Part shown: piece by piece, positions 1 to 64,000 of the stretch
How the letters are laid out: each line of letters starts with the position of its first letter
Position numbering within the stretch: the stretch's first letter is position 1
Sequence record: MN988522.1
Strand: one strand, 5' to 3'
DNA length: 64,000 bases
Program-made: the position numbers and the translations under genes
Notes under the pieces: model-generated
Told to the model about the DNA's origin: nothing
Database searches by the model: none
The model's input: the letters and a program-made list of their open reading frames with translations, nothing else

Positions 1-37
1 TACCGTTAAGTTCACTCCATCAAAAGAGGGGAATCAA

Positions 38-330
38 GATGGTAATGTTCGGTGTATCGAAAGATCCCATCGTACGTAAAGGATTTGAGGTACTGGCTCA
101 TCAAGCTGGTACCTCAGCAGCAAGAGATAATGAGCAGAGGGTAGTACCTGATCCGTGGATAGGTTTTGAGGACCACTGGAAATCTGGATACGACTCCTTT
201 GTTAAAGGAGTTATGAGTTACGACTTCCTTCGACGTACGTAACTGGTGAATTGTCTGGGATACTTGCTTAGGTAGGTATCCCAGATTACTTGTTTCTAGA
301 CTAACTCTGAGGATCGTAAGATCCGATGAG
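38..330 (+). ncRNA. Candidate structured non-coding RNA (multi-hairpin; may extend 5' beyond the window)
   Basis: Hairpins at 86-98/104-116 (13 bp, 2 G-U), 192-200/204-212, 254-267/272-285 (14 bp) and 305-330 (GGATC-GTAA-GATCC with tandem GA). Long-range helix 71-83/226-239. No credible gene until ATG 374. Confidence 0.45.
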
Positions 331-373
331 GGATGCATTATTATTACACGGACCCCTCCCTTGGAGATTGTTA

Positions 374-655
374 ATGACTAAGACATATAAGACTCGAGAG
401 ATTAGTCCAGGTCAATCTGTATCTGTTGACAAGGCTAAGTTTACATTCTACAAGGAATCAGGAAAGTATTACACAGAGGGTGAGGGTATTGCTCCATTGT
501 ACTCTCATTATGACAACTCTCGTGAAGCTCTCATGAAGTTGAATGGAGGTAAGATGCCAGGACTCAGTGGTCCAGGAAATGATTTCTATCTTGTAATCTA
601 TCCTCTCAATGACGAGAGCGATATTGTCCCACGTTTACTGAAACCAGGAGAGTAG
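374..655 (+). CDS. Hypothetical phage protein (start moved to ATG 374)
   Basis: GGAGA RBS at 363-367; abuts the next ORF. Confidence 0.7.
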   Translation: MTKTYKTREISPGQSVSVDKAKFTFYKESGKYYTEGEGIAPLYSHYDNSREALMKLNGGKMPGLSGPGNDFYLVIYPLNDESDIVPRLLKPGE

Positions 656-656
656 T

Positions 657-953
657 ATGAGTGACGTGCGTCTTCAGGAATTGGATGAGATAGTTGAAGT
701 TTCTCGTCAATCGAACACTCTGGATATCACATATCCAGTTTCACATATTCTGAGATACTATCATGAAGACTCAGATAAATATGATGTGGATCAGATGCTC
801 GAGATCTTCAACAAATGGCTTGATAGTTATCTGCGCACTCATATAAATTCTGAAATGCACATACTCTCGATTGATGCTATTCTTGTGAAATTCTTTGAAG
901 ATCACAAGGTAGAATTTCCATCGTACCTCATTTCTAACAAGGACCTTGACTAG
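657..953 (+). CDS. Hypothetical protein
   Basis: Part of a tightly packed + strand ORF run. Confidence 0.7.
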   Translation: MSDVRLQELDEIVEVSRQSNTLDITYPVSHILRYYHEDSDKYDVDQMLEIFNKWLDSYLRTHINSEMHILSIDAILVKFFEDHKVEFPSYLISNKDLD

Positions 954-1407
954 CATGAGAGACTATAATCTTAGATATGATCAGGATGCACTGGTATCGG
1001 TAAAATTGAAGAAGGGTAACGATCGTAGAGATCGTAATTCTAGATCTCTTAAAGAACTGACTGGTAAGATTAAACTAGTCATTCCATCTGGTGCAGATGA
1101 GTACACTTATCTGAGATATAAAGGTTTAGTAAAGAGGCCTCGGAGGAATACTAAGTCATTAAAATCTGCACCTAAGACATCGATACGATACGCTATTGTT
1201 ACTAGAAATGGTAATACAATATGTAATCACACTCGACTGAGATCAACTAAAGAAGAAACTGAGCGACGAAAACGGATTCGTGAGTTAGCTAATCGAGCTC
1301 GTGAGATGTTTGATGACATGGACTGTGATGTGTTCGCAGATAATGTCTGGAAGCTACTCAATGGAGACGAATCAGGTAAGATGTACTTTGGAGTGAATGA
1401 ACAATGA
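946..1407 (+). CDS. Hypothetical basic protein
   Basis: Overlaps both neighbours; K/R-rich. Confidence 0.7.
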   Translation: MTSMRDYNLRYDQDALVSVKLKKGNDRRDRNSRSLKELTGKIKLVIPSGADEYTYLRYKGLVKRPRRNTKSLKSAPKTSIRYAIVTRNGNTICNHTRLRSTKEETERRKRIRELANRAREMFDDMDCDVFADNVWKLLNGDESGKMYFGVNEQ

Positions 1408-1841
1408 ACTGGTCAGATCTTACAATTGCATTTCAGTACATCGTTAGTAATGTACCAGAACCTATGGGCAAGTCTAGTGATGGGATTCTGAAAGTCGAGT
1501 TTGGTAATGAGAGTCTGTGGGATAAAGAATTCCACATCAAACCTCTAGTCTCAGTTGAACTCGGAGGTTATCAAATAGGTACCTGGAATAGACATACAGT
1601 TATCGGACCATTCGATACTGAAGAAGATGCTATGGAAGGTACACGTAAGAAGATTCTTGAAGCATTCGATATTGTTAATCAAGAAATTTTCGAACATCTT
1701 CGACCTGAGTACTATCATCTTGAGGATGATCAGATCCCTCGATGGAACAATGAAGTTAGTAGATTCTCGGACTCAGAGAAGTCTAAGATGATGAGTCTTG
1801 AGAACGAATTTCTCTCTGTATTAAGCGATCGGAAGGCTTGA
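1404..1841 (+). CDS. Hypothetical protein
   Basis: ATGA overlap with the previous ORF. Confidence 0.7.
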   Translation: MNWSDLTIAFQYIVSNVPEPMGKSSDGILKVEFGNESLWDKEFHIKPLVSVELGGYQIGTWNRHTVIGPFDTEEDAMEGTRKKILEAFDIVNQEIFEHLRPEYYHLEDDQIPRWNNEVSRFSDSEKSKMMSLENEFLSVLSDRKA

Positions 1842-1851
1842 TAGCCTTCCT
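1825..1851 (+). promoter_or_regulatory. Phage promoter-like motif copy 1
   Basis: GCGAT at 1825 and GCCTTCCT at 1844 (19-nt offset); also forms GGAAGGCT-TGAT-AGCCTTCC hairpin. Confidence 0.7.
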
Positions 1852-1880
1852 TTCTTGATAAGAATAATATAGAGATTATT

Positions 1881-2153
1881 ATGAATAATACTATATCTAC
1901 CCAATTGATTTGGGAAGAAGTAGATGAGGACCAGTGGTTTCTTTACTATAATCCTACTGATAATTCTTCTAAGATTTTCATCGGAGAAGTGTACTGGTCT
2001 ATTTCAGGATCTATCAGATGGATTAATAAATTGACAGACTGGAGAGATTCATCATCTTCAATCGAACAAGCACGAGATGACTTGTTCACTAGTTGTCTGG
2101 AAGAACTTAGTAGACTCGATAAGTCATATCAAAGGATAGAGTATGCCAACTGA
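1881..2153 (+). CDS. Hypothetical protein
   Basis: First ORF after the promoter motif. Confidence 0.65.
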   Translation: MNNTISTQLIWEEVDEDQWFLYYNPTDNSSKIFIGEVYWSISGSIRWINKLTDWRDSSSSIEQARDDLFTSCLEELSRLDKSYQRIEYAN

Positions 2154-2571
2154 AATCGTAGATGGTAAAATTGATGGGATCGATATAAACGATCCTCATT
2201 TTACTCTAAAACATATGTATCGAATCATTCCAGAGAGTGAAGCTGGACAAGGACATGTTGATCGTATGCTTGACTTCTTCGTTGAGCATCCATATATTCC
2301 GGAGCAAGATACATATACCAAATATGAATTTGCTAATATTCTAACGAAACATGATCATCGACTAGAGATGACAGGATTTTACTTCAATCCTGATGAAGAA
2401 TTTAGTAACCTGGAAGTCGAGGATGACGAAAAGGCTATTCTACAACCTTATGCACTGATGCTTGCATGCCTACAAGGTAATGCATTCCCTGACCTTATCG
2501 AACAATACATGAAGGAAGCTAAATGGTTTCTCATGTCTAACGGTTGGTGGGATAAAGTACGTCAGGCATAA
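2143..2571 (+). CDS. Hypothetical protein
   Basis: GGA RBS; overlaps the previous ORF. Confidence 0.7.
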   Translation: MPTEIVDGKIDGIDINDPHFTLKHMYRIIPESEAGQGHVDRMLDFFVEHPYIPEQDTYTKYEFANILTKHDHRLEMTGFYFNPDEEFSNLEVEDDEKAILQPYALMLACLQGNAFPDLIEQYMKEAKWFLMSNGWWDKVRQA

Positions 2572-2586
2572 TCTGAAAGGATATGC

Positions 2587-2832
2587 ATGAGTATAGAATA
2601 CTTTATCAAACTAGGGATCAATCTTACATTATCATTATCCTGTATAGGTATGCTGATAATTATGAGGCAGATTCTCCATAAGGAGAGTTTTACTCAGAAA
2701 AGATTGATCATGTTGTTCACGAGTATACTGATTGTAGTCATTCTGGCCATGATCTGGACTGACTACTCATTTGTCGTCTATCGTTACTTGCATCCAGCTG
2801 AGAAATCAGACTTGATCCTTAACGGTAATTAA
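2587..2832 (+). CDS. Small membrane protein (2 predicted TM helices)
   Basis: Two hydrophobic stretches; AAAGGA RBS. Confidence 0.65.
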   Translation: MSIEYFIKLGINLTLSLSCIGMLIIMRQILHKESFTQKRLIMLFTSILIVVILAMIWTDYSFVVYRYLHPAEKSDLILNGN

Positions 2833-2846
2833 TCACTCTAGAATCG

Positions 2847-2873
2847 GCGAACCTAACGTCGGATAGCCTTCCT
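2847..2873 (+). promoter_or_regulatory. Phage promoter-like motif copy 2
   Basis: GCGAA at 2847, GCCTTCCT at 2866. Confidence 0.7.
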
Positions 2874-2909
2874 TAATGTCAGACGTTCGATCGTCTTTCA
2901 GGTTGCCTT

Positions 2910-2952
2910 AGCCAGTATCTTAGTCTTCGGATTAGGATACTGGCTCTTTTTC
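2910..2952 (+). terminator. Strong intrinsic terminator with cUUCGg loop
   Basis: 16-bp stem 2910-2925/2930-2945, loop TTCG, followed by CTTTTTC. Confidence 0.85.
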
Positions 2953-2979
2953 TGTTTCTACTGAAATTAGTGGTGTGAC

Positions 2980-3165
2980 ATGAGTATTAAAGATCGTGAG
3001 ATGAAGTCTCTATGCAATCAACTCAAAACTCTGTTTTGTGGAGGTAAGATAGATGATCTCACTAGATTAATAATTTCGAATGAGCTAGCAATTTTCAATC
3101 GGAAGTACAAGAGTAATCTCACAATGGACATTTCCAATAATGGAATATTGTTCGAGGAACGTTAA
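2980..3165 (+). CDS. Hypothetical protein
   Basis: TAATG overlap with the helicase start. Confidence 0.55.
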   Translation: MSIKDREMKSLCNQLKTLFCGGKIDDLTRLIISNELAIFNRKYKSNLTMDISNNGILFEER

Positions 3166-5414
3166 TGTCAATTGTAGTCGTCAATGGTCAGAACTTTGAT
3201 ATCGATACTCTGGATTTCTCAGAGAAGTCGAAGAGAGATGACTGGCATTCTAATGAAGGTAAGTTCATTAGGCTGCTGAAGCAAGACGTATACCTTACCT
3301 CCAAGATCTTGGAGTATGTCGTAGATAATGTGGACGATCTCATTGTAGGATATAAATCCTCTGACGGTCTTAGTCCATCGTACTTTCGTAAGTCTCTCCT
3401 CGTAGAGATTAATGAGATTCAAAGAAATGGTAAGATCCTAACAGACAATTTTATGAATAGTCTGTTCATCCGTTATAACTCTATCTTTGTTAAGGTTATC
3501 AAAGATCTTTCATCTGCAGTCAGCATTGACGAGAAGGATGAAGACTGGGTATGGACGTATGATAGCGATGGAAAGATCGTCTTTGATTATTCCCACGAAG
3601 CCCTCTCCCGTAGACGTACTCATCTGCAGAATTTCGACCGATCCATCCTTCCATTGGACTATACCAAGCTGGAAGATGTGTTTACCAAGCCTGAATTCAC
3701 TGCTTTATCCAATAAACGTGTGGTATGTTGGTCTTGTGGGTCGTATAAGACCACTTTGATCCGTCAATTCATTGTCAAACACTGGCTTGATGGCATCCTT
3801 TATGCGTGTTCTACGATCGAAGAAGTAAACCTTCTGACATATGATATTGCCTGCTTCATTGGAGAAGAGAATGTCTTCAAGTTGCATCACCAGATTGATA
3901 CTGATATCTACGCAGAGTACCATAAGAATCCTGAGTTTCTGAAAGAGAAGAGTGTTGTAGTCACTACGCACTCTCGTCTCATGAAGGATCCACCTTCGAT
4001 TCTTATTACTCAGATCGATGATCCACTAGGTGGAGATTCTCGACGTCAGTATGTTCTCATCGATGAGAAACCTCAGTTCTATGATCACATCAGCTTGAAC
4101 AATGATCAGGTACAGAATGTGATGAATCTGAGTACAGATCTATCTCCTCGTGAAGCTCAGAAGAAATTTCGAGAAGGTGTGAAGAATGCTTCAGGTATCT
4201 TCAAGTCTCTGAAGCATAACTCTGTTGAGTTGTTGAGTAAATCATCCGTCGATCGATCTGTCAACTTTCTTGACACGAGAGTGAATCCAACTACAGGTGC
4301 TGAGTATTTCGTACCCAACATCAACATGTTGAGAGCTGAGTTCGCAGTTAGTATGATTGTGAAACAGATCAACAAGAAGATCAAGATCGATCCGAACTAC
4401 GAGATCAAGAAAGATAAGAATCGTTACTTCTACAATCTAGGTGATCTGGAATTTAAGAACCTAATCATCTTTGATGGTACAGGTGATCTGATTCTCAATG
4501 AAAGTCCTGACTGGAAGATCATCAAAACTCCTGAGACTAGTTTTAATTTCAAAGGTAGTTTTAATGAGATTGAAAGTGATATTCGTAGAAGACTCGTAGG
4601 TAATGATCTCGAGCACTCCTCACAAGAATTCGATAAGATTATTCAATATCTTATTGGATTGACTGAGAAGCATGAGAAGATCTTCGTAGTCTCTTGGAAG
4701 GACATGAAAGGTAATGAAGATGATATGCCTAAGACAGGTGCTATCATTGACAATAATGTTCTTGCTAAGTTGACTGATCAGAGGATTGTCCAAGCGACTG
4801 ACGATCTGAATGCATACATTAAATTCAGGATTCCTCTAGAGCTTAGACATAAATTCGAGTTTACATACTACTTGTCAGGTAAAACTCGAGGTACGAATCG
4901 TTATGTTGATTGTGATGCAGTTGTATTGTTAGGTAGTTTCTATATTCCTAATCATGCTATTGCTATGATGAATGAACAGAATAATGCGAAGATGACTAAC
5001 GATATGCATTCAATGGCTGAAATCGTTCAAGCTATCTATCGTACGAGAGCTCGTAAGCTCAAACCTGTTGATGTTTATTATACATCTGATTGGAGTAAGC
5101 AACTCATTGTTGATACAATGAAGTATATTAATGCTCCGATCAGTGATGAATTCACATCAGACATACAGACTAAGATGAGATTGTTCTCAATGCAGTATGG
5201 AGTTAATATAACTCCGACTACGACTAAGCTAATTAAACTATTAGCATCTAAGTATTCTGATCTAATAGCAGGTGATACATCTGAATATCAAGTTCCACCT
5301 GATGAAGATAGTCGAGAATTTAAGAGAGGTATTCAAAATCTCTTGAATAAAGTTGATGAATTGAGATACGAGGATAAAAAGTATTCGAGATTCTTCAAGG
5401 TAATACCCGTTTAG
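3165..5414 (+). CDS. Divergent SF2 helicase-like protein (possible origin-binding type)
   Basis: Walker A variant CGSYKTT, Walker B LIDEKP, motif III-like IFDGTG, GKTRGTNRY, motif VI QAIYRTRAR. Confidence 0.65.
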   Translation: MSIVVVNGQNFDIDTLDFSEKSKRDDWHSNEGKFIRLLKQDVYLTSKILEYVVDNVDDLIVGYKSSDGLSPSYFRKSLLVEINEIQRNGKILTDNFMNSLFIRYNSIFVKVIKDLSSAVSIDEKDEDWVWTYDSDGKIVFDYSHEALSRRRTHLQNFDRSILPLDYTKLEDVFTKPEFTALSNKRVVCWSCGSYKTTLIRQFIVKHWLDGILYACSTIEEVNLLTYDIACFIGEENVFKLHHQIDTDIYAEYHKNPEFLKEKSVVVTTHSRLMKDPPSILITQIDDPLGGDSRRQYVLIDEKPQFYDHISLNNDQVQNVMNLSTDLSPREAQKKFREGVKNASGIFKSLKHNSVELLSKSSVDRSVNFLDTRVNPTTGAEYFVPNINMLRAEFAVSMIVKQINKKIKIDPNYEIKKDKNRYFYNLGDLEFKNLIIFDGTGDLILNESPDWKIIKTPETSFNFKGSFNEIESDIRRRLVGNDLEHSSQEFDKIIQYLIGLTEKHEKIFVVSWKDMKGNEDDMPKTGAIIDNNVLAKLTDQRIVQATDDLNAYIKFRIPLELRHKFEFTYYLSGKTRGTNRYVDCDAVVLLGSFYIPNHAIAMMNEQNNAKMTNDMHSMAEIVQAIYRTRARKLKPVDVYYTSDWSKQLIVDTMKYINAPISDEFTSDIQTKMRLFSMQYGVNITPTTTKLIKLLASKYSDLIAGDTSEYQVPPDEDSREFKRGIQNLLNKVDELRYEDKKYSRFFKVIPV

Positions 5415-5480
5415 AGTCGAGGCGGCCTAAGGAAGCTCTAATTCCCGTTCTAATCAACCGGGAATTTAGCGTTTCTTAAG

Positions 5481-5530
5481 TAATAATAAGAAGAGCAATA
5501 TAACCTTCTTATTATAATTATAATTATCAT
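5481..5530. repeat. AT-rich inverted-repeat element A (candidate origin)
   Basis: ATAATAAGAAG (5483-5493) / CTTCTTATTAT (5505-5515); its reverse complement resembles 45753-45799. Confidence 0.55.
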
Positions 5531-5543
5531 AGAAAGAAAGTCA

Positions 5544-5831
5544 ATGAAACTCACGAGGACTGAAGTTTATCAAATCAACGGTAAAGAGACAGCTCATATA
5601 GTAGCTAGCAAGTTTGCTATAGATGGATCACTCTTCAACAAGTTCTATCTTGAAGTTAATGACAAGGTGAGTGCTCCTAGATTGATTAGAGATTATATTG
5701 ATACTCTACAATTGACAATCCCTGATAAGGTTGTCTATATTCTTAGCTTAGAGAAAACTGAAATTAGGACTACAGATTTTCGAAAGAAGAATAATGAGCA
5801 AGGTAGGAGACCTACTCCAAAATCTGAGTGA
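5544..5831 (+). CDS. Hypothetical protein
   Basis: ORF track; GAAAGAAAG upstream. Confidence 0.6.
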   Translation: MKLTRTEVYQINGKETAHIVASKFAIDGSLFNKFYLEVNDKVSAPRLIRDYIDTLQLTIPDKVVYILSLEKTEIRTTDFRKKNNEQGRRPTPKSE

Positions 5832-6006
5832 TAAGTATGTAGCAAGTGATGAGCTTAGACAATCTCGTCTAGACATTTGTAATACTTGTCCATTCAGTGT
5901 GATGAAGAAATTCACTATTGAATTGAATATATGTAACAAGTGTGGATGTGTTATTAGTCAGAAGACTAAGATCAAGTCCTCAGAGTGTCCAATTGGTAAT
6001 TGGTGA
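5794..6006 (+). CDS. Small Cys-rich zinc-binding protein (DUF6171-like)
   Basis: RLDICNTC...CNKCGC..K....ECPIGNW pattern. Confidence 0.6.
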   Translation: MSKVGDLLQNLSDKYVASDELRQSRLDICNTCPFSVMKKFTIELNICNKCGCVISQKTKIKSSECPIGNW

Positions 6007-6120
6007 TCATGTTAATGGAACGTTCCATGGATGGAGGATCCACGATATACTATGGGAGACCAGAGATCGGACAACTGAGAGATCCTCAGAGTCCATTCAT
6101 TTTAGATAAAAGTGTGAGTT

Positions 6121-6531
6121 ATGACAAAAGTAGCAATAGCAGGAGTCATCGTAAAAGATGGCAGAGAAATCCTTCTAGGTAAGAGAATTGGTGGTATCAT
6201 CGATGGATTCTACGTATTACCTGGAGGTAAGCTTGAAGATGATGAAAGCTTACAAGAATGTCTGAAACGAGAAATTCTTGAAGAGACAAATCTCGAACTT
6301 AAGAATATCTCGACACACATTGCTTATCGTGAACCAGACATTAAGGGATTCAGATTCCTTATGATCTACTTTAGAGCTGACGTAGTCGATGAATCACTAC
6401 TTCAGAATACTGAGCCTGACAAGTGCGAAGGATGGGGATGGTATGATATCCATGACCTTCCGACTCCATGTTGGGATCTCGATCCGATCAAACAATTCTA
6501 TCCTTCAGCCATCATCAAGAGAGCTATCTAA
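6121..6531 (+). CDS. NUDIX hydrolase (MutT/NUDT15-like)
   Basis: Nudix box PGGKLEDDESLQECLKREILEETNL; EPDKCEGWGW. Confidence 0.92.
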   Translation: MTKVAIAGVIVKDGREILLGKRIGGIIDGFYVLPGGKLEDDESLQECLKREILEETNLELKNISTHIAYREPDIKGFRFLMIYFRADVVDESLLQNTEPDKCEGWGWYDIHDLPTPCWDLDPIKQFYPSAIIKRAI

Positions 6532-6743
6532 TGTCTGACAATTTCTTTGAGTATGCTAAGTCCCATAACAATAAAACTGTAATGACGATTAAGGATTTCA
6601 AAGGAAAGAAGTACTTAGATATCCGTGAGAAATTCTTTGATGGTACCAATTGGCACTATACCAAGAAAGGTGTCAGTATTCCAATCGAGGAGATGGAACA
6701 ACTGTCGAAGGATCTAGAGGAACTTAAGAGAAACACAGCATGA
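6531..6743 (+). CDS. PC4/Sub1-like ssDNA-binding protein (start at ATG 6531)
   Basis: TIKDFKGKKYLDIREKF...YTKKGVSIP signature. Confidence 0.85.
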   Translation: MSDNFFEYAKSHNNKTVMTIKDFKGKKYLDIREKFFDGTNWHYTKKGVSIPIEEMEQLSKDLEELKRNTA

Positions 6744-6982
6744 ATTACTTTACAGATATAAGCAGTGTCAGAGAAATGCTAGGTAAGCTAGCTGAAGCTC
6801 CTGATTCTCAGATTGATGATAAGTTTCGTAAGGAGCTATCTCATCTCGTTACAATTGAGACTCTAGGTTCACAAGATGTTAAGCGAGCATTAGACATGTG
6901 TGTACATTCGTCTCTCGCATCTGACTTTGTAGTCAATGTTCTAGATATTATCTACAAACAATTGAAGACGTGGAATGAGTGA
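6740..6982 (+). CDS. Hypothetical protein
   Basis: ATGA-coupled ORF. Confidence 0.65.
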   Translation: MNYFTDISSVREMLGKLAEAPDSQIDDKFRKELSHLVTIETLGSQDVKRALDMCVHSSLASDFVVNVLDIIYKQLKTWNE

Positions 6983-7199
6983 AATCACTTTAGGTCAAGC
7001 TGATAAAATCCAACAGATCTGCAAGGATGTTCAAGTCGAAGGAGCTCACTTTATCTTTAGACTCGCTACTGCCCTTGCAGCAGATGTAGGTTATAGTTTA
7101 TACCCTGAGTCAGATTATAACTACGGTGCAGAATCTGATACGATTCGAAATCTTAGAAGTCTTGCTCAGTCTATGGGTTACAAATTGGAACCTCTTTAA
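6975..7199 (+). CDS. Hypothetical protein
   Basis: Coupled ORF. Confidence 0.6.
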   Translation: MSEITLGQADKIQQICKDVQVEGAHFIFRLATALAADVGYSLYPESDYNYGAESDTIRNLRSLAQSMGYKLEPL

Positions 7200-7579
7200 T
7201 GGGTAAGATTAATAAATTAGATCGATTCAAAATTGTTGAGTCGATCGCAGGCAAGAAGCCTGAGAGACAATACAAGAACTTCGGTCACTACATTTTGACT
7301 ACCAGAGGAGAGTGCCAGAACTGTCATGGCGCAGGTAGAGTAGTGGCTCCAGGGGAGAGACCTGACGTTTATGAGGGACATAAAATGTCAAGGAGAATTA
7401 ACTGTCCTAAGTGTGAAGGTACAGGTCGTGCTACTAGTAAAATGCTGACCTCGTACTATGCTAAGACTGTTAGTAATTTTAATACGAGAATGCATAAGTG
7501 GAGGGAAGACAGAGCGAAGATCGAGAAAGCGATTCTATCTCTATCTCGAGAAGATGCGAAAGTCTTAAAGCTGCTATGA
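7199..7579 (+). CDS. DnaJ-type zinc-finger protein
   Basis: CQNCHGAG and CPKCEGTG (CxxCxGxG) repeats. Confidence 0.7.
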   Translation: MGKINKLDRFKIVESIAGKKPERQYKNFGHYILTTRGECQNCHGAGRVVAPGERPDVYEGHKMSRRINCPKCEGTGRATSKMLTSYYAKTVSNFNTRMHKWREDRAKIEKAILSLSREDAKVLKLL

Positions 7580-7596
7580 TTTAGCGGAATGTTTCA

Positions 7597-7839
7597 ATGA
7601 GTTTTATCAAGAAAATTGTTAGTTTTCTATTAAAGCTATTCTATCGAGACTACATTTTCCTTAGATATAAGCCTCTGAAGAATATCACTAGTTCAGAAGT
7701 ATCGAGATGCATAGATCTGGTACCTATGACAACAATCGACAATCCTCTTGATGAGGATGTCCGTATCAAGATTAGTCGAGCTCAGTACGATGAGCTTCCC
7801 TATGAGATTTCTAGACACTTTGAGGATTACTATGGTTAA
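7597..7839 (+). CDS. Hypothetical protein
   Basis: ORF track. Confidence 0.55.
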   Translation: MSFIKKIVSFLLKLFYRDYIFLRYKPLKNITSSEVSRCIDLVPMTTIDNPLDEDVRIKISRAQYDELPYEISRHFEDYYG

Positions 7840-8194
7840 ATTCGGATCAGAACCATTTCTTGAATGTTCATCGAAAGGAGATAAGAGATTCAGTGCATTC
7901 TACGCTCGAATCAAGTCTCGTGACAACAAGTCGATTGAAGATATTTATCAGTCTTCTAAGATCTTCGAAGATGGTTCTACTGGATTGTCATGGAAAGAGG
8001 CTAAAGGTCGTAAGTGTGTTAATCAGACTGAGGTCAGGAACCTTTACCGTAGACTCTGGATTGAATATCTAGATGAAAATCCTGACCTCGTCGAATTCCT
8101 TAAGAGATTTAACGGTTATTCAGATATCTTCGGTCAAGACGGTCATGCATGTCAAGCTGAAGAGATCTATGATTATATGGCTATGAGATCATGA
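7832..8194 (+). CDS. NADAR-superfamily-like protein (start at ATG 7832)
   Basis: ECSSKGDKRFSAFYA...SIEDIYQSSKIF resembles the S.K...SAF...E..yQ..K pattern of NADAR-like families. Confidence 0.5.
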   Translation: MVKFGSEPFLECSSKGDKRFSAFYARIKSRDNKSIEDIYQSSKIFEDGSTGLSWKEAKGRKCVNQTEVRNLYRRLWIEYLDENPDLVEFLKRFNGYSDIFGQDGHACQAEEIYDYMAMRS

Positions 8195-8436
8195 CAATAA
8201 ATAGTAATGTATTGCATGCAATTAATGATTTCAAGAACTATATCATTGAACTTGATAATGGTGTACCGTATCGTCGAGCAGTTCAGATAAGAGATCAAGC
8301 TAGTATCTGCAATGATCTGATGAACTATACGAGTGCCAGTATGTGGGATTCTAATCCTCCTGAGTGGCAGGAATTAGATTCACTAGTGACAATGGTATTT
8401 CAAAAGACAAATAAATTGATCTACAAGAGCGAATGA
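8191..8436 (+). CDS. Hypothetical protein
   Basis: ATGA overlap. Confidence 0.6.
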   Translation: MTINSNVLHAINDFKNYIIELDNGVPYRRAVQIRDQASICNDLMNYTSASMWDSNPPEWQELDSLVTMVFQKTNKLIYKSE

Positions 8437-8455
8437 GAGGTCGATTAACCTTCCT
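8429..8455 (+). promoter_or_regulatory. Phage promoter-like motif copy 3
   Basis: GCGAA at 8429, ACCTTCCT at 8448. Confidence 0.7.
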
Positions 8456-8488
8456 CTTTACAACAACGAATCCAGGTATTTTTAGATA

Positions 8489-9448
8489 ATGATTATTTTA
8501 GGAGCAGGTCTGGCTGGTACATTAGCTGGACTAATTAATCCTCAGGCTTTGATCCTAGAAGGATCAAAGTCCGTTGACGATATGAGAATGCATAAAGCTG
8601 TTCTCAGATTCAGAGACGATAAGATCGGTAAATTGACTGGCGTACCTTTTACTAAGATCAAGGTCCGTAAGTCAATTCATATCGACAATAAAGACTATTT
8701 GGAATGCACTCCTCGACTAGCGAATATGTATTCGAAGAAGGTCACTGAAGGATATTCAGATCGTTCGATCTGGAATCTAGAGACTAGCGATCGATTCATT
8801 GCTCCTACGAATTTCCATGAGATTCTTATGAGCTATTGTGGTGATCGTATCAAGTTCAATCATAGTGTCACTGCAATCAAATCAGATAAGATTTATGCAA
8901 AAGATGATGTAACGATTGAACGAGATGATACTCCTATCGTTAGTACACTACCAATGCCTCTTCTAGGTCGTGTCATTGGTAAGCCATTCGACATCAAGTT
9001 CGAATCTAAGCAGATCAAGGTCTCTCGCTACAAAGTGAAAGGTGCCAAGATCAATCAAACGATCTATTTCCCAGGAACTGAGACACTTGCATATCGTGCA
9101 TCGATGGTTCAAGATATCTTGATTATCGAGAAGATTGAAGACGATAGTGGAGCGATTAACGATCGAGTTGATGATGCGTATATTATCAATGCGTTCGGTC
9201 TAGATACTCTTGATGTTGAATTCATTGAAGATGCATCCCAGCTTGGTAAGATCACAGCAATTGATGAGAAGGTTCGTAAGAATTTCATCTTCAATGTGAC
9301 ACGTGATCTGAATGTATACTCATTAGGTAAATTTGCATTGTGGAAAAATCACACGTTATTGGATGACGTTTATGATGACATATTCAAGATTAAAACTTAT
9401 ATGTCAGGTACTGATTACGATAGAATGAAATCAAGTTTTGGTAATTGA
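8489..9448 (+). CDS. FAD-dependent oxidoreductase (UDP-galactopyranose mutase/amine-oxidase superfamily-like)
   Basis: N-terminal IILGAGLAG dinucleotide-binding motif; C-terminal SLGKFALWK...LDDV resembles the GR..EY.Y.MD.V end of UGM-like flavoproteins. Confidence 0.7.
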   Translation: MIILGAGLAGTLAGLINPQALILEGSKSVDDMRMHKAVLRFRDDKIGKLTGVPFTKIKVRKSIHIDNKDYLECTPRLANMYSKKVTEGYSDRSIWNLETSDRFIAPTNFHEILMSYCGDRIKFNHSVTAIKSDKIYAKDDVTIERDDTPIVSTLPMPLLGRVIGKPFDIKFESKQIKVSRYKVKGAKINQTIYFPGTETLAYRASMVQDILIIEKIEDDSGAINDRVDDAYIINAFGLDTLDVEFIEDASQLGKITAIDEKVRKNFIFNVTRDLNVYSLGKFALWKNHTLLDDVYDDIFKIKTYMSGTDYDRMKSSFGN

Positions 9449-10098
9449 TGTTTTATGTTATCTATAAAATAACTAATAATATTAATGGTAAAATTTATAT
9501 CGGAGCTCATAGAACTCATAGTTTAACTGATACGTATATGGGATCCGGAAAATATATAAAAAGAGCTATTGATAAGTATGGTCGGAAAAACTTCTCGAAA
9601 GAAGTACTATTCAGTTTTGATAATTCAGAAGATATGTATAATAAGGAACGAGAAATCGTTAATGAAGAGTATCTTCAATCACATGGTCACTATAATTTAA
9701 GAGTAGGTGGTCTAGGTGGATTTGATCATATCAATGACAAAATTAGTAAAGATCCTGAATTTAAACAGTCTATTATAAAGAAGATTGCGAATTCTAATCG
9801 AGGGAAGCCTCGTACTGAAGAATTTAAATTAAAAGTATCTCTTCAGCATAAAGGTAAAACTGTTTCAGAAGAGTCTCGTAAGAAAATGAGTGATGCTCAT
9901 AAAGCGAGAAGATCTAATCCTAATTATGTCGACAAAAGAGTATGGTCTGAAGAGTCTAAACGTAGTTCAGGTAAACATCGTCGAGGATCTTTATGGATTA
10001 CTAATCCAGATCTTAAGATAAATAAATTCATTAAGACAGATCTTGAAACTTATCTATCAAATGGATGGGTCAAAGGTCGAGGTAGTTACAATGCATAG
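9445..10098 (+). mobile_element. Free-standing GIY-YIG homing endonuclease (Seg-like, NUMOD3-type repeats)
   Basis: YVIYKITNNINGKIYIG; YMGSG; SEESRKKMS repeats; more AT-rich than its flanks. Confidence 0.88.
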
Positions 10099-10372
10099 AA
10101 ACGTTGAAGAGATCGTTAGATCATCCTTCGACGGATCGAAATGTCCAGCATTTCTGGAGAGACATATGAGAGTCTCTCCAGATGGTCAAAGACTTGCTCG
10201 AATTATTATGAACAAGTTTGATATTTTCGATACGAACGAAGTCTCTTATAATCTCGTAGAATATTACAATCCAGAAGGTGGTGAGGAATCATTTCTCATT
10301 CACATTAAAGATGACAAGGATGTCTATTTTGATATCCAGGTACCTTCTAAGGCTATTTCTAGTTATATCTGA
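10091..10372 (+). CDS. Hypothetical protein (start at ATG 10091)
   Basis: GGTAG upstream; the longer start lies inside the endonuclease gene. Confidence 0.6.
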   Translation: MHRNVEEIVRSSFDGSKCPAFLERHMRVSPDGQRLARIIMNKFDIFDTNEVSYNLVEYYNPEGGEESFLIHIKDDKDVYFDIQVPSKAISSYI

Positions 10373-10380
10373 AAGTCATT

Positions 10381-10953
10381 ATGAACCATATTATGTTAGA
10401 CTTTGAGACACTCGACACTAAACCTAGTGCAGTCGTGATGTCCGTAGGTATCGTTGCATTTGATCCCCTAGCTAACGATACCATTGAAACCCTCCGTAAT
10501 GATCCTCACAGAAAATTGTATCTAAATCTGCAATTCGATGATCAGATCAAAAATGGTCGTACTATATCAGAAGATACGATCAGATGGTGGTTCGAGGATA
10601 AACTTGCAGAATCTCGATCCAAACTCAAAAGTACTGATCTTGTAAGTACTCCATTAGCTCTGACTCTAATCGATAACTTTATTCTGAAACATGATATCAG
10701 ATACAGTTGGGGTAATGGATCTGACTTTGATAATGCGATCTATGACGATCTTCATCGTACGTTTAATCGTCTTAATCGCATTAAGTATAAGAACAAGAGA
10801 TGTGCTCGTACGATTTTCGGTATGACTAAGAAAAAGTATAATCCTAAGGATTATAATATTCTCGAACATGATGCAATTGAAGACTGTTACTTTCAAATCC
10901 TTCGTCTTCAAGACATGTTCAGAAATCATCTCACAGGAATCGATTTCTCATGA
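10381..10953 (+). CDS. DEDD 3'-5' exonuclease (T4 DexA-like)
   Basis: IMLDFETL...WGNGSDFD...HDAIEDC. Confidence 0.88.
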   Translation: MNHIMLDFETLDTKPSAVVMSVGIVAFDPLANDTIETLRNDPHRKLYLNLQFDDQIKNGRTISEDTIRWWFEDKLAESRSKLKSTDLVSTPLALTLIDNFILKHDIRYSWGNGSDFDNAIYDDLHRTFNRLNRIKYKNKRCARTIFGMTKKKYNPKDYNILEHDAIEDCYFQILRLQDMFRNHLTGIDFS

Positions 10954-11324
10954 TACTATTCATGCATGAAGATGGATCCTACTACAGTAGTGAAGAGATC
11001 TTCCAAGACATTCATACTAATATTGATACTTCAGATGAGGGATCTTTTCTGCTCAAGTATCTTGAGAGAGGATTTGAACCTCCTGCAGATGCTACCTCTG
11101 AGACAAAGTATGAGTATCATCTTGCCAAAATTGGATTTGGTCGATGGATCCGTAACTCATACGGTCTATGGCAAGAAGATAATCCTCATGTCATACTGAA
11201 TCCTTCTCCAAATGACGAAGGTATCATTGATCATCCACTATTTCCAGACAATCTTAGTGGCACCATAATTGATAGATTGATCCAGCACTATCAATCTAAA
11301 CTTCCACAGGTGGAAAATGTATGA
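10950..11324 (+). CDS. Conserved hypothetical protein (DUF6794-like)
   Basis: H..IGFGRWIRNSYGLW...HPLFPDNLSGTII pattern. Confidence 0.5.
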   Translation: MILFMHEDGSYYSSEEIFQDIHTNIDTSDEGSFLLKYLERGFEPPADATSETKYEYHLAKIGFGRWIRNSYGLWQEDNPHVILNPSPNDEGIIDHPLFPDNLSGTIIDRLIQHYQSKLPQVENV

Positions 11325-11619
11325 CCAAGTTTACTCTCGAGTAAGATGTACAAAGTACATTATTCGATATGTTACAGAAGGATATCCTTCGAGTATTCAT
11401 CTTGACTATACTGTAGTTCCAGTCGAAGGTGATCTCGTTCATGCTGAGGTTCATACGTCTCACTCTTTCGATATTAAAGAATTCGTAGTAGGTGCGAGTA
11501 CATATAATATGTCTCAAATTTTCGATACTCATGGAGAAGCTGAGATTGCAGCTAAGAAGAGAATTCGTAACGACTATGAAAAGACGAAATCTCTATTAGA
11601 ACGCTTCAATCTGGCATAA
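11317..11619 (+). CDS. Hypothetical protein
   Basis: Coupled ORF ending at the promoter motif. Confidence 0.6.
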   Translation: MYDQVYSRVRCTKYIIRYVTEGYPSSIHLDYTVVPVEGDLVHAEVHTSHSFDIKEFVVGASTYNMSQIFDTHGEAEIAAKKRIRNDYEKTKSLLERFNLA

Positions 11620-11627
11620 GCCTTCCT
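11601..11627 (+). promoter_or_regulatory. Phage promoter-like motif copy 4
   Basis: ACGCT at 11601 (partial), GCCTTCCT at 11620. Confidence 0.6.
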
Positions 11628-11657
11628 AATTGTCCAGCACCAAATAGGTAATTTATA

Positions 11658-12458
11658 ATGGTAAAGAGAGCCGTAGCTAAGGTACGACTTATTAACAATA
11701 CTAAGTTCGCAGACTCACTTCTCGTATTTAGTAAGAATACTCGATTGACGATGACTCCTGATATGTATGATCAGATTGTTAATCGAGAAGGTCAGTGGAC
11801 TGATGAAAAGATCAGTGAAGAACTTGACTACATGGCTAACACTATTCCTAGTAGCTGGGAATTTTGCGATTACTACTTCTTGATTTCAGGTGTGTCAAGA
11901 GCATTCACGCATCAGTTTGTTAGAAATCGTACTAACTCTTATGCACAACAGACAATGAGAGTTCTGGATATGTGCGAGTTTGATTATGTCTTTACTCGAC
12001 CATATACTGATCTTCCGACGGATCGAGATCCGACTAAGGAAGAACTCATTAATATGTCTTATGACTTCCATACTAATAAAGCATTGGAAGAAGTCCAGAA
12101 GAGATATAATGCTATGATTGAGGATGGCGTACCTGCAGAAGATGCACGAGGCATTCTCCCTACGAACATCGCTACCAACATTCTTGCGAAGATCAATCTT
12201 CGTACGTTTGCTGATATGGCTAAGTCTCGTACAGGTGGACGTACTCAAGGTGAGTACCAGATGATCATGAATCAGATGGTTGATGAAGTTCTGAAGGTAC
12301 ATCCATGGGCTGAGAAATTCTTCTTTAAGCAGGGTCGAGATTACTTCAAGGATCTTGAAGATCTATGTGCTGAAATCTTTGGGTCTGGTACAACCAAAGA
12401 GAATCTGCATACTAAGGGTCGATTCTTGAAAATTATCGACAAGATGCGTAAAGGTTAA
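11658..12458 (+). CDS. thyX: Divergent flavin-dependent thymidylate synthase (ThyX family)
   Basis: GVSRAFTHQFVRNRTNSYAQQTMR (variant of RHRx7S); EDARGILP; INLRT. Confidence 0.8.
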   Translation: MVKRAVAKVRLINNTKFADSLLVFSKNTRLTMTPDMYDQIVNREGQWTDEKISEELDYMANTIPSSWEFCDYYFLISGVSRAFTHQFVRNRTNSYAQQTMRVLDMCEFDYVFTRPYTDLPTDRDPTKEELINMSYDFHTNKALEEVQKRYNAMIEDGVPAEDARGILPTNIATNILAKINLRTFADMAKSRTGGRTQGEYQMIMNQMVDEVLKVHPWAEKFFFKQGRDYFKDLEDLCAEIFGSGTTKENLHTKGRFLKIIDKMRKG

Positions 12459-12460
12459 TA

Positions 12461-12646
12461 ATGACAGAGAGATTTTATCGTACTAAACCTTCATCTGCTT
12501 TGACACGTCATGGTCGTGTAGTCTACAAACTTGTGAAAGTTTCTGTGACTGATGACTTTGATTATGCTAAATTTGAAGCAGATACTCCTGATTTTGCATC
12601 ATGGGTCGATGAGTCTAAGTCGACTCCTATATTTGGAACTAACTGA
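12461..12646 (+). CDS. Hypothetical protein
   Basis: Coupled ORF. Confidence 0.5.
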   Translation: MTERFYRTKPSSALTRHGRVVYKLVKVSVTDDFDYAKFEADTPDFASWVDESKSTPIFGTN

Positions 12647-12879
12647 TGAAAGCGACTGAATTCTGTTATTGGCTTCAAGGTTACTTTGAGATTAATGATC
12701 AGTCATCTACTTCAACTCCTCCAACTCTAAATTCATCTCAAGTCGAGGTGATTAAACGTCATCTTCAACTCGTATTCGTTCATGATATTGATCCTAGTTA
12801 TCCTGCAGAACAGCAGAGTAAGTTAAATTCAATTCATAATGATACGCATAAGACGACAGGTCCTCTTATGAGGTGCTAA
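12646..12879 (+). CDS. Conserved phage hypothetical protein
   Basis: FCYWLQGYFE N-terminal motif, which I recall from other phage proteins. Confidence 0.65.
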   Translation: MKATEFCYWLQGYFEINDQSSTSTPPTLNSSQVEVIKRHLQLVFVHDIDPSYPAEQQSKLNSIHNDTHKTTGPLMRC

Positions 12880-13191
12880 ATGCATTATAGTTATAATCTC
12901 GGTGAGAGATTTGATCGTGCTCGTAAGATACGTAAATTTGAAGACGAGGTTAATGCTATTGCAGGACCTCGACAGTATCAAACGAAGAAGCTGACTCCTT
13001 GTGAGCAGTATATCTGTAGAGTATGTAATGGTACCAATCAAGTCGAAGAGACAGGTGACTTACATCGATCTGCAGGAATTATTCCTTGTCCTCATATGCA
13101 TTGTGTAGGAGGCATTGTCGTAGCTGAAACTATTGAAATCAAACGTAGAGTTAGAGTAAAAGCTATCTCTCGGAGATCTGAAGATGAATAA
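12880..13191 (+). CDS. Hypothetical zinc-ribbon protein
   Basis: CRVCNGT and CPHMHCVGG. Confidence 0.55.
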   Translation: MHYSYNLGERFDRARKIRKFEDEVNAIAGPRQYQTKKLTPCEQYICRVCNGTNQVEETGDLHRSAGIIPCPHMHCVGGIVVAETIEIKRRVRVKAISRRSEDE

Positions 13192-13408
13192 AGCTAATCA
13201 AGTCCTCAAAAGATTGAGTGAAGACTATGATGTTCTGGAACCTTGTACTAAGGACCAGTTCTATACTGCAGTTAATACTGCTCACGGAGAAGGGTCATAT
13301 ACGCCTGTCGAAGATGAGTACGGTAACATTGACTGTAAAAGAGATGACCTTGTGATTGCATCTTATACAAAAGGTCAAGAGAAGTACCTAGGGTACATCT
13401 ATAAGTGA
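13184..13408 (+). CDS. Small acidic protein with MNKANQVLKRLSE leader
   Basis: GGAGA RBS; leader resembles that of 13640..13909. Confidence 0.65.
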   Translation: MNKANQVLKRLSEDYDVLEPCTKDQFYTAVNTAHGEGSYTPVEDEYGNIDCKRDDLVIASYTKGQEKYLGYIYK

Positions 13409-13412
13409 CATC

Positions 13413-13640
13413 ATGACAAATGTTGATCAGAGTAAAATCGTAGTCATTGACTATACTAATTGGGAAGGTAAGAGATCAGTTCGAGAGATTATCCCGACTG
13501 GTGAACTCAAGTTCAAGAGTACTCTTTATCATCCAGAAATGCAATGGATTCTAGAAGCAATCGATGTGCGTAAAGGTGAAATTCGCCACTTTGCACTGAC
13601 AGACATCCATTCTATTAACGCTTATAAGGAATCGAAATAA
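13413..13640 (+). CDS. Stand-alone WYL-domain protein
   Basis: IDYTNWEGKRSVREIIP...QWILEAIDVRKGEIRHFALTDI. Confidence 0.8.
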   Translation: MTNVDQSKIVVIDYTNWEGKRSVREIIPTGELKFKSTLYHPEMQWILEAIDVRKGEIRHFALTDIHSINAYKESK

Positions 13641-13909
13641 TGAGCAGAGCTCAACAAGTCATTAAGACTCTTACTGAGAATGAAAATCCACTGTACAAGA
13701 ATATCGTTATGCATGTTCGTGACGGTGACTTCGACAAGTTCCAGTCAGCACTAGGTCTTCCTCTTGACCCTTCAAGTGAAGGCTATGCTAAGGGTAAGGA
13801 ACTTTATGACCTACTCTCTAATGGCGCAGCTGATGATACGACTTATTCCACGACAGCAGAAGTCGTTGATAAGTTCATGACTGACAATACTGGACTGTTC
13901 AATAAGTGA
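13640..13909 (+). CDS. Small acidic protein with MSRAQQVIKTLTE leader
   Basis: TAATG overlap; shared leader. Confidence 0.65.
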   Translation: MSRAQQVIKTLTENENPLYKNIVMHVRDGDFDKFQSALGLPLDPSSEGYAKGKELYDLLSNGAADDTTYSTTAEVVDKFMTDNTGLFNK

Positions 13910-14184
13910 TCTACGTCTTTGTCAAGACTCCAATGCATGCATGGCTTCAGGTACCTACTGAGTCTGTCGTAGGTGCAGTAGGTTCACTCTCTAAGATTGG
14001 ACCTACATGGAGCTATCTTGAGAAGGAGAATGATGCTGATATGTTTATTAAAGCATATCAGCTCACCCTCGATAATCTTCATTACTATATTTTTGATCAT
14101 GAACTTATGTTCTGGAATGAAGATGACTTTGAACTATTCCAACAGATGCATACTACATTAAATACTAAAGAGAACATTGCGTGA
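13906..14184 (+). CDS. Hypothetical protein
   Basis: GTGA overlap. Confidence 0.55.
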   Translation: MIYVFVKTPMHAWLQVPTESVVGAVGSLSKIGPTWSYLEKENDADMFIKAYQLTLDNLHYYIFDHELMFWNEDDFELFQQMHTTLNTKENIA

Positions 14185-14363
14185 AGTTATCAGATAATGA
14201 GATCGCAGAGTTGAACGCTCTGATTCGTAAATTTGTCCTCCCTATTAATAAGAAGGAGGTCACTAGGCATAACTCAAATTACGAGTGGCTTAGAAAGAAT
14301 ATCAGGACTAAGAATTCTGATAGATTGACTCCACGTATTATCGAACTATTGAAATTGAATTAA
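14181..14363 (+). CDS. Hypothetical protein
   Basis: GTGA overlap. Confidence 0.55.
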   Translation: MKLSDNEIAELNALIRKFVLPINKKEVTRHNSNYEWLRKNIRTKNSDRLTPRIIELLKLN

Positions 14364-14372
14364 TTTGATTAA

Positions 14373-14412
14373 GCCGTACAGGAGTAAGGATAGCCTTCTC
14401 TCTTGTACGGCA
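14373..14412 (+). promoter_or_regulatory. Promoter-like motif copy 5, embedded in a 12-bp hairpin
   Basis: GCCTTCTC at 14393; stem GCCGTACAGGAG/CTCTTGTACGGC. Confidence 0.6.
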
Positions 14413-14428
14413 ATTCTTAGGCATGTAA

Positions 14429-15151
14429 ATGACAACGAATACTAGTGAGAAATCTCTGAAGAATGACATTGCTGTCAGTTCTCCAAATAAGAAGAGACTG
14501 ACATTCGCTATCGACTTTGATGGCGTTATTTATCCATACAAGAATGGATATAACAATGGGCTCATGTCTGAAGATCCCATTCCAGGTGCACGAGATGCAC
14601 TGGTTCACCTTCGCAATGAAGGTCATAAGATCGTAATCAACACCTGTCGAGGTGCTGTAGAAGATCTTAAATCTTATTTCAATCTCCATGACATTCCATT
14701 CGATGAAATCAATGAGAACTCAGATAACTATGAGGACTCAAATAAGGGTAAACCTTTTGCTGATTATTACATCGATGATCGAGCTATTCGATTCGAAGGC
14801 GATTGGTCCCTCACATTAGATGAGGTACGTCGCAAGAGATTCCCATGGTTCATTAAGTCTGAGAATAAGATTGCAGCAGATCTTATGAATGACTCAGCAG
14901 AATTATATCGACAGCGTAATCTTGTTTATGGCGATTCATATCGACGTCACGGTGAGATTATGGCTAAACTATTTCCTAATGGTGTAACCTTGAAGACAGC
15001 TGAAGATTTTAATCGATTCGGCATTCTTAACATGAAGATATCTAAGGTTACTAGATATTGTCAGAATTTTGAGAAGGGTGGTCATCTTGACTCAGTGATC
15101 GATGATGGTGTTTATACCTTCATGCTCGCTGAGCTTGATATGTCCAAGTAG
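14429..15151 (+). CDS. Fusion of a HAD-family phosphatase and a DUF6378/MazG-like nucleotide pyrophosphatase-like domain
   Basis: N-terminal FAIDFDGVI...KPFADYYIDDRA (HAD motifs I and IV); C-terminal RNLVYGDS...KISKVTRY...HLDSVIDDGVY. Confidence 0.75.
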   Translation: MTTNTSEKSLKNDIAVSSPNKKRLTFAIDFDGVIYPYKNGYNNGLMSEDPIPGARDALVHLRNEGHKIVINTCRGAVEDLKSYFNLHDIPFDEINENSDNYEDSNKGKPFADYYIDDRAIRFEGDWSLTLDEVRRKRFPWFIKSENKIAADLMNDSAELYRQRNLVYGDSYRRHGEIMAKLFPNGVTLKTAEDFNRFGILNMKISKVTRYCQNFEKGGHLDSVIDDGVYTFMLAELDMSK

Positions 15152-15161
15152 TGGAAGTTAT

Positions 15162-15524
15162 ATGCATACTGAAACTGAATTCACTCCTGAGGTACCTGAA
15201 GGATCTATTCAAGCTCTCACGATCTACATTCACGATAATGGTGTCTACGTCAAGCTTTCTGATGAGATGAAAGAGAAGTCGAAGGACGATCTAAGGAATG
15301 CAATTCATACATCTACGGATGTACTCATGCAATTATGTGGAGATAATCCTTTAATCTCAATCTTCTCTATCGACAATAATGTCGCAGTGAGCCCTCTCCA
15401 TAACTTTCGTCAATTGAACTCTAAGAGTAAGCTCTCTTATATTCAAGATCTTATTAATATCCTGCAAAGGATGAGATTTAACATTGAGAATCAGGTTTCA
15501 GCATTACCTGAGACAGTCAACTAG
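15162..15524 (+). CDS. Hypothetical protein (probable start MHTETEF)
   Basis: GGAAG upstream of ATG near 15162. Confidence 0.55.
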   Translation: MHTETEFTPEVPEGSIQALTIYIHDNGVYVKLSDEMKEKSKDDLRNAIHTSTDVLMQLCGDNPLISIFSIDNNVAVSPLHNFRQLNSKSKLSYIQDLINILQRMRFNIENQVSALPETVN

Positions 15525-15532
15525 GCACAATA

Positions 15533-16030
15533 ATGACTAAATCAATTAAAGTTAAAGTAATTAATGAATCTACTACCAATGCTCTTCCAGCTTATGAGAC
15601 TGAAGGTTCCGCAGGTATGGACCTCAGAGCTCATATCAATGGCGACAGTCCATTCTCGAAGATTGTTAAGATCGAGAACAAAGAAGAGCATGTAATTGAT
15701 ATCGCTCCAGGTGAGCTACGTCTCATCTCTACAGGACTTAAAGTTGAAATTCCTGCAGGTTATGAACTTCAAGTTCGTCCACGTAGTGGATTAGCTTATA
15801 AGAATATGGTAACAGTACTAAATAGTCCTGGCACCATTGACTCTGATTATCGAGGAGTAGTCGGAGTACTTTTATTCAATCATCATCCTAGTACAGTTTT
15901 CAGAGTCAGGAATGGTGAACGTATTGCTCAGGCAGTTTTTGCTGAGTATGTACGTGCTGAATATGATAATGTAACTGATCTGAGTGCCACTGATCGAGGA
16001 GAAGGTGGATTCGGAAGTACTGGTAAATAA
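15533..16030 (+). CDS. dut: Trimeric dUTPase
   Basis: AGMDL, RSGLA, GTIDSDYRG, RIAQ, RGEGGFGSTG (motifs I-V). Confidence 0.97.
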   Translation: MTKSIKVKVINESTTNALPAYETEGSAGMDLRAHINGDSPFSKIVKIENKEEHVIDIAPGELRLISTGLKVEIPAGYELQVRPRSGLAYKNMVTVLNSPGTIDSDYRGVVGVLLFNHHPSTVFRVRNGERIAQAVFAEYVRAEYDNVTDLSATDRGEGGFGSTGK

Positions 16031-16043
16031 TTTAGGAAATATT

Positions 16044-17027
16044 ATGCGTAATATCTTTGAACCAAGAACTGCTCCTAAGCCATACGAATATCCTGACGTT
16101 ATGGGCTTCAAGGATGCAATCCGTCATAGTTACTGGTTGCATACTGAGTGGAACTTTGAAGCTGATAAACAAGACTTCCATGTCAAGTTAAATGACGTAG
16201 AACGTTCACTCGCTAAGAATGGTCTACTCACTATCTCTCAGATCGAAATAGCTGTTAAGAAGTTCTGGGGACGGCTTGGTGATAGATTTCCTAAGCCTGA
16301 GATTGAAGCAGTAGGTGCTACATTCGCTGAGTCTGAAGTCAGACACTTTGACGCCTATTCGCATCTTCTAGAAATTCTAGGTCTGAATAGTGATTTCGAT
16401 CAACTACTTCAGAATCCTGTAATCCAAGGTCGAGTTGATTATCTCGAGAAATACATCAAGGGTGGATCCAAGAATTCGGATCAGAACTTTACGATGACCT
16501 TGGCACTATTCTCGATCTTTATCGAGAATGTAAGTCTCTTCTCGCAGTTCCTGATTATCAAGTCGATTCATAAGCACCGTCAGGTACTTAAGGATATTGA
16601 CAATGTTATCCAGGCTACTCAGCAAGAGGAAGTGATCCATGCTCTGTTTGGCATGCAGATCATCCAGTATGTTAAAGACGAGAATCCTGATTGGTTTAAT
16701 GAGGATTTCTATGTCAAACTTTATGAAGCATCCAGAAAAGCTTATGACTCTGAGTGCAAGATTATTGATTGGATCTTCGAGAACGGTGAGACTACCTATC
16801 TGAAGAAGGATACTGTCAAGGAATTCATCAAGGATAGATTCAATGAGAGTCTGACCATGATTGGAGGAAAGGAAATATTCCCAGTCGATAAGTCTGTACT
16901 ATCGAGTATCCAGTGGTTCAAGGATGAGATCGTAGCTGAAATTCAGGTTGACCAATTTAATAAGAAGTCAATTAATTACGCTAAGAAAATGCAATCTATT
17001 ACAGCAGAAGATCTTTTCAATGACTAA
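16044..17027 (+). CDS. nrdB: Ribonucleotide reductase beta subunit, class Id-like (start at ATG 16044)
   Basis: SQIEIAVKKFW, ESEVRHFDAY (ExxHxxxY), IENVSLFSQF, EEVIH, SITAEDLF end. Confidence 0.95.
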   Translation: MRNIFEPRTAPKPYEYPDVMGFKDAIRHSYWLHTEWNFEADKQDFHVKLNDVERSLAKNGLLTISQIEIAVKKFWGRLGDRFPKPEIEAVGATFAESEVRHFDAYSHLLEILGLNSDFDQLLQNPVIQGRVDYLEKYIKGGSKNSDQNFTMTLALFSIFIENVSLFSQFLIIKSIHKHRQVLKDIDNVIQATQQEEVIHALFGMQIIQYVKDENPDWFNEDFYVKLYEASRKAYDSECKIIDWIFENGETTYLKKDTVKEFIKDRFNESLTMIGGKEIFPVDKSVLSSIQWFKDEIVAEIQVDQFNKKSINYAKKMQSITAEDLFND

Positions 17028-18684
17028 TGAGTACGCTGAATACAGATGGCTCAACGAGATAGGATACGAATTCCTATCTCGTGACTATCTGCTTGAGAAT
17101 GAAACATGGGACGACAAGGTAAATGTTATCGTAGGTCGTGCTGCTGAAATCCTAGGTGATAAGGTACCCGACTTCTTCGAGAAGTTTAAGGGATATTATC
17201 AGAAGGGATACTATTCTTGGTCCAGTCCGATTATCTCGAACTTTGGGACCTCCAGAGGTCTTCCGATTAGCTGCTTCGGTAGTTATATTGAAGACTCAAT
17301 GGAATCGATTCTGTACACGTTTGCAGAAGTAGGAATGATGTCTAAGATTGGTGGAGGTACGTCTGGTACCTTTGACCAACTTAGACATAAGGGTGCTGAG
17401 ATCCGTGGAAACGGTAAGAGCTCAGGTCCAGTTCACTTTATGAGACTGTTTGATACGAATATCAATGTTGTCAGTCAAGGTAAGACTCGTAGAGGTAGCT
17501 TTGCTGCTTATATGAGTGTTGCTCATCCAGACATTATGGAACATCTCACTCTACGTAGTGAAGGCAGTCCAATTCAAGATCTTTCATTCGGTGTCACTAT
17601 TCCTGAAGGATGGATGCAGTCCATGCTTGATGGTGACAAGGATAAGAGAAAGATCTGGGCTCGTATCCTAGAGGTACGTGCAAATACTGGTTATCCTTAC
17701 ATCATGTTCTTGGATAACGTTCAGAACGGTAGACCAGACGTTTACAAAGATTACGATATGAGAATCACTCATTCGAATCTATGTTCTGAGATCATGCTTC
17801 CAGATAGTCCAGATGAGTCATTCGTCTGTGATCTATCTTCGATGAATATTCTTTACTACGATGAGTGGAAAGATACTGATGCAGTTGAGTATCTGACTTA
17901 CTTCCTCGATGCAGTTATGACTGACTTCATCGAGAAAGCCAGAAATATTAAGTTCATGGAACGTGCAGTAAGATTTGCTGAACGTCATCGTGCTCTAGGT
18001 ATTGGTCAGTTCGGATGGCATAGCTATCTTCAGAGCAAGATGATTCCATATGAATCTATTGAAGCTAAGATGCATGTCATTCAGATCGCTCGTAGAATCA
18101 AGGAGAAGGCTTATGCAGGATCAGCTAATCTAGCCACATGGTTCGGTGAGCCTGAACTCCTTAAGGGATATGGTCGACGTAACACTACGCTGATCGCTAT
18201 TGCTCCTACGAAGTCCTCAGCATTCATCCATGGTCAAGCATCAGAAGGTATTGAACCTTATCAATCCAATGCTTATATTAAGGATCTTCAGAAGGGTAAG
18301 TATACCTTTAAGAATCCTTATCTGAAGAAGTTACTAGCTGAGAAGGGATACGATAACGATCAGGTTTGGTCAGGTATCCTCAAGAATCGTGGATCTGTCC
18401 AGAATCTAGAGTTCTTGACTCCAGAAGAGAAGAGTGTCTTCAAGACATTCTCTGAAATCTCTGCTCGTGATGTTATCATCATGGTAGCTCAACGTCAGAA
18501 GTATGTTGATCAAGGTCAGTCTACGAACATCATGATCCATCCTAAGACTCCAATCAAGGATGTTCATGAACTGTATGTTGAAGGATGGAAGCTTGGTATC
18601 AAGTCATTCTATTATCAGTACAGTATCAATGCTGCTCAGGAATTCTCGAGAGATCTGGTTATCTGCTCGAGTTGTGAGGGTTAA
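17020..18684 (+). CDS. nrdA: Ribonucleotide reductase alpha subunit, short form without ATP cone (start at ATG 17020)
   Basis: SSPIISNFG, PISCF, QGKTRRGS, SNLCSEI, IAPTKSS, C-terminal CSSCEG. Confidence 0.96.
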   Translation: MTNEYAEYRWLNEIGYEFLSRDYLLENETWDDKVNVIVGRAAEILGDKVPDFFEKFKGYYQKGYYSWSSPIISNFGTSRGLPISCFGSYIEDSMESILYTFAEVGMMSKIGGGTSGTFDQLRHKGAEIRGNGKSSGPVHFMRLFDTNINVVSQGKTRRGSFAAYMSVAHPDIMEHLTLRSEGSPIQDLSFGVTIPEGWMQSMLDGDKDKRKIWARILEVRANTGYPYIMFLDNVQNGRPDVYKDYDMRITHSNLCSEIMLPDSPDESFVCDLSSMNILYYDEWKDTDAVEYLTYFLDAVMTDFIEKARNIKFMERAVRFAERHRALGIGQFGWHSYLQSKMIPYESIEAKMHVIQIARRIKEKAYAGSANLATWFGEPELLKGYGRRNTTLIAIAPTKSSAFIHGQASEGIEPYQSNAYIKDLQKGKYTFKNPYLKKLLAEKGYDNDQVWSGILKNRGSVQNLEFLTPEEKSVFKTFSEISARDVIIMVAQRQKYVDQGQSTNIMIHPKTPIKDVHELYVEGWKLGIKSFYYQYSINAAQEFSRDLVICSSCEG

Positions 18685-18947
18685 TGAATAAGCTCGACTA
18701 TTGTCACGATTGTGCGAGAGCTCATCTACAATCAGTAGTCGAGCGTATTGCTATTAAGAAGAATCTGAAATTAGAAGTAATAAATGCAGGCATACCTTGG
18801 CAGACTTTCATTGTTATGAATCGAGATAGTCAGTACTGGGTTCAGATTGACATGAAAATCGATCAGATCTCTTATCATGACATCAAAGAAGACTTAATGT
18901 TTTCGTATGTGGACCTAGATGCAACCTTAAGTGAGATTCTTAAATGA
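18684..18947 (+). CDS. Small CxxC protein following nrdA
   Basis: YCHDC near the N-terminus; TAATG overlap. Confidence 0.55.
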   Translation: MNKLDYCHDCARAHLQSVVERIAIKKNLKLEVINAGIPWQTFIVMNRDSQYWVQIDMKIDQISYHDIKEDLMFSYVDLDATLSEILK

Positions 18948-19402
18948 AAATCCGGACATCTCTTTCAATCCTGTTACTATCTTCATCCGTTGCATATGCT
19001 GATCCTAAGGTCAGTGAAGTTGATAAGATGACTCATGTCCCTTCATGGAAGATTCTGAGAGTTGTAGATGGAGATACTGTCAAGGTTATTCTTCCAGAGT
19101 CTCCAGATATTCCTGCACAGCTTCGAGAGATGAGCATTCGTATCTACGGTGTAGATACTCCTGAGAAGGGTGGTCGTGCTAAATGTGCTCAAGAAGCTGC
19201 ACTAGGTCGTAAGTCTACACAATTCGCTAAAGATATCGTCGACCCTAGTTCTGCACAGATCTATGTTCTTCAACATGATAAATTCGGTGGAAGAGTAGAT
19301 GGAGATATCGTAGTTAATGGAGTACCATTGTCCAAGATTCTTATTGACAATGGATTAGCTCATGAATACTACGGTGATACCAAGAAGTCCTGGTGTGATT
19401 GA
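18944..19402 (+). CDS. Thermonuclease (SNase-like) with signal peptide
   Basis: RVVDGDT, IRIYGVDTPE, DKFGGR; hydrophobic leader ending AYA. Confidence 0.9.
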   Translation: MKIRTSLSILLLSSSVAYADPKVSEVDKMTHVPSWKILRVVDGDTVKVILPESPDIPAQLREMSIRIYGVDTPEKGGRAKCAQEAALGRKSTQFAKDIVDPSSAQIYVLQHDKFGGRVDGDIVVNGVPLSKILIDNGLAHEYYGDTKKSWCD

Positions 19403-19459
19403 ACGAATTTGAGGTCCTAAAGCCTTCCTTGTCAGGTCGGTTTTAGGACCTTTTATTTT
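19403..19459 (+). terminator. Intrinsic terminator whose loop contains promoter-like motif copy 6
   Basis: AGGTCCTAAA/TTTAGGACCT stem followed by TTTTATTTT; ACGAA at 19403, GCCTTCCT at 19422. Confidence 0.7.
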
Positions 19460-19470
19460 AGAGGTTAGCT

Positions 19471-19833
19471 ATGGAATTCGGATTACTTCTATTTAAGCTA
19501 CTCGTAGGTCATGCTATATGGGACTATCCTGGACAAGGATTTCTAGCCGATCTCAAGAATTGTAATAAAGACTGTAAGTCTCTTTTGAAGAGCAACTTCG
19601 CAGTTGATAAGCATGCATGGATGTTCGGACTATTCTTCCATGTCCTACTTCATTGTGGAGCAGTTGCTTTTATTACTCAATCTGTCACTGCTACTATACT
19701 AGAATTCGTAGTGCATATTATTACGGATCACGTTAAATGTAAGGATAAGATCTCGTTTGTAACGGATCAGATTATTCATATCCTCACTAAAGTAGTTATC
19801 TGCATTATTGTACTCCACGGAGGATTTCCATGA
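19471..19833 (+). CDS. DUF3307-like membrane protein
   Basis: GHAIWDYPGQ...HVLLH...HIITDHVK. Confidence 0.75.
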   Translation: MEFGLLLFKLLVGHAIWDYPGQGFLADLKNCNKDCKSLLKSNFAVDKHAWMFGLFFHVLLHCGAVAFITQSVTATILEFVVHIITDHVKCKDKISFVTDQIIHILTKVVICIIVLHGGFP

Positions 19834-20000
19834 GTAGAGCAGACGATATTATTAACATTGTAAATTATATTACTCATGAAGATTCGATCCACAAGAAGGC
19901 TGCTCAGGCAGCTGACAAGATTAAATCTGATCGTAAATCTGCATGGGATAAAGATCTTGAACGTCTGAAAGACTCAGGATCTACAGGTACCAAATATTAA
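19830..20000 (+). CDS. Small protein MSRADDIL... (about 56 aa, below the ORF-track cutoff)
   Basis: ATGA overlap with the previous stop; GGAGG upstream. Confidence 0.55.
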   Translation: MSRADDIINIVNYITHEDSIHKKAAQAADKIKSDRKSAWDKDLERLKDSGSTGTKY

Positions 20001-20009
20001 GAGAAATCA

Positions 20010-20192
20010 ATGACCACAGCTTCAAGTCTAGAAGATATTGTCTATAGTATCAACAAAGTCTTGAGTTCTCCTATCGAATCGAGTGTTGCTCCTAGAATAA
20101 CGAGCACTCTGTCTTCTTTACTGAAGCTACAAGAGTCTCATATGAAAACTCTCAAGGATATTAAATCCAAGATGGAAAGCTCAGAGAGTTAA
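20010..20192 (+). CDS. Hypothetical protein
   Basis: ORF track. Confidence 0.55.
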   Translation: MTTASSLEDIVYSINKVLSSPIESSVAPRITSTLSSLLKLQESHMKTLKDIKSKMESSES

Positions 20193-20194
20193 CC

Positions 20195-20437
20195 ATGAGA
20201 AAAACATTGACTGATATTCCTATTCCTGCAGAGCGTAGATGTGCGACTCTGAAGGTAGTTACTAAAGTCCCTACTAAATACATCTTGATCGACTCTGAGA
20301 CAGGTCATGTTTACAGAGGAAATTCTTCTCACGATCAAGAGATTCATGGATATGATTGGAGATCACATAAAGTTGATCGAGATTTAGTACAGAAGGTGAT
20401 CTCAGAAGTCATCAAAGAAGAAGAGAATGTACTGTAA
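20195..20437 (+). CDS. Hypothetical protein
   Basis: ORF track. Confidence 0.6.
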   Translation: MRKTLTDIPIPAERRCATLKVVTKVPTKYILIDSETGHVYRGNSSHDQEIHGYDWRSHKVDRDLVQKVISEVIKEEENVL

Positions 20438-20864
20438 TCATTTCAAGAATCCTATCACCTGCTTGCAATGTACTCCTGAAGAACGTGATCAAGCAGTGGA
20501 AGTTGCTAAACAATTAATTAGATCAAGACCTGTAGTCTCTGAAATTCAAGAGTCTGAGGTACTTGATAAAATCGAACCTGTAGTTATTGTTGAAGAACCT
20601 GAGTCTCTGACTCCGCAGAATGAAACGATACCATTAAATATCGTAATTTCACCTGCACCACTTCCCGTAGATAAGAATCCTGTCATGTCTGAGAATACAA
20701 TTACTGTTAATCTTGAGACTGTAACTGGAGAATCCATCAGATTCGAGTGTTCTGTATGTGAAGATACTCAAGATCTGTTGTCAGCAATATCTCGTAACAT
20801 TAGTGCTAAGAATCCATCTCTCAAGAAGATGGTTATTCATAATCCTCGGAAAAATTCTGTATGA
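20427..20864 (+). CDS. Hypothetical protein with N-terminal C/H zinc motif
   Basis: CNHFKNPITCLQC. Confidence 0.6.
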   Translation: MYCNHFKNPITCLQCTPEERDQAVEVAKQLIRSRPVVSEIQESEVLDKIEPVVIVEEPESLTPQNETIPLNIVISPAPLPVDKNPVMSENTITVNLETVTGESIRFECSVCEDTQDLLSAISRNISAKNPSLKKMVIHNPRKNSV

Positions 20865-21196
20865 ACATTTCTAATCTAGAAGGTACTCTCTTAGTAAATG
20901 CTAAAGAGATAACTATGATTAAAGGATCTAAAGGATCTGGAAAATCTCACTGTGCCCATCTCCTCTTCAAAGATGCTACGGATAAGTGGGAATCTGTGCT
21001 ACTTATCGATGGTCCTAATAGTAAGCAACACATTCAAGTCAATCAGACTACTCGTGTTATTGACGTGGCTGCAGCTACTGTTGGTAGATCTTATGACAAA
21101 GTCATCTATGTCGATAATGATGAGAAGGACTTTAAAGTCGTCTCACTTAATAGTGATCTCAGAATCCGTCAAATCAGTGTCGGAGACGTCGACTAA
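20861..21196 (+). CDS. Very small P-loop-like protein
   Basis: GSKGSGKS followed by VLLIDG. Confidence 0.5.
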   Translation: MNISNLEGTLLVNAKEITMIKGSKGSGKSHCAHLLFKDATDKWESVLLIDGPNSKQHIQVNQTTRVIDVAAATVGRSYDKVIYVDNDEKDFKVVSLNSDLRIRQISVGDVD

Positions 21197-21197
21197 C

Positions 21198-21593
21198 ATG
21201 ATTAATTTGAATAAAGTAAGTACTCCGATTTGCAAGAGTGGATTTGAGATTATAATTCACTCGGATTCTCTGAGTAAACGAGAACGTGAAGCAGTAGCAC
21301 TGAGTCTACTCAAACAGGTCAAAAGACTTGATAAACGTACTCGTGTTGAGACGATCGAGCTTCAATTCGCTGAGATGCTTCATCCGAACATCTACGAGTG
21401 TTTGAAGACTCTAGTCCTAGATTCTACAGGTAGTATTGAATATTTTGATTCTGACCGTGTAGGAGATATCGATCGTTTGACTTGTGACTTGTACAAGTTT
21501 AATGATTTCGATGATGTCACTATGATTTCTCGTCGTGATGTTGAATGTGATGATGTAGCAACTATTGTTTTAACTATGAAAGTGAATGTATAA
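21198..21593 (+). CDS. Hypothetical protein (start at ATG 21198)
   Basis: GGAGA upstream. Confidence 0.55.
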   Translation: MINLNKVSTPICKSGFEIIIHSDSLSKREREAVALSLLKQVKRLDKRTRVETIELQFAEMLHPNIYECLKTLVLDSTGSIEYFDSDRVGDIDRLTCDLYKFNDFDDVTMISRRDVECDDVATIVLTMKVNV

Positions 21594-21692
21594 TGGGTAG
21601 TCCCGCACGTATTCTTAATGAAGTAGTCGCTGATTCTTCCAAGGATCGTAAGCTTAATGAGTCTCCTGAGAAGAAGGCTGAGAAGAAATCAC

Positions 21693-22022
21693 ATGAAGTT
21701 GGTATTTGATCGAGATAATCCAAACAATATGAGTGTTGGAGGTACGATTACTGTCGAGCCTTCATTCTCTTCTATGTATCCTCCATACAACATTCCATCT
21801 ACTAGTCCATATATTAAACCATATGATCTGACTCCTATGAGTCCGAATGTAGCTCCAATTCCATCATTCACACCTGCTACTACCATTCCAGGTATTGGAG
21901 TGTATTATACCAAGCGTGAAGATATCTTCTTTAAGATTCTGAACTTGCCTCGATTTGATGATAAGTCAATCGAAGAAGTATGGGAAGCATCTGGGAAAAT
22001 GGAGCAGATGTTTAAATCTTAA
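21693..22022 (+). CDS. Pro-rich hypothetical protein
   Basis: Probable start MKLVFDRD. Confidence 0.55.
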   Translation: MKLVFDRDNPNNMSVGGTITVEPSFSSMYPPYNIPSTSPYIKPYDLTPMSPNVAPIPSFTPATTIPGIGVYYTKREDIFFKILNLPRFDDKSIEEVWEASGKMEQMFKS

Positions 22023-22032
22023 GGAGAATTCC

Positions 22033-23526
22033 ATGAGTCAGGTGAGCACCATCAAGTTGGAGTTTGCTGATTTCTACAAGATCGCTCTATCATCTGACAG
22101 TCAATTTATTCTTGATTATTTCAGGAAATCTCTTTCAACTGAGTATGAAACATCTTATACTATTAACCTTAGAGGTGGTGGTAAAAAGAAGATAACTCAG
22201 AAGAAGGATATGAAAATCTATCAAGATCTGAAGTCATGCTTGCTAATCGATGCTGGTCTTGTGGACTACATCATAGCAAGCATTTCTACTCTATTGCGAG
22301 AGAACGGACCTGAGAATTTCAAGATTGAATCCTTGTTACCTAAGATCCAACCTCTCGTACTGAGTGAGAAGTGGTTTAAGATTTTTAATAGTCATCCTCG
22401 TGGTGAAGAATTTGCTAAGAATCAGTTAACTGATTTTCCTAAGATCACTTCTTCATTCGGCGGTACTGCAGAACTATTTACAGGATACGGTAAGACAGAA
22501 TTGCAATTATCTATTGCTGAATGTTTTACTGAACAATATCCAGGTAATGTCCTTATTCTTGCTCCAGATAATGCGATTAAAGATGAAATCTATCTTCGAT
22601 CTAAAAGATGGGAAGTTGATGTCGGAGATCGTGATTGGAGTAAAAGGATCAATGTAATCAATCCTGTAGGATTCATGAGATCCAAGGCATTGAGTAGTGA
22701 ATCGAGAGAGTGGCACTCTGACGTCAAGATGGTTTTAACTGATGAGTCTCATCACTTAACTGCAGAATCTTGGCATAAGATCTTTGGATTAATTTGTCAT
22801 CTTGATAGATCATACGGCTTCTCCGCATCTGTTGACGTTGGTGAAGGTCAGATTATGCTACCAGGTAGTACTACTCTGAAGAGTCTAGGACCTCGAAATA
22901 TGAAGATCGTAGGTTTGTCAGGTAGTCTTAAGGTACGTCGTAGACTTCCAGTTCCGGTATCTGTTCTTAGAGTTTATCATCGTGTAGCTGATCCTACAAA
23001 ATGTAGAGATCAAGACGGTTGGATGATCGCTTATGATCAAACAATTACGCAGATGAAATTTGCTGCAGATATGTTGAATACAATGGTAGAAACGGATCGA
23101 ATATTCTTCGTTCCGATTTATAAGAAGGAATCAGGATTCCAATTGTACAAGAATTTGATCTCGTTAGGGTCAAGTTCGATCTTTTGGACTTCAGATGAAC
23201 TTCATGTTAATGGTGAGAAAGTCACCACGGACAACCCTCTTGCATACGTTAAAGAATTTATGCGTAAAACTCCTGCAAGAACTCTAATATCGACACGATT
23301 TGAAGGTATCGATATTCCTAATCTTGACGGGATTGTACCACTTACAGGTACGAGTCATCGAATGACGATTCAGCCTGTAGGACGATCAGCACGTAATCAA
23401 GACGTGTTGGTTATTTTAATGTATGACAAGAATAATCCTATTGTTATGTATCAATCTAAAATACGCAGAAATAGAATCGAGAATGAATATAACATCGTGA
23501 GTTCGCGATCTAGAACAATTGATTAA
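22033..23526 (+). CDS. SF2 DNA helicase (UvsW-like; start at ATG 22033)
   Basis: AAGGAG RBS; TGYGKT, DESHH, GFSAS, EGIDIPNL, QPVGRSAR. Confidence 0.88.
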   Translation: MSQVSTIKLEFADFYKIALSSDSQFILDYFRKSLSTEYETSYTINLRGGGKKKITQKKDMKIYQDLKSCLLIDAGLVDYIIASISTLLRENGPENFKIESLLPKIQPLVLSEKWFKIFNSHPRGEEFAKNQLTDFPKITSSFGGTAELFTGYGKTELQLSIAECFTEQYPGNVLILAPDNAIKDEIYLRSKRWEVDVGDRDWSKRINVINPVGFMRSKALSSESREWHSDVKMVLTDESHHLTAESWHKIFGLICHLDRSYGFSASVDVGEGQIMLPGSTTLKSLGPRNMKIVGLSGSLKVRRRLPVPVSVLRVYHRVADPTKCRDQDGWMIAYDQTITQMKFAADMLNTMVETDRIFFVPIYKKESGFQLYKNLISLGSSSIFWTSDELHVNGEKVTTDNPLAYVKEFMRKTPARTLISTRFEGIDIPNLDGIVPLTGTSHRMTIQPVGRSARNQDVLVILMYDKNNPIVMYQSKIRRNRIENEYNIVSSRSRTID

Positions 23527-23553
23527 CCTCTAGAGAGGTTAATAAGCCTTCCT
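23527..23553 (+). promoter_or_regulatory. Promoter-like motif copy 7 (downstream box only)
   Basis: AATAAGCCTTCCT with GCC at 23546; upstream box absent, with palindrome AACCTCT-AG-AGAGGTT in its place. Confidence 0.55.
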
Positions 23554-23614
23554 TATTGAGGAGGATTTCTTAGATATCCCTATCAATTAGAAATTTTAAG
23601 TTGACGAGAATTAA

Positions 23615-24859
23615 ATGTCTGAAATAACTTTTGCATGCGCACTATCCAATCCTACCGTACGTTCAGCAATTAGAGGTCACGTATCGGAACTGAATTGGAA
23701 ATCTAAGCTTGCACAACAGATTGTAAATTTCTTTCTGAGTAAGACTGAAGCTAATGTTAATCCAGGATCTTTGAGAGCATTTCTAGGAAATGTATGTTTG
23801 GAGAATGAGATTGATAATCTTCTTGTCAAGATGAAGGATTATATGGATGCAGGAGAGAATGTCAATGACATCTTGCAATCCTTCGGAGACTTCTATGCTA
23901 ATAAGAGACTCACAGAGATTCTTGAAAGTAACAGAGGTACTGGTGCATCTGAAATCATTAAACGTGTTAATGAGATTAAGAAGATCGAATCATTCTCGAC
24001 TCCAATTGATTGTCTAGGTGAACTAGATATCGATAAAGTTATGGAGGCAGAACTAGGTGGAACAGCAATCCTACCTAGTAAGTTCGATCTGATTAAAAGA
24101 GCTACGCCATGGGCTGGATATCTTCGTGGTCAGGTAGTTCAGGTAGTTGCACCTCCAGGCGTTGGTAAGTCACTATTCCTAGCAAATGAGTCAGTCGAAA
24201 TGGCTCGAGCTGGTGCAGAAGGTTACTTCGTAGCACTAGGTGATATGATGAAAATCGACTTCATTGTCCGATTTACTTCAATCGTTACAGGAGTAGATTA
24301 TTATGACGTATCACTTGCTCCAAAGAAATATTATAGTGATGAAGTTAAGAATCTTCTGAAGAAGCTTCGAATCACAGTTCTACCTTCAGGTCAAATTGAT
24401 CCTGTAGCACTAGGTGAATTTATTGAGAATAAAGTCCAGCCAGCTAAATCACTGGACTATGTATGTGTTGACTACGATTCTAACTTTGCGAAGACAAGCG
24501 ATAGTATGTATGAAGAAGGTGGTATTGTTTACGATTCACTTTCTCGTATCTCTCGTCCTATGCATGCTCCGTATCGTCTAGTATTCGTAGCATCTCAGCC
24601 TAAGACTGCATTCTGGAATAATGAAGAACTTCCAATGGAGTGTGCAGCTGAATCATCTCGTAAGCAAGCCATTATCGACTTGCAAATCACGATTGGTAGA
24701 TCTCCTCAGATTAAGCAGTGTAAAGCTGGTGTTATGAAGGTAGGTAAGGCTCGTCGTGGTAAGGTGAATGAGAAGTCCTGGTATAAAGTTGAAGACTGTG
24801 GACGTCTCAAAGAAATTGAACAATCAGATTACGCTCTCTTGAAGTCTCATGAGGGTTGA
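23615..24859 (+). CDS. DnaB/gp41-like replicative helicase
   Basis: VVAPPGVGKS, CVDYD, FVASQ, ESSRKQAIID, KARRG. Confidence 0.88.
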   Translation: MSEITFACALSNPTVRSAIRGHVSELNWKSKLAQQIVNFFLSKTEANVNPGSLRAFLGNVCLENEIDNLLVKMKDYMDAGENVNDILQSFGDFYANKRLTEILESNRGTGASEIIKRVNEIKKIESFSTPIDCLGELDIDKVMEAELGGTAILPSKFDLIKRATPWAGYLRGQVVQVVAPPGVGKSLFLANESVEMARAGAEGYFVALGDMMKIDFIVRFTSIVTGVDYYDVSLAPKKYYSDEVKNLLKKLRITVLPSGQIDPVALGEFIENKVQPAKSLDYVCVDYDSNFAKTSDSMYEEGGIVYDSLSRISRPMHAPYRLVFVASQPKTAFWNNEELPMECAAESSRKQAIIDLQITIGRSPQIKQCKAGVMKVGKARRGKVNEKSWYKVEDCGRLKEIEQSDYALLKSHEG

Positions 24860-24892
24860 TATTAATAACCGCCATAATTTATTCCATCTTAG

Positions 24893-25342
24893 ATGAATGT
24901 GGAAATTTTATGGAATAAGCATTTGAGTGAATGGATTGAATTTGAAGGGATGATCCGATTTAAAACTAGGAGCATCCCCTCTGAAAATGATTTGTATAAA
25001 CCTAATTATCGTAGCAAGCATATGTACAAGAATCCTGAGATCGGTGGATATCAGGATGACTTTATCGAGCTTGGTAAGAAGACAGATTTAATTAAAGTAA
25101 GAGATTACGTTGACAAGTGGAGTGAGATTCGAGTTGAATTTCACTTCTACTTGCGATCTAATAGAAAGATTTGGGGTCTCGATGTAACTAATATGGTTAA
25201 GGCAACGGAAGATGCTCTTAAAGATATTACTAAAATTGATGACTCGAAGCATAAATCTGTAACATCTGAAAAGTATGAATCTGAAGACGAATACGAGTCT
25301 GTGAAAGTCGTATATCGAATGAAGTTAAAAGATGAAGCATAA
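24893..25342 (+). CDS. rusA: RusA-like Holliday junction resolvase
   Basis: DVTNMVKATEDAL...IDDSK. Confidence 0.75.
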   Translation: MNVEILWNKHLSEWIEFEGMIRFKTRSIPSENDLYKPNYRSKHMYKNPEIGGYQDDFIELGKKTDLIKVRDYVDKWSEIRVEFHFYLRSNRKIWGLDVTNMVKATEDALKDITKIDDSKHKSVTSEKYESEDEYESVKVVYRMKLKDEA

Positions 25343-25565
25343 TCTTTCTACATTAAAAACACTTTATAGTATCGACAAGAAGTCAGCAGCATCATTAATG
25401 GCGATGTTGTGCAGTTTAAATGAAGGTGAGGAGTTCCACTCTAATCTTGGTCGTATCAAGAAAGATGGAGAGAATTCCTTCAAGATTATATTTAACAACA
25501 ATACGATTAACAATATCGTAGATGAGTTAACAGATGACGGAAACATCAGTAAAATCTTTGATTGA
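25332..25565 (+). CDS. Hypothetical protein
   Basis: Coupled ORF. Confidence 0.55.
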   Translation: MKHNLSTLKTLYSIDKKSAASLMAMLCSLNEGEEFHSNLGRIKKDGENSFKIIFNNNTINNIVDELTDDGNISKIFD

Positions 25566-26682
25566 CGTTATGTCAGATAAGGTTTTAGAGCTCGTAGTAA
25601 TTTATCGTCAGACGAAGAGTTCTACTGATCTAAAGAATTTGTTAGATACAACAATTCTACTAGTGAAGTCTGTAAGAATTATCATATTGAATCTTCGTAA
25701 TGTGAGCAATGAAGATTTTGATCAGGATGTATGTCTTGATTTTATCTCCATGATTCTTACAGGACGAGACATTCAAAATCCTACCTATAAAATCAAGTCG
25801 ATCATCGAGTTCAGGATTAGAAATAATTCTCGGACGTATCGACTTGATGACGGTGACATGGACGTACTTGAAGATATGGAATCTTCAGACTATGTCGACA
25901 ATCGTCTATTAATCGATGAGATTATTAGACGAGAGACTGAAGGACTACCAGACCGTGTTGTAGTGCAGATTCTTTATTATGTATCGAATCCTGCCTACAT
26001 TAAGAACTATATAAAAATGGCTCCTGAGTGTCCTGAGAAATATGTTATTGTTCTCAAGACGTATTACATTCGAAGAAAGATCATGGACGATAAGTCTAAA
26101 GAACTAAACATTACAGTATCAAAGGATAGAGTTGCTAATCTACTTTTGATGTCAGGCTTGTACAATACTAGCCCACCAGCCTTCGTGCTACTTTCACTGA
26201 TGAAAGATTTTAAGAATCTTCTTCAATTCCTAGTCTTGTTCGAAGGTCAATCTATCAAAATACCTACTATTGAGCAGATTAATCATATCTTCTCAGATAG
26301 TAGTCATGTCTCGACAGCATTCGAGAATGATACATTGACGATCAATAACAAAGAGATGCTCGCATCACTTGTTACAGATACAGATCTTTCTCAGATCGAC
26401 GCGGATACTAAATTGAATAGGTTCATTGATGAATATCTATCTGAGCTTATCAACGTAGCTACTAAGAACTACGATGTGATTCAGACTAGACTTCTCAAGA
26501 ATATCGACTACACTGATACCAAGCGTGTCAGTGAAGCTTACAAGATTATCAATCAAGAGATGACTGCTCAAATTAAGTTGATGGGAGAAATCGTATCAAC
26601 TCTTAGTACGATCAAAGATATCAGATCTGCGATTGAGATGATCAAATCAAACAAAGAAGATAATTCTTCTAATAGTGTTTAG
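25534..26682 (+). CDS. Hypothetical helical protein with sigma-region-2-like N-terminus and Mor-like segment
   Basis: LLVKSV...EDFDQD...TYKIKSII; NLLQFLVLFEGQSIKIPT. Confidence 0.4.
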   Translation: MTETSVKSLIDVMSDKVLELVVIYRQTKSSTDLKNLLDTTILLVKSVRIIILNLRNVSNEDFDQDVCLDFISMILTGRDIQNPTYKIKSIIEFRIRNNSRTYRLDDGDMDVLEDMESSDYVDNRLLIDEIIRRETEGLPDRVVVQILYYVSNPAYIKNYIKMAPECPEKYVIVLKTYYIRRKIMDDKSKELNITVSKDRVANLLLMSGLYNTSPPAFVLLSLMKDFKNLLQFLVLFEGQSIKIPTIEQINHIFSDSSHVSTAFENDTLTINNKEMLASLVTDTDLSQIDADTKLNRFIDEYLSELINVATKNYDVIQTRLLKNIDYTDTKRVSEAYKIINQEMTAQIKLMGEIVSTLSTIKDIRSAIEMIKSNKEDNSSNSV

Positions 26683-26687
26683 TTCGA

Positions 26688-26714
26688 GCGAAGTTAGGTG
26701 CGATAAACCTTCCT
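26688..26714 (+). promoter_or_regulatory. Promoter-like motif copy 8
   Basis: GCGAA at 26688, ACCTTCCT at 26707. Confidence 0.7.
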
Positions 26715-26768
26715 TCTTCGTTGAGCGGATTCGAGTTATTGAATTCGTTCATTTAATGTGAGAGAAAT

Positions 26769-27902
26769 ATGCAGAAGATTAGTTTTAATATTGATAAACT
26801 CCAGAGTATCATTGGTGCTGCGAAAGCTTCGGCAAACAGTGGTCAAAGACGTGAGTTCACAAATACTGCGTTCCTTCCAGATGGTACGCATAAAATGCGA
26901 TTCTTCCTAGGTCCAGATAATGAACTGTTCCGTGATGTGAAGATGTATCAATTCAAGGGTAAGAAGACTCTGTCTCCTCAAGTCTTGAATCGCGAGAATG
27001 AGAAGAATCCTGAATGGCCTAAGATTGTACAGGCTATGAAGCCTGAATGGAAAGAACAAGAAGTTACGAAGATTCCTCTTGAAGATACCATTGACAAGGC
27101 TGCTAAGGAAATTAATAACTGGAAGTCTGGTCTATCTCTGAAGGGTCGTACCATGGTTTATGCCAAGGTATACGCGACTAACAAGGAAGATCAATACTGG
27201 AAGCCAGATAATGTGTATGCCGTCATTGGTAAGAAGAAGCTGAAGGACGCTATTCTTGCTATGCTTGAATCTCTTGCAGCAGATTCGCCTGACTACATTA
27301 TCTCGATGCTTAATCCTTCACTTTCTGGTGGTATGGTAACGGTTAACGTTACTGGTGGTACTCAGGGTGCAGTTACGATTACTCCGATCCCTGGATCAAC
27401 CAAGGATCCGATCCTTACTCTCGACGAGGCTGGTAAGGGTCCAGAATGGTGGAGACCTCTTGATGAAGTCTTCATTGGTAAAGATTTTAATCTCAAGGCA
27501 TGGGAAGAAGCTGAAGCAGAAGCTCAGAAGATTCTTGCTGAATGGCGTGAGAAGAAGGCTAATGGCACTGCTCCATCAGGTGATGGAGACGGTGACGGAG
27601 AAGGCAGCTCTGATGATAAGGAGGGCGAGAGGTCTAGTACCTCTCAGTCCTCTCAATCTGAATCTCAGCAGTCATCTGAAGTAAAGGATTCTCCTAAAGA
27701 GGATCCTAAGCCTGAAGTGAAGACAGAGGTCAAGTCTGAACCTGACCTAGCTTCTAATCAGCGCAAGTGTCATACAGGTAGAGTAGTGACTCTACCTGAT
27801 ATCGCTATCCAGGATAATTGCTGGAAGGGATATGACGCTGGTAATATCAAGTGCATCTCATGTCCTGTTAACATTGAGTGCATGTCTGAGCAGGCTTTTT
27901 AA
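26769..27902 (+). CDS. gp32-like single-stranded DNA-binding protein with acidic linker and C-terminal Cys cluster
   Basis: FLPDGTHKMRFF; position in the replication module; D/E/S-rich linker; CWKGYD...KCISCPVNIEC. Confidence 0.6.
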   Translation: MQKISFNIDKLQSIIGAAKASANSGQRREFTNTAFLPDGTHKMRFFLGPDNELFRDVKMYQFKGKKTLSPQVLNRENEKNPEWPKIVQAMKPEWKEQEVTKIPLEDTIDKAAKEINNWKSGLSLKGRTMVYAKVYATNKEDQYWKPDNVYAVIGKKKLKDAILAMLESLAADSPDYIISMLNPSLSGGMVTVNVTGGTQGAVTITPIPGSTKDPILTLDEAGKGPEWWRPLDEVFIGKDFNLKAWEEAEAEAQKILAEWREKKANGTAPSGDGDGDGEGSSDDKEGERSSTSQSSQSESQQSSEVKDSPKEDPKPEVKTEVKSEPDLASNQRKCHTGRVVTLPDIAIQDNCWKGYDAGNIKCISCPVNIECMSEQAF

Positions 27903-27908
27903 GTCATA

Positions 27909-27947
27909 TGGGTGGGATTCAGAAATGGATTCCACCCAATTCTTTTG
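27909..27947 (+). terminator. Intrinsic terminator
   Basis: 12-bp stem TGGGTGGGATTC/GGATTCCACCCA followed by TTCTTTT. Confidence 0.75.
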
Positions 27948-27962
27948 TCTTCAGGATTATAA

Positions 27963-28253
27963 ATGTACGAACATTATACTACCAGATTTAAACTGTTCGA
28001 TGAGGTAGAAATCTCTGATAATTATCAATATGCAGGTGATTATAAAGGAGAGAAATTCCTCGTTACAGGTATCAAATATGATCGTCCTCTTGGTATGACA
28101 TTTAATTCTCATAGAAATGGTTATAGGATTAGTGACTTGAATCTTAACATTCAACTTACTCAGATAAGTAGAGATACAGGTCGAATGTACGATGCTCCGA
28201 CTGATGAGTGGAAAGAGGAAGATTTGACTCTAATTAAGAGGAACGTACCGTGA
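27963..28253 (+). CDS. Hypothetical protein
   Basis: AGGA RBS. Confidence 0.6.
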   Translation: MYEHYTTRFKLFDEVEISDNYQYAGDYKGEKFLVTGIKYDRPLGMTFNSHRNGYRISDLNLNIQLTQISRDTGRMYDAPTDEWKEEDLTLIKRNVP

Positions 28254-28576
28254 AGTCTAGTAATCTATCTGCTGTCATAGAGCTCATGGATCTGAAAGAG
28301 AAGCTTAGACATCTAAGTGACTCAGAACATGGATTCATTAGAGTCGAGGTAGGTCAAGATAGTAGATGTAACTTCTTCAAAGATGGAAGTGCAAGTGTAG
28401 AAAGTGATTACGATGACGACGATGATGATCGTGTGATCCTGTCTAAGTCTAAGTCTAATTCTAAGCACAAGAAGATATCTTTCGACATCTACACTCGCAT
28501 TATACAGGTATTGCAGGACTCTATCTCGGACTGCAACGTGGCTCTCAAACAACTAGGAGTTGAGATTGATGACTAA
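28250..28576 (+). CDS. Hypothetical protein
   Basis: GTGA overlap. Confidence 0.55.
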   Translation: MKSSNLSAVIELMDLKEKLRHLSDSEHGFIRVEVGQDSRCNFFKDGSASVESDYDDDDDDRVILSKSKSNSKHKKISFDIYTRIIQVLQDSISDCNVALKQLGVEIDD

Positions 28577-29684
28577 TAATTCATTTGCAGATCGTCTTTC
28601 TAAGGTAACTACAGTACCTCCTCCAGCACCTGTAGGTAATCTACCTGTAGCTAAGCCAGCAGGGTTCTCAGGGATCAAGTCTAATACCAATTCTGATCTC
28701 GTTTACAAGAGTGTTGTTACCAAGGATGACATCGAGAATCTTGGTAAGGATATTGGTCGATCTGTAGGTGAAACTACTGAGAAGATCGTTCAGAAGGTTG
28801 CTCTCAGTAACTTCGGTGATCTAGGAGCTATCCTCGCTCAAGTTCAAGCTGAAGCTGATAAGCTGGATCCTAATGCACAATTCTCAGGTGTAGGTGGATG
28901 GATTAAGTCCAAATTCAAGGACATTAAATCCGTACTCATTCAACAGTTGAATAGCGCTAGTAAAGTATTTGATGATCTTGAAGTGAAGATCGCTGACAAT
29001 ATCGCTGTTCATCAAGAGTGGGTAAAGGATTTGGATCTCCTATACAAGGAGAATTACAATCACTTTAAAGCTATTAATGCACTCATCGTCAAGGCTACTG
29101 AGTGGAAGGCTATGATCGAAACTCAGATCAAGAATCTGCCTCCGATCGATCCTAATGATCCTGAAGCTATGATGAAGGGTGAGCTCATTCGAGAACTCGA
29201 ATCTCTGAAGAACCGTGCGGCTATCAAGCTCGACAACTTCACGAGACTTCGTATTATCTCGGAGAGTAATGCTCCTAAGATCAAGAGTCAGTCTGAGACA
29301 TCTGAAACGACTATCATGACTCTTCGTGATCTCATGGAACAAGCCATTCCGATGATCAAGATGGAATTTGCACTCTATCTCCAATCAATGGCATCTAAGT
29401 CTTCGCAAGATCTGATCAAGAATGGTCGTAATCTTGCTAATCAGACGCTGAAGAGATCTGCTGATGCAGCACATGATGCAGCTATCACTTCAGCTACTTC
29501 TCTGAACGACTCTATCGTTCAGACAGATACTCTGGATCACATCCGTAAGAAGATGCTTGATACTGTGCAGAATGTTCGTAAGATCCAGAGTGATGCACAG
29601 GCTAAACGAGATGCAGATGCTAAGACTCTCAAGGAGAGTTCTGCAGCTTATCTCACTGAATTGCAGAAGAACAACGCTATCTAA
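28560..29684 (+). CDS. telA: TelA-family toxic anion resistance protein (start probably MTNNS)
   Basis: Coiled-coil protein; LGDLG...LDP...GWIKSKF...IDDLE-like pattern; first gene of the Ter cluster. Confidence 0.75.
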   Translation: MRLMTNNSFADRLSKVTTVPPPAPVGNLPVAKPAGFSGIKSNTNSDLVYKSVVTKDDIENLGKDIGRSVGETTEKIVQKVALSNFGDLGAILAQVQAEADKLDPNAQFSGVGGWIKSKFKDIKSVLIQQLNSASKVFDDLEVKIADNIAVHQEWVKDLDLLYKENYNHFKAINALIVKATEWKAMIETQIKNLPPIDPNDPEAMMKGELIRELESLKNRAAIKLDNFTRLRIISESNAPKIKSQSETSETTIMTLRDLMEQAIPMIKMEFALYLQSMASKSSQDLIKNGRNLANQTLKRSADAAHDAAITSATSLNDSIVQTDTLDHIRKKMLDTVQNVRKIQSDAQAKRDADAKTLKESSAAYLTELQKNNAI

Positions 29685-29702
29685 CGAGGATAAATCATAG
29701 AT

Positions 29703-30416
29703 ATGACTAACGCTATCACACTCGACCTCACCAAGAAGTTTGAACTCAATCTCGAGAAGGCTGGTATCACTCAGATTCCAGTTCTGGAGACTCGTCTCGC
29801 AGTAGATCGTTCGGGTTCTATGCAGGAAGAATTCGATGCAGGATGGGTTGATAAGACGATCAATCTCTTCATCGTAGCAGCTATGAAGTTCGATGACAAT
29901 CAGTCTCTGGAAGTCGGATTCTTCAATACTGAATTCACTCAGACTCCTGAAGCTCAGGCTAGTGATGTAGGTACGTATCTTAAGAGCAAGGCTCGTAATA
30001 TTCGTCCGACATCTGGTACGTATTATGCTCCGATCATCGAGAATCTCGAGTCTAAGATGTCAGCCTCTGCTCCGATTCAGGAGAAGAAGTCTGGATTCTT
30101 CGGATTCTTCAAAGGAGACTCTTCTGCTCCAGCATCTAAGGAACGAGTAGCTAAGAACAAGGCATACGTTGGTGTTATCACTGACGGTGATCCAGGTGAC
30201 AAGCGCAGCTTCGAGTCTGCACTTGCTAATACTTCTGGCGATACATTCTACCAGTTCATCGCTATCGGTAATCAGATCGATGCCAACTATCTGAAGGGAC
30301 TGTCGAATCAGTACAAGCATGTCTCCTTCATTCATCTGAAGGATCCTTACAAGGTGACTGACGACTCCTTCTACGAGAACCTCTGCAATGAGAAATTTGT
30401 AGCCTGGACGAAGTAA
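29703..30416 (+). CDS. vWA domain protein (TerF/TerY-associated type)
   Basis: LAVDRSGSM, GTYYAP, VITDGDP, YQFIAIG. Confidence 0.88.
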   Translation: MTNAITLDLTKKFELNLEKAGITQIPVLETRLAVDRSGSMQEEFDAGWVDKTINLFIVAAMKFDDNQSLEVGFFNTEFTQTPEAQASDVGTYLKSKARNIRPTSGTYYAPIIENLESKMSASAPIQEKKSGFFGFFKGDSSAPASKERVAKNKAYVGVITDGDPGDKRSFESALANTSGDTFYQFIAIGNQIDANYLKGLSNQYKHVSFIHLKDPYKVTDDSFYENLCNEKFVAWTK

Positions 30417-30422
30417 TACTCT

Positions 30423-30460
30423 AAGTAGTAGCTTCGTACCAGCGGAGCTACTACTTTTCA
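30423..30460 (+). terminator. Intrinsic terminator
   Basis: AAGTAGTAGCT/AGCTACTACTT stem followed by TTCA. Confidence 0.7.
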
Positions 30461-30486
30461 TTAATCTGGTAATCCTAGAGGGTTAA

Positions 30487-31524
30487 ATGTTTAAATATTT
30501 CGGTGGATCGTTCATTTTCGCAGCTGCAGCATTGATTGGACTGTATCTCTTTACAGGCAATCCTGCTGCTCTAGTGACAGCAGTTGTCCTCTCGATCGTA
30601 GAGGTAGCTGTTAGCTTCGATAATGCTATCGTAAATGCATCAATCATGAAGACGATGTCTCCTTTCTGGAAGAAGATGTTCGTTACAGTCGGTATGTTGT
30701 TTGCAGTAGGATTCATGAGACTATACTTCCCGATTCAGATCGTATCAGCAATTGGAGGTATCTCACTTCATGAAGCTGGTCATCTAGCTCTTGCTGAGCC
30801 TGATCGATTCTCTCACATTCTTATCGAGTCTCATCACATCGTAGCTGGGTTTGGTGGTGCATTCCTTATGCTCGTAGCTTTGAAGTACTTTATCAATGCT
30901 GAGAAGGATGTCCACTGGGTACACGCTATTGAAGCACCTCTAGCATCTCTCGGTAAGCTTGATGAAGTCCAAGTTCTGATCGTAGCAGTTGTATCGTATA
31001 TCCTTTCTCGCTATCTCGGAGATCATGGTACAGAGTTCTTCTATGCTGCTTTGATCGGTATCGGTACACATATTGTAGTTGATCTGATCAAAGAAACTCT
31101 GAGTCATATCGATACGTTTCTTGCTAAGGGAGCAGATGTAGCAGTCAAGGGTGGTCTTGGTGCATTCATCTATCTTGAAGTACTTGATGCATCCTTCTCG
31201 TTCGATGGAGTCATCGCTGCATTCGCTATCACCAATCAGATTGCAGTTGTAGCTGCCGGTCTTGGTATCGGTGCTATGTTCGTACGTAGTCTGACTCTCA
31301 TGCTTGATGACAAGGATACTCTCACAACTTTCCGATATCTTGAGAGTGGTGCATTCTGGGCTATCGGTGGACTTGCTGCATTCATGTACATCAGCACACT
31401 TGTACATGTCTCAGAGTGGATTATCGCAGGATTCTCTGCTGTAGTCATTCTCGTATCGTTCCTACATTCGATTAAGGCTAACAAGGATGAAGAACTCCTA
31501 CAGCCTGTCCTCGAAATTCATTAA
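30487..31524 (+). CDS. DUF475 / TerC-like integral membrane protein
   Basis: EVAVSFDNAIVNA, GMLFAVGFMRLYFP, YLEVLDASFSFDGVIAAFA, GAMFVRSLT, YLESGAFWAIG. Confidence 0.92.
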   Translation: MFKYFGGSFIFAAAALIGLYLFTGNPAALVTAVVLSIVEVAVSFDNAIVNASIMKTMSPFWKKMFVTVGMLFAVGFMRLYFPIQIVSAIGGISLHEAGHLALAEPDRFSHILIESHHIVAGFGGAFLMLVALKYFINAEKDVHWVHAIEAPLASLGKLDEVQVLIVAVVSYILSRYLGDHGTEFFYAALIGIGTHIVVDLIKETLSHIDTFLAKGADVAVKGGLGAFIYLEVLDASFSFDGVIAAFAITNQIAVVAAGLGIGAMFVRSLTLMLDDKDTLTTFRYLESGAFWAIGGLAAFMYISTLVHVSEWIIAGFSAVVILVSFLHSIKANKDEELLQPVLEIH

Positions 31525-31553
31525 CATTAACTCCTAGATAAGGATTTGGAGAA

Positions 31554-32138
31554 ATGATCGTGCTCGACCTCAATAAAGACGCAGGTATCGTACTGGATCT
31601 CAGCAAGGAAGATCCGTCTCTTGAAACTCTCAAGATCAAGCTGGACTGGAATCCTCATCCAGTTCATGGTGCTAGCCTGACGGATGGCTTCGATCTGGAT
31701 ATCTTCGCATATGTTCTCAATGAACAAGGTAAGATCACTAGCGGTTCTGATGTTGTATTCTTCAACAACAAGAATTTCGCTAATGGTGCTATTGTTCTTC
31801 CTAAGGACAACCGTACTGGTGAAGGTGATGACGATGAAGAATTGCTCATCACCACGTCTAAGATTCCTGCAGACAAGAAGTCTGTAGCTATCTATGTGAC
31901 CATTCACAAGGCTACAGAACGTGGTCATCACTTCGGTATGGTATCTGGAGCATCTCTTCAGTTCATCAATGCTGACTCTGGTAAGATTATTGCCAAGTAT
32001 GACCTGACTGCCAACTACTCTGGTAATACTGCATTCTTTGGTGGTATCCTTTCTGTTGAGAATGGTAAGGGTAAGTTCCAATCGAATGGTGAGGCAGCAG
32101 ACGCTGATCCTAATCAGATCGCTCAGTTGTACGTCTAA
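31554..32138 (+). CDS. terD: TerD-family stress protein
   Basis: LDW...FDLD...VVFFNN...DNRTGEGDDDEE...HHFGMV. Confidence 0.92.
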   Translation: MIVLDLNKDAGIVLDLSKEDPSLETLKIKLDWNPHPVHGASLTDGFDLDIFAYVLNEQGKITSGSDVVFFNNKNFANGAIVLPKDNRTGEGDDDEELLITTSKIPADKKSVAIYVTIHKATERGHHFGMVSGASLQFINADSGKIIAKYDLTANYSGNTAFFGGILSVENGKGKFQSNGEAADADPNQIAQLYV

Positions 32139-32145
32139 CATTATC

Positions 32146-32183
32146 GGGCTGGTATCTCAGTAGAGGTACTGGCCCTTCTTTTT
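32146..32183 (+). terminator. Intrinsic terminator
   Basis: 13-bp stem GGGCTGGTATCTC/GAGGTACTGGCCC followed by TTCTTTTT. Confidence 0.8.
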
Positions 32184-32194
32184 GGAGAAATTTC

Positions 32195-32827
32195 ATGGAT
32201 ATTGCATTATTTGGTCTACTTGACTATACTCTCTTAAGTTGGGTACTCTTTGTAGCACTCATCGGAATTGTAGGTCTCATCGAAGAGAATGAACTACCTG
32301 TTCCGGCATTCATTACCTTTATTGTTGGTCTCACAGGACTTCAATACTTTACGGATCTGAAACCTTGGACATACGTCTACGAGAATCCATGGTACTTCCT
32401 ACTGTATGTAGTTATCTACATTGTAGCAGGTATCATATGGTCTCATGTTAAGTGGGTACTTTATCTTCGAGAGATTAAGAATTATCATCCTACGAGCATC
32501 AAAGAAGCAGAGGCTCATGCACTCGTAGTCGAGAAACGTAATGAAGATTATCGTAAGACTCATCCTAACTACGTAGAATCAACTGTTGATGTTAACGAGA
32601 AAGCGATCGAGTATACTACGAAGAAATTTCGATTGAGATCTCTTCCTCCGAAGGCTTCTGAGAAGAAGACTAGAATCACATCTTGGTTGATGTACTGGCC
32701 GATCTCGATGTTCTGGACAGTTGTTGACAAGTTTGTAGTCAATCTGTTTAACAATCTGTTCGAACTGATTCGTGCTAGCTATCAGCGTGTATCTGATAAG
32801 ATGTTCGCTGACTTCACGACCAAGTGA
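32195..32827 (+). CDS. Membrane protein
   Basis: Several hydrophobic segments; GGAGA RBS. Confidence 0.7.
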   Translation: MDIALFGLLDYTLLSWVLFVALIGIVGLIEENELPVPAFITFIVGLTGLQYFTDLKPWTYVYENPWYFLLYVVIYIVAGIIWSHVKWVLYLREIKNYHPTSIKEAEAHALVVEKRNEDYRKTHPNYVESTVDVNEKAIEYTTKKFRLRSLPPKASEKKTRITSWLMYWPISMFWTVVDKFVVNLFNNLFELIRASYQRVSDKMFADFTTK

Positions 32828-32845
32828 GGCTCGATTAGCCTTCCT
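32819..32845 (+). promoter_or_regulatory. Promoter-like motif copy 9
   Basis: ACCAA at 32819 (one mismatch), GCCTTCCT at 32838. Confidence 0.65.
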
Positions 32846-32874
32846 CTTTATCGAGAGAACGAAGTGAGATATTT

Positions 32875-33780
32875 ATGACTGTTCTAATATTTGATGGATC
32901 ACATCTGCTACAACGGATGAAGTTCGTAGCTGTTAAAGAGAATCGTATATCCTCAAAATATATGTCATGGCTCTTATTCCGTTCTCTCATTAAGAAGTGT
33001 GTTGAGAATCAACCTTCTCGTATTTATGTACTATGGGATGAAGGAGCTTGTACATATAGGCATAAGATTGTTGAAGGCTACAAAGAAAGTCGAATCAACA
33101 ATAATCCTTCAGAGAAGGACGTTCTCGCATTTAGAGAATTTCTAGATTCACGTAGATATCTCCATGAGATCCTACCTACAATTGGTGTAGTATCTATCAA
33201 AGTACCTGGAGTAGAAGCAGACGATTGGGGACATTATCTCTCCAATAAGTTTGATACTGGTGTTCTCGTAAGTGAGGATAAGGACTGGCTTCTTAATCTC
33301 CGTCCAGGATGGAAGTTGATTCGTCCCATTATCAAAGAAGAGTATACATGGGAATCGTTCGACAAGATGATGAACGAACGCTACTATAAGAATCCCACTG
33401 AGTACACTCACTATGATCCTCTCAAGAAGTATCTGATCATGAAGGCAGTTTATGGAGACAAGGACGAGGTTCCTCGTATCACAACTCCTGCTCCTGCTAA
33501 GAAGATTATTGATTACTTGACAGGTCAAATCAAGTCGTTGGATCCTAAGGAGAAGAGCACTCTAGACAATAGTCGTAAAGAGCTAGCTCGTAATCTTAGA
33601 CTAGCGGCTACTGACTGGCTGACAGTTCATCCTGAACTTATTGATAGTGAAGGAATCCATCAGTCAGAATTAAATAGGGTAACGTACAAGAGTAAAGAGA
33701 ATTTCTTAAAAGTCGCATCTGAGTTAAATCTCTTTCAATACATTAATAAATGGCATAAAATATCGGAGAGACTAAGTTGA
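32875..33780 (+). CDS. 5'-3' exonuclease / T4 RNase H-like flap endonuclease
   Basis: IFDGS, VLWD, GYKESR, EADD, SEDKDW, GDKDEVP. Confidence 0.88.
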   Translation: MTVLIFDGSHLLQRMKFVAVKENRISSKYMSWLLFRSLIKKCVENQPSRIYVLWDEGACTYRHKIVEGYKESRINNNPSEKDVLAFREFLDSRRYLHEILPTIGVVSIKVPGVEADDWGHYLSNKFDTGVLVSEDKDWLLNLRPGWKLIRPIIKEEYTWESFDKMMNERYYKNPTEYTHYDPLKKYLIMKAVYGDKDEVPRITTPAPAKKIIDYLTGQIKSLDPKEKSTLDNSRKELARNLRLAATDWLTVHPELIDSEGIHQSELNRVTYKSKENFLKVASELNLFQYINKWHKISERLS

Positions 33781-33965
33781 CAGTTAAGTCTATCAATGAA
33801 GTCATAAACAACCTGACGAATCTTGTAGAACAAGGTGGTATTCAGGCTATTAAGAATGCATCTGATGAAGATCTATACGCACTGTTCAGATCTTATATCA
33901 TGATGAATGATCTTCTCAAAATTAGACAGTCACGCATTGCTAACTTAGAGCGTGGCATCAAATAA
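33777..33965 (+). CDS. Hypothetical protein
   Basis: Coupled ORF. Confidence 0.5.
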   Translation: MTVKSINEVINNLTNLVEQGGIQAIKNASDEDLYALFRSYIMMNDLLKIRQSRIANLERGIK

Positions 33966-33979
33966 TCTTAGGGTATATT

Positions 33980-34849
33980 ATGAACTTAGAATCTATGAAG
34001 GCTGCTCTCGAAGAATCAGGTAAATACATGATTCTCGATGTCTATAAGTATCAAGACAAATATAATGAGAATATAGATAATAGACCCTTGCGACTGGTCT
34101 CTGTTATCGATACTGAAACGACTGGTCTAGATTCTAAGAAAGACTCTATTATAAATCTCGGAATAGTGAACATCGAAGTTGATGACGATGGTAATATCTA
34201 TCGAGTAGTGGAAGGCTATAATGGATTTGAGCAACCTCGCTATCCTATCCCTCCACACATTACAGATATCACAGGAATCACCGATGATCTAGTCAAAGGT
34301 CATAAATTTGATTATGACAAAGTGAATAAAATGTTGGACGCATCGGATCTTGTCATTGCTCACAATGCTGGATTCGATCGTCCATTCGTAGACGATAAGT
34401 TTACATCATCTACAGAGAAGATATGGGCATGTTCCTTAGAAGATGTTCCATGGAAAGCTTATAATTTTGGTAGTAAGCGATTAATTGATATTGCAATCCA
34501 CTTTGGATTCTACTATAATGCCCATCGTGCAATCAGTGACGTAATGGCTCTTGTTCATATCTTGAGTAAGAAGCTGGACGGTACCACGATGATGAGCCAT
34601 ATGCTCGATTCTATAAGTAAATCGTACGTGATGATCTATGCACTAGAAGCTCCGTTCGAAACAAAGGATCTGTTGAAGGCTAAGAGATATAAATGGGATT
34701 TTGTCAGAAAGTCCTGGTACAAGATTGTACCTACATCGGTATCTATGTTTGAGAAAGAATTTCTTGAAAGAGAGATCTACGATGGATCTCCGAGATATCA
34801 AATCACACCATTACCTCGAAATACGGTATATAGTACTCTGGTCAAATAA
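33980..34849 (+). CDS. DNA polymerase III epsilon-like DEDDh exonuclease
   Basis: VIDTETTGL, IAHNAGFDRPF, AHRAISDV. Confidence 0.92.
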   Translation: MNLESMKAALEESGKYMILDVYKYQDKYNENIDNRPLRLVSVIDTETTGLDSKKDSIINLGIVNIEVDDDGNIYRVVEGYNGFEQPRYPIPPHITDITGITDDLVKGHKFDYDKVNKMLDASDLVIAHNAGFDRPFVDDKFTSSTEKIWACSLEDVPWKAYNFGSKRLIDIAIHFGFYYNAHRAISDVMALVHILSKKLDGTTMMSHMLDSISKSYVMIYALEAPFETKDLLKAKRYKWDFVRKSWYKIVPTSVSMFEKEFLEREIYDGSPRYQITPLPRNTVYSTLVK

Positions 34850-35304
34850 TGAAGAAGAATGTATTAGTAGGATTAGATCATAGGATCCTTACAGGTCTAG
34901 ATAATCTTGTCCTACTCTTATGCACCAGACTACAAATCAAGAAAATCCATCTTCAGAGACTTCTGGTTTGTATTTATTGTGTCTTATTGCATAAAATTGG
35001 ATTTTCTGTCATAGGCATCCTTGTTCTACAAGGTCTACAAGAATTGTCCCTGTTAAATATGGGGACGAAATCATACAACAATTACATCGAAGGAACTCGA
35101 TTTGAGCCATTCAATATTTATGTCAGGCTCATCTCCTTCCTATTCTGTATATATTATACTGCATATTCATTCGCTCTTCATGAGATCACTACAATTAATG
35201 TACTTCAGAAGATTATTCTGGAAGTGTACGTGTATAGTGTATTCTGTCGAGACTACAACGGTACGACGCAAGTAGAGTACTGGGACGAGACGAAGTTCGC
35301 CTGA
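34849..35304 (+). CDS. Hypothetical membrane protein
   Basis: Hydrophobic; TAATG overlap. Confidence 0.55.
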   Translation: MKKNVLVGLDHRILTGLDNLVLLLCTRLQIKKIHLQRLLVCIYCVLLHKIGFSVIGILVLQGLQELSLLNMGTKSYNNYIEGTRFEPFNIYVRLISFLFCIYYTAYSFALHEITTINVLQKIILEVYVYSVFCRDYNGTTQVEYWDETKFA

Positions 35305-35316
35305 ATAAGCCTTCTC
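35290..35316 (+). promoter_or_regulatory. Promoter-like motif copy 10
   Basis: ACGAA at 35290, GCCTTCTC at 35309. Confidence 0.65.
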
Positions 35317-35381
35317 TTCTTAGAGAATCAAGAATTTTCTACTTAGATATAAATTTAATTTAACATAACATTAGGTATAAA

Positions 35382-35837
35382 ATGCCTCTACTATTCAGAG
35401 AAAATATCTGGAGAGTCGATCTTCAACTTAATCGCAATATTCTATTCCTTTTTGGTGACAATGAGGCTAGATATGGCTTAGGTGGTCAAGCTAGAGAGTG
35501 CAGAGGAGAGCCTAACGCTGTAGGCGTCAGAACTAAGAAGAAACCTTCTCGAGATAATGACGCTTACTGGTCTGATAATAAGTACGATAAATATGTTGAA
35601 ATGATCGATGAAGATTTTAAACGTGCATTCGATCATATCTTAGCAGGAGGTACAGTAGTCTGTCCTATGGCTAAGCTAGGATCTGGTATGTCTGAGCTCC
35701 CTACAAGAGCACCTAAACTTTATCGATATATTGAATATAAAATTAGCGAACTCGGTCGTCTGGGCAACATGATCCGAGAAGTCGATACTGAGATTAGTGA
35801 TAGATACCTTGCTCAGAAGGGTATCTTGAAAACATAA
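35382..35837 (+). CDS. DUF7831-like / macrodomain-like protein
   Basis: FLFGDN..R.G.GGQARECRGEPNAVGVRTKK.P; KLGSG. Confidence 0.55.
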   Translation: MPLLFRENIWRVDLQLNRNILFLFGDNEARYGLGGQARECRGEPNAVGVRTKKKPSRDNDAYWSDNKYDKYVEMIDEDFKRAFDHILAGGTVVCPMAKLGSGMSELPTRAPKLYRYIEYKISELGRLGNMIREVDTEISDRYLAQKGILKT

Positions 35838-35846
35838 GAGTTCAAA

Positions 35847-36110
35847 ATGAACAAACTAGGTATTTCATGTTACGAAGTGCTATGGATTGTTATCCAACTA
35901 TCTCTCATTACCATTAGTATACTTGGTAATGTAAATTGGGATTGGTTTACAGTTCTAACTCCAGTTTGGACACATCTGTTCTTAACAATGATGACATTCC
36001 TATACGTTAGTCGTTATCGTAATTCGTCATTCAGTTACAGAAAAGATAGATCCTACTTGATGAACAAGTTCTTCAGCATATCTATCAAACTGTTATCCAC
36101 AGAGAGATAA
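35847..36110 (+). CDS. Small membrane protein
   Basis: Two hydrophobic segments. Confidence 0.55.
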   Translation: MNKLGISCYEVLWIVIQLSLITISILGNVNWDWFTVLTPVWTHLFLTMMTFLYVSRYRNSSFSYRKDRSYLMNKFFSISIKLLSTER

Positions 36111-36270
36111 ATGAATCTGCAAGTTAAAGAGTGCCAGTCTTCTTTGACGATTCGGAGAGCTATACAGACGTTAGTCCGGAGATATGAAAATGCTCAGACT
36201 TACGTAATGAAGAAATCTGACGACAAAGTAGGCAAAGAATTAGTAGTCCAATAACGGGGTATCGTATAAG

Positions 36271-36516
36271 ATGGCGCATGGGGATGCAGTTGTTCAACTC
36301 AAGCCTTTGTCTACTACAGAATCTTTGTCTAGTATCTTGAATCTTTTGGACGCATCTAGTCGTGTAGAAGATATCAGTAATATGACCGTAGAAGTTTTAG
36401 ATAAGTGGGCTAATAATTTAGCTGGCTTCGTAGGTCTGAAAGTGACAAGTGTCACTGAAGACGCAATTGAATTTATTCCAAGTCCTGGACATAGAATTAT
36501 TTTAGACGTCGCATAA
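36271..36516 (+). CDS. Hypothetical protein
   Basis: ORF track. Confidence 0.5.
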   Translation: MAHGDAVVQLKPLSTTESLSSILNLLDASSRVEDISNMTVEVLDKWANNLAGFVGLKVTSVTEDAIEFIPSPGHRIILDVA

Positions 36517-36528
36517 TCAGGAAATATT

Positions 36529-39408
36529 ATGAAAGTACTTATTACTGGAGACATCCATCTCCATGATTTTAGAGTACACAATCTATTTGGAAATCCCTAT
36601 TTTAGACTAGGTCAATACAGTAAATTAGCTGATCGACTGGTCCAAATTATTAAAGAGCATAACGTCGGAGCGATGGCTATTGCTGGAGATTTTCTCCACG
36701 TAGCCTCGCCACGTCCATACATTACGAATGCTGCTGGTAAGTTCCTAGATAAGATTGCTGCTCATGTACCTCTATACGTCACTCATGGTCAACATGACTA
36801 TGACTCTCGTACGGAGATGAGTTCTGATAATACTCTGTTGAGTATGTACAATGGTCGTCCTAATATTAGGTATCTCCATAAAGAGTCTGTCACACTAGAC
36901 GGTAGAAAGTTCTACTTCCAAGGATGGACTAGTCAACAGGATTTCTCTCATATCAAGCATGATGAATATGATGTCTTGATTGGTCATGCTACCATTCAAG
37001 ACTCTATCATTAATCAATATGGGACAACGATGGAACATGGACAGTCGATCGAGAACGATAAGTTCAAGATCTGCTTCTTTGGTGATATTCATCGACATCA
37101 AGTTAAAGGTAATCAAGTTATTCCTGGAGTACCGATTCAGGCTAACTTCGGTGACCATCCTGATGTAGGAGTGATTATTCTTGATACAGAGACTCTTGAA
37201 TGGACTCGTGTCAAGACTATTACAGAAGAATTCCCATTCCTACGATTCCTTGTTACAGATAAAGTTTTTGACGATCCATATATCGTCACTAAACTACCTG
37301 CCAGTAACTCTAATGCTACTAAGCGTGAGAAGTTACATAAATCGATTGACATCATGGAAGTCATCGACAAGTCCGTACTAGGTGCGGATGTACTTGACAT
37401 TCATGATTTAGCACTAGCTGCAATCTCTAAGCTTGAATCTGATGAAGTTAATCTGAACTTCTCGATCACTTCTCTGAAGATTAGAAATTTCAGATCCATT
37501 GATAAGGTCGAGTGGATTCCTAAAGATGGAGTCATGCTGATCAATGGTATCAATGGTGCAGGTAAGTCTACACTTATTCGAGCTATTTCGTTTGCTCTCC
37601 ATGGATCACGTAGTGGCAAGTCACTCGTCCGTAAAGAACAGACTGAGATGAGTGTTGATCTTGAATTAACGTACAATGGTATTAACTATCGTATCTACAG
37701 AGGTCTCTCTGATGGTAAGGGATGGTTAAACTATTTCATTGACTCCAAACAGATCGAGACTGAGAATCAAACTGCGACTAATGATAGAATCTCCAAAGAT
37801 TTGAAGTTTCTATCGATGTGGCAATTACTGTACCATGTTCAAGGTAAGCCTAGATTCCTATCAGCATTCAATTATGGATCTCGAGTTGAACTCGTATCCA
37901 ATGTTGTTGGACTATCAATTGTTGAACGATTGAAGCAAGCTGCTGAGTCCATTAAGTCTAAGTCAGATAAAGAGTATTCATCTTTGTCAACAGAGACTGA
38001 TGGTATAAATATGTATCTCGAAACTATGAAGTCTGTCGACTTCTCGGAGATGCAAAATGACTATAGTGACTTGATAGGATGGGCTGACAGGATCATCAAG
38101 GATTTGAATGATCTTATCAATCTTGAAAGAGATCTCGCTAGCGCTCAAAGTGAAATGAGATCTTCAGAAAATGCTTTATCTCAGTACAAAGATATCGACT
38201 TCAGTCGAGCATCTATGGATACTGAACAGATGACTGCTCGTATTACTAGTTTGAGTGATACGATCAATTCTAAGAATAAGAGCATCTCTGAGTACGAACG
38301 TGAGATCTCTGAAATCCGTAATAAAATGGGTCTCAAACAACAAGAGATTCAGTCTAAGAAAGTTGACATCTCTTCGATCGAGACTAAAATGCACTCTCTG
38401 CAAGCTAGCACATGTTATGCTTGTGATCAGATTGTTGGAGAAGACAAAGTCTTTCAAATGAAAGGTCAGTTTGAATCTAGCAAGATGAATATCGAGGAGG
38501 TCATCAAGTCTCTTCAGACAGAGATACCGGACCTCCTACAAGCTGCTACTAAGTACATGGCAGACATCGAGACAGTACGTAAAGATGTCAATGTCTATGT
38601 TGAAGAGAAGTCCAGCTTGAGTACAGATCTGTCGAACATTACAAATCTTCGTAATCAATATGCAAGATTTAATAATGTGAAGGCAGTGCTAAATAAGAAT
38701 ATCGACGATGTAGCTGCACTTAATTCTAAAGTCGATCTTCAGAAAATTCGAATCAAAGAACGATTCGGCACCATAATCAGTCACGAGAATACATCGAACG
38801 ATGTCCTAATGAAGACGAGAGAACAACTCGCCATTCTGAAGGAGAAGCAGTCGAATGTTCAGAGACTGACTGATTTGCATAAAGACATGACTGCTAAGAT
38901 CGAGAGACTCTCAGCTGTTAAGGTCTTGATGGAAGAAATTGTAGCTTCCAGATCTAAGTATGACAAGTACATCAGTTTGATGGATCCAAAGGGTATTGTA
39001 ACGAGATCAGTTCTTACTGCTATCTCTGAACAATTGTCAAATGACAAGATTAAGGTCGTTGCTCATAAGACTCTAGCAAATGGTGAGACAAGACCTGACT
39101 TTAATCTACTGCTCAATGTCCACGGTAAGTGGATTGAGTACGATGAATTGTCAGGTGGTCAGATGATTGTCTGTGATTTATATATTCTTTCTCACTTAAT
39201 TTCTATCTGTGGAGGAGCAGGATTACTTATCTTCGACGAGACATTCGGAGAGCTAGATCCTACAAATCTTGAGTATACTGTTGATATGATCAAGTCGATC
39301 AACGTTCAGAACATTCTTATCGTGAGCCATCACGAGGCGTTCCCGTACTACGATCATCATACAGTAGCGAGACTCCAGGATGGGGTGACCAACTATACAT
39401 TCTCTTAG
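36529..39408 (+). CDS. Fused Mre11/SbcD phosphoesterase and Rad50/SbcC ATPase (gp47-gp46-like) in one ORF
   Basis: TGDIH, AGDF, GQHD, GH, GDIHRHQ; then LKIRNFRSI, GINGAGKST, coiled coil with CYAC hook, LSGGQ, LIFDETFGELD, VSHH; no internal stop. Confidence 0.92.
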   Translation: MKVLITGDIHLHDFRVHNLFGNPYFRLGQYSKLADRLVQIIKEHNVGAMAIAGDFLHVASPRPYITNAAGKFLDKIAAHVPLYVTHGQHDYDSRTEMSSDNTLLSMYNGRPNIRYLHKESVTLDGRKFYFQGWTSQQDFSHIKHDEYDVLIGHATIQDSIINQYGTTMEHGQSIENDKFKICFFGDIHRHQVKGNQVIPGVPIQANFGDHPDVGVIILDTETLEWTRVKTITEEFPFLRFLVTDKVFDDPYIVTKLPASNSNATKREKLHKSIDIMEVIDKSVLGADVLDIHDLALAAISKLESDEVNLNFSITSLKIRNFRSIDKVEWIPKDGVMLINGINGAGKSTLIRAISFALHGSRSGKSLVRKEQTEMSVDLELTYNGINYRIYRGLSDGKGWLNYFIDSKQIETENQTATNDRISKDLKFLSMWQLLYHVQGKPRFLSAFNYGSRVELVSNVVGLSIVERLKQAAESIKSKSDKEYSSLSTETDGINMYLETMKSVDFSEMQNDYSDLIGWADRIIKDLNDLINLERDLASAQSEMRSSENALSQYKDIDFSRASMDTEQMTARITSLSDTINSKNKSISEYEREISEIRNKMGLKQQEIQSKKVDISSIETKMHSLQASTCYACDQIVGEDKVFQMKGQFESSKMNIEEVIKSLQTEIPDLLQAATKYMADIETVRKDVNVYVEEKSSLSTDLSNITNLRNQYARFNNVKAVLNKNIDDVAALNSKVDLQKIRIKERFGTIISHENTSNDVLMKTREQLAILKEKQSNVQRLTDLHKDMTAKIERLSAVKVLMEEIVASRSKYDKYISLMDPKGIVTRSVLTAISEQLSNDKIKVVAHKTLANGETRPDFNLLLNVHGKWIEYDELSGGQMIVCDLYILSHLISICGGAGLLIFDETFGELDPTNLEYTVDMIKSINVQNILIVSHHEAFPYYDHHTVARLQDGVTNYTFS

Positions 39409-39440
39409 ATGTAGAAAAACAAGAGAATGAACAAAGAGTA

Positions 39441-39662
39441 ATGTCTGATATGTTCAACGAACTAAACATTGAAGTAGCTCAACGAGTTACGGATAACCAT
39501 ATTAATACTGCTATTAAACGTGCATCTGCAGCATGTGCTCCTCAGTCGAGTTCGAGATTCGATGGTATTCATTGCATCACATGTAATGAAGCTATCCCTG
39601 CGAGAAGACTGGAACTTGGACGTATCAGATGTATTGATTGTCAATACGATCTGGAAAACTAA
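39441..39662 (+). CDS. DksA/TraR C4 zinc-finger protein
   Basis: CITCNEAIPARRL...RCIDCQ. Confidence 0.9.
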   Translation: MSDMFNELNIEVAQRVTDNHINTAIKRASAACAPQSSSRFDGIHCITCNEAIPARRLELGRIRCIDCQYDLEN

Positions 39663-39671
39663 GAGAAGTAA

Positions 39672-40121
39672 ATGTCACTTGTAGCATATAAGAGTAAGCT
39701 AAACATTTTCGAGAGATTTCTTAGATATGTAGATAATATCTTCTATGCTGACGAATACGGAGACAAGAGACCTTCTTCACAGGAGGTCCTTGATCTGAGT
39801 AATACGTCTTTAAAAGAGATCATTCTACCTGCCAACATTGTTATTAAGTCTCCTGGGAATATCTTTATCAAATCAGAACGACATATTGTTCTTGACTCAG
39901 GACATAGAAATGACAACGATGGGAAGGTATGGCTTAATAGCGATCAGCTTGTATTTGATATTGATACATTCGATAGCTACGCTTATAGAAAGATTCATGG
40001 AGTCATCGATTCTATGGATCATTCGGATTATCATAACGTGAAGCAAGATGATCATCTTCAGCTTGAGTTTGATTTCTGCAATCATAAGGAGACTTGTGGA
40101 TGCCAGGAGCAGCACGCTTAG
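39672..40121 (+). CDS. Hypothetical protein
   Basis: ORF track. Confidence 0.6.
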   Translation: MSLVAYKSKLNIFERFLRYVDNIFYADEYGDKRPSSQEVLDLSNTSLKEIILPANIVIKSPGNIFIKSERHIVLDSGHRNDNDGKVWLNSDQLVFDIDTFDSYAYRKIHGVIDSMDHSDYHNVKQDDHLQLEFDFCNHKETCGCQEQHA

Positions 40122-40393
40122 CTGATATATGTACAGGACATGGATGTTGGCCACCTAGAGCTAATTCGAGTGCATCTTCAGATGTATTCATAAATGGTCG
40201 AGGAGCTCATCGTCAAGGTGATACATGGTTACCTCATACATGTCCTGATATACCTGAGACTCATGCATCTGTATTAGCATCAGGGTCAAGTACCGTTTAT
40301 ACTAACGGTAAACAACAAGGTCGAATAGGAGATCCAGTAGCTTGTGGAAGTACTGTAGCTACTGGATCTGGCAATGTCATAGTTGGTGGATAA
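40100..40393 (+). CDS. PAAR-domain spike tip protein (T4 gp5.4-like; start at ATG 40100)
   Basis: MPGAARLADICTGH...VFING...GSSTVYTNG...RIGDPVACGS..ATGSGNV. Confidence 0.92.
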   Translation: MPGAARLADICTGHGCWPPRANSSASSDVFINGRGAHRQGDTWLPHTCPDIPETHASVLASGSSTVYTNGKQQGRIGDPVACGSTVATGSGNVIVGG

Positions 40394-40399
40394 TTTATA

Positions 40400-40768
40400 A
40401 TGTTAGATGAAGATACGATTTCGATGGCAGGTCTTCAGTCTTCTACGACGATGGAAATCGTCAAGAAGGTACTGAGAGCTGAAGATGTCGAAACTCGAGA
40501 TTTGAGAGCAGCTATCATCTCAGTTTATGGTGCTGTTAACCAGTTGTACGATATGGGTAAGAAGATTACCAATAGTAAGATGACAACTGCTAAGATCCGT
40601 AAGGATTTTGAGAGAGCACTGAAAGGCGTCGAGGTAGGATTTAATATTCCTATCGAAGTACGTCTACCTAATCACCTTCGAGGTGATACTGACGTCACTG
40701 AAGCAGTTAAGTCTGTAGGTGGTGTAATTGATCTGGGACCTGTAGTAAGTGAGACTAATCTACAGTGA
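40400..40768 (+). CDS. Hypothetical protein
   Basis: ORF track. Confidence 0.6.
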   Translation: MLDEDTISMAGLQSSTTMEIVKKVLRAEDVETRDLRAAIISVYGAVNQLYDMGKKITNSKMTTAKIRKDFERALKGVEVGFNIPIEVRLPNHLRGDTDVTEAVKSVGGVIDLGPVVSETNLQ

Positions 40769-40777
40769 TCTAATATC

Positions 40778-40820
40778 GCGTAATTCTTCTAAATAAACGG
40801 AAGAATTACGCTTTATTTTT
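40778..40820 (+). terminator. Intrinsic terminator
   Basis: GCGTAATTCTTC/GAAGAATTACGC stem followed by TTTATTTTT. Confidence 0.8.
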
Positions 40821-40831
40821 GTCCATATGAA

Positions 40832-40858
40832 GCGAAGGAGCGTCCCTTAAGCCTTCCT
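40832..40858 (+). promoter_or_regulatory. Promoter-like motif copy 11
   Basis: GCGAA at 40832, GCCTTCCT at 40851. Confidence 0.7.
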
Positions 40859-40958
40859 CTCTCGTAAGACGTTAATTCTAGAAATTCCAATACGGAGTAT
40901 GTAATGTCTTCTATTAAAAACTCCGATCCTAAAACCATCTCCTGAAAGGAAAATTCTC

Positions 40959-43214
40959 ATGGATCTCAATAAGTTCAAAGTAACTATCGGTGGTAAGTCT
41001 GTCAATGTGACCGCATTCACTCCTGACACTACAGCTACCAAGGCTGCAGGTAAGACTCACCATGTCCTTCTCATCGACCGTTCCGGTTCGATGTACTCCT
41101 CGATCAGTTATCTGATTGATCAGGTTCAGAATACAGTTAAGCTCATCGGTCAAGACGATCTGATTAGCATTCTCTGGTTCTCTGGTCAGGGTAGTAAGGG
41201 AGTTATCTGCCAAGGTGTTAAGGGATCTGAGGACATTACTACTGTTCTCAATAAGTTCCGTAGCGTTCTTGGTACGACATGCTTCTCTGAACCTCTCGCA
41301 GAGTCGACTAATGTTGTTGCTATGTACAAGGACGTTGTTGATCAGTCCGTTATCACTCTCTTCACGGACGGTTGCCCAGTAGTCAGCTGGTCTACTAAGG
41401 AAGAGACTGAACGTTGCCACGAGATCATTAAAGATCTCGTTGATGATCTCAATGTCTCGGCAGTCAATACCGTAGGTTATGGTAACTACTACAATCGTGA
41501 TTTCTTGCAGACTCTTTCCGAGGCATCGGATCAGGGGATGTTCGTTCACAGTAGTAAGATTGAACAATTTACTGACGTCTTCACCTCAGCAGTGGAGGTC
41601 GCCAGTGGTCTGGTACTTCAGTCTCTGGACATCGAAGTATCGGATGACGACGCTGATATTCTTTACGTAGGTAATGGTACCAGTGGTCTTCACAAGTCTG
41701 ACCTCAGCATGCGTCGTCTTGACAAGTCTCGTAACCTTGTCTTCATCGTATCTGAGAATTCCAAGTACGATCTGACGATCAACGGTGTTACGGATCACAA
41801 GATTGAGTCCATGACTCAGTCCTCGAATCCTGAATTCGTTGAGAACTTCCTCTACTCGTATGCAGATTCTCTCTACTATCGTGGAGAACGTCAGAAGGCT
41901 CTTGACATTATTGTCAACAATCTTCGCGACAAGCATCTCGCAGATCTGATGATGAATGCATTCACCATCGACGAAGTAGCTGATGTTCAGAAAGCTCTGA
42001 ACATTGCATGTGAGTTCAAGTCTGAACGTTACATCAGTGGTAAGTGCGGAGTAGGATACCTTCCCAAGAAGGATGCATTCTGCTTGATGGATCTCTTTAA
42101 TCTGTTCTTCAAGAAGGATGTAACCGCATATTATGTCCCATTCTCGAAGAATGTTGAGGAGTACCAGCGTATCGGTCGTAAGGTAACCGATGAATTCAAT
42201 CTGTTCACCAAGTCTCCTGAAGAAGTTATCGTACCACTGAACGACTTCGTCTGGAACAAGGACAAGCTGAATCTCTCGATCCGTATTCTGATCCCTGGTA
42301 CAGTAACTCTCAATCCGAAGGCTGCTAAGACAGTAGGACTTGCTTCTACCTATCCGTCCAAGATCTATCGTAACCATACGTTTATCAAAGACGGTCAGCT
42401 GAATATTAAGACTGCAGAATTCCTTCTGTCGTCTGATGTACTTGAAGTACTTAATGCGAATAAGATCGGTAACCGTATCCTGTCTACGGATGAGGATGTT
42501 GGTGGGATCCTTCTGAATCGAGTAGTAGTCGATCTCACGAAGCTTCCTGTTATCAATCGTCTTTACATTGATAACTCCGACTCTCTGGATGATCTGAAGG
42601 ATATTGTCGTCAATATCTCTAAGGCTGAGGCTTCCATCAAGGTAGCTAAGGATGCACTGGCAACCGTTCTGGCATCGAATGTGAATCTGACGAAGGTCGG
42701 AGCATATAAGGGTCTTACGGCTGATCAGATCACCGTACTCGAAAATCACGGTATCTCCAAGGATGGAGTCTACGGAGGTATCGATAATGTCAAGCCTAAG
42801 GCTGCGGATTCAGATAGCTACGAAGTACGTACTCTCGAATTCTATCTGAAGGGATTCTCGTCGCTTCCTTCCATCGCTGACTTCAACAAGATGCTCAATG
42901 GTGAGAAGAGAGTGAATGCTCCTGGACAAATGATGATCGACTATCTGAAGGATCTTGAATTCCGACTGAAGGCCGAGAATCTTAGTCTGAATCAGCCGAA
43001 TGCAGCTGTTAGAGACTTCCTTAATGAGGAACTCGAAGAGCTTAAGGCTGGCCTAGCTACTGCTCGTAATCATCTCAATGCTGTCAAGATGGCTAAGGTG
43101 CTTACACATGACTTCTTCCATGGTCTAGTTGCTGACGACAAGGGTAACTACTCTTATGGAGATGAGAATCATACTATGATTCTTCGTAATGACCGTACTG
43201 TAGAGTACGTTTAA
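40959..43214 (+). CDS. Large vWA (MIDAS) domain protein
   Basis: LLIDRSGSM, GTTCF, LFTDG, VGYG; long C-terminal region of unknown fold. Confidence 0.85.
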   Translation: MDLNKFKVTIGGKSVNVTAFTPDTTATKAAGKTHHVLLIDRSGSMYSSISYLIDQVQNTVKLIGQDDLISILWFSGQGSKGVICQGVKGSEDITTVLNKFRSVLGTTCFSEPLAESTNVVAMYKDVVDQSVITLFTDGCPVVSWSTKEETERCHEIIKDLVDDLNVSAVNTVGYGNYYNRDFLQTLSEASDQGMFVHSSKIEQFTDVFTSAVEVASGLVLQSLDIEVSDDDADILYVGNGTSGLHKSDLSMRRLDKSRNLVFIVSENSKYDLTINGVTDHKIESMTQSSNPEFVENFLYSYADSLYYRGERQKALDIIVNNLRDKHLADLMMNAFTIDEVADVQKALNIACEFKSERYISGKCGVGYLPKKDAFCLMDLFNLFFKKDVTAYYVPFSKNVEEYQRIGRKVTDEFNLFTKSPEEVIVPLNDFVWNKDKLNLSIRILIPGTVTLNPKAAKTVGLASTYPSKIYRNHTFIKDGQLNIKTAEFLLSSDVLEVLNANKIGNRILSTDEDVGGILLNRVVVDLTKLPVINRLYIDNSDSLDDLKDIVVNISKAEASIKVAKDALATVLASNVNLTKVGAYKGLTADQITVLENHGISKDGVYGGIDNVKPKAADSDSYEVRTLEFYLKGFSSLPSIADFNKMLNGEKRVNAPGQMMIDYLKDLEFRLKAENLSLNQPNAAVRDFLNEELEELKAGLATARNHLNAVKMAKVLTHDFFHGLVADDKGNYSYGDENHTMILRNDRTVEYV

Positions 43215-43219
43215 AATCT

Positions 43220-43270
43220 AGGCTCCATTATTCTTCTCGCAAGGGATGAGTAATGGAGCCTTTTCTTTTG
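43220..43270 (+). terminator. Intrinsic terminator (GCAA loop)
   Basis: AGGCTCCATTA/TAATGGAGCCT stem followed by TTTCTTTT. Confidence 0.8.
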
Positions 43271-43287
43271 TCTTATTGAGAGGTAAT

Positions 43288-43866
43288 ATGCATACCGCTG
43301 ATCTAGAGAATATGCCATCTCTGGTTCTCAATGCTGATATGTTACCCTTATCTTCTTCACCATTAAGCTTGTATCATTGGCACGATACGATCAAGGCAGT
43401 GACTGAAAATAAGGCTAGTGTAATAGCTGAGTACGACAGAGTTATTCGATCTCCTACATTTGAGATGAAGCTACCATCCGTGATAGCCTTGAACAACTAT
43501 GTCGGAATCTATACCGAGATTAAATTCACACGTTACAATCTATTTCTAAGAGATAAATTCACTTGTCAGTATTGTATGGAGAAGTTTGCTTACAAGAATC
43601 TTACGTTTGATCATGTCGTACCTGCATCTAGAGGTGGTAAGACAGTTTGGACTAATATTGTAGCAGCATGTCATCCTTGCAATATTAAGAAACGTGATAG
43701 AACTCCTGAAGAAGCAGGTTTGCATCTCCATTACAAGCCATATGCTCCTAACTATGAGCAGTTTAAACGTTTAGGTCGTCAAGATCCTGGTAAGAATCAT
43801 TACGGTAATCTCCATAAGACCATTATAGACTGGTTGTACTGGGACACAGAATTGGAATCAAAATAA
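43288..43866 (+). CDS. HNH endonuclease (McrA-like; start at ATG 43288)
   Basis: RDKFTCQYC, TFDHVVPASRGG, NIVAACHPCNIKK; GAGAGG RBS. Confidence 0.92.
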   Translation: MHTADLENMPSLVLNADMLPLSSSPLSLYHWHDTIKAVTENKASVIAEYDRVIRSPTFEMKLPSVIALNNYVGIYTEIKFTRYNLFLRDKFTCQYCMEKFAYKNLTFDHVVPASRGGKTVWTNIVAACHPCNIKKRDRTPEEAGLHLHYKPYAPNYEQFKRLGRQDPGKNHYGNLHKTIIDWLYWDTELESK

Positions 43867-43868
43867 CA

Positions 43869-44192
43869 ATGGCACACGCCTGTATTCTACTGATCGGCAA
43901 GTACAAGAAGTCACTTGTCAATTATCTTGACCAAGATCCTATTTATTACAGTCAAGTCGAAGAAGGTACTGAGGTCATAGCTCATTACTTCAACGTACAT
44001 AATGTCATTGATGTTCAGAGACTAGGTGAACTAGTCGGCATCGATGATTACAAAGACATGAGTCAGTCCGTAATCAATAAGGCACGGATTGACCATGAGG
44101 AGCTCGAAGAATTTGGTAGTCCTGCAAAGGTAAATGGATTTATCAAACTCCTTGATAATGGATTTAAACCATATTTTGAGGTGAGCTTCTGA
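43869..44192 (+). CDS. Hypothetical protein
   Basis: ORF track. Confidence 0.6.
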   Translation: MAHACILLIGKYKKSLVNYLDQDPIYYSQVEEGTEVIAHYFNVHNVIDVQRLGELVGIDDYKDMSQSVINKARIDHEELEEFGSPAKVNGFIKLLDNGFKPYFEVSF

Positions 44193-44419
44193 TGACAAAT
44201 CCTGACACTCCTGTAACATTTTCCTTTTCTGGTCGACGTCTATATGATATAACGGACGATCAGTTGAAGATTGTCAAAGCATTCAGACAAGTTTTATCTA
44301 AAGAACTAAAATTTTGTTCAATGATAGACTGTGCATATGCTTTGAAAGAATCTAACTGGGATGTTGACAAGGCTAGGGTACTTATGATTGAATTGAGTAG
44401 ATACAGAGTTGTTCTTTAG
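44192..44419 (+). CDS. Hypothetical protein (UBA/EF-Ts-like tail)
   Basis: MIDCAYALKESNWDVDKA resembles the EF-Ts N-terminal UBA-like motif. Confidence 0.45.
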   Translation: MTNPDTPVTFSFSGRRLYDITDDQLKIVKAFRQVLSKELKFCSMIDCAYALKESNWDVDKARVLMIELSRYRVVL

Positions 44420-44454
44420 TGTGAGTACAACGGTTCTACTTAAAGGATGAAAAA

Positions 44455-44865
44455 TTGAAGATCTACACTGTAATTGTCAGCATTATGTTGGCTCTCATCT
44501 CTACTTCAGTTTACGGAGGAGAAGTGATAACACGTAAAGTTGGTTATTCCAGCAGATCGCTCATTGTGAGTGAGGCAGCTAAATACGGAATAAGCAAAGC
44601 AGTCATCGAACATGTCGCACGTAAGGAGAGTACATTTAGATGTACGACTGGAGGTCGATATAAAGGTCCACTTCAAATCAGCCCAAGGAGCGCTCGTGCT
44701 CTAGGGTATCAAGGTAAAGGTGGTCTAGATAATTGCGGAGACGGTCTGAAATACGGACTGAGACACTTAGCAATCTGTGTTAAGAAAGTAGGTCAGAATC
44801 CAAAGAAGGCAGCTTCATGTCATGCGTCCCCAGGTGCGTATGGTGTGAGAGTAGTATGGAGATAG
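44455..44865 (+). CDS. Lytic transglycosylase (SLT) domain protein with signal peptide
   Basis: AAKYGI...VARKESTF...GPLQI...ARALGY...GLKYGLRHLA; hydrophobic N-terminus. Confidence 0.8.
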   Translation: MKIYTVIVSIMLALISTSVYGGEVITRKVGYSSRSLIVSEAAKYGISKAVIEHVARKESTFRCTTGGRYKGPLQISPRSARALGYQGKGGLDNCGDGLKYGLRHLAICVKKVGQNPKKAASCHASPGAYGVRVVWR

Positions 44866-45116
44866 TTCCATCAAAATGGACGGTTTATATCGTAGAGTGT
44901 AGAGATAAATCCTTGTATACAGGAATCACTACTGATATAAACCGTCGTCTACTCCAGCACAATAATGGTACTGGAGCCAAGTATACAAGAAGCAGAAGAC
45001 CTGTTAGTATCGTTTATACCGAGAAATTACCAGATAGGTCTTCTGCTCTCAAACGTGAATACGCTATTAAGCAACTATCTCGTAAGGAGAAGTTGCAATT
45101 AGTAAATTTTAGATAG
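44856..45116 (+). CDS. Small GIY-YIG nuclease (UPF0213/YhbQ-like; start at ATG 44856)
   Basis: VYIVECRDKSLYTGITTDINRRLLQHN.G.GAKYTR.RRP...ALKREYAIK. Confidence 0.92.
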   Translation: MEIVPSKWTVYIVECRDKSLYTGITTDINRRLLQHNNGTGAKYTRSRRPVSIVYTEKLPDRSSALKREYAIKQLSRKEKLQLVNFR

Positions 45117-45184
45117 GTTCACTTAACGTCTCCAAGGGATTCTTCTTTAGGAAGGGACCTTGGAGATTCTTAGAGGTAATTTAA

Positions 45185-45421
45185 ATGGGCACTAGTGCTC
45201 CTGATATTACAATTAGTAATCCCAATATTGATCATACTTACGATACGAGTAATCTTCCATTTCTCAGGAAGACTCCTCCTCACGTCCTTGGAGAATCTAA
45301 GGACGATTTTCTAAGTAGAATGTCCCTTGCTACTCATGACCGAGTGAACAACTTAGAGTTCACGATTGTGAGTCGTAGAGATTGGGACCATCTGCTCTAC
45401 TTAGCAAGTAGATCCATCTAA
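45185..45421 (+). CDS. Hypothetical protein
   Basis: AGAGG RBS. Confidence 0.5.
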   Translation: MGTSAPDITISNPNIDHTYDTSNLPFLRKTPPHVLGESKDDFLSRMSLATHDRVNNLEFTIVSRRDWDHLLYLASRSI

Positions 45422-45477
45422 TCCCTTAACAATTTGTCTTAAGAATCGTCTGCTTTAATGGCAGGTAGGAGAAAGTA

Positions 45478-45723
45478 GTGGCCGAGTATAGTAGCACTGT
45501 AACTGCATATGATAGTGCAGGTAGTGAGAAATTATTTAATATCTTTAAAGATCTTAAAATGGATTTGGATATGCTTAGTGCAATTGTTCAGAATCCTATG
45601 AAGATCAAACATACTGAACTTCTTAGATTTAAGAAAGATATGGATATCTTTTGTCTAAAGTTTGTAATCCTAAAGGATGAAACTATGGATTTCGTTATGA
45701 GTCAACCACCTAGTGATCCTTGA
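45478..45723 (+). CDS. Hypothetical protein
   Basis: AGGAG RBS, GTG start. Confidence 0.5.
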   Translation: MAEYSSTVTAYDSAGSEKLFNIFKDLKMDLDMLSAIVQNPMKIKHTELLRFKKDMDIFCLKFVILKDETMDFVMSQPPSDP

Positions 45724-45737
45724 TCTTATTGATCTTG

Positions 45738-45800
45738 ATTATCATTATAATAATGATAATTATAATAAGAATAGTATAGATAATATTATTCTTATTATTC
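45738..45800. repeat. AT-rich double inverted-repeat element B (candidate origin)
   Basis: ATTATCATTA/TAATGATAAT (45738-45760) and ATAATAAGAATA/TATTCTTATTAT (45762-45798). Confidence 0.6.
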
Positions 45801-45860
45801 TTGTGATCTAGGACTGATTTTACAGATATTCGACTCCTGATTAAGGACTTATTCCAGTCA

Positions 45861-45887
45861 GCGAAGTAGAGGCCGGAGAGCCTTCCT
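45861..45887 (+). promoter_or_regulatory. Promoter-like motif copy 12
   Basis: GCGAA at 45861, GCCTTCCT at 45880. Confidence 0.7.
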
Positions 45888-45900
45888 TGTTAGACGTCAA

Positions 45901-46224
45901 TTGGTGATGAATATGAAAATAAAACGTATATTTAAATCATTATTCTTTAGACGTAAGCATGTGATTGATAAATTAGTTCTCATAGGTAGAGCGTCTGATT
46001 ATGTAAGTGATCCTTTTATGGTTGGATCATATGCATGGAAGTCACTCTATGGTACTTACAAGTTACAAGTTGATTCTGTTGATGTAGCACAAGATAAAGT
46101 TGTCTTTTATTCGTACTACATTGATCCTCACGGTAGCGAGTTCATTCAAGGTAACTATCGAGTAACAACAATCACTGAAATCGTTCGAAGAGTTAGAAGT
46201 TTAAGATTGTTGGTAGATATCTAA
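45901..46224 (+). CDS. Hypothetical protein
   Basis: ORF track; exact start uncertain. Confidence 0.5.
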   Translation: MVMNMKIKRIFKSLFFRRKHVIDKLVLIGRASDYVSDPFMVGSYAWKSLYGTYKLQVDSVDVAQDKVVFYSYYIDPHGSEFIQGNYRVTTITEIVRRVRSLRLLVDI

Positions 46225-46412
46225 TGAATCCCTTTATAAAAGTAGAAACTGTCGATTGTAATTGTGACAAGATTATGTACCTTGTTCAGATATCAGACGG
46301 TCAAGAAGTGCATGAAGTACAGATTGAATCTCCTGATTTAATCCCTGTACTAGGTCGTGGTATTGAGTTATTGAATGCGGCTAGACGTGCAGAGAGTAAT
46401 GCTAAGACATGA
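46224..46412 (+). CDS. Hypothetical protein
   Basis: TAATG overlap. Confidence 0.5.
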   Translation: MNPFIKVETVDCNCDKIMYLVQISDGQEVHEVQIESPDLIPVLGRGIELLNAARRAESNAKT

Positions 46413-46427
46413 CAAAGGAGATACGAA

Positions 46428-46628
46428 ATGTCGAGCACCAGGGCTAAGAAAGAAGACTTGACTCCAGAGCAAATCATGGAGCTAAAGGAGACTCACGTTA
46501 TCCTTCACGAGGATGATGTTTATATCGAGTTCGTTCCCAATATTGTGGAAACGATTATGCTCGATAAGTTTTTCAGTGCAATCAACCCAGAAGAAGAGAA
46601 TAATGGCGACAACAACCTCACAACCTAG
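46428..46628 (+). CDS. Hypothetical acidic protein
   Basis: AAGGAG RBS. Confidence 0.55.
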   Translation: MSSTRAKKEDLTPEQIMELKETHVILHEDDVYIEFVPNIVETIMLDKFFSAINPEEENNGDNNLTT

Positions 46629-47928
46629 TGCAGCTCCGATCGCACAGATTGAAGCTCGTAATCTTATCGAGGCTGATTATCTCGAGTACGGTGCATATGT
46701 GAACACGACTCGATCTGTTCCAGGCTATGATGGTCTGAAGTCAGGTCAACGTCGTGTTCTCTTTGCATTAAGAGATGTAGATGATGGATCTGATGAAATT
46801 CCTTCTCTGGAAGTAGTTACTCAGACTCTGAAGAAGTACCATCCTCACGGTGATGCCTCTATCTACGATACGATGTGTCGACATATCCACAAGGGATTTA
46901 TCGAAGGTCGTAGTAACTTTGGTACCAATCACTTGATGGAAGAAATCGGTGCAGCCGCATACCGATATACCTATGTGAAGCCTCATAAGCAATTCACTGA
47001 TGGTGCGTTTCGATTCATCGATCAGGTACCGACTGTTGAGAATGAATATGGTCTCAATGAACCTACGTATCTACCAGTACCGATTCCTCTAGGACTAACA
47101 ACTGGTGCAAAAGGTATCGGTATTGGTCTTCTCTGCAACATTCCTGCATTTTCTCCTAAGTCTCTTTTTGATGCACTTATGGCAGATGATCCTTCTCGTC
47201 TGAAAGCACCTGCTGGTACTTTCATTGTAAGTGGCGATATGGATAAGCTCTGGAAGACAGGTGAAGGCTGGATCCAATATGGTCTCAAGTGCTATCAGAC
47301 TTGGCATGATCTGGACGGTAAGACCGTATCAGTTATTGAAGGATCTGGTCGTATCTTCAAGCCTCGTATTTGGGATACTTTCTCTACATTGATTGAAGAT
47401 GAGAGTGTTTATACTCGAGACGAATCTGGTGAAAAGATCAAGATGATCATCACTCGAGTCAAGGGTCTTAAGCGTATTACTGATGAACAAGTTCACCAGA
47501 TGGCTCAGCAAGCAGCTGTCGAGAAGATGTTCTTCCGTATCTACGTTACTGAGAACAAGGTCGTTTATCGTAAGTCGATGAAGGACTGGATGCAAGAATT
47601 GTGGGCTCGTTACGAGAAAGTAGTTGATACTTACAAGACCACTCAGGTTAACGATTTGAATCATCGAATCAGAATTCTGAATCTAATTCCTGTAGCAGCA
47701 CCTGGCATTCTTCAGGATCTTCCGATCTCTGAAATTGCTAAGACAACTGGAGCTAGTGAGGCTGATCTTCGAGAAGTCGAAGGTAAGTCGATCAAAATGC
47801 TCCGTAAGTCAGACTTTGGTGCTCAGATTACTGATCTCAATAAGAAGATTACCAATGTCCAGAAGATCAGTGCTAAGGCTCTAGCAGTTGACTTCGTTGA
47901 TATGCTTGAGAAGGCTCAGGCTATCTAA
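46603..47928 (+). CDS. Type IIA topoisomerase A subunit (GyrA/ParC/gp52-like; start at ATG 46603)
   Basis: RSVPGYDGLKSGQRRVL, YHPHGDASIY, AAAYRYT (catalytic Tyr), GIGIG. Confidence 0.93.
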   Translation: MATTTSQPSAAPIAQIEARNLIEADYLEYGAYVNTTRSVPGYDGLKSGQRRVLFALRDVDDGSDEIPSLEVVTQTLKKYHPHGDASIYDTMCRHIHKGFIEGRSNFGTNHLMEEIGAAAYRYTYVKPHKQFTDGAFRFIDQVPTVENEYGLNEPTYLPVPIPLGLTTGAKGIGIGLLCNIPAFSPKSLFDALMADDPSRLKAPAGTFIVSGDMDKLWKTGEGWIQYGLKCYQTWHDLDGKTVSVIEGSGRIFKPRIWDTFSTLIEDESVYTRDESGEKIKMIITRVKGLKRITDEQVHQMAQQAAVEKMFFRIYVTENKVVYRKSMKDWMQELWARYEKVVDTYKTTQVNDLNHRIRILNLIPVAAPGILQDLPISEIAKTTGASEADLREVEGKSIKMLRKSDFGAQITDLNKKITNVQKISAKALAVDFVDMLEKAQAI

Positions 47929-47954
47929 ACTCATTTATAAATCGAGGAGTCAAT

Positions 47955-49901
47955 ATGACTGAATCAATTTCGATTATGACGCCACTCCAGCAGATGTTCC
48001 ATCGTCGTGGTATGTACATCGGTGGCGCTGAGAATCCTGAAATCCTAGCTAAGGAACTTATCGATAACGCACTCGATGAACTCCTCTGCGGTTATGCCGA
48101 TCGAATTGAATTCGATTGGGATCTCAAAGAAGGATGGTTCAGGATTCGAGATAATGGTAGAGGCATGCCTCTATCTCAGTTCCATACTGAAGATCAGGAC
48201 ATGTCTGGATTGAATGGAGCTATTCAGGCTCGTCTTCTCTTCACTCGACCATTCTCGTCTGGTAAGTACGACAAGAATAACTACAAGTATTCGTCCGGTA
48301 CGAATGGTGTAGGTATCAAGGCAGTCAACGTTTTCAGTACGAAGACTGAAGTACGTGTCAAGGATAAGAAGCTCGTTCATAATGGCGATCTGTATCATCT
48401 CACTCTTGGATGGACTGAGCCAGAACGTGTCCAGACAATTGATGAGCAGTGGATTGATGCTAGCACGATTGAAGACTTCTGGTGGTCTACTGAAGTCAAA
48501 TGCTATCCGAATATGGAAGTCTTTAAGACGATCAAGTGCAAGATTCGTGAGACTCAGCTTCAGCTAGCTAAGACTTCGAAGCCTACCTGTAAGATCGTTG
48601 TCAATGGTGAAGAGATCAAGCCATTCTCATTCCGTGAGAGTGTTACTAATGATCTCCTTCTGAATAAGACTTTCAAAGTCAATGTCACGGTTGGATATAC
48701 CAACTTCGAGATTGAACTTGGATGGTCCTCTAAAGATTTCAATTCCTACTATCGTGGAGCAGTCAATCTTGGTTCATGTAATGAAGGTTGGCATATCAAG
48801 GAGACCAAGTATGCAGTAGGTCGAGTACTTGCTGGATATGATGATCTGTTGACTAACTCGGATGCCGAGTACGGTCTCCGTATGTTTATCAACTGCCTGA
48901 TCTCTGAACCGATCTACACTTCTCAGACCAAGGAGAAGTTAGCTGGTGTGACTGACTTCGATGTATTCAATGAAGCATTGATGCGTAAGAAGTATGCCGA
49001 TCTTATCGAGAAGGATGAGAACGGTAGAGAGAATGTCGTCAAGGCTAAGGAAGCAGTCAAGAATGATCCTGAATTCCTGAAACCTGAGTTGCTCTATGCT
49101 GCTATTCAGAAAGCTGTCAAGAAAGAACTTGACCAGGATGAATCGTTCAAGACAGTTCTTGTTAAGAGAATTGTTGAGTACAAGAAATCTGTCCAGAAAC
49201 TATCTGAGCAGAGCTTCATCAATTCTATCGTTAAGACTGGCAATCATAAGATCGCTAGAAATTCGGTAGTAGGTATCAAGGAAGCAGGGTCTGCTGATCG
49301 TGCTAAGTGCGAACTCTTCATCTGCGAAGGTAAGTCTGCAGAAGGTAATCTTCTTCAGAAGAGAGATCGTATGTTCCAGGCAGTCTTCCCTCTTCGTGGT
49401 AAGCCATTGAATGCTGCCAATGTGAGTGACATCAAACAGATTCTTGAGAATCGTGAGATGAAGACTCTGGTCAACGGTATCGGTGCAGGTATTCTTCCTC
49501 AGGTCGATCTTACTCATGCTCGTTATGGTAAGTTGATCATCCTTACAGACGCTGACCCAGACGGTAAGAATATTGAAGCTCTCATTATCGGAGCTCTCTT
49601 GTTCTTGAATCCTAAGGTCATTGAAGCAGGTATGCTATATACAGTAGCTGCTCCTCTGTACAAGCAGGATGGTAAGCTTCTATATTCAGAGAAGGATCTG
49701 AATATGAAGAAGAAATTCAAGAGATTCAAAGGTCTCGGATCGATGATGGCTGATGAACTTGAAGCTAGTGCTCTGAAGTCAACTACACGTAAGCTACGTC
49801 AAATCACATTAACTGAAGCTCGTGAGAAAGCTCTCGAAATCATTACTTCTTCTCACGAGAAGAAGCGTATTATGACAACCAATAAAATCCTAGTCGAGTA
49901 A
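47955..49901 (+). CDS. Type IIA topoisomerase B subunit (GyrB/ParE-like; ATPase and TOPRIM in one chain)
   Basis: ELIDNALDE, DNGRGMP, GTNGVG, EGKSA, PLRGK, TDADPDG, RFKGLG. Confidence 0.95.
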   Translation: MTESISIMTPLQQMFHRRGMYIGGAENPEILAKELIDNALDELLCGYADRIEFDWDLKEGWFRIRDNGRGMPLSQFHTEDQDMSGLNGAIQARLLFTRPFSSGKYDKNNYKYSSGTNGVGIKAVNVFSTKTEVRVKDKKLVHNGDLYHLTLGWTEPERVQTIDEQWIDASTIEDFWWSTEVKCYPNMEVFKTIKCKIRETQLQLAKTSKPTCKIVVNGEEIKPFSFRESVTNDLLLNKTFKVNVTVGYTNFEIELGWSSKDFNSYYRGAVNLGSCNEGWHIKETKYAVGRVLAGYDDLLTNSDAEYGLRMFINCLISEPIYTSQTKEKLAGVTDFDVFNEALMRKKYADLIEKDENGRENVVKAKEAVKNDPEFLKPELLYAAIQKAVKKELDQDESFKTVLVKRIVEYKKSVQKLSEQSFINSIVKTGNHKIARNSVVGIKEAGSADRAKCELFICEGKSAEGNLLQKRDRMFQAVFPLRGKPLNAANVSDIKQILENREMKTLVNGIGAGILPQVDLTHARYGKLIILTDADPDGKNIEALIIGALLFLNPKVIEAGMLYTVAAPLYKQDGKLLYSEKDLNMKKKFKRFKGLGSMMADELEASALKSTTRKLRQITLTEAREKALEIITSSHEKKRIMTTNKILVE

Positions 49902-49903
49902 CA

Positions 49904-50803
49904 ATGAACGATTTTAATGTAATCCTTACAGGTTCTGCTGGTTACATTGGAAGCATCGTTGGCGATCGTCTACTGAAATCCAATTCGATTGATTTGGAGA
50001 CAGTAGACGTCGTCTCTGACGTTCTTCCAGTAGATACTATCTTAACTGAAGTTGGTAATCTATCCAACAAGTCATCTGATGTCCTTGTTCATCTTGCTGC
50101 AAAGATCTCAGTAGTCGAATCTCATAAGCAAGCTCGTCAGTACTACGAGAACAATTGTAGTCAATTCCATGAGATGTTGAATGATCGTGGTAACTATTTC
50201 AAGCATGTTATCTATGCATCCTCTTTCTCGATTTATGATTCTGATTTGAGTATCTATCCTCAGTCTGTCTATGCATCCACCAAATACGAAGGTGAATGGA
50301 TTCTCAAGAGATGGGCTCAGATGACGAATCGAGATTATTCAATCCTACGATTTGCCAATCCAATTGGCGTTAGTCAATCACTTCACTCTCATATTGCAGA
50401 CCGTATTCAATCGAGCTATGCTAATGTTATGTGGAGACTTGCTCGATGCAAATTACTAGGTGAGATGTTCTACATTCATGATCTACCTGGTATGACACGT
50501 GATTTTTATCCCGTTGAATGGATTGGATACGCTATCGATTGGATCGCGAAGAATGGTCCCGTAGGTACTGTAAATCTAGGTAGTGGTAAGCCTGTATCGG
50601 TTATGGATCTTCTTCAGCATATCTGTGAGAAGTATAATATCAGTTACAAATATGTTCTACCACCTGAAGGTACTGCTCTAGGTATTACCAAGAAGGTTGA
50701 TGTATTCAAAGAAGGTATTCCTGATTTTGATACATACGATCCAGTTGTATATTGTGAGAAGTCGTTTTTAGATTATCTATCGTTGATTCAGAACGCGAAC
50801 TAA
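49904..50803 (+). CDS. NAD-dependent NDP-sugar epimerase/dehydratase (GalE-like)
   Basis: TGSAGYIGS, HLAA, YASS, YASTK (YxxxK), LRFANPIG, TRDF, NLGSG. Confidence 0.9.
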   Translation: MNDFNVILTGSAGYIGSIVGDRLLKSNSIDLETVDVVSDVLPVDTILTEVGNLSNKSSDVLVHLAAKISVVESHKQARQYYENNCSQFHEMLNDRGNYFKHVIYASSFSIYDSDLSIYPQSVYASTKYEGEWILKRWAQMTNRDYSILRFANPIGVSQSLHSHIADRIQSSYANVMWRLARCKLLGEMFYIHDLPGMTRDFYPVEWIGYAIDWIAKNGPVGTVNLGSGKPVSVMDLLQHICEKYNISYKYVLPPEGTALGITKKVDVFKEGIPDFDTYDPVVYCEKSFLDYLSLIQNAN

Positions 50804-50821
50804 CGCTAGATTAGCCTTCCT
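50795..50821 (+). promoter_or_regulatory. Promoter-like motif copy 13
   Basis: GCGAA at 50795, GCCTTCCT at 50814. Confidence 0.7.
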
Positions 50822-50830
50822 TCTCGTAGA

Positions 50831-51031
50831 ATGAATAAGAGGATCACCATGAAAGATCTACGTGAATTCAAATCTAAGCTTGATGCTAAGTTCGATACTC
50901 AGACATCTTGGGGTAAGAATCAGATCAAGCAAGTCATCAATGATACTTATATTGAAATCATTGAAAGTAAAGTAGAAGGTACTATCGAGCAGTCGACTCC
51001 TTCTAATCGTATCGACGAAGACTCTAAGTAA
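50831..51031 (+). CDS. Hypothetical protein
   Basis: ORF track; start possibly at the second Met after AGAGG. Confidence 0.55.
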   Translation: MNKRITMKDLREFKSKLDAKFDTQTSWGKNQIKQVINDTYIEIIESKVEGTIEQSTPSNRIDEDSK

Positions 51032-51053
51032 TTTTCTAGTCAAGGTTAACAAT

Positions 51054-52241
51054 ATGAATTTTCTTTATATCACAAGAAGCATTGATCCGCTAGCTGCTGA
51101 TCATCGTCCTGAAGCATATGATCGTTATCGATTCTATGCTCCGATGATGTCACGACTAGCTGAGATCGGTGGAGGTGACGTCTACCTTCAGACTCGTTAT
51201 AATCCTAAGGATTATCGTCCTGGTGGTACGATTGAAAGAATGGAAAGAAATTTCCGTCTTCCTAAGAAGTACAAGACTGGTGATAAGATTGATATGATCG
51301 TATGTGCCATCTTCTGCCCAGACGATGACATTACATTCAATGAGGATCTGAACAAGTTTCGTCAGACTCTTGAAGATACAGGTGCTCCGTATATCTATCA
51401 TGACTCTGACAAAGAATTCTCTACTCAGGACGATCAGCAAGATCTTTTCCATCCAGGAAATAAGAACTATTTCCTTCAGACAATATCTAAGCTTCCAGAG
51501 GATGATATTCTCCGATCCCGACTACGCTGCGTGGCTACGTCGGTTCCGGATGCAGATTATCATCAGATTCTGAAGGATAATCTCAAGGTCGATGTAACGT
51601 ATCTACCTGCTACGTTCTGGGGAGACTGGAAAGATAAGTTTGGATACACTCCTCTTTCAGATCGTAAGTACGATCTGACATTCCTTCGTGACTTCTATCT
51701 GAATCCGAAGCGTTCAGTCATTTTGAAGAATCTTGGTACTGGTGTATCGGATATCAGTGTTCTTCTTGGATCTCGTAGTGGCGACCCTTCTAGTCGTGGA
51801 GGATACATCAGCCATAAGGTTCCGACGATTGATTTTGATCAGATGCGTCAAGGAGCTACGTACAATGATCTATCGAAGTACATGTCTAAGTCTCGTCTGA
51901 CTCCGTCTACGAGTATTTATATGCGTGTCACTTCTAAGCTATTCGAAGCAGCTGAGAGTCGTACTCTAGCACTACTCTTCTCTCCGTGCTTCTATTCAGA
52001 CGTAGTTGATCATCCTTCTGAGGCAGATGCTTATCTGAGTCAACTTGCTCTTGTAATTCCAGGATCCACTACTGTAAGTCAGTTGATTACACGTATTCGT
52101 AGTCTGACTGATGAAGAATACTTGAAGCTTGTTGAGGTTCAGGATAAGCTCGTTGAGACTGTATTCAGTATCAAATCTGATTACATCACAGGCAAGCTGA
52201 CCAAGATCATCACGGATTATGTAGGTAATGTGAATGGCTAA
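51054..52241 (+). CDS. GT-B fold glycosyltransferase (T4 BGT/CgeB-like)
   Basis: RKYDLTF, YNDLSKYMSKS, VTSKLFEAAES, QLITRIRSL; matches the C-lobe layout of GT-B enzymes as I recall it. Confidence 0.55.
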   Translation: MNFLYITRSIDPLAADHRPEAYDRYRFYAPMMSRLAEIGGGDVYLQTRYNPKDYRPGGTIERMERNFRLPKKYKTGDKIDMIVCAIFCPDDDITFNEDLNKFRQTLEDTGAPYIYHDSDKEFSTQDDQQDLFHPGNKNYFLQTISKLPEDDILRSRLRCVATSVPDADYHQILKDNLKVDVTYLPATFWGDWKDKFGYTPLSDRKYDLTFLRDFYLNPKRSVILKNLGTGVSDISVLLGSRSGDPSSRGGYISHKVPTIDFDQMRQGATYNDLSKYMSKSRLTPSTSIYMRVTSKLFEAAESRTLALLFSPCFYSDVVDHPSEADAYLSQLALVIPGSTTVSQLITRIRSLTDEEYLKLVEVQDKLVETVFSIKSDYITGKLTKIITDYVGNVNG

Positions 52242-53112
52242 TGTTCTAGTTACTCTCATTACCAATCGACCAGATATTTCTTCGGAACGATGGATCGGTA
52301 CCATCGGAAAGCTATCTAAGCTTTCCGAGTACCATGATATGACCTACTCGATTCTTCTACAACCTCCTTTTACAGTAGAAGACTGTGATAAAGTTCGTTC
52401 TCGAGTAGTTGAAGCACTCGGTCCTAAGAATCAGGTAGTCGTAGAGCATTTTATTAATCCTCCAGGTCCATTCAATTTTAGAACTGCTCGAAATCAGGCT
52501 ATGTTGAATGTACCGTATCTGAATACTTTTGACTACGTTCTTATCACTGACGATGACTTCAAGTTCAGTGGTCCTACTCCTAAGGGATATGACTCATGGG
52601 AACGTTATCATCAGGCTATTAAGTATCTCGATGAAAACCGTCGATGCGGTGGTGTATTAATCAAAGGTATGTTTGGATCTCCTCCAGTCGATAAGGGTGG
52701 AAATGAGGTATCAAAGGTACATGACGAGTACTACTCGACCAATCGAGGCATTCTTCATCGTAATGTGATGAAGTACGATAACGTAGATTGGATCTACTCA
52801 AATGAATGCTTCGATTATCCTTCTGCTCTCGAGGATGCAGCAGCTTGTTTCTCTCGAATTGAGCTCGGCTACTATTATGCTCGTATCTGGAAGTCACCCA
52901 CCACACCTCTTCCTGTGAAGCAGACATGTGCTGATGACATCCCTGATGACAATATCTACTCGCGACATATGGTCAATGAAGTAGGTATTGGTAAAGCTAT
53001 CCGTGAACGTTACGACGATCCTACATGGGAAGTCGATCAGAAGCGTATGCCTAAGAAACTCAACAATCTTAAACTCGAAGCCATGAACAATCGTGGATGG
53101 GTTGTAACCTAA
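52234..53112 (+). CDS. GT-A fold glycosyltransferase
   Basis: RTARNQAM...YVLITDDD (DxD) and LEDAAACFSRIELGY. Confidence 0.7.
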   Translation: MANVLVTLITNRPDISSERWIGTIGKLSKLSEYHDMTYSILLQPPFTVEDCDKVRSRVVEALGPKNQVVVEHFINPPGPFNFRTARNQAMLNVPYLNTFDYVLITDDDFKFSGPTPKGYDSWERYHQAIKYLDENRRCGGVLIKGMFGSPPVDKGGNEVSKVHDEYYSTNRGILHRNVMKYDNVDWIYSNECFDYPSALEDAAACFSRIELGYYYARIWKSPTTPLPVKQTCADDIPDDNIYSRHMVNEVGIGKAIRERYDDPTWEVDQKRMPKKLNNLKLEAMNNRGWVVT

Positions 53113-53123
53113 GGAGTCTCGAC

Positions 53124-53363
53124 ATGAAACATCTTCTTGAGAAAGCAACGACTCTCGTCAAGCAGTCTAATAAACTGACTCTGGAATACCGTAAGTCTCC
53201 AGATGAATTGAAATCTAAGACTCAAGAGATCGTCAAGCACTTTCTCGAATTCAACGAGATCGAATCGAAAGAAGATTTCATAGATCAATTGTCGTCCAAA
53301 TCTGAGGAGACAGGTAATATGGATTACCTGTCTGCAGCTGAGATTATCCGAGAGTACTCTTAA
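53124..53363 (+). CDS. Hypothetical protein (probable start MKHLLE)
   Basis: AAGGAG RBS upstream. Confidence 0.55.
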   Translation: MKHLLEKATTLVKQSNKLTLEYRKSPDELKSKTQEIVKHFLEFNEIESKEDFIDQLSSKSEETGNMDYLSAAEIIREYS

Positions 53364-53668
53364 TGTTTAAAATTACTGTAGAGTCGTCTCAACCTGTTAA
53401 GAGTATCAACATTGAGTTCGGTGAAACTCAGGAGACGAAGGCTGAATTCTATCCTGTACCGACCTTTGAGACTAAAGGTGTAGAGAGTCTTAAATACGAG
53501 ACTCCTCCTTCATCTGAGTCATATGAAGACGTTCTAGCAAGACGAGCATCGACTGTATCGACTACTCCTGTAAAGCCTAAAGAGACTGAGACTGCTCCAG
53601 AAGTAGTCGAGGATCTCACTAATCGACCTGCACTTGTTGATCAATCCTTTGCAGGATCTACTTTCTAA
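53363..53668 (+). CDS. Hypothetical protein upstream of ParM (candidate adaptor)
   Basis: Short folded N-terminus, acidic/Pro/Thr linker, conserved-looking C-terminal tail. Confidence 0.55.
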   Translation: MFKITVESSQPVKSINIEFGETQETKAEFYPVPTFETKGVESLKYETPPSSESYEDVLARRASTVSTTPVKPKETETAPEVVEDLTNRPALVDQSFAGSTF

Positions 53669-53676
53669 GAGGTAAT

Positions 53677-54642
53677 ATGAAAACTGTATTAGGTCTTGAT
53701 CCTGGGTACGGAGACTTCAAGGTATGCTTCGGTAATTCTAAAGGGATTATCTCTAAGCTATACAAGTTCAACTCCGTACTAGGTCGTGTTGATGTCAGTC
53801 AACATATCAACGATACTCGAGTTTATGGATATAAAGGTACGACCTACTATGTAGGTGAGATGGCCTTGAAACTTGAGTCATCTCGAATCATCGACTTGAT
53901 GTCTTACAACAATCTGGAGACATTCTCTCCTCTCCTGATTGAACATGTCATCAATGAACTAGGAGAAGTTCCAGATATCGTCGTATGTGGTCTTTCGATC
54001 GCTCACGTTGACTATTCAGGATACTATCGAGATGCGATTCTTAACTATCTTGTTAAGGAGAAGAATCTTCCAATCAAGGATGTCCGCATCATCCCACAAG
54101 GTGTAGGTGGTAAGTTAACGTATGACAAGTATGGTCGTACATTCCCTGCCCTCACATCAGAATTCAGTGATGACAACAACTATGTAGGTTGTGATATTGG
54201 ATTCAATACACTCGATGTATTCCATGTCATTCAGAACAAGGTATCTCCTAACTTGATTAGAGGTATTGAGAGTCAAGGTGTAGTCAAGATCGTAACTCGA
54301 CTTCTTGAGTATATCAAGAATGACTACAGTCTGGAGTTCTCTGTTAAGGAAGGTAAGAACATCCTTGATAATGGTCAATTTAAGATCCGTGGACGTGAAT
54401 TTGATGTCACCAAACAGATTGAAGTGATCAAACGTTCTTATCTTGAAGAAGTCAAGGAACTCATCGAGAATGAATTCGGAGCAGTACTTGACAAGGTCGA
54501 GAAGATCAAGATGTTTGGAGGAGGTTCATATCTCTTCAATACGATGAATGACTCCTTCATCGAAACTCCAGAATCTCGTGCTGAATACTATAATTCCATC
54601 GGGAATTATCTACATGGCTTGACAATTGTCGAGAAAGATTAA
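53677..54642 (+). CDS. ParM/StbA-family actin-like ATPase
   Basis: GLDPGYGDFK (phosphate 1), IIPQGVG, GCDIGFNTLD (phosphate 2), FGGGS (adenosine). Confidence 0.9.
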   Translation: MKTVLGLDPGYGDFKVCFGNSKGIISKLYKFNSVLGRVDVSQHINDTRVYGYKGTTYYVGEMALKLESSRIIDLMSYNNLETFSPLLIEHVINELGEVPDIVVCGLSIAHVDYSGYYRDAILNYLVKEKNLPIKDVRIIPQGVGGKLTYDKYGRTFPALTSEFSDDNNYVGCDIGFNTLDVFHVIQNKVSPNLIRGIESQGVVKIVTRLLEYIKNDYSLEFSVKEGKNILDNGQFKIRGREFDVTKQIEVIKRSYLEEVKELIENEFGAVLDKVEKIKMFGGGSYLFNTMNDSFIETPESRAEYYNSIGNYLHGLTIVEKD

Positions 54643-54646
54643 TCTT

Positions 54647-54686
54647 AAGGTCTACTAGAAGAGATTCTAGTAGACCTTTTCTTTTT
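54647..54686 (+). terminator. Intrinsic terminator (GAGA loop)
   Basis: Perfect 14-bp stem AAGGTCTACTAGAA/TTCTAGTAGACCTT followed by TTCTTTTT. Confidence 0.85.
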
Positions 54687-54695
54687 GAGGATAAA

Positions 54696-55055
54696 ATGCT
54701 CAAATTAGATAGAAGTGTCAAAGAGTCTGAGTGTCTACACTACGAATTTGATATTAATGGTGGTTATAGCATTACACTAAAAATCGTCTTTGATGATACT
54801 GAAGAGAATGCGATTCACTTTGATTCTCATGATCACGATGTTCAGATTAATGGATTTAAATATTATATTTTAGACTCAGATACATACAGTAATGGGACAT
54901 CAATGAGGATTATGAAGATATCGTCTACAAATGATGATAGTGCTAAATACCTGATGTCTTATATTGAAGGTTTTATCATCAAAAATAAATTAGGAAACTC
55001 TAGCGGACTTCGATATAGATCTTATATACGATCAGATCAACATTCACTCAAGTGA
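54696..55055 (+). CDS. Hypothetical protein
   Basis: GAGG RBS. Confidence 0.55.
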   Translation: MLKLDRSVKESECLHYEFDINGGYSITLKIVFDDTEENAIHFDSHDHDVQINGFKYYILDSDTYSNGTSMRIMKISSTNDDSAKYLMSYIEGFIIKNKLGNSSGLRYRSYIRSDQHSLK

Positions 55056-55064
55056 GGACAGAAG

Positions 55065-55793
55065 ATGGCTCGTTGCTATGTAGGATGTAGTGGATTCTCG
55101 TATAATCATTGGAATGATAACTTCTACCCTGCAGGAGTAGAGCGGTTTTCATTTTATACGAGTCAATTTGATTCATTAGAGATCAATAGTTCATTCTACA
55201 GATTACCTAGTGCAAGCGTATTCTACTCATGGTATCGACGATCACCTGCTCATATGACATTCACTGTGAAAGCTCCTCAGACGATTACTCATCGTAAGAA
55301 GCTAAAGGATGCTGACGATATAGTTCAGAGATTCTATGAGAATACTCTTGAGCTAGGTGACAAGATGAAATGTGTCTTATGGCAGTTACCTCCTAATTTC
55401 TCCATAAGAATGTATGATCGTGTCAAGAAATTCTGTGACAGTATTCATAACAGATTTCCTAATTCAGCATTCGAGTTCAGACATCCTTCATGGATGCAGA
55501 CTCACGTACCTCAACTTCTATCTGCATACGACTTTGAGTTTGTACGTACAGATTTTCATAAATACGTAAATGTATCCATGGATGGATCCTCGTCTAAATT
55601 CCAGTACTATCGATTACATGGACCTACAGGTCAGTATCACGGTCGCTACACTGATGAGTTTCTTGAGAATATAGCTGATCGTCTAACGGATGGATCATTC
55701 GTATTCTTCGATAATGATAGTGGAGGTCAAGCTCCTAGGGATGCTAAAAGATTAATCAAAATTCTAGAGACAAGAAATGAAATTAAATTATAG
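55065..55793 (+). CDS. DUF72-family TIM-barrel protein
   Basis: YVGCSGFSY..W...FYP, EINSSFYRLP, KAPQTITH, LWQLPP, EFRHPSW, YYRLHG, FFDND. Confidence 0.93.
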   Translation: MARCYVGCSGFSYNHWNDNFYPAGVERFSFYTSQFDSLEINSSFYRLPSASVFYSWYRRSPAHMTFTVKAPQTITHRKKLKDADDIVQRFYENTLELGDKMKCVLWQLPPNFSIRMYDRVKKFCDSIHNRFPNSAFEFRHPSWMQTHVPQLLSAYDFEFVRTDFHKYVNVSMDGSSSKFQYYRLHGPTGQYHGRYTDEFLENIADRLTDGSFVFFDNDSGGQAPRDAKRLIKILETRNEIKL

Positions 55794-56322
55794 AGCATAT
55801 GCAGGAATTGGATCAAGAAGTACTCCTCCACATATTCTTGAATTTATGAGAATTCTAGCATTCAAGCTTGGATCTCAAGAAGATCCGTGGACTGGTCGAT
55901 CAGGTCACGCTGATGGTGCAGATGATGCATTCGAAGTAGGTATGGAACAAGCTAATGGACCTATGGAGATCTTTCTACCGTGGAGAGGTATGGCTAACAG
56001 TCGATGTAAGAGTGATTCTCCGTATTACGAAATCAAAACAATTGCTTACGATCTAGCTTCTAGGATTCACCCTAAATGGTACGGATTAACTCATGGAGCT
56101 AAGAAACTTCATGCTAGGAATACTTATCAAGTCTTAGGTTACGATCATCAGACTTGGAGTAAAGCTGTTGTATGCTATACTTCTGACGGTCTACCGATTG
56201 GAGGTACTCGTACAGCGATTAAGATAGCAGAGATGCACGGTATTCCGGTTATCAATCTAGGTGATCCTGAGTGTAAATACGAAACTCCTGATCAAGTTGT
56301 GGAATATTTAAACTCTCTATAG
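55777..56322 (+). CDS. SLOG-superfamily (DprA/Smf-like Rossmann) protein
   Basis: YAGIGSRSTP, RSGHADGADDAFE, IFLPW, HARNTYQVLG, GGTRTAI. Confidence 0.8.
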   Translation: MKLNYRAYAGIGSRSTPPHILEFMRILAFKLGSQEDPWTGRSGHADGADDAFEVGMEQANGPMEIFLPWRGMANSRCKSDSPYYEIKTIAYDLASRIHPKWYGLTHGAKKLHARNTYQVLGYDHQTWSKAVVCYTSDGLPIGGTRTAIKIAEMHGIPVINLGDPECKYETPDQVVEYLNSL

Positions 56323-56323
56323 A

Positions 56324-56350
56324 GCGAATCTAGCGTGGGAAAGCCTTCCT
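56324..56350 (+). promoter_or_regulatory. Promoter-like motif copy 14
   Basis: GCGAA at 56324, GCCTTCCT at 56343. Confidence 0.7.
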
Positions 56351-56378
56351 TCTTATTGTAGAATGGAGTGCAGATTCA

Positions 56379-57287
56379 TTGAGAGAATTCTATATTAAGG
56401 AATTCTTGAAGCTGAATGAGACTGTAGACTTGAGATATCTTAATAAGTATCTAGACGTTTGTTTAGGTACTTATGACAAAGACGTTAAATGTGAATATCA
56501 TCACGTGCTACCTCGATCAATCTTCGTCGAACACAAGGAGAATCCTAAGTTCGTAGTAAGGATATCGTTAAAAGCTCATTATCTAGCTCATAGAATTTTA
56601 ACTAAAGCCATACCTAATAATGTTCAGATGAAACATGCACATTATTTTATGTCTCATACTGAAAGATATAAAGGATTTGTGACTAGCAGAGTTTATGAGG
56701 TACTTAGAGAATTTCATTATCAGAAGAACTTAGGTAATAAGTATAATCTAGGTAAGAAGAACTCAGACGAGACTAAACGTAAACGTACTGTTAGCTGGAA
56801 GAAATCTGTAGAAGCTAATCCTGAAGGCATGAATAAATTCTTAGAAAGAAATTTCGGAAATAAACATGCTCAAGGATGTAAGTGGATGCATAATCCTACT
56901 ACAGATGAAACATCTTTAATACCATCTGATAAAATCCAGTCGAGACTATCTGAAGGATGGATATATGGTCGTAAATCCATAGTTGGACGTAGATGGAAAA
57001 TGTCAGATCAAGGTAGAAGAAATGTGTCGGAGTCCAAGAAAGGATCTACTCAGTCTGATTCTACTCGTCAAAAGAGATCTGAAGCTCTAAAAGGGAATAA
57101 AAATTCTCTTGGTTATAAACATTCGTCTGAAACTTCTAGAAAATTATCTGATAAATTAAAAGGTAATAGTCGTACAAAAGGTTACAGATGGATGAGTTGT
57201 AATAATGTAAATAAACTTGTAGCTCCTGATGAATTTAATCAATTGAGTTTATCAGGATGGAAATTCGGAAAATCTAAGGTATCATAG
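56379..57287 (+). mobile_element. Free-standing HNH homing endonuclease with NUMOD-type DNA-binding repeats
   Basis: EYHHVLPRS...LKAHYLAHRIL; repeated S.ETKRKR / WMHN / GW..G units; AT-rich; TTG start. Confidence 0.85.
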
Positions 57288-58190
57288 ATGTTTAACCTCA
57301 AAATTGATAATCCAAACTTGCACAGTATTCTTGAATCTCTGAGTGGGAAAAATATTGATTATTTTCACAATAATGGGAATTCAGGAGATTCAATAATATC
57401 GGTTGCAGCATATCAAACATTTGATAAGTTTGATATTAAAGTTTCGGCTTACAATAAACCTCGTGCTCATAAACAAACTAGTGACACACTCTTCATAGCC
57501 GGAGGGGGAAATCTTGTATCATATTACCCTGACTGTGAACGAGCTATCAAAGAGGGTATGAAGAAGTACGATAAAATTATTGTCCTTCCTCACTCTATCC
57601 GAGGTAAAGAAGAACTTCTCAAGAAGATGGATAAAAGGTTCACAGTCTTTACTCGTGAAGTTCCATCTCATGAATACGTTAAGTCGATGGTCAGATCGGA
57701 CGTAACTGTTCATCTTGAACATGATATGGCTTTCTTCATGGATGTAAAAGCTATCTTTGAAGATCCTACGATCAATGAGAAAGCTAATAAATTCTACATT
57801 AATAAACTTCGATCAATCGGTCGAGGTCCTGAAGATGTTATTGGCAAGGATAATTACTGTTTCCGTGAAGACGTCGAAGCAGTTGTAGAGGTTAAGTCTT
57901 CTCAGAATGTCGATATCTCTCATCTGTTCGAAAGAGGATTGGATCGTACGAACTCTTTCATCGCTGCTAATGCATTTCTAAAGTACATTGATGCTTCAAA
58001 GTCAATTACTACAAGTCGTCTTCATACAGGCATTGGTGCAGCTATGTGCGGTACTCCTGCTACGGTATTTGATAATTCATATGGCAAGATTTCTAGTATC
58101 TACGAATTCTCAATGAAGGATCGTGGATACAACTTCCGTGTAGGTCTCATTGATGAAATGAGATCAATTATCGAACGAATTGAGGACTGA
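57288..58190 (+). CDS. Polysaccharide pyruvyltransferase family protein
   Basis: GNSGDSII, AGGGNL, IVLPHSI, FTRE, HDMAF, TSRLHTGIGA, DNSYGK. Confidence 0.85.
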   Translation: MFNLKIDNPNLHSILESLSGKNIDYFHNNGNSGDSIISVAAYQTFDKFDIKVSAYNKPRAHKQTSDTLFIAGGGNLVSYYPDCERAIKEGMKKYDKIIVLPHSIRGKEELLKKMDKRFTVFTREVPSHEYVKSMVRSDVTVHLEHDMAFFMDVKAIFEDPTINEKANKFYINKLRSIGRGPEDVIGKDNYCFREDVEAVVEVKSSQNVDISHLFERGLDRTNSFIAANAFLKYIDASKSITTSRLHTGIGAAMCGTPATVFDNSYGKISSIYEFSMKDRGYNFRVGLIDEMRSIIERIED

Positions 58191-58781
58191 ATGAACATCT
58201 TCATCTTGGATCCAGATCCGATCAAGTCTGCTAGATCATACGTCGCGAGTCATCAGAAGATTATTCTGGAGGCTACTCAGATGTTATGCACTAACGTAAG
58301 ACTAACAAATGGTAAGCTTAGAGTCCCTATTCATCCATTTACAGGTCGTAAGAGAAAATTCTGGGTCCTCGATGGAGAGGAGTTAATGTACAAGGAGAAT
58401 CCTGAGAATCCTTCTAAGGGATTCTTCTGGATCAAGTCTTCTAACAAGATTTATGGTGCATGTCATGCTAATCATCCTTGGACTGTATGGGGTCGTAAGT
58501 CTAGGGAGAATTTCGTATGGATGCAAAACTTTGTTGAGATACTTAACAATGAATTTATGAGTCGAGGATATAGATCCCATGGATCAGCCTCTATAGCTAA
58601 GTCTCTAATCGTACCTGATTTACCTGAGACTGGACTGACTCCGATGCCTCACTGCGTTGATCCTGGATCTAAATCGGATGACGTAGTTGAAAGCTATAGA
58701 AATTATTATCGTAGAAGCAAGAAGCACTTACATGTATGGAAATCCGTTCCTATACCTGATTGGATAAATAATGAAGAATAG
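58191..58781 (+). CDS. Pyrimidine-dimer DNA glycosylase-like protein (DenV superfamily)
   Basis: MNIFILDPDP..SA...HQKIILEATQMLCT...HANHPWTVW...NFVW...AYR-type tail (SYRNYY). Confidence 0.8.
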   Translation: MNIFILDPDPIKSARSYVASHQKIILEATQMLCTNVRLTNGKLRVPIHPFTGRKRKFWVLDGEELMYKENPENPSKGFFWIKSSNKIYGACHANHPWTVWGRKSRENFVWMQNFVEILNNEFMSRGYRSHGSASIAKSLIVPDLPETGLTPMPHCVDPGSKSDDVVESYRNYYRRSKKHLHVWKSVPIPDWINNEE

Positions 58782-58930
58782 ATATCTAATGTTAGAATCT
58801 AGTAAGAAAAACAAGAATAAGGTTAAGTCTAAGCTTCTCGAATCTGTTACAGAGAAGACTGTGAAGAAGGAAGATAATCCTAATTCTAATCGTGCTCTGA
58901 AATTGCTGAGTTTAACTAACGGTAAATAAT

Positions 58931-59248
58931 ATGACCGAATCTGATATTTTCTCTAAGTTTAGACAAGGTCGTAACGATATTGATCGTGATGCCTGCTTGC
59001 ATATGTTGCTGGCTAATTGCTGGAATCGTAATTCTTTGGTTTCAGTAGAATTTCCTGTAAGACCTAATATTAATTTATGTGTTGATTTTGTGATTTCTCC
59101 GTCTCTACGATCGATTGATGTTAAGAGGAAAGAATACAAGTCATTCATAGGTGGTAATGAAACATTATCTACCAGTCTCGATCTAGCTAAAGATGCTCTC
59201 GAGAAATTGGAAGAAGTGTTCTACGCATCGATGTTTGGAGCCCACTAA
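58931..59248 (+). CDS. Hypothetical protein (possible PD-(D/E)xK-like motif)
   Basis: VDFVI......IDVK. Confidence 0.45.
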   Translation: MTESDIFSKFRQGRNDIDRDACLHMLLANCWNRNSLVSVEFPVRPNINLCVDFVISPSLRSIDVKRKEYKSFIGGNETLSTSLDLAKDALEKLEEVFYASMFGAH

Positions 59249-59250
59249 AT

Positions 59251-62200
59251 ATGTCAATTAATTCCAGAGACTACGCTCCGTTATTATCTTATGCTAAGAT
59301 GCTAACGTCAAGACTGTCTACTATTCCAGACGTCACGATGATTGGTAACTTTGCTAAGACTCCTCCTAATCTTAATGTCTTTCAAATTAAGCCTACTCTG
59401 ATCCGATTCGGTACTGATCTTCTCATTCAAGGTGACAAGTCAGATATCGTACTCGGATCTAATTATCTTGCTGCTCATCCTAAGGATGAATACGAAATCC
59501 TCGAATATGAGGATCCTAGCATCGCTGCACGTCGATTCGAGAGTACATGGGGTATGACTCTTGAAGAGTATGATGACCATGTTAAAGTTCTGAATACGCA
59601 AGTAGCTACTGTCAATAACGAAAGTTATGTCCTAGATGAGGAGACGAAAGCTAAGATGTCAGATGCATCAGACTTTCTCACACGATGGATTAGAATGTTC
59701 AGTTCTAAGACCAACAAAGCACCACTGCTAGTTGGTCATTCAGGTATCTCGAAATCTGCATTCGTTAAGGAAGTTATATCTCGTCTAGATGCTCAGTCGA
59801 CTGAATGGGGATATCGCCTCGTTGACATTCGTGCTGCTTATCTTGATAAGACTGACCTCATGGGTTACATCTCTGTCGAGAGTTTCAAGGGTAATGATGT
59901 ATGGACTGACTCTCCTAAGATTGAATTCTTGACATCTACATCTGAGTTCATCAAGGAGTGCCGTAAGTTCGTTACGACTACTCCTCGTGATGATGACAAC
60001 GGTGAGATGTGGGATATCGTCAAGGAATATTCCAAGACACCTGTCCTCTTCTTCGATGAAATCAATCGTGCACCTGCTTATATTCAAGCTCAGGTCATGA
60101 TCATCATCAACCAGCATCGTCTGAACGACTACTCGCTGGATCTCGCTCCTAAGATCGCTGCTGCTAACGTACCGATTGATATGGAAGATCTTGATGATAC
60201 GCAGAAAGAACTGATCAAGTACGTTCTGCAGGATGAGATCACCGATAAGGCAATCATTGACCGATTCATTCCTATAGAAATCAAAGGTAAGGATAAATCT
60301 GTTATTGATGCTACGTATTCATATCTCACCAGAAGATATGCTACGAGTGGTGCCAGTATGGACCTTCTTGAGTCTGTCTACAAGAAGGGTAAACCTCTTC
60401 ATGACATCACGACAATCGATAAGTATGGTAAGTTCAGATCACACCGTGGTCTAGAATTTGTATGTACGTACCTGTCAGGTTGTGAAGGCGCTAAAGAGAA
60501 ACCTATGCTATCAGTGATCAAGTCACTGATTGGTGAGAATGCTACGGATGATTATGTAAGTTATCTTGCTGAGAAATTCAAGACGACTAAAGAAAATCTC
60601 TCTAAGAAGATCTTTGATCTGAATGAGTCAACTTCCAAGTTTACAGCTCATTGCATCAAGTTCAATATTCCTACGATGCTACTAGGTCGTATGGGTATTG
60701 GTAAGACTGCTAAGATCAATGCTGCTACGAAAGAATTGGATGCTGATGTTATCAACATCGATCTTTCCTCGAGAGATCGTACTGATATCAGTGGATTCCC
60801 GAGTCAGTATTCCTTTGCTCAGTATATCTTCAGCAAGGGTGGTCAGAATGATGATCTAACAACATCCTCCGCATTCAGACAATTTGAAGCTCAACTAGTT
60901 AACAATCCTAATGTTCCTAAGAAGACAACTGGATTCGTAGGTAGTGGTACTCTTACTCGTCGTCTGGATGAAGCTAGAGCATCTGGTAAGAAACTAGTTA
61001 TTGTATTCGATGAGATCAATCGTGCATCTCCTATCGTCCAGTCAGCCGTCTTTGAAGCAATCTCTGATAAGCGATTCATGGGTGTATCTCTAGAAGGTAT
61101 CGACTACTCTGTCGTATCTGCTGGTAATTGGGAAGATCCTAACGAGTCTTCAGGTAACTATCAGGTTACACCTCTTGATACTGCTACTCTTCACCGATTT
61201 GCATCTCGAGTCATCGATAAGATGACAGAAGACGATATCGGAGAAATGAGAGACTTCATCAAGACAACGTATCCGAATACTTACTCTGCTCTCAATATGG
61301 GTCAGATGAGTAACAACGATATCGTTCAACTCCTGAATACTTCTTCAGATGAAGATGATAACGCTGAGCCAGGTACTGAATGGGCTAGACCCTCATTCTC
61401 GATGCGTACATTCCAGTCTCTGAACGAGATCCTGGATATGTATAAGTTCGTCTGGACTCAAGAGATGACGGTAGATGAATCGGACGATATCGTCAAGGTA
61501 CTCGAATCACCTAACTACATTCTCCGTGATCGTGCAGGTGAAGAAGTTACTCTGAGAACATCAGGTATAAAGAAGTACTTCCCGAGTCTAGTAGTTGAAG
61601 ACTTTATCGCTAAAGCTGCTCAGATGCTGGGTGACGATAATGTTTCAGTCCTCGATAAAAGTATGATTCTTGCAGAGCTTCAATACAATGAAGTCACTGC
61701 ATATCAGTCACTTGAGAAGGCTGTCCGAGGAGTCATTCCTGGATCAATGCTTAAGCATATGAGATCAGGTCTTCGTGTATACTATACGGATCTGAGTAAG
61801 GCTTCAGTAGGTGCTGTTGATCTTGATCAATTAGTTATGGAACTCTCGGATAATGAAATCCGTAAGGTTCTAAACAAGATGATCTCAAGATCTGAGGCTT
61901 CGAAGACTAATGACGTTATCAAGAGTGCTATCATTGCTCTTGGTCAGGCTAATGAGATCTCTGTCGATTATATTAACAAGATTCTCAGTCTGTACAAGTC
62001 AGTAGTTCCAACATCTACGATCAGTCTTGTTGATATCTTGAATCAGATTCCAGACGAGAATATCGTAAGTGGAGGGTCTGAGATTGTATTCAACTTCATA
62101 GATCTTGCTGCATTCCCTGAACGTGATGTCATCTTACAGTCAGGTTCTGTCTCAGTAGGTACACCAGTTTCGACTAATCCTACTGATTATAAGTTCCTAG

Positions 62201-62775
62201 GCTACTTGAAGGTTCCACTTGAATTTGGGTCTGTTAATCTTGGATCTAAATATGAAAAGGATCAGAGACTTTACATTCGAAATATCATTCCTAACTGCTT
62301 CAGAATCATCTGTAATGCTGATGCATTACAAGCGTACTATCGTTATGAGTTTACGATTTCTGATGCATTCTGGAAGATCGACACTATCAAACCTTCGACT
62401 AAACGATTTGAATACAATGTCGAATACGTAGCGAAGATTAAAGGTGTCAGCTTCAGAATGAAGATTGATAATATTCGTCATCCTGTAGCTCATAAGGATG
62501 GTGATCTGACTAAGCCTCTGACTAAGGATACAATTATCCAACGTGATACGACAGTCTTGTCAGGTATGCTGGCTACACAAGCAGTAGTATCTGACTCTTC
62601 TGTTAGTAACTTGACTAAGAATCTATCAGACGTTCTGACGGATGATGATATCACAATCATCAAAAGTACAGTGATGAAGAAGAAGGCAGATACTGCCAAG
62701 ATGTCACTCACTAATGACTATATGCAACTCATCCTTGTCGGATGGCGTAAAGTCGAGCCTAAGTTCTCATTCTAA
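59251..62775 (+). CDS. Tandem AAA+ ATPase (two MoxR/dynein-related modules) with long C-terminal region
   Basis: Module 1: GHSGISKS, DLMG, FFDEINRA, IIDRF. Module 2: GRMGIGKT, DISGFP, VFDEINRA, SAGN, TLHRF. Confidence 0.88.
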   Translation: MSINSRDYAPLLSYAKMLTSRLSTIPDVTMIGNFAKTPPNLNVFQIKPTLIRFGTDLLIQGDKSDIVLGSNYLAAHPKDEYEILEYEDPSIAARRFESTWGMTLEEYDDHVKVLNTQVATVNNESYVLDEETKAKMSDASDFLTRWIRMFSSKTNKAPLLVGHSGISKSAFVKEVISRLDAQSTEWGYRLVDIRAAYLDKTDLMGYISVESFKGNDVWTDSPKIEFLTSTSEFIKECRKFVTTTPRDDDNGEMWDIVKEYSKTPVLFFDEINRAPAYIQAQVMIIINQHRLNDYSLDLAPKIAAANVPIDMEDLDDTQKELIKYVLQDEITDKAIIDRFIPIEIKGKDKSVIDATYSYLTRRYATSGASMDLLESVYKKGKPLHDITTIDKYGKFRSHRGLEFVCTYLSGCEGAKEKPMLSVIKSLIGENATDDYVSYLAEKFKTTKENLSKKIFDLNESTSKFTAHCIKFNIPTMLLGRMGIGKTAKINAATKELDADVINIDLSSRDRTDISGFPSQYSFAQYIFSKGGQNDDLTTSSAFRQFEAQLVNNPNVPKKTTGFVGSGTLTRRLDEARASGKKLVIVFDEINRASPIVQSAVFEAISDKRFMGVSLEGIDYSVVSAGNWEDPNESSGNYQVTPLDTATLHRFASRVIDKMTEDDIGEMRDFIKTTYPNTYSALNMGQMSNNDIVQLLNTSSDEDDNAEPGTEWARPSFSMRTFQSLNEILDMYKFVWTQEMTVDESDDIVKVLESPNYILRDRAGEEVTLRTSGIKKYFPSLVVEDFIAKAAQMLGDDNVSVLDKSMILAELQYNEVTAYQSLEKAVRGVIPGSMLKHMRSGLRVYYTDLSKASVGAVDLDQLVMELSDNEIRKVLNKMISRSEASKTNDVIKSAIIALGQANEISVDYINKILSLYKSVVPTSTISLVDILNQIPDENIVSGGSEIVFNFIDLAAFPERDVILQSGSVSVGTPVSTNPTDYKFLGYLKVPLEFGSVNLGSKYEKDQRLYIRNIIPNCFRIICNADALQAYYRYEFTISDAFWKIDTIKPSTKRFEYNVEYVAKIKGVSFRMKIDNIRHPVAHKDGDLTKPLTKDTIIQRDTTVLSGMLATQAVVSDSSVSNLTKNLSDVLTDDDITIIKSTVMKKKADTAKMSLTNDYMQLILVGWRKVEPKFSF

Positions 62776-62784
62776 GGTGCAACC

Positions 62785-63486
62785 ATGCTTGTTTATTCTT
62801 ACATCTTATACGGATGGGCACAATCCACTATCACAGGTGGAGATGGCAGTAGTGCTAAGCGTCTGACTCTGATCAGAAAGCTTAATCAGGAGTTCAATCT
62901 GCTACCCGACTCTCTCAGAGGGAAGGGTGGCAAGAATGACTTTGATACAGCTAGAGCATTGACGACATATCTATGTCAAATGTTGAAGGTACCTCCTATC
63001 AAGTTTCCTGATCCTGCTAGTTCTATCAAGTCTATGGATCAGGCTGTACTTGTTTCTGATAAACTCAGTATCGATGTCATCAACAAAGGTAGTCCTGTCT
63101 ACTTTACGATGAGTAAAGTAATGCAGACGATTCAGAGTTCAGGTACAGATGCTCACAGAGCATATTTCTTGTCAGCTATCATCAATATGATGTTGGCAGG
63201 TAGTAGAATGTTCTTCACACTTGCAGCATCTCAAGGTAGTTATAACTACGATGAGTCGACTGCAATAACGTCGTATATCAATCGATTTACGAAGATGAAG
63301 ATCAGTACTTTTGGTAAGTCAATGACGTTCATGGAATTGAATTTCACTTCTATGACTGAACAGTTCAATAACTGCTACAGAGCTCTTGTCAGAGACTATC
63401 CGAATCTTCAAATAAGCGATCCTAATGCGTTGATTGCATCAATTCGTCAGAATATCATTCTGTACCGTATGCAGGAGATCAAATGA
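62785..63486 (+). CDS. Hypothetical helical protein
   Basis: Coupled to the AAA gene. Confidence 0.65.
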   Translation: MLVYSYILYGWAQSTITGGDGSSAKRLTLIRKLNQEFNLLPDSLRGKGGKNDFDTARALTTYLCQMLKVPPIKFPDPASSIKSMDQAVLVSDKLSIDVINKGSPVYFTMSKVMQTIQSSGTDAHRAYFLSAIINMMLAGSRMFFTLAASQGSYNYDESTAITSYINRFTKMKISTFGKSMTFMELNFTSMTEQFNNCYRALVRDYPNLQISDPNALIASIRQNIILYRMQEIK

Positions 63487-64000
63487 CTGAAACTATTTCA
63501 TTGAATGAAGTAGATCACTGGGTCGAGACTAATCTTGAGGTCGAGAGCATCGTTGATGCTCTCGGTCTTAGATACAAAGAGCCTGTTGAGAAGGACTATG
63601 GATACAGCTCAAAAGTTGAATTCACAGTAAATATCTCTCTGAACTCTGAAGGTCAAGATCTCATGATCATTGACGGTGGGTATTCATACAATAAACTCAA
63701 AATCCATGATCTACCTGACAATGCTCCTGTTCAACTACAAGGTGCTACGAGAGCAGTATCAACAGATACTGACTTCAGACTGAAGACTCAGATTCCTATC
63801 CAGAATTATATTGAAGGAATCCTTGATAAACTACCTAATTTGATCATCACTAAAGAAGACATTATCTTCTCGTCAATTTATGTATCCAATGTGACTGGAT
63901 TCAAGACATTTGCTAACGATATGAATCGATTCGAGACAATCGAAATCGACTCCAATCCTCAGGTGACATTATATGTTACTAAGGATCCTCTCGATCGTTA
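63483..64000 (+). CDS. Hypothetical protein, truncated by the window end
   Basis: ATG 63483 (MTETISLNE...) stays open to position 64000. Confidence 0.65.
   Translation, partial: MTETISLNEVDHWVETNLEVESIVDALGLRYKEPVEKDYGYSSKVEFTVNISLNSEGQDLMIIDGGYSYNKLKIHDLPDNAPVQLQGATRAVSTDTDFRLKTQIPIQNYIEGILDKLPNLIITKEDIIFSSIYVSNVTGFKTFANDMNRFETIEIDSNPQVTLYVTKDPLDR

Follow-up and report, generated by a model that had tools for sequence, protein, structure and literature searches.

A bipartite, promoter-like sequence motif at gene boundaries of Rhizobium phage RHph_TM40 and some of its metagenomic relatives

A short bipartite sequence recurs at gene boundaries in the genome of Rhizobium phage RHph_TM40, raising the question of what kind of signal it is and what might read it. 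We analyzed a window of 64,000 nucleotides (positions 62001-126000 of the 207 kb genome), in which an initial annotation had listed 14 copies and proposed that they are recognized by a phage-encoded sigma factor, activator, or RNA polymerase and define the transcription units of the region. We refer to this motif as class A and number it from column 0, the R of RCCTTC, with a matrix of 33 columns (columns -21 to +11). Comparison of the sequences suggests that class A is most likely a real and previously undescribed class of phage promoter, one of two phage-specific classes in this genome. Searches of the literature turned up neither mapped transcript 5' ends nor expression data for the family to which RHph_TM40 belongs, the Kleczkowskaviridae, whose 200 kb rhizobial phages are unstudied, and the two promoter-like classes, together with the terminators reported below, would provide a first transcription-signal map for it.

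A two-box motif with fixed spacing

RCCTTC is present on the plus strand at all 14 coordinates first listed (Table 1). Columns 1 to 5 (C, C, T, T, and C) are each invariant in these copies, as is an A at column -1, while column 0 is G in 12 copies and A in 2, column 6 is C in 12 and T in 2, and the pyrimidine tail has T at columns 7 (12 copies), 8 (10 copies), 10 (10 copies), and 11 (12 copies). The counts originally given for the upstream box are borne out, with RCGA starting at column -19 in 10 of 14 copies (RCGAA in 9 of 14) and a partial box in three others (11620, 14393, and 32838). To these we add a C at column -18, absent from the original description and common to 14/14 copies; in copy 23546 the upstream box is reduced to this base. 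The upstream box is set off by 13 variable bases from the A at column -1, and the distance from the box (columns -19 to -15) to the core (columns -1 to +7) does not vary among 26 copies or among relatives that carry the motif. Between positions -70 and +45, no conserved column was found beyond columns -21 to +11.

The bare heptamer RCCTTCY is unspecific: it occurs 60 times where 21.5 occurrences are expected (plus strand 23, minus strand 37), for the most part within ORFs. The 33-column matrix is specific: the window copies score between 23.6 and 39.1 bits, and the sole additional window match above 8 bits lies at 43014 (9.9 bits). When trained on the 14 window copies, the matrix scores 12 sites in the remaining 143 kb above 23 bits, or 14 if the threshold is lowered to 20 bits, against a null of 0.00 at both thresholds (forty shuffles).

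Position relative to genes

Local gene direction is followed by all 26 strong copies in the genome, and the 48 kb minus-strand structural module has a single class A copy, which is likewise on the minus strand and lies 76 nt upstream of EVB94_332. Every one of the 14 window cores falls in annotated intergenic DNA, which makes up ∼2.7 kb of the 64 kb (4.3%); two strong copies, at 129326 and 130134, are inside coding sequence. The placement of the motif had been described as at operon boundaries, of which the gene boundaries can be read directly from the sequence and the operon part is interpretation. Column 0 lies 34 to 41 nt upstream of the start codon in 10/26 copies and at most 50 nt upstream of it in 14/26. 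The upstream box is frequently within the preceding coding sequence, and the stop codon of the preceding gene is frequently inside the spacer or the upstream box; in copy 11620 it ends at column -1. Downstream of class A are mostly genes of nucleotide metabolism, replication, recombination, and tRNA located between 62 and 150 kb. The tRNA-Ser gene starts at column +17 of its copy and the tRNA-Asn gene at column +25, and copies 17 and 25 nt ahead of tRNA genes exclude a translation signal and bound the position of a start site.

Table 1. Motif copies and terminator-like hairpins in the window (window coordinates; column 0 is the R of RCCTTC in class A)
Feature	Coordinates	Strand	Column 0	Score (bits)	Context
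Intrinsic terminator-like hairpin, 15 bp	253-286	+			Gap without motif
Class A	1823-1855	+	1844	32.8	EVB94_175 37 nt downstream
Class A	2845-2877	+	2866	36.0	Nearest downstream annotated gene 299 nt off
Terminator, 16-bp hairpin and T-run	2910-2945	+			44 nt downstream of column 0 of copy 2866
Class A	8427-8459	+	8448	38.7	EVB94_189 41 nt downstream
Class A	11599-11631	+	11620	25.0	thyX 38 nt downstream
Class A	14372-14404	+	14393	23.6	EVB94_204 36 nt downstream; degenerate upstream box
Class A	19401-19433	+	19422	35.4	EVB94_211 49 nt downstream
Class A	23525-23557	+	23546	26.7	DnaB-like primase/helicase 69 nt downstream
Class A	26686-26718	+	26707	37.6	EVB94_225 62 nt downstream
Intrinsic terminator-like hairpin, 13 bp and T-run	27909-27938	+			After EVB94_225; gap without motif
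Hairpin, 15 bp, and T-run	30423-30456	+			Gap without motif
Intrinsic terminator-like hairpin, 13 bp and T-run	32146-32175	+			Gap without motif
Class A	32817-32849	+	32838	34.5	5'-3' exonuclease gene 37 nt downstream
Class A	35288-35320	+	35309	26.9	EVB94_237 73 nt downstream
Terminator-like hairpin, 13 bp and T-run	40778-40811	+			19 nt upstream of class A 40830-40862
Class A	40830-40862	+	40851	35.2	751 aa vWA gene 108 nt downstream
Long hairpin and T-run	43220-43261	+			After vWA gene; gap without motif
Class B (sole copy in window)	45113-45148	+	45137	53.5	Precedes EVB94_251
Class A	45859-45891	+	45880	38.9	EVB94_253 27 nt downstream
Class A	50793-50825	+	50814	34.6	EVB94_259 35 nt downstream
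Intrinsic terminator-like hairpin, 14 bp and T-run	54647-54678	+			Gap without motif
Class A	56322-56354	+	56343	39.1	Homing endonuclease gene EVB94_268 36 nt downstream

Conservation in metagenomic relatives

Relatives in the annotated phage collection are all at least 99% identical. In IMG/VR, no relative of the DnaB-like gene was found, and the exact two-box pattern gave only 7 matches, single and unrelated. The nearest metagenomic relative (beta-prime 55% identical, SbcCD fusion 47% identical) has five strong plus-strand class A copies with the core and spacing of RHph_TM40, all five with C at column -18, G at column -17, and A at column -15, and an additional weaker copy on the minus strand (16.7 bits). 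Orthologous sites can be recognized: 576 in L013 corresponds to 148956 in the RHph_TM40 genome, and 10254 in L019 to window copy 40851, with the vWA gene at 101 versus 108 nt, and the minus-strand site 12664 in L013 parallels 160550 on the minus strand of RHph_TM40.

A more distant relative, L021 (SbcCD 36% identical), has seven plus-strand intergenic copies, five of which are 29 to 43 nt ahead of genes. Their core is identical and their upstream box is different, with column -17 being T in 7/7 compared to G in 22/26 copies in RHph_TM40, while the C at column -18 is kept in 7/7. As far as these alignments go, the upstream box is lineage-specific and the core is common to every lineage in which class A occurs. 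The motif is absent from the more distant relatives L022, L023, and L024, and L028, which contains mostly late genes, has no copy on the coding strand of those genes.

A second motif class and intrinsic terminators

A second motif class, missed by the initial annotation and here called class B, is present in 17 copies, mostly in the early region; the two related classes are arranged by genome region. Its downstream block resembles that of class A, and the TAG in its block 1 serves as the stop codon of the upstream gene. Similarity between the two cores is highest in register 0 (0.54), and the near-equal values in registers +3 (0.50) and -1 (0.47) arise from a repeated T-T-C rhythm; the comparison is suggestive of a core common to both classes. 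No late-gene motif was found, late gaps being enriched only in ribosome-binding-site-like words.

The claim that class A defines the transcription units does not hold for the motif alone, which shares this role with class B and at least eight intrinsic terminators. Hairpins and motif copies adjoin each other in several places. One gap has, at 40778-40862, a terminator-like hairpin first and then the class A copy, and copy 2866 together with the hairpin at 2910-2945 would bound a transcript of ∼75 nt. In copy 19422 the core falls in a hairpin loop closed by a 10-bp stem, with a T-run behind it, and a 13-bp hairpin (26722-26751) lies in the presumed leader downstream of copy 26707. We considered whether class A is itself an intrinsic terminator and rejected this because only a few copies (19422 and 1844) fit the scan rule and canonical terminators are found in other gaps; a hairpin promoter was likewise rejected, since the position of the stem is variable and many copies have none.

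Class A as a candidate promoter

We favor the reading of class A as a DNA-level promoter of RHph_TM40 and its relatives, contacted in two regions a constant distance apart and read with the help of a factor that the phage encodes, and we give it a probability of roughly 0.7. The lack of a conserved fold and of a match to the host sigma consensus sequences compared, together with the terminators in other gaps, makes a promoter the best reading. The original proposal of a phage-specific promoter is partly supported: co-directionality, distance to genes, conservation in relatives, the absence of an RNA fold, and the absence of a match to the host consensus sequences compared favor a DNA-level, phage-specific signal, and no cognate sigma factor or activator was found in the 46 proteins screened.

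As a promoter, class A would point the same way as the genes and would serve at least 26 transcription units. The first contact region would be the upstream box (columns -19 to -15), with its invariant C at -18 and its differences between phage lineages, and the second would be the core, comprising the A at -1, RCCTTCY, and the pyrimidine run to column 11. Transcription would start at about column +9 to +16; the core would then sit around -10 and the upstream box around -30. Such a geometry would be that of a bacterial-type polymerase with a sigma-like factor or activator replacing the -35 contact, and the form of polymerase that reads it would probably not be the host housekeeping holoenzyme acting alone.

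The same two-box geometry suits a sigma-family promoter in general, and an alternative sigma factor of the host could instead recognize class A without any phage-encoded specificity factor. Rhizobium etli has 23 sigma factors, of which 18 are of the ECF type, most with unknown targets (PMC4167512), and a phage sigma factor or activator was not found in the 46 proteins screened. The host patterns compared, which cover a minority of these sigma factors, argue against this. Scored with the built-in consensus of the scan tool, sigma-70-like sites number 59, 64, and 47 in three window segments versus 65.5, 60.2, and 55.0 expected (38 versus 46.9 expected in L001), and none were seen to accompany class A copies. 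Published R. etli and S. meliloti patterns for SigA, RpoE4, RpoH, and ECF29 turn up about as often as chance predicts on either strand, with at most one match coinciding with a class A copy; the ECF26 consensus, compared by eye only, does not match class A, and the core (columns 0 to 6) departs from the -10 consensus given for R. etli (PMC4943231). The lack of sigma70 resemblance noted at the outset is supported by both the unenriched built-in consensus and the chance-level rhizobial SigA pattern. An upstream box that varies among related phages next to a constant core fits a phage-coevolving factor better than a host sigma factor, and the presence of two related motif classes by genome region also argues against this account, which we regard as improbable.

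Copies 2866, 19422, 26707, 14393, and 137361 are enclosed by or precede hairpins, which may indicate an RNA-level role for individual copies. More generally, class A could act in RNA, as a cleavage or processing site or as a leader element of long polycistronic transcripts. The hairpins, a mean fold z-score of -1.5 (per-site values from +1.5 to -4.9), the tight start-codon distance in 10/26 copies, the complementarity of the pyrimidine run to purine-rich ribosome-binding sites, and the proximity of some copies to tRNA genes, which undergo processing, are all consistent with this. Against it, an RNAalifold consensus on 27 class A copies predicted 0 pairs, the sole recurrent pairing was 55% paired compared to 52% and 49% in slid controls, and there is no covariation. 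A search of Rfam with class A gave no match, and with neither a consensus fold nor covariation a riboswitch or other structured RNA was also rejected. The motif consists of two sequence boxes at fixed spacing, of which the upstream one is often inside the preceding coding sequence and is wholly replaced in one relative, and the copies ahead of tRNA genes cannot be translation signals. An RNA-level function of the class as a whole is therefore quite improbable.

It is also conceivable, if distinctly improbable, that class A is the site of a phage regulator (an operator or activator site) beside promoters whose true core lies elsewhere. An upstream box that is short and lineage-specific is common for regulator sites, and an activator was among the options initially named, but no further conserved column appears from -70 to +45, the copies are without accompanying sigma-70-like sites, and the core is the best-conserved part of the motif and sits where a -10 element is expected. 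Finally, that the repeats are mainly recombination or gene-cassette junctions, possibly acting as promoters as well, is very improbable despite their location exactly at gene boundaries, the upstream stop codons inside the elements (in class A spacers and in the TAG of class B block 1), and the many homing endonuclease genes in the genome, since orientation strictly follows transcription even in the minus-strand module, similarity stops at the motif borders, and orthologous copies are kept in relatives with only 47 to 55% identical proteins. The sole test for recombination, on TM21B and TM39, is void: what look like deletions there are N-filled scaffold gaps in partial assemblies.

Phage-encoded transcription proteins

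The sole transcription protein identified in RHph_TM40 is one intact beta-prime subunit of cellular type (similarity to bacterial beta-prime at E about 1e-150). The annotation lists no beta gene, and a bacterial beta query gave a best E of 2.1, compared to 1.6e-146 for the beta-prime control. Among 46 proteins screened, in a genome with ∼200 further small ORFs, there was no sigma factor, no activator, no other polymerase subunit, and no MotA or AsiA domain, and a single-subunit polymerase is neither annotated nor present among the large proteins screened. The beta-prime gene's own operon carries class B, and no connection between beta-prime and class A was seen. Non-host-like motifs, no sigma factor recognizable in the proteins screened, and a beta-prime without a beta together raise the question of how this lineage redirects transcription, on which the motifs offer a handle.

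Two paralogous unknown proteins, the EVB94_323 and EVB94_325 families, are encoded beside the beta-prime gene. Neighbors of beta-prime had no match in Pfam, PHROGs, and PDB profile searches. An AlphaFold model of the EVB94_325 family is all-helical (pLDDT 67.6) and had no Foldseek match (best E = 1.5), and that of the 329 family, a conserved beta-prime neighbor, was too poor for a fold search (pLDDT 47.6). We tentatively raise the idea, which we consider unlikely, that the phage beta-prime replaces the host beta-prime and that the resulting hybrid polymerase, guided by the EVB94_323 and EVB94_325 families, reads both motif classes. Under this idea, and with the same doubt attached, classes A and B would have a non-canonical -10-like core in common and distinct upstream boxes. 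Were the hybrid real, the phage would take over host transcription by replacing a subunit, and its specificity factors would form a new family.

Comparison with known phage promoter systems

Promoters of T7-like single-subunit polymerases consist of one continuous block across the start site. Class A resembles them in being highly conserved and strictly gene-directional and in recurring where genes meet in a co-directional genome, but it has two boxes 13 variable bases apart, and no single-subunit polymerase is annotated. Bacillus phage SPO1 and the late genes of T4 use phage-encoded sigma factors on the host core polymerase. Class A shares with such promoters its two boxes at fixed spacing, its dissimilarity to host promoters, and a division of classes by part of the genome; unlike in those systems, no sigma domain was detected here by Pfam, PHROGs, or the fold search of one usable model. 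Jumbo phages that encode sigma factors are known, and those without their own polymerase usually have recognizable sigma homologues (PMC7824862, PMC7598289), whereas RHph_TM40 has a beta-prime and a sigma homologue was not found in the 46 proteins screened.

The multisubunit polymerases of jumbo phages such as phiKZ and AR9 are associated with a conserved motif that can be computed from sequences upstream of operons (PMC7598289), and RHph_TM40 likewise has a homologue of one subunit of such polymerases and a computable motif. The early motifs of phiKZ and AR9 are AT-rich blocks of ∼10 nt centered at -10 and their late motifs have 4 to 5 specified bases, whereas class A spans 33 bp, is bipartite, and contains G+C. 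In these phages the homologues of beta and beta-prime are split and come in two sets, in contrast to the one intact beta-prime and no beta of RHph_TM40.

In T4 middle promoters, which depend on MotA and AsiA, a phage-specific box centered near -30 replaces the -35 contact, at a fixed distance of 12 ± 1 bp from the -10 element downstream (PMC2988021). The corresponding distance in class A is 13 bases, a comparison with 12 ± 1 (PMC2988021) that holds only if the core is a -10 element. The letters of the box differ, the 46 proteins screened here have no MotA or AsiA domain, and, unlike T4 middle promoters with their host sigma-70 -10 element, class A has a core that departs from the host -10 consensus. 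Like T4 middle promoters, class A precedes DNA-metabolism genes in long co-directional arrays and coexists with a separate early promoter class.

Letters, specificity and direction of the class A motif

The window is identical to positions 62001-126000 of the 207,431-bp record of Rhizobium phage RHph_TM40 (TM40; MN988522.1), a member of the Kleczkowskaviridae, whose sole genus is Cuauhnahuacvirus. The + strand encodes the genes from 1 to ~159 kb and the minus strand the structural and lysis genes from 159 to 207 kb; annotated intergenic DNA makes up ~4.3% of the window. A literature search returned no description of transcription signals or of a polymerase subunit for these phages.

The initial annotation had described 14 window copies of a two-block motif, here called class A (33 columns, -21 to +11, with column 0 the R of R-C-C-T-T-C), and its counts are exact: all 14 positions carry R-C-C-T-T-C on the + strand, and RCGA starts 19 nt upstream in 10/14 copies (RCGAA in 9/14), with 3 partial copies. 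Column -1 (A) and columns 1 to 5 (C, C, T, T, C) are invariant across the 14 copies, column 6 is C in 12 and T in 2, and the pyrimidine tail carries T at columns 7, 8, 10 and 11 in 12, 10, 10 and 12 copies, respectively. In the upstream box, column -18 is always C (14/14), flanked by R at -19 and G at -17 in 12/14 each, and columns -16 and -15 are A in 11/14 each; no conserved columns were found outside -21 to +11. The bare 7-mer RCCTTCY is not specific in the window, with 60 matches against 21.5 expected, and more of these matches fall on the minus strand and within ORFs. The full 33-column matrix is specific, scoring the 14 copies at 23.6 to 39.1 bits and just one other window position above 8 bits. 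The class A observation is real and highly non-random.

A matrix trained on the window copies and run on the remaining 143 kb, with 40 shuffles as the null, detected 12 more sites above 23 bits and none in the shuffles. All 26 strong sites follow local gene direction, and 14/14 window cores are intergenic. Of the 26, 25 are + strand sites located from 17.5 to 149 kb or immediately ahead of gene 001, and a single copy lies in the minus-strand module. Column 0 is 34-41 nt from the start codon at 10/26 sites, and two copies adjoin tRNA genes, with tRNA-Ser beginning at column +17 and tRNA-Asn at column +25. The preceding gene often has its stop codon within the spacer, and the upstream box falls within coding sequence at about one third of sites.

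A perfect 16-bp hairpin with a T-run (2910-2945) lies 44 nt beyond the copy at window 2866; the two would delimit a ~75-nt transcript (window ~2878-2955), a candidate small RNA for which a search of Rfam gave no above-threshold match. Most of the "gap" before EVB94_178 is occupied by an unannotated 61 aa ORF (window 2980-3165, + strand) whose stop codon overlaps the EVB94_178 start codon. The phage encodes 20 tRNA genes at 128-142 kb, interleaved with homing endonuclease genes.

Conservation in relatives

The annotated phage collection contained only copies at least 99% identical, and protein searches led instead to metagenomic relatives (samples ERR3179704, ERR2738329, SRR27841369, ERR13714919 and ERZ926024), in which the beta-prime gene is 55-37% and the SbcCD-fusion gene of the window 47-33% identical. 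The nearest relative (contigs L013, L014, L019 and L020) has five + strand class A copies with boxes and spacing unchanged, columns -18 (C), -17 (G) and -15 (A) being conserved in 5/5. Orthologous sites precede the 5'-deoxynucleotidase gene and a ~750 aa vWA gene, the latter at a distance of 101 nt versus 108 nt in TM40, and a weaker minus-strand copy precedes a ~97 aa gene, as in TM40. In the more distant contig L021, seven intergenic copies on the + strand have the identical core; 5/7 lie 29-43 nt ahead of a gene, and the upstream box occupies the same position in other letters (column -18 C 7/7, -17 T 7/7, -16 T in 5 and C in 2). In contigs L015 and L017 the core and the column -18 C are retained, with different upstream letters elsewhere, and the motif was not found in the more distant contigs L022, L023 and L024. 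This pattern, in which the core is conserved, the upstream box is specific to a lineage and the spacing is fixed, is the one expected of a two-contact protein-DNA site.

Other features of these contigs include a long hairpin and T-run in the leader directly after the copy orthologous to window 40851 (L019 10262-10320), 1.3 kb without a called gene opened by another class A copy (L019 1282-2589), and intein-splicing domains within the PolA gene (L015 4045-8079) and the beta-prime gene (L024 10001-14551, 1516 aa).

A second motif class

The earlier account of the motif stands as an observation and was incomplete, having missed a second two-block intergenic motif, class B, with 17 copies of 42-57 bits, all on the + strand. 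Fourteen of the 17 lie in the early region of small ORFs (1-62 kb) and one in the window; elsewhere, one precedes the ligase gene and one (154117) the operon containing the beta-prime gene. The first block spans 13 nt (columns -24 to -12; nine columns 17/17), and its TAG is often the upstream gene's stop codon. After an 11-nt spacer, the second block (columns 0 to 11) has G, G at columns 0 and 1 (17/17 each), A at column 2 (16/17), T, T, C, T, T at columns 3 to 7 (17/17 each), C at column 8 (14/17) and T at columns 10 (16/17) and 11 (13/17), followed by purines. Compared column by column, this block agrees with class A at columns 0, 3, 4, 5, 7, 10 and 11; register 0 aligns best, with +3 and -1 not far behind. 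In the nearest relative, class-B-like sites have different first-block letters, and one of them is the orthologue of the copy ahead of the beta-prime operon. Going by where the two classes lie, one seems to belong to the early region and the other to DNA metabolism, with downstream blocks that look related. In the 17 late-gene gaps of the minus-strand module (159363-206701), a search found no shared promoter-like motif; only words resembling ribosome-binding sites are enriched, and several gaps have terminator hairpins.

Coordinates of motif copies, hairpins and genes
Feature	Reference	Position	Strand	Remark
Class B copy	MN988522.1	50	+	column 0
Class B copy	MN988522.1	6907	+	column 0
Class B copy	MN988522.1	14394	+	column 0
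Class B copy	MN988522.1	18268	+	column 0
Class B copy	MN988522.1	21436	+	column 0
Class B copy	MN988522.1	27097	+	column 0
Class B copy	MN988522.1	30021	+	column 0
Class B copy	MN988522.1	32240	+	column 0
Class B copy	MN988522.1	34997	+	column 0
Class B copy	MN988522.1	44222	+	column 0
Class B copy	MN988522.1	46117	+	column 0
Class B copy	MN988522.1	46693	+	column 0
Class B copy	MN988522.1	58172	+	column 0
Class B copy	MN988522.1	61827	+	column 0
Class B copy	MN988522.1	107137	+	column 0; sole window copy, window 45113-45148, column 0 at 45137
Class B copy	MN988522.1	142551	+	column 0
Class B copy	MN988522.1	154117	+	column 0
Class A copy	MN988522.1	160550	-	76 nt before EVB94_332
Terminator-like hairpin	window	253-286		
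Terminator-like hairpin	window	27909-27938		
Terminator-like hairpin	window	30423-30456		
Terminator-like hairpin	window	32146-32175		
Terminator-like hairpin	window	40778-40811		
Terminator-like hairpin	window	43220-43261		
Terminator-like hairpin	window	54647-54678		
tRNA-Ser	L003	28457-28546		anticodon ACT; starts 17 nt after column 0 of a class A copy
EVB94_323	L004	2993-3724		orthologues in L013, L015, L017
EVB94_325	L004	4167-4823		orthologues in L013, L015, L017
Beta-prime gene	MN988522.1	155072-158455		L004 5072-8455; intact, cellular-type, outside window

Promoter reading and its alternatives

On indirect evidence, a promoter function for class A is strongly supported, if unproven. 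The motif would serve a bacterial-type polymerase, with specificity supplied by a phage factor, and transcription would start close to where the pyrimidine run gives way to the first purine-rich column (~column +12), the tRNA-Ser gene limiting the start to no further than column +16. A start at ~column +12 would place the core at about -12 to -6 and the upstream box at about -31 to -27. Given that start, the geometry would be that of T4 middle promoters, where 12 +/- 1 bp separate a phage box centred at -30 from the -10 element (PMC2988021), but the -10-like element of class A is not host-like. The promoters of jumbo-phage polymerases differ from class A in being short or AT-rich (PMC7598289).

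A promoter for the host holoenzyme itself fits poorly: as first proposed, class A is unlike host sigma-70 sites, which occur at or below chance with no strand bias, and the rhizobial SigA, RpoE4, RpoH and ECF29 patterns (consensus sequences from PMC4943231, PMC4167512 and PMC6180224) match at chance level, with at most one match on a class A copy. We rejected a terminator role because long perfect hairpins with T-runs sit in at least 7 of the 13 motif-less window gaps (≥35 nt); one such hairpin lies directly 5' of a class A copy (window 40778-40862). Several terminator-like hairpins are followed directly by a gene without a recognisable promoter, which suggests partial read-through. As a conserved RNA fold class A fails, with no pairs from RNAalifold on 27 copies, a single recurrent pairing (spacer with core; 55% paired versus 52% and 49% when slid), single-site fold z-scores of +1.5 to -4.9 and no Rfam match.

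The beta-prime gene and candidate factors

The phage beta-prime protein (1127 aa) has all five Rpb1 domains and is collinear with its bacterial counterpart (residues 7-760 versus 24-827 of the E. coli subunit, E ~1e-150). Every column that does not vary across phage and bacterial homologues is kept, among them N417, D419, F420, D421, G422 and D423 of the catalytic loop and both zinc cysteine clusters. A bacterial beta query had no match in the phage or the relatives' contigs, the beta-prime control giving 1.6e-146. The same ORFs of no known family flank the beta-prime gene in all relatives: the families of EVB94_323 and EVB94_325 are paralogues (hhalign probability 94.5%, E = 7.8e-8), and that of EVB94_329, just 3' of the beta-prime gene, is kept even in the most distant relative. 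These neighbour families have no match in Pfam, PHROGs or PDB sequences; the 325-family model, of medium confidence, is all-helical and gave no match in a fold search, and no transcription domain was found in thirty further mid-sized phage proteins. That beta-prime reads the class A motif, or is linked to it, is conjecture.

Genome ends and related records

The records of RHph_TM21B and RHph_TM39 (MN988560.1 and MN988559.1) are incomplete genomes interrupted by 20-N scaffold gaps, and their deletions relative to TM40 are only apparent, being assembly gaps. In TM40, short repeats form a very AT-rich stretch (207380-207431; L005 7380-7431) in a divergent region of 730 bp (206702-207431), just 5' of gene 001. 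This stretch has a class A copy (207186) on one side and a class B copy (50) on the other, and may be an origin or have a regulatory role.

Follow-up and report, generated by a model that had tools for sequence, protein, structure and literature searches.

A virus-only clade of ThyX homologues without the H53-N85-Y91 network and its possible part in thymidine hypermodification of phage DNA

Does a ThyX homologue that departs from the family signature still make thymidylate, or does it make a different pyrimidine? This question is raised by a gene of Rhizobium phage RHph_TM40 (TM40; record MN988522.1), of which we analysed a stretch of 64,000 nucleotides, here called the window (window coordinate = record coordinate - 62000). 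The open reading frame at 11658..12458 on the + strand starts with ATG, corresponds to EVB94_195 (QIG71666.1) and is labelled 'thymidylate synthase ThyX' in the record. An earlier note on this DNA had suggested that ThyX could have been repurposed, in analogy to gp42 of T-even phages, for the synthesis of a hydroxymethyl or other modified pyrimidine. The following genes of the window enter the argument:

8489..9448, + strand: FAD-dependent oxidoreductase, 319 aa, phrog_4828 ('unknown function'), with an N-terminal GAGLAG Rossmann motif
9448..10098, + strand: Seg-like homing endonuclease between the flavoprotein gene and ThyX (record annotation)
11658..12458, + strand: clade-type ThyX, 266 aa (family profiles, fold, alignment)
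14429..15151, + strand: two-domain protein of HAD phosphatase and DUF6378, 240 aa, the conserved downstream partner
15533..16030, + strand: canonical trimeric dUTPase, Dut (NF001862, 169 bits, cut-off 103)
16005..18684, + strand: ribonucleotide reductase (RNR) beta and alpha subunits (record annotation; nucleotide-supply context)

The TM40 protein is confirmed as a member of the Thy1/ThyX family, and its motif is no chance match. Pfam Thy1 (PF02511) aligns over profile positions 2-191 of 191 with E 6.4e-31 and 108.1 bits at a cut-off of 24.8. On the NCBIfam equivalog profile TIGR02170 (thyX) the protein scores 103.9 bits at a cut-off of 87.9, and the Pbunavirus homologue scores 87.4 bits, marginally below this cut-off. 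The AF2 model has the ThyX fold (pLDDT 94.1, pTM 0.90). Foldseek matches it to the ThyX structures of M. tuberculosis, T. maritima and T. thermophilus and to PolB with E values of about 1e-10 and TM scores by target of 0.66-0.81, at a sequence identity to the solved structures of 16-20%. Residues 84-102 read THQFVRNRTNSYAQQTMRV and contain R89-N90-R91-x7-T99-M-R101-V102 (RNR-x7-T-x-R-V), compared to RHR-x7-S-x-R-Y in the signature. Both arginines of RHR and the later arginine are retained, and the signature RHRx7SxRY itself is unmatched. ORF reading, family profiles and fold thus bear out the ThyX homologue with RNRx7T and Val that had been described from this DNA before.

Residue correspondences were taken from a clade profile aligned to the T. 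maritima ThyX chains. The numbering is controlled by the mutant chains H53A (4gtf), S88A (3g4a) and Y91F (8rep), which deviate exactly at the aligned column. N90 of TM40 ThyX corresponds to H79, T99 to S88 and V102 to Y91. In addition, H53 is replaced by I63, N85 by A96 and N169 by D186. The changes named in the earlier note are real, and its list was an undercount by these three positions. The exchanges R74 to H85, E86 to Q97 and H178 to R195 are also present, and these three are common to cellular ThyX enzymes. The dUMP and FAD residues Q75, R78, R80, R90, R147, N163, R165 and R174 (T. maritima numbering) are all retained as Q86, R89, R91, R101, R164, N180, R182 and R191, most of them invariant in 64 clade sequences. 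In TM40 numbering, E68, Q86, R89, R91, R164, R182 and R191 do not vary across these 64 sequences, with identity down to 29%. E58 (T. maritima numbering) is also kept by TM40 ThyX and the clade. The invariant equivalent of R174 argues for a uracil and against a cytosine substrate.

The H53-N85-Y91 network is missing in TM40 ThyX, where I63, A96 and V102 take its place. In T. maritima ThyX, hydrogen bonds from Y91 and N85 hold the imidazole of H53, and the network keeps the reduced flavin in an 'OFF' position and accelerates flavin re-oxidation; mutation of Y91 slows flavin oxidation about 1000-fold (PMC11940539). The loss of Y91 should impair methylene transfer itself and therefore does not, taken alone, discriminate between dTMP and 5-hmdUMP as product.

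The altered signature is not private to TM40. A phylogeny against bona fide ThyX, a check suggested in the earlier note, places it in a large, monophyletic and virus-only clade, which the signature marks. The clade retains R78, R80, R90, R147, R165 and R174, its gate H53-N85-Y91 has become I-A-V, and the His of RHR is usually replaced too. A gate of the I-A-V type is present in 96 of the 209 analysed sequences, every one of which is viral or comes from a phage-type bin, and the canonical combination in 77, including 73 cellular loci. Of 79 genome loci, chromosomes of 1-2.5 Mb among them, 73 keep H53, H79, S88 and Y91 together. His, Tyr and H53 are absent from all 120 nearest homologues and from most of 150 distant representatives. 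In a tree of 156 rows, H53 changes once and Y91 twice; within the clade, the S88 position flips 23 times (states S, T and A) and the H79 position 7 times (T, S, N and H). The exchanges of Ser to Thr and His to Asn, previously taken as the telling ones, are therefore at positions that drift in the clade; the Tyr exchange, at Y91, does mark it. The informative change is that the H53-N85-Y91 network was lost as a whole. A statistical test for co-evolution of H53 and Y91 was discarded, as one event at the base of the clade amounts to one independent pair and leaves the test without power. Biochemical data on any clade member were not found in the literature.

Clade ThyX genes are accompanied by a module of partners. 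Among 80 viral loci, 78 contain HAD, 73 DUF6378 and 54 SDR genes, in the order ThyX, HAD, DUF6378, where the last two fuse or split: they are one fused gene in TM40, Pbunavirus and Wifcevirus, and most uncultured relatives encode them separately, side by side. In the 240-aa protein of TM40, the N-terminal HAD part has an intact motif I (D29-x-D31), and the C-terminal region of about 145-240 is the DUF6378 four-helix domain. This domain is predicted to be MazG/MazZ-like from its AFDB cluster and from Pfam DUF6378, and a comparison with solved structures (Foldseek, VIA-align) returned generic helical hairpins only. Of 57 loci that extend far enough upstream, 56 have the flavoprotein gene on that side of clade ThyX. 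Its product in TM40 resembles amine oxidases, protoporphyrinogen oxidases and UDP-galactopyranose mutase (UGM), and it is the strongest gene common to TM40 and Pbunavirus LBL3 (ORF65; E 9e-56). These two phages have five genes in common only, three of which are the module cluster. In isolates, flavoprotein and clade ThyX are equally distributed, with 292 records each for Pseudomonas and 27 each for Escherichia. None of the 73 canonical cellular ThyX loci contains the flavoprotein, HAD or DUF6378 partners. An SDR homologue was not found in TM40. That the TM40 module is non-contiguous is explained in part by insertion of the Seg-like homing endonuclease.

Non-orthologous displacement was considered and rejected, as no pairing of the flavoprotein with a ThyA-type enzyme was found and the flavoprotein distribution mirrors that of clade ThyX. 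The canonical and biochemically characterised ThyX of mycobacteriophage L5 is also accompanied by a DUF6378-like protein and a phosphoesterase, and the canonical-motif ThyX of Carmen17 is adjoined by a gene for a MazG-like enzyme. The use of HAD and NTP-pyrophosphatase neighbours as a diagnostic for thymine exclusion is weakened by these cases (L5 gp54/gp55 and the Carmen17 gene) and was given up.

Information on the DNA of clade carriers comes from Pbunavirus. LC-MS of phages F8 and 14-1 showed new nucleosides with masses of 362 and 390 Da that derive from thymidine (2025 preprint, PMC12191111). About a quarter of T is replaced, in a TG motif, in agreement with restriction digests, and F8 and 14-1 contain no homologues of known phage DNA-modification genes; in the authors' interpretation, the added groups are a sugar alcohol and a cyclic pentose (PMC12191111). 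By mass arithmetic, 362.33 equals 5-hmdU + tetritol - H2O and 390.34 equals 5-hmdU + pentose - H2O, and the alternative sums are dU + pentose - H2O + 2H and dU + hexose - H2O, respectively. Native Nanopore sequencing of Pbunavirus DNA fails and is rescued by PCR. Wifcevirus is restriction-resistant by a mechanism that is not known. Within the clade carriers, modified DNA has been demonstrated for Pbunavirus only. In known thymidine hypermodification, a phage enzyme of the thymidylate-synthase family installs the C5 carbon at the stage of the nucleotide pool (PMC8989533). Given that three quarters of Pbunavirus T is canonical and that the modification is specific for TG, a step at the DNA level is needed anyway, and this step could act on T directly.

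The 207-kb genome of TM40 with its 383 genes is AT-rich (about 39% GC) and also encodes a dCMP deaminase and DHFR. Dut is a supplier of dUMP for the ThyX step and belongs to the context, outside the conserved module. Neither ThyA nor a second ThyX was found in TM40 or Pbunavirus LBL3. The absence of a ThyA-type hydroxymethylase, noted before for the window, holds for the whole TM40 genome (six-frame phmmer with E. coli ThyA, best E 3.2), and no ThyA is located within +-10 kb of ThyX in 84 loci. Pfam and PHROGs annotation of the module genes and ThyX neighbours contains no hmU-DNA kinase, pyrophosphorylase, transferase or glycosyltransferase. Candidate glucosylation genes of the window (a GalE-like epimerase, a pyruvyl transferase, DUF72 and two hypotheticals without DNA-glycosyltransferase signal) were dismissed. 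A Z-genome was dismissed as well, with the PurA-like protein of TM40 far under the cut-offs of both PurA and PurZ. A literature search on RHph_TM40 and on the DNA of Kleczkowskaviridae yielded nothing useful.

We propose, with about even confidence, that TM40 ThyX is a one-carbon transferase acting on C5 of dUMP, which probably makes 5-hmdUMP for thymidine hypermodification. Its clade relatives occur in phages with sugar-decorated thymine, so that its product may be a modified-base precursor instead of, or besides, thymidylate. N5 of the reduced FAD would take the methylene of CH2-THF and pass it to dUMP in a ThyX-like manner. The exocyclic-methylene intermediate would then be hydrated and leave as 5-hydroxymethyl-dUMP, instead of or besides being reduced to dTMP. 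5-hmdU would be incorporated into DNA and decorated or converted after replication, which would fit the O-substituted 5-hmdU-type T of Pbunavirus and the post-replicative route already established in other thymidine-hypermodifying phages. In the nucleotide pool, DUF6378 and HAD would together either clear dTTP and dTMP or supply dUMP, and the flavoprotein would act on a sugar branch or in a redox step at the DNA level. TM40 virion DNA would then contain modified thymidine. We know of no hydroxymethylase in the ThyX family. A wider form of this proposal, which we regard as tentative and slightly short of even, is that phrog_4828, clade ThyX and HAD/DUF6378, joined in many relatives by the SDR, are the missing core of Pbunavirus-type O-substituted 5-hmdU biosynthesis. 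ThyX would be the first flavin-dependent dUMP hydroxymethylase, and TM40, Wifcevirus, Myosmarvirus and hundreds of uncultured phages would be hypermodified. Of the earlier ideas, repurposing of the ThyX scaffold has gained circumstantial support from the clade, the module and the Pbunavirus LC-MS, although sequence cannot prove it. The analogy to gp42 may hold for a hydroxymethyl handle; of its other parts, cytosine is disfavoured by R174, and no glucosyltransferase was found among the scanned genes.

The proposal has to be weighed against an ordinary dTMP synthase, a serious possibility to which we give a good third of our confidence. The hydrophobic I-A-V cluster would be a different solution for the flavin gating by H53-N85-Y91, the clade-specific Asp/Glu at the N169 position possibly a substitute acid, and the neighbours would serve the nucleotide pool (NTP pyrophosphatase, phosphatase) or modify thymine on DNA independently of ThyX. 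In its favour, the dUMP and FAD arginines, Q75 and E58 are all invariant and the TIGR02170 equivalog cut-off is passed; against it, mutation of Y91 carries the roughly 1000-fold cost seen in T. maritima. The 23 and 7 changes at S88 and H79 are the drift expected of non-essential residues. T. maritima ThyX retains activity with S88A. A crystallised S88A variant exists in the PDB (3g4a). However, H53, H79, S88 and Y91 are kept in every sampled chromosomal ThyX, so that these residues are under selection when dTMP has to be the product. An AT-rich phage with dUTPase, RNR, dCMP deaminase and DHFR and no other gene of the thymidylate-synthase family is the classical setting of a dTMP synthase, and NTP-pyrophosphatase and phosphatase neighbours are likewise found beside canonical ThyX in L5 and Carmen17; plain synthesis of dTMP has no use for the sugar-type flavoprotein and HAD-DUF6378, to which this clade is linked specifically and near-obligately. 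An ordinary synthase would be at ease with 75% canonical T and a TG-specific modification in Pbunavirus, but a C5-hydroxymethyl-type handle must come from some source in Pbunaviruses, which have neither ThyA nor homologues of known modification genes.

Two further readings depart more strongly from known ThyX chemistry. The enzyme could alkylate C5 with another donor, where a flavin N5 iminium forms from a free aldehyde or aldose and the side chain is built on the nucleotide, or with another acceptor such as UMP or dCMP. This is unlikely, as the specificity for the TG motif is impossible to achieve at the nucleotide-pool level and the authors of the preprint read the adducts as sugar alcohol and cyclic pentose. 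Loss of the folate-stacking H53 is in line with it. Judging from the titles of PDB entries 7ndw and 7ndz (PMC8316439), ThyX is able to use a carbinolamine flavin made with formaldehyde. The masses 362.33 and 390.34 fit the dU sums given above as well, and sugars could be released or reduced with the help of the neighbouring HAD phosphatase and SDR; direct evidence for another donor is absent. For the acceptor, PolB (4p5b) documents that the scaffold tolerates a change, whereas the invariant R174 and remaining uracil and phosphate ligands argue for a uracil mononucleotide. The protein could also be a relic that has lost catalysis or serves in regulation, such as a subunit that binds a nucleotide or flavin, and this would account for the loss of several residues of the textbook motif. 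We consider this very improbable in view of the strong purifying selection on the active-site arginines over a very diverse clade (64 sequences), the intact ORF in every relative and the confident fold model.

ThyX is a drug target with a debated mechanism, and a natural clade without H53, Y91 and the His of RHR is informative whichever product it makes. Should the product be 5-hmdUMP, a thymidylate synthase would have given rise to a pyrimidine hydroxymethylase a second time and independently, here on a flavin scaffold and convergent with the ThyA-derived enzymes. Pbunaviruses rank with the most widely used phages in Pseudomonas therapy, and the proposal would also provide candidates for their newly found thymidine hypermodification, to which no biosynthetic gene had been assigned; it could account for the unexplained restriction resistance of Wifcevirus as well. 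I, V or L at the H53 position, A at 85 and an aliphatic residue at 91 together with a flavoprotein neighbour would then mark modified DNA in uncultured phages, which would be useful for sequencing, cloning and the prediction of defence and host range.

With canonical ThyX (T. maritima TM0449, M. tuberculosis Rv2754c, L5/D29 gp48) the TM40 enzyme shares the Pfam and TIGRFAM family, the fold (TM by target 0.69-0.81), the dUMP and FAD arginines, Q75 and E58, and presumably carbon transfer via flavin N5. It differs by the absence of the motif His and Ser, the following Tyr, H53 and a polar residue at 85. The phage enzyme that has been characterised, L5 gp48, carries RHRx7SxRY in canonical form, unlike TM40 ThyX; L5/D29 gp48 was therefore rejected as an experimental anchor, being uninformative on the clade. 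Cellular ThyX is not found beside a module of flavoprotein, HAD and DUF6378, whereas TM40 ThyX is embedded in one. The ThyX proteins of Pbunavirus (LBL3 ORF59, F8), Wifcevirus (WFC_00068) and Myosmarvirus (Spe5P4) belong to the clade of TM40, with 39% identity and the motif RTR-x7-T-S-R-A; the H53 position is again occupied by I, and the gene partners are the same. In LBL3, the fully checked genome, ThyX is the sole thymidylate-synthase-family gene, as in TM40. These phages are gamma-proteobacterial myoviruses of about 65 kb with the module beside DnaQ/DnaE and often an SDR, in contrast to the 207-kb Rhizobium phage with its dUTPase, RNR, dCMP deaminase and DHFR.

The role proposed for TM40 ThyX resembles that of the ThyA-family hydroxymethylases (T4 gp42 for dCMP; SPO1, phiW-14, ViI and M6 for dUMP), thymidylate-synthase relatives that halt at the hydroxymethyl stage and provide the handle for hypermodification (PMC8989533). 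In both cases the gene is the only one of the thymidylate-synthase family in the phage. ThyA and ThyX have unrelated folds and no homology (PMC7824862), and the TM40 protein matches Thy1 only and not PF00303. Its chemistry, as inferred here, would proceed via flavin N5, whereas the ThyA family uses a cysteine adduct. PolB, the polyoxin UMP/dUMP C5-methylase of Streptomyces cacaoi (PDB 4p5a/4p5b), represents recruitment of the ThyX fold beyond housekeeping dTMP synthesis. It is a top structural match of the TM40 model (E about 1e-10, TM 0.77) at weak sequence likeness (profile E 2.2e-05). In PolB the acceptor has changed to UMP and the enzyme still methylates, whereas in TM40 ThyX it would be the fate of the intermediate that has changed.

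The subject gene lies in the 207,431-bp genome of Rhizobium phage RHph_TM40 (TM40; MN988522.1; Kleczkowskaviridae, Cuauhnahuacvirus), for which window coordinates equal record coordinates minus 62000:

window 11658-12458, + strand: 266-aa protein annotated ThyX

The protein covers the entire Pfam Thy1 profile (E 6.4e-31), exceeds the NCBIfam thyX equivalog cut-off (103.9 vs 87.9 bits) and matches PHROG 85 'thymidylate synthase'. An AlphaFold2 model, with 64 sequences of its viral clade as input, is confident (pLDDT 94.1). Structures of ThyX (M. tuberculosis, T. maritima, T. thermophilus) and of the UMP/dUMP methylase PolB can be superposed on it, at E about 1e-10, TM by target 0.66-0.81 and 16-20% identity. 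Translation of the ORF gives the motif THQFVRNRTNSYAQQTMRV, identical to that read in the earlier note, and the altered signature is real, beyond chance. Antisense ORFs of 135 and 45 aa within thyX (window 11898-12362, minus strand) appear 'conserved' in 56-75 loci by six-frame BLAST; this conservation is a by-product of that in the sense frame and does not point to an overlapping gene.

Residue correspondences were obtained by aligning the clade profile to T. maritima ThyX chains, whose numbering is used here. Within the same alignment, the mutant chains H53A (4gtf), S88A (3g4a) and Y91F (8rep) depart from wild type precisely at the columns of clade I, T and V. TM40 ThyX keeps E58, Q75, R78, R80, S83, Y84, R90, R147, N163, R165, R174, Q180 and E182. 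It changes H53 to I63, R74 to H85, H79 to N90, N85 to A96, E86 to Q97, L87 to Q98, S88 to T99, G89 to M100, Y91 to V102, N169 to D186 and H178 to R195. Among these, R74 to H, E86 to Q, L87 to Q and H178 to R are uninformative, because they are common to presumed cellular thymidylate synthases. Virus-specific are the replacement of H53 by I/V/L, of the polar residue (S/T/N) at position 85 by Ala, of Y91 by V/T/I/A/L, of H79 by T/S/N (about a fifth of the clade retain His) and of N169 by Asp/Glu, where cellular relatives have His.

In T. maritima ThyX, the imidazole of H53 stacks on the reduced flavin or folate, a bond between H53 and Y91 stabilises the 'OFF' conformation of the flavin, Y91 is a proposed general acid, and its mutation slows flavin oxidation during methylation ~1000-fold (PMC11940539). 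The RHR motif binds the FAD phosphates and ribityl chain (PMC6514825). The viral clade has an aliphatic cluster in place of the entire polar network and retains the nucleotide-binding arginines. Loss of Y91 alone does not discriminate between products, since methylene transfer should suffer whichever product forms. From established ThyX structures, the invariant equivalent of R174 argues for a uracil rather than a cytosine mononucleotide as substrate.

The pattern R[S/T/N]R-x7-T-x-R-V is found in 120 of the 120 nearest homologues (phage contigs, 57-66% identity), and at 39% identity the enzymes of Pbunavirus, Wifcevirus and Myosmarvirus have RTR-x7-T-S-R-A. Searching 1.84 billion representatives gave 2,222 relatives; the clade pattern dominates the best 150 of these, alongside a few intermediates. 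Scanning prokaryotes at one genome per species returned 79 loci. Cellular loci account for 73 (Bathyarchaeia, Methanomassiliicoccales, Coriobacteriia, Deferribacter, Thermincola; several on 1-2.5 Mb chromosomes), with the motif THQLVRHR..SY.QQSQRY and His at the H53 position; the six others are genome-bin loci with phage-type ThyX. On a FastTree tree of 156 rows, which keeps the first eight genome-locus rows and thereafter every fourth (53 of 79 omitted against redundancy), at least 1 state change is needed for H53, 2 for Y91, 7 for H79, 10 for position 85 and 23 for S88. The altered-signature enzymes, set against cellular ThyX, form a monophyletic viral clade in this tree, and the one and two changes place the loss of H53 and Y91 as a single ancient event at its base. 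Being a single event, this loss leaves co-evolution of the two residues statistically untestable. The Ser to Thr and His to Asn exchanges stressed in the earlier note fall at drifting positions.

TM40 has a GC content of about 39% and encodes DHFR, dUTPase, RNR alpha and beta and dCMP deaminase, and an HD 5'-deoxynucleotidase adjoins PolA (record 148996-152996). Six-frame searches of the genome yielded no second ThyX and no ThyA homologue (best E 3.2), which extends the earlier remark that the window has no ThyA-type hydroxymethylase. A phage thymidylate synthase classically sits among such genes, which would equally suit a dUMP-consuming hydroxymethylase. A highly divergent adenylosuccinate-synthetase-family protein (locus L001, record 10642-11892, outside the window) scores 101 bits against the PurA cut-off of 402 and 37.7 against the PurZ cut-off of 300. 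By these scores it qualifies neither as a normal PurA nor as a recognised PurZ; a 2-aminoadenine (Z) genome was considered and is unsupported, the protein being far under both cut-offs.

Clade ThyX genes belong to a conserved module, represented in TM40 by:

window 8489-9448, upstream of ThyX: phrog_4828 ('unknown function') protein, ~320 aa
window 14429-15151, same strand as ThyX: HAD phosphatase-DUF6378 fusion

A HAD phosphatase and a ~100-aa helical domain nearly always lie 3' of ThyX on the same strand. Among 80 IMG/VR loci, the HAD occurs in 78, the helical domain in 73 and a FabG-like SDR in 54. The first two are adjacent genes in most contigs and fused in TM40, Pbunavirus, Wifcevirus and Myosmarvirus. 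HAD motif I is intact in TM40 (D29-x-D31). The helical domain matches Pfam DUF6378 in 23 of 35 members (best E 1.3e-05) and is modelled as a four-helix bundle (pLDDT 92.6). Its best AFDB cluster is 'dATP/dGTP diphosphohydrolase N-terminal domain' (TM 0.86, E 3.9e-06), weak hits carry the name 'nucleotide modification associated domain', and comparison with solved structures gave nothing specific. Of the 57 viral loci that extend at least 3.5 kb upstream, 56 encode the phrog_4828 protein, on the same strand as ThyX at a median distance of 349 bp. It has a conserved GxGxxG motif. From its ESM-Atlas features and the structure of a close relative, it is a FAD protein of the amine-oxidase / protoporphyrinogen-oxidase / UDP-galactopyranose-mutase type; its neighbours include flavoproteins of LPS and sugar biosynthesis fused to NeuB or glycosyltransferases.

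All three partners accompany phage-type ThyX in each of the six genome-bin loci, and not one of the three is present at the 73 canonical cellular ThyX loci. Among isolate phages, the flavoprotein and clade ThyX have the same distribution (292 Pseudomonas and 27 Escherichia records each, and also Serratia, Rhizobium, Xanthomonas, Pantoea, Vibrio and Ralstonia phages). TM40 and Pbunavirus LBL3 have only five genes in common at E < 1e-4, three of them the module, with the flavoprotein as strongest match (E 9e-56). Across all 84 loci, the only recurring TM40 genes are ThyX, HAD-DUF6378, the flavoprotein and a DnaQ-like exonuclease.

Several observations concern the surroundings. A homing endonuclease (window 9448-10098) separates the flavoprotein gene from ThyX, and many others (Seg-like, HNH, GIY-YIG) split gene clusters throughout the record. 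The alignment to the relatives TM30 and TM3_3_6 covers 90% in two pieces and is interrupted at 10-14 kb, consistent with mobile insertions. In uncultured relatives and Wifcevirus, the ThyX-HAD-SDR block contains phrog_8203 (396 aa; L005, 10723-11913) and a familyless 183-aa protein (L007, 8520-9071), which may be lineage-specific parts of a modification pathway. A sugar-related group (window 49904-58781) follows the gyrase genes:

window 49904-50803: GalE-like NAD-dependent epimerase
window 51054-53112: two Pfam-less proteins, 395 and 292 aa
window 55065-55793: DUF72
window 57288-58190: polysaccharide pyruvyl transferase
window 58191-58781: 196-aa protein, also in three clade-ThyX contigs

The group could feed sugar-type modification of DNA or surface; no signal of a DNA glycosyltransferase was found in it. 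An MreB-like actin-family ATPase is annotated at window 53677-54642. A tellurite-resistance-type cluster (window 28569-32138: TelA-like 'toxic anion resistance', vWA, DUF475 (TerC-like) membrane protein, TerD) and a ComF-like PRTase (PF15610, E 9e-46) with HAD hydrolase (record 4546-6061, outside the window) together resemble the Ter-associated 'nucleoside-like metabolite' systems proposed by Anantharaman, Iyer and Aravind.

Pbunavirus offers a possible connection between the module and DNA modification. Yee et al. (bioRxiv 10.1101/2025.03.31.646159; PMC12191111) report that Pbunavirus DNA is cleaved by EcoRI, HindIII, XbaI, DraI and BsaI, and that LC-MS of F8 and 14-1 nucleosides reveals new peaks at 362 and 390 Da, which derive from thymidine and take the place of about a quarter of T. 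The authors stress that homologues of known modification genes are missing, name no biosynthetic genes and do not mention ThyX (PMC12191111). An independent preprint describes a Pbunavirus-specific failure of native Nanopore sequencing that PCR overcomes. By mass arithmetic, 5-hmdU plus tetritol or pentose minus H2O gives 362.33 and 390.34, which fits an O-substituted 5-hmdU pattern; dU + pentose - H2O + 2H and dU + hexose - H2O fit as well. The complete LBL3 genome contains only one ThyX, which belongs to the clade, and no ThyA homologue (best E 0.096).

We regard repurposing of clade ThyX, with a 5-hmdUMP-type putative product, as about evenly balanced between true and false. In its favour are a virus-only clade that lost residues conserved in all cellular ThyX sampled, an almost obligatory association with a flavoprotein of sugar type and with a pair that resembles nucleotide phosphatases/pyrophosphatases, and the joint horizontal transfer of all three genes. 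In addition, the only studied carriers have either thymidine hypermodification that is proven and built on the C5 carbon or restriction resistance that is unexplained, with no other candidate for the C5 step. The chemistry is feasible on ThyX, whose acid-quenched reactions have yielded 5-hmdUMP. A plain dTMP synthase is a serious, somewhat less probable reading: substrate ligands are intact, TM40 ThyX passes the equivalog model, and the phage is AT-rich with a classical dUMP-supply context. Moreover, no hmU-DNA kinase or transferase was recognised, the TG specificity of the Pbunavirus modification demands a DNA-level enzyme, possibly acting on T itself, and three quarters of Pbunavirus thymidines are canonical. 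In phiW-14 and SP10, the hypermodified base and the remaining thymine reportedly both arise post-replicatively from incorporated 5-hmdU. By this precedent, a phage whose sole thymidylate-synthase-type enzyme is a hydroxymethylase could show partial T replacement without residual hmdU. Use of an altered donor or acceptor is improbable, and a dead enzyme more improbable still. The repurposing proposed in the earlier note draws partial support from clade, module and Pbunavirus modification, and not from its own grounds. We conclude that TM40 encodes a member of the ThyX family whose active site has been rebuilt. It lies in a conserved module not described before, which is a strong candidate for the Pbunavirus-type thymidine-hypermodification pathway.

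A pyrophosphatase or phosphatase neighbour alone is undiagnostic, because canonical ThyX can have one too: mycobacteriophage L5 carries the DUF6378-like gp55 and a metallophosphoesterase 4.7 kb from its ThyX, and in Carmen17 a MazG-like enzyme is paired with a canonical-motif ThyX. L5 gp55 (L013, NC_001335.1, 6033-6503, minus strand), which adjoins the gp54 metallophosphoesterase, matches the DUF6378 profile (E 2.3e-07); its annotation as 'phosphofructokinase' is probably wrong, a MazG/MazZ-like helical nucleotide-binding protein being suggested instead. Cluster-D actinophages encode a 366-aa 'ThyX-like' protein (Mycobacterium phage Chill, L176, MK524498.1, region 1098-6861) with the intermediate motif RQR-x7-S-T-R-F, Leu at the position of H53 and a ~130-aa C-terminal extension. 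The locus lacks the flavoprotein, HAD and DUF6378 partners; the gene adjoins DnaE and a FabG-like SDR, as in the SDR-DnaE neighbourhood of Pbunavirus relatives.

Follow-up and report, generated by a model that had tools for sequence, protein, structure and literature searches.

Gene layout of the locus

The analysed window is a stretch of 64,000 nucleotides corresponding to bases 62001-126000 of the 207 kb genome of Rhizobium phage RHph_TM40 (Kleczkowskaviridae, Cuauhnahuacvirus). The three genes under study, all on the + strand, occupy positions 49904-50803 (299 aa), 51054-52241 (395 aa) and 52234-53112 (292 aa) and sit in the replication-gene arm, the structural genes being far off and on the opposite strand. 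The first begins 2 nt past the stop of the gene for a topoisomerase II large subunit (GyrB-like; 47955-49901, + strand; Pfam Toprim, HATPase_c and DNA_gyraseB_C; PHROG 543 at 1.5e-83), and the ORF bounds thus confirm the junction of a GalE-like gene with a topoisomerase gene described in an earlier, sequence-only reading of this DNA. The second and third genes, also positioned as described there, share 8 nt, an arrangement suggestive of coupled translation, and all the peptides quoted from the window were found in the translations. This pair was kept together in 10 out of 10 records of the genus, seven of them not labelled partial; there are four complete genomes, two of these present also as RefSeq copies. 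The first gene was missing from the related record TM21B, a partial assembly with many gaps, and in TM39, likewise a gapped partial assembly, a single deletion caused it to be annotated together with the second gene as one 677-aa CDS.

The 299-aa product is an intact, very divergent GalE-like nucleotide-sugar epimerase/dehydratase of the extended SDR type. Matches to Pfam Epimerase (2.1e-15) and PHROG 540 (2.3e-25), together with the GxxGxxG and YxxxK motifs, confirm the epimerase call at the superfamily level; the score against NCBIfam GalE was 65 bits, below the cut-off of 262, and GalE entries in the PDB were matched at only 1e-6 to 1e-7. Between this gene and the overlapping pair lie a repeated intergenic motif (50790-50822, + strand), consisting of a GCGAA-like box, about 10 nt and the core GATTAGCCTTC (50809-50819), and, as the first gene after it, a small ORF of 60 aa (50849-51031, + strand; a RefSeq CDS without family match). 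Related copies precede at least 8 other + strand genes in the window, including those starting at 8489, 11658, 14429, 23615, 26769, 32875 and 35382. With 2 mismatches allowed, 33 matches were found in the window against 18.5 expected, a count reached in none of 100 shuffles. The promoter copy formerly placed before the pair is present as a repeated element, whose role as a promoter we infer.

The 395-aa protein (51054-52241, + strand) is a near-orphan with a Rossmann-like N-terminal half. Sequence searches of Pfam, PHROG, NCBIfam and the PDB returned no match, and a search of 1.8 billion representatives yielded a single clear homologue, P0002 (45% identity); two further relatives are weak and adjoin WbqC-like and acyl-carrier genes, as is typical in sugar tailoring. 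The protein is possibly two-domain and GT-B-like. Nevertheless, its AF2 model is poor (pLDDT 52.6) and the best Foldseek match, HepE (GT4), reached only E 0.014, so that the GT-B assignment proposed from the sequence is unproven. The T4 beta-glucosyltransferase landmarks once seen in this protein did not hold up: PDB, Pfam and PHROG searches gave no match, and a direct hhalign comparison was negative (probability 0.15%).

A GT-A-fold glycosyltransferase of a phage-confined family

The third gene (52234-53112, + strand), from a so far unannotated family, was shown by structure prediction to encode a soluble glycosyltransferase of modelled GT-A fold with a DxD-type metal/nucleotide-sugar site. 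No Pfam, PHROG or NCBIfam model matched the protein, but its AF2 model (pLDDT 81.4, pTM 0.83) gave 76 PDB matches at E<=1e-3 in Foldseek, the best 50 of which were all GT-A glycosyltransferases, among them AvpGT, TarS, TarP, RmlT and GnT-I, and the BFVD matches agreed in being GT-A enzymes. The best PDB match was AvpGT, a nucleoside 3'-O-glucosyltransferase (E 2e-7); TM-scores were only 0.45-0.58, AvpGT itself being at about 0.45. In a 28-member alignment of the family, which is confined to phages, D106 and D107 of the DDD stretch (residues 106-108) were invariant and D108 nearly so. Foldseek comparison of the two candidate transferases therefore substantiated the GT-A fold of the 292-aa protein and gave no proof of a GT-B fold for the near-orphan. 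The resemblance of the GT-A protein to the T2/T6 enzyme that had been suggested was not reproduced, as profile, structure and tblastn searches returned no such enzyme. The acceptor cannot be named from the fold alone.

Genomic setting and probable function of the transferase

Relatives of the GT-A gene in other phages provided information about its probable acceptor. In contigs L004, L007, L008 and L017 the order is ThyX, Methyltransf_11, GT-A relative and a DnaE polymerase fused to a UDG domain, and in L027 a flavoprotein, the relative and ThyX are tightly packed. In contig L026 an amino-acid:DNA transferase (PF18724, 59 bits), a 5-hmdU DNA kinase (PF18748, 52 bits) and a 92-aa ORF precede the relative (33% identity, E 2e-21), which is followed by a GNAT-like gene and one for a PLP enzyme. 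Streptococcus phage GXN1 carries a ThyX-like gene, a PolA with UDG domain, two ORFs and the relative, with two annotated glycosyltransferases and a nucleotidase beyond it, and gene #179 of phage Carin-5, a match to the family profile (hhalign 96%, E 4e-9), belongs to a sugar/GT block and lies at a distance of two genes from that of the DNA polymerase. Across the loci whose genes were listed (L004-L006, L008-L011, L017, L026, L027 and GXN1), the relative stood among nucleotide- or DNA-metabolism genes in 11 out of 11, including pool enzymes such as ThyX, HAD phosphatase and HD nucleotidase, and never (0/11) in a structural or polysaccharide locus. These data showed that members of the family reside in pyrimidine or thymidine modification settings in other lineages. 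Of the co-occurrence predicted for the proposed pathway, ThyX was indeed found near some relatives, but neither the epimerase nor the near-orphan nor a pyruvyl transferase travelled with the GT-A gene in any other lineage examined.

Because its relatives sit inside thymine-modification clusters, the GT-A enzyme probably glycosylates the phage's own DNA, and we favour, with a probability of roughly 0.55, the reading that the segment provides both donor supply and sugar transfer for glycosylation of that DNA, most likely at a thymine-derived base. The enzyme would transfer a sugar from an NDP-hexose to the hydroxyl of a modified pyrimidine that is already part of phage DNA or is to be incorporated into it; the epimerase could supply the donor by interconverting NDP-sugars (e.g. 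UDP-Glc to UDP-Gal), and the translationally coupled 395-aa protein might act as another transferase or as an accessory subunit, and the pair would be expressed alongside replication genes from the phage-specific promoter-like motif. What the sequence-only reading had said of a glycosylated pyrimidine thus gains support for the GT-A gene, through the neighbours of its relatives, whereas the epimerase and the near-orphan are linked to it by adjacency alone. In favour of DNA glycosylation we also count the UDG-fused PolA of the near-identical phage TM30, the published grouping of TM30 with SP-15/YerA41-like phages, and TarS, TarP and RmlT among the top structural matches, since teichoic-acid and LPS enzymes are known ancestors of phage DNA glycosyltransferases (bioRxiv 10.1101/2023.12.21.572611). 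Against it we count the position of the GT-A gene, ~40 kb from ThyX and ~35 kb from PolA and adjoining neither, the existence of complete genomes for this phage group, as opposed to the partial genome of Carin-5, and the failure to find in the phage any enzyme with a known role in forming an acceptor hydroxyl; neither a ThyA-type hydroxymethylase nor a 5-hmdU DNA kinase nor a DNA cytosine methyltransferase came to light. The hydroxyl might instead be made by ThyX with a partner flavoprotein, or by a 2OG-Fe(II) oxygenase encoded outside the window.

Four more + strand genes of the window are possibly associated. The one at 8489-9448 (RefSeq 'polysaccharide deacetylase') encodes an FAD/NAD(P)-binding flavoprotein (GxGxxG) and is probably the gene formerly called UGM-like; it had no Pfam match, and its PDB profile matches were restricted to the dinucleotide-binding N-terminus, plus weak partial matches to UGM (E 0.01-0.1). 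ThyX (11658-12458; Pfam Thy1 6.4e-31), considered a variant that makes the chemical handle, has RNR in place of the RHR motif but scores 103.9 bits against the NCBIfam thyX equivalog, above the cut-off (87.9) for an ordinary thymidylate synthase, and is 35-42% identical to the ThyX genes flanking GT-A relatives. Rather than a dNTP-removing pyrophosphatase, the product of 14429-15151 (RefSeq 'phosphoheptose isomerase') belongs to the small HAD phosphatases of PNKP/BT0820 type (DxDxT) and carries an additional C-terminal domain, as indicated by PDB profile matches (2obb 2.4e-10, 1xpj 1.4e-4), by NCBIfam matches to BT0820-type HAD and capsule phosphatase, both under the cut-off, and by the Pfam HAD_PNKP domain of its relatives beside ThyX. 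A flavoprotein gene adjoins ThyX in L004, L008 and L027 and also in Pbunavirus and Wifcevirus, where the whole flavoprotein-ThyX-HAD trio occurs and protein searches of phage records found no GT-A relative; being widespread in phages without such a transferase, the trio says nothing on hypermodification. The fourth gene (57288-58190), 4 kb downstream of the study genes, encodes a polysaccharide pyruvyl transferase family protein (Pfam PS_pyruv_trans 2.9e-16, whole profile) and was not seen beside any GT-A relative whose neighbours were examined. As the UGM-like, HAD, ThyX-handle, GT-B and T4/T2/T6 claims are all unsupported, and the epimerase, near-orphan and transferase are joined by adjacency alone, the seven-gene pathway once proposed is not shown.

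The three genes might be mere neighbours, with the epimerase serving the topoisomerase operon as an auxiliary metabolic gene, no enzymatic role in sugar metabolism for the 395-aa protein, and the discussed function left to the GT-A gene alone. The motif and small ORF that split the epimerase from the pair, its absence from the gapped TM21B record, the poor model and missing family of the near-orphan, and the other lineages in which the transferase has neither gene beside it fit this view, which we nevertheless consider unlikely given the 8-nt overlap, the conservation of the pair throughout the genus and the fused annotation in TM39, gapped as that assembly is. Quite improbable, in our judgement, is that virion proteins or a glycan of the host envelope are the target of the transferase, with or without the near-orphan, while the epimerase and pyruvyl transferase supply and finish a galactose-type, pyruvylated sugar as in rhizobial exopolysaccharides. 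Kleczkowskaviridae reportedly stand out for their wealth of carbohydrate-active genes (bioRxiv 10.64898/2026.08.04.742344), teichoic acids and glycans are the substrates of the nearest solved structures, and both the nearby PS_pyruv_trans protein and the WbqC-like and acyl-carrier neighbours of the near-orphan's weak relatives would suit such a role. However, the genes lie in the replication arm, away from and opposite to the structural genes, none of the listed relatives is in a structural or polysaccharide locus, and the machinery of surface glycan synthesis (membrane segments, lipid-carrier priming enzyme, flippase, polymerase) is lacking. As had been claimed, no hydrophobic segment of transmembrane strength was found in the study proteins (maximum Kyte-Doolittle 19-residue mean 1.15), and the whole annotation of the near-identical TM30 genome lists no flippase, transporter or polysaccharide polymerase.

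Least credible to us is a small-molecule substrate such as a free nucleoside or nucleotide, for instance a pool intermediate or a nucleotide of host signalling or defence, with the sugar never reaching DNA. AvpGT as best match and the ThyX, HAD phosphatase and HD nucleotidase neighbours of the relatives point that way, but many other GT-A enzymes match at least equally well, the Carin-5 block is tied to DNA-borne sugars, and the kinase and amino-acid:DNA transferase families of L026 work on DNA polymers (PMC8989533).

Comparison with known DNA-modification systems

The glucosyltransferases of T4 (GT63) and T2/T6 (beta-glucosyl-HMC alpha-glucosyltransferase) resemble the proposed system in concept only, as soluble phage enzymes, encoded among replication genes, that transfer a hexose to a modified DNA pyrimidine. 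PDB, Pfam and PHROG searches returned neither enzyme, tblastn against 50,697 phage records matched no T-even phage at E<=1, and, unlike in those phages, a dCMP hydroxymethylase is not present. The base J pathway consists of a JBP hydroxylase and a glucosyltransferase and places a sugar post-replicatively on a hydroxymethyl pyrimidine. TET-associated glycosyltransferases acting on 5hmC (bioRxiv 10.1101/2023.12.21.572611) offer a similar parallel of post-replicative transfer, and two BFVD entries so named were among the weaker structural matches (E 4e-5 to 6e-5), no closer than generic GT-A enzymes. Unlike both systems, the phage has no cytosine methyltransferase or TET/JBP-family domain in view, and the 2OG-Fe(II) oxygenase of TM30 matches 2OG-FeII_Oxy_3 only. 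The 5-hmdU hypermodification clusters (PMC8989533) are connected to the family by the relative inside one of them in L026; that paper leaves glycosyltransferases unmentioned for the kinase/amino-acid:DNA transferase clusters, and neither the kinase nor the transferase of L026 had a homologue in TM30 by local BLASTP over all but about 12 kb of that genome.

Also comparable are SP-15, YerA41 and Carin-5, among whose relatives ('RP13-like' phages) TM30 has already been listed (PMC12686479). As in these phages, the TM30 PolA bears an N-terminal UDG-like domain (8e-19; match to the Carin-5 polymerase, 5e-29), a ThyX-family thymidylate synthase and a dCMP deaminase are present, and an HD phosphohydrolase adjoins the polymerase; the sugar block of Carin-5 moreover contains the distant GT-A homologue. 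The thymidine of Carin-5 was found by mass spectrometry to be oligosaccharide-hypermodified, and its genome was obtained only in part despite an optimized Illumina protocol (PMC12686479). In RHph_TM40, by contrast, the sugar genes stand apart from the polymerase, and the modification is a prediction from genes. The toolkits differ as well, with a GalE-like epimerase, the near-orphan and a pyruvyl transferase here, and glucose-1-phosphate nucleotidylyltransferase, deacetylase and glycerol-phosphate enzymes in the Carin-5 type; the near-orphan, sought in Carin-5 and GXN1, has no counterpart in either.

Distant homologues of the epimerase (23-25% identity) occur in 150-kb Agrobacterium/Rhizobium phages, which we take to be Pootjesviridae. 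Rhizobium phage RL38JI and other Pootjesviridae carry galactosyl-glucosyl 5-hydroxycytosine, made by a pathway with a ThyA-family 5hodCMP synthase as its first enzyme, a true UDP-galactopyranose mutase and GT-B-type transferases (PMC13326640). TM30 differs in having neither an annotated ThyA-family gene nor a Pfam-recognisable mutase, and its enzyme is of the GT-A type; common to both are the Rhizobium host, the galactose-type sugar logic and the recruitment of soluble transferases from cell-wall enzymes.

The 292-aa transferase and its relatives

The 292-aa protein encoded at 52234-53112 (the transferase) gave no sequence match in Pfam, PHROG, NCBIfam or PDB, and the 28 relatives recovered by a profile search all lacked names or domains; none of these 28 family members matched a glycosyltransferase family of Pfam at E ≤ 1. 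The AlphaFold2 model built from the family alignment (pLDDT 81.4, pTM 0.83) had the form of one Rossmann-like alpha/beta/alpha domain, similar to solved GT-A enzymes. Foldseek comparison of this model with PDB yielded 76 matches at E ≤ 1e-3, and the 50 matches listed were all GT-A, with probabilities of 0.97-1.00 and TM scores of up to 0.58; AvpGT, a Leptospira GT, TarS, TarP, RmlT, GnT-I and glycogenin were among the top ones. A structural search of BFVD agreed in relating the model to GT-A enzymes. Residues 106-108 are DDD and come right after strand 101-105, that is, as a DxD-type motif following the fourth strand. D106 and D107 were invariant, and D108 was kept in at least 90% of the 28 relatives, being replaced by N in some. 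Because of the model, its Foldseek and BFVD matches and the conserved DDD, the predicted structure assigns the transferase to the GT-A-fold glycosyltransferases, in a family not covered by the curated libraries. The GT-A call of the sequence-only reading was thus borne out. That reading had also compared the protein with the T2/T6 glucosyltransferase, a likeness that was ruled out: the T2/T6 beta-glucosyl-HMC alpha-glucosyltransferase gave no PHROG match to the transferase at E ≤ 10, T-even phages were absent from its tblastn matches (50,697 phage records, E ≤ 1), and the T2/T6 enzyme was not among its top 50 structural matches in BFVD.

The relatives are found in recurrent genomic company, which constitutes the principal new evidence. 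In four metagenomic phage contigs, ThyX, Methyltransf_11 and small genes come first, followed in order by the transferase relative, a polymerase of DnaE type whose C-terminus carries a UDG domain, RecA and a 5'-3' exonuclease. Contig L027, which is Pam3-like, has a flavoprotein gene, the relative and ThyX in a tight group. On contig L026, the relative (33% identity, E 2e-21) is flanked on one side by a GNAT-like gene and a PLP enzyme, and on the other by the genes for an amino-acid:DNA transferase (PF18724) and for a 5-hmdU DNA kinase (PF18748), which are hallmark genes of thymidine hypermodification (PMC8989533). In Streptococcus phage GXN1, an HD protein, a ThyX-like gene and a PolA that has a UDG domain and an intein are followed by two ORFs, then the relative, a pair of annotated glycosyltransferases and a nucleotidase; when the GXN1 relative was used as tblastn query, only the self-match was returned. 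Finally, gene #179 of Cobetia phage Carin-5 matched the transferase-family profile (hhalign 96%, E 4e-9) and is located in the sugar/GT block, two genes from the polymerase gene. Carin-5 DNA contains an SP-15-like oligosaccharide-modified thymidine, as determined by mass spectrometry (PMC12686479). Across lineages, the transferase is tracked by a ThyX-family gene and by the presence of a UDG domain on the replicative polymerase. Inteins were seen in UDG-fused polymerases of both types, DnaE (metagenomic contig L007:9497-14308) and PolA (GXN1, L019:2140-7788, 1882 aa).

The epimerase, the 395-aa orphan and their locus

The three ORFs proposed from the sequence are present in the window, the peptides quoted from them were found in the translations, and the three genes of the locus are real. 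The stop of the topoisomerase II large-subunit gene is followed after 2 nt by the start of the epimerase gene (49904-50803), and then come a repeated intergenic motif, a 60-aa ORF, the 395-aa ORF (51054-52241; the orphan) and the 292-aa ORF, the last two sharing an 8-nt overlap. In agreement with the earlier statement that no transmembrane segment is present, the proteins of the locus lack any hydrophobic stretch of transmembrane strength. The window corresponds to bases 62001-126000 of RHph_TM40 (MN988522.1), as placed by its first 24 kb, which are 100% identical to bases 62001-86000 of that record. Annotation was taken from the RefSeq record of the near-identical phage TM30 (NC_070966.1; 97-100% identity to the window). 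Over the 3.2-kb region that contains the three genes, TM40, TM30 and TM2_3B show 100% identity and 7 further Cuauhnahuacvirus (Kleczkowskaviridae) records 95-99.8%, and the orphan-transferase pair is kept in all 10 matching records (8 phages, with TM30 and Y65 each in two records). One deletion in the TM39 record (MN988559.1) led to epimerase and orphan being annotated as a single 677-aa CDS, and one in the TM21B record (MN988560.1) removed the epimerase and the small ORF and truncated the two flanking genes. Both records are gapped assemblies labelled partial and each aligns to the window in 7-9 pieces, so these variants were given little weight; the alignment in many pieces also means that the deletions may be assembly artefacts.

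The motif core between the epimerase and the 60-aa ORF, GATTAGCCTTC, occupies 50809-50819, with a GCGAA-like box about 10 nt upstream. The consensus of the intergenic copies comprises this GCGAA-like box, a spacing of about 10 nt and then [GA]AT[TA]A[GA]CCTTC, and cores on the + strand lie at 2861, 8443, 11615, 14388, 23541, 26702, 32833, 35304 and 50809. Related copies precede at least 8 other + strand genes, and 33 matches were counted with two mismatches allowed, versus 18.5 expected. Many replication and nucleotide-metabolism genes have the motif upstream. Because the minus strand is almost devoid of copies, the motif probably represents a phage-specific promoter class.

The epimerase matched Pfam Epimerase (2.1e-15) and PHROG 540, 'nucleotide-sugar epimerase', and its translation retains the extended-SDR motifs GxxGxxG and catalytic S...YxxxK intact. 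GalE was the best NCBIfam model, but the score of TIGR01179 (65 bits) fell below the equivalog cut-off of 262.3, and heptose epimerase and dehydratase models also matched weakly. GalE structures in PDB matched only at 1e-6 to 1e-7, placing the protein distant from any characterised enzyme; other phages of Rhizobium and Agrobacterium encode distant homologues with 23-29% identity. Of the earlier GalE-like call, the extended SDR with its Pfam family and intact motifs stood, but equivalence to GalE in substrate specificity did not. By its sequence, the predicted product is a GalE-like extended SDR.

The orphan comes close to deserving this name. Up to E 10, no match was obtained in Pfam, PHROG or PDB sequences, and NCBIfam and PDB profile searches were empty. 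An exhaustive HMMER search of 1.8 billion representatives returned four proteins at E ≤ 1e-3, including the query's own cluster: a single homologue (45% identity), encoded on a metagenomic contig of 2.7 kb, and a further two that are weak; no relatives were found in IMG/VR, JGI metagenomes or GTDB genomes. The weak relatives have an acyl-carrier gene and a WbqC-like one as neighbours, which hints faintly at sugar tailoring. The landmarks of T4 beta-glucosyltransferase (BGT) formerly recognised in the orphan did not survive direct comparison with the T4 b-gt sequence (from NC_000866.4, accession given in PMC11404850). The orphan-family alignment obtained an hhalign probability of 0.15% and BLASTP an E value of 0.53, with a non-collinear alignment in which the domains were out of order; these results and the library searches refute, at sequence level, a likeness to T4 BGT (GT63). 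Kinship with Carin-5 #174 or #178, with either of the GXN1 glycosyltransferases or with the PS_pyruv_trans protein of the window was also rejected (hhalign probability ≤1.1%). The AF2 model, obtained from 5 sequences, was poor (pLDDT 52.6), with an alternating beta/alpha domain in the N-terminal 185 residues and a pLDDT <50 in the remainder. Its best Foldseek match was HepE (GT4, GT-B; E 0.014, probability 0.69, TM 0.30), and the others were generic, unrelated Rossmann folds; none of the matches was significant. Judging by this model, a GT-B enzyme with two Rossmann-like domains would be a possibility.

The flavoprotein, ThyX and HAD genes and other parts of the genome

By local BLASTP, the genes for three other proteins of the window were found to travel with the transferase in the metagenomic clade: a flavoprotein (8489-9448), ThyX (11658-12458) and a HAD phosphatase (14429-15151). 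In Pbunavirus JG024 and Wifcevirus FEC19 the same trio adjoins the DnaE polymerase; two protein searches of phage records found no transferase relative in the records of either, and the FEC19 polymerase, which was the one scanned, has no UDG domain. The presence of the trio in these two phages ruled it out as a hypermodification signature. Conservation of the trio next to the DNA polymerase extends over Pbunavirus, Wifcevirus and the metagenomic clade, and the flavoprotein is present in 362 phage records. In RefSeq the flavoprotein is called 'polysaccharide deacetylase' and the HAD phosphatase 'phosphoheptose isomerase', both apparently in error.

The flavoprotein (319 aa) had no Pfam match, and its PDB matches were limited to a weak, partial stretch of similarity to eukaryotic mutases (E 0.01-0.1) and a generic FAD-binding N-terminus. 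A GLF-type domain, as in UDP-galactopyranose mutase, was not found in it, and the 'UGM-like' description was not upheld. ThyX scored above the equivalog cut-off (TIGR02170, 103.9 bits versus 87.9), with Pfam Thy1 covering the full profile. Its chemistry is not certain, because Asn stands where the RHR motif has its central His; one metagenomic relative also deviates from RHR. The third protein, which had been taken for a HAD-pyrophosphatase, turned out to be a PNKP/BT0820-type phosphatase, and it matches PDB 1xpj, an entry also matched by the phosphatases from the arabinosylation clusters of RB69 and DLP3. The seven-gene DNA glycosylation pathway into which the sequence-only reading had assembled these genes is not established, because the trio is not diagnostic, ThyX is at equivalog level and the HAD and flavoprotein calls fail.

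Outside the window, TM30 encodes an adenylosuccinate-synthetase homologue with a PurZ-type RefSeq name (gp019, NC_070966.1 10623-11873) and an HD/YfbR-like deoxynucleotidase directly upstream of the UDG-fused PolA (gp340-gp339, NC_070966.1 149183-153183). Because a PurZ-like gene is present and an HD hydrolase lies beside the polymerase, adenine may be replaced by 2-aminoadenine in this phage group; we found no paper linking PurZ with Rhizobium phages. An Adenylsucc_synt gene is also present on a metagenomic contig that carries a transferase relative (L007:1829-3052).

Downstream of the pair, the window encodes an actin-like ParM/Alp7A-type protein (53677-54642), a DUF72 protein (55065-55793) and a DprA-like protein (55777-56322). 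An actin-like segregation protein is unusual for a lytic 207-kb phage. Homing-endonuclease genes are inserted between functional genes at 56379-57287 and 9445-10098, and one of them lies between the DprA-like and pyruvyl transferase genes. Elsewhere in the window are a cluster encoding TelA, vWA, membrane and TerD-like proteins (28560-32138), a 751-aa vWA protein (40959-43214) and a 1174-aa multi-AAA ATPase (dynein-related, MoxR-like; 59251-62775).

Proposed function and comparison with known systems

Phages use sugar-coated DNA as a major means of escape from restriction enzymes and CRISPR; sequencing and phage engineering are affected by it as well. Known writers of DNA sugars are the T-even GT63 and GT72 enzymes, GT-B enzymes acting on 5-hydroxycytosine and the TET-associated transferases acting on 5hmC; to our knowledge, the enzymes that glycosylate thymine derivatives (SP-15, YerA41, Carin-5 type) have not yet been assigned. 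Here, a GT-A family without a Pfam, PHROG or NCBIfam model is found repeatedly, in several phage lineages that are unrelated, next to ThyX, to UDG-fused polymerases and to clusters with a 5-hmdU kinase. The best-supported function of the locus is DNA glycosylation, with a thymine derivative as the most likely target, to which we assign a probability of roughly 0.55. The transferase family is a concrete candidate for the missing thymine-derivative writer and could serve as a marker for such genomes in metagenomes; modified DNA is predicted in a group of agricultural rhizobiophages, and the annotation of three hypothetical or misnamed genes of RHph_TM40 is refined. A far more detailed scheme, which we regard as improbable when taken as a whole, would have this phage-only GT-A family add sugars to thymine-derived bases and, together with the GalE-like epimerase, the orphan as second enzyme and perhaps the pyruvyl transferase, build a galactose-type, possibly pyruvylated DNA glycan; a ThyX-family enzyme with its partner flavoprotein, and not a ThyA-family hydroxymethylase, would provide the acceptor hydroxyl, and adenine might also be replaced by 2-aminoadenine.

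Unlike in T4, no partner dCMP hydroxymethylase that would supply 5hmC was evident at the level of annotation, where the complete genome of TM30 has no ThyA-family gene; a DNA cytosine methyltransferase was not seen in TM30 either. It also differs from the 5-hmdU pathway: no TM30 ORF matched the L026 kinase or transferase of that pathway (E ≤ 1e-4, in a search covering all but about 12 kb of TM30), and none of the window proteins scanned had a Pfam match to 5-hmdU kinase or amino-acid:DNA transferase. A literature search found no paper with chemical data on Cuauhnahuacvirus DNA, and the PhiM9 paper makes no mention of modification or glycosyl genes. Unlike the SP-15, YerA41 and Carin-5 phages, TM30 has no sugar/GT block beside the polymerase, the pair being at 113-115 kb and PolA at 150-153 kb. 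Some 35 kb separate the pair from PolA, and some 40 kb from ThyX. A likeness to those phages is found in the polymerase itself, encoded outside the window in the 97-100% identical TM30: gp339 is a PolA of 1109 aa (>900) with a UDG domain at 46-193 (8e-19) and DNA_pol_A, and it matched the Carin-5 polymerase by BLASTP (5e-29). RHph_TM30 is in fact counted among the phages with a YerA41-resembling polymerase (PMC12686479). The system would be a variant of known phage DNA glycosylation rather than a new kind of system.
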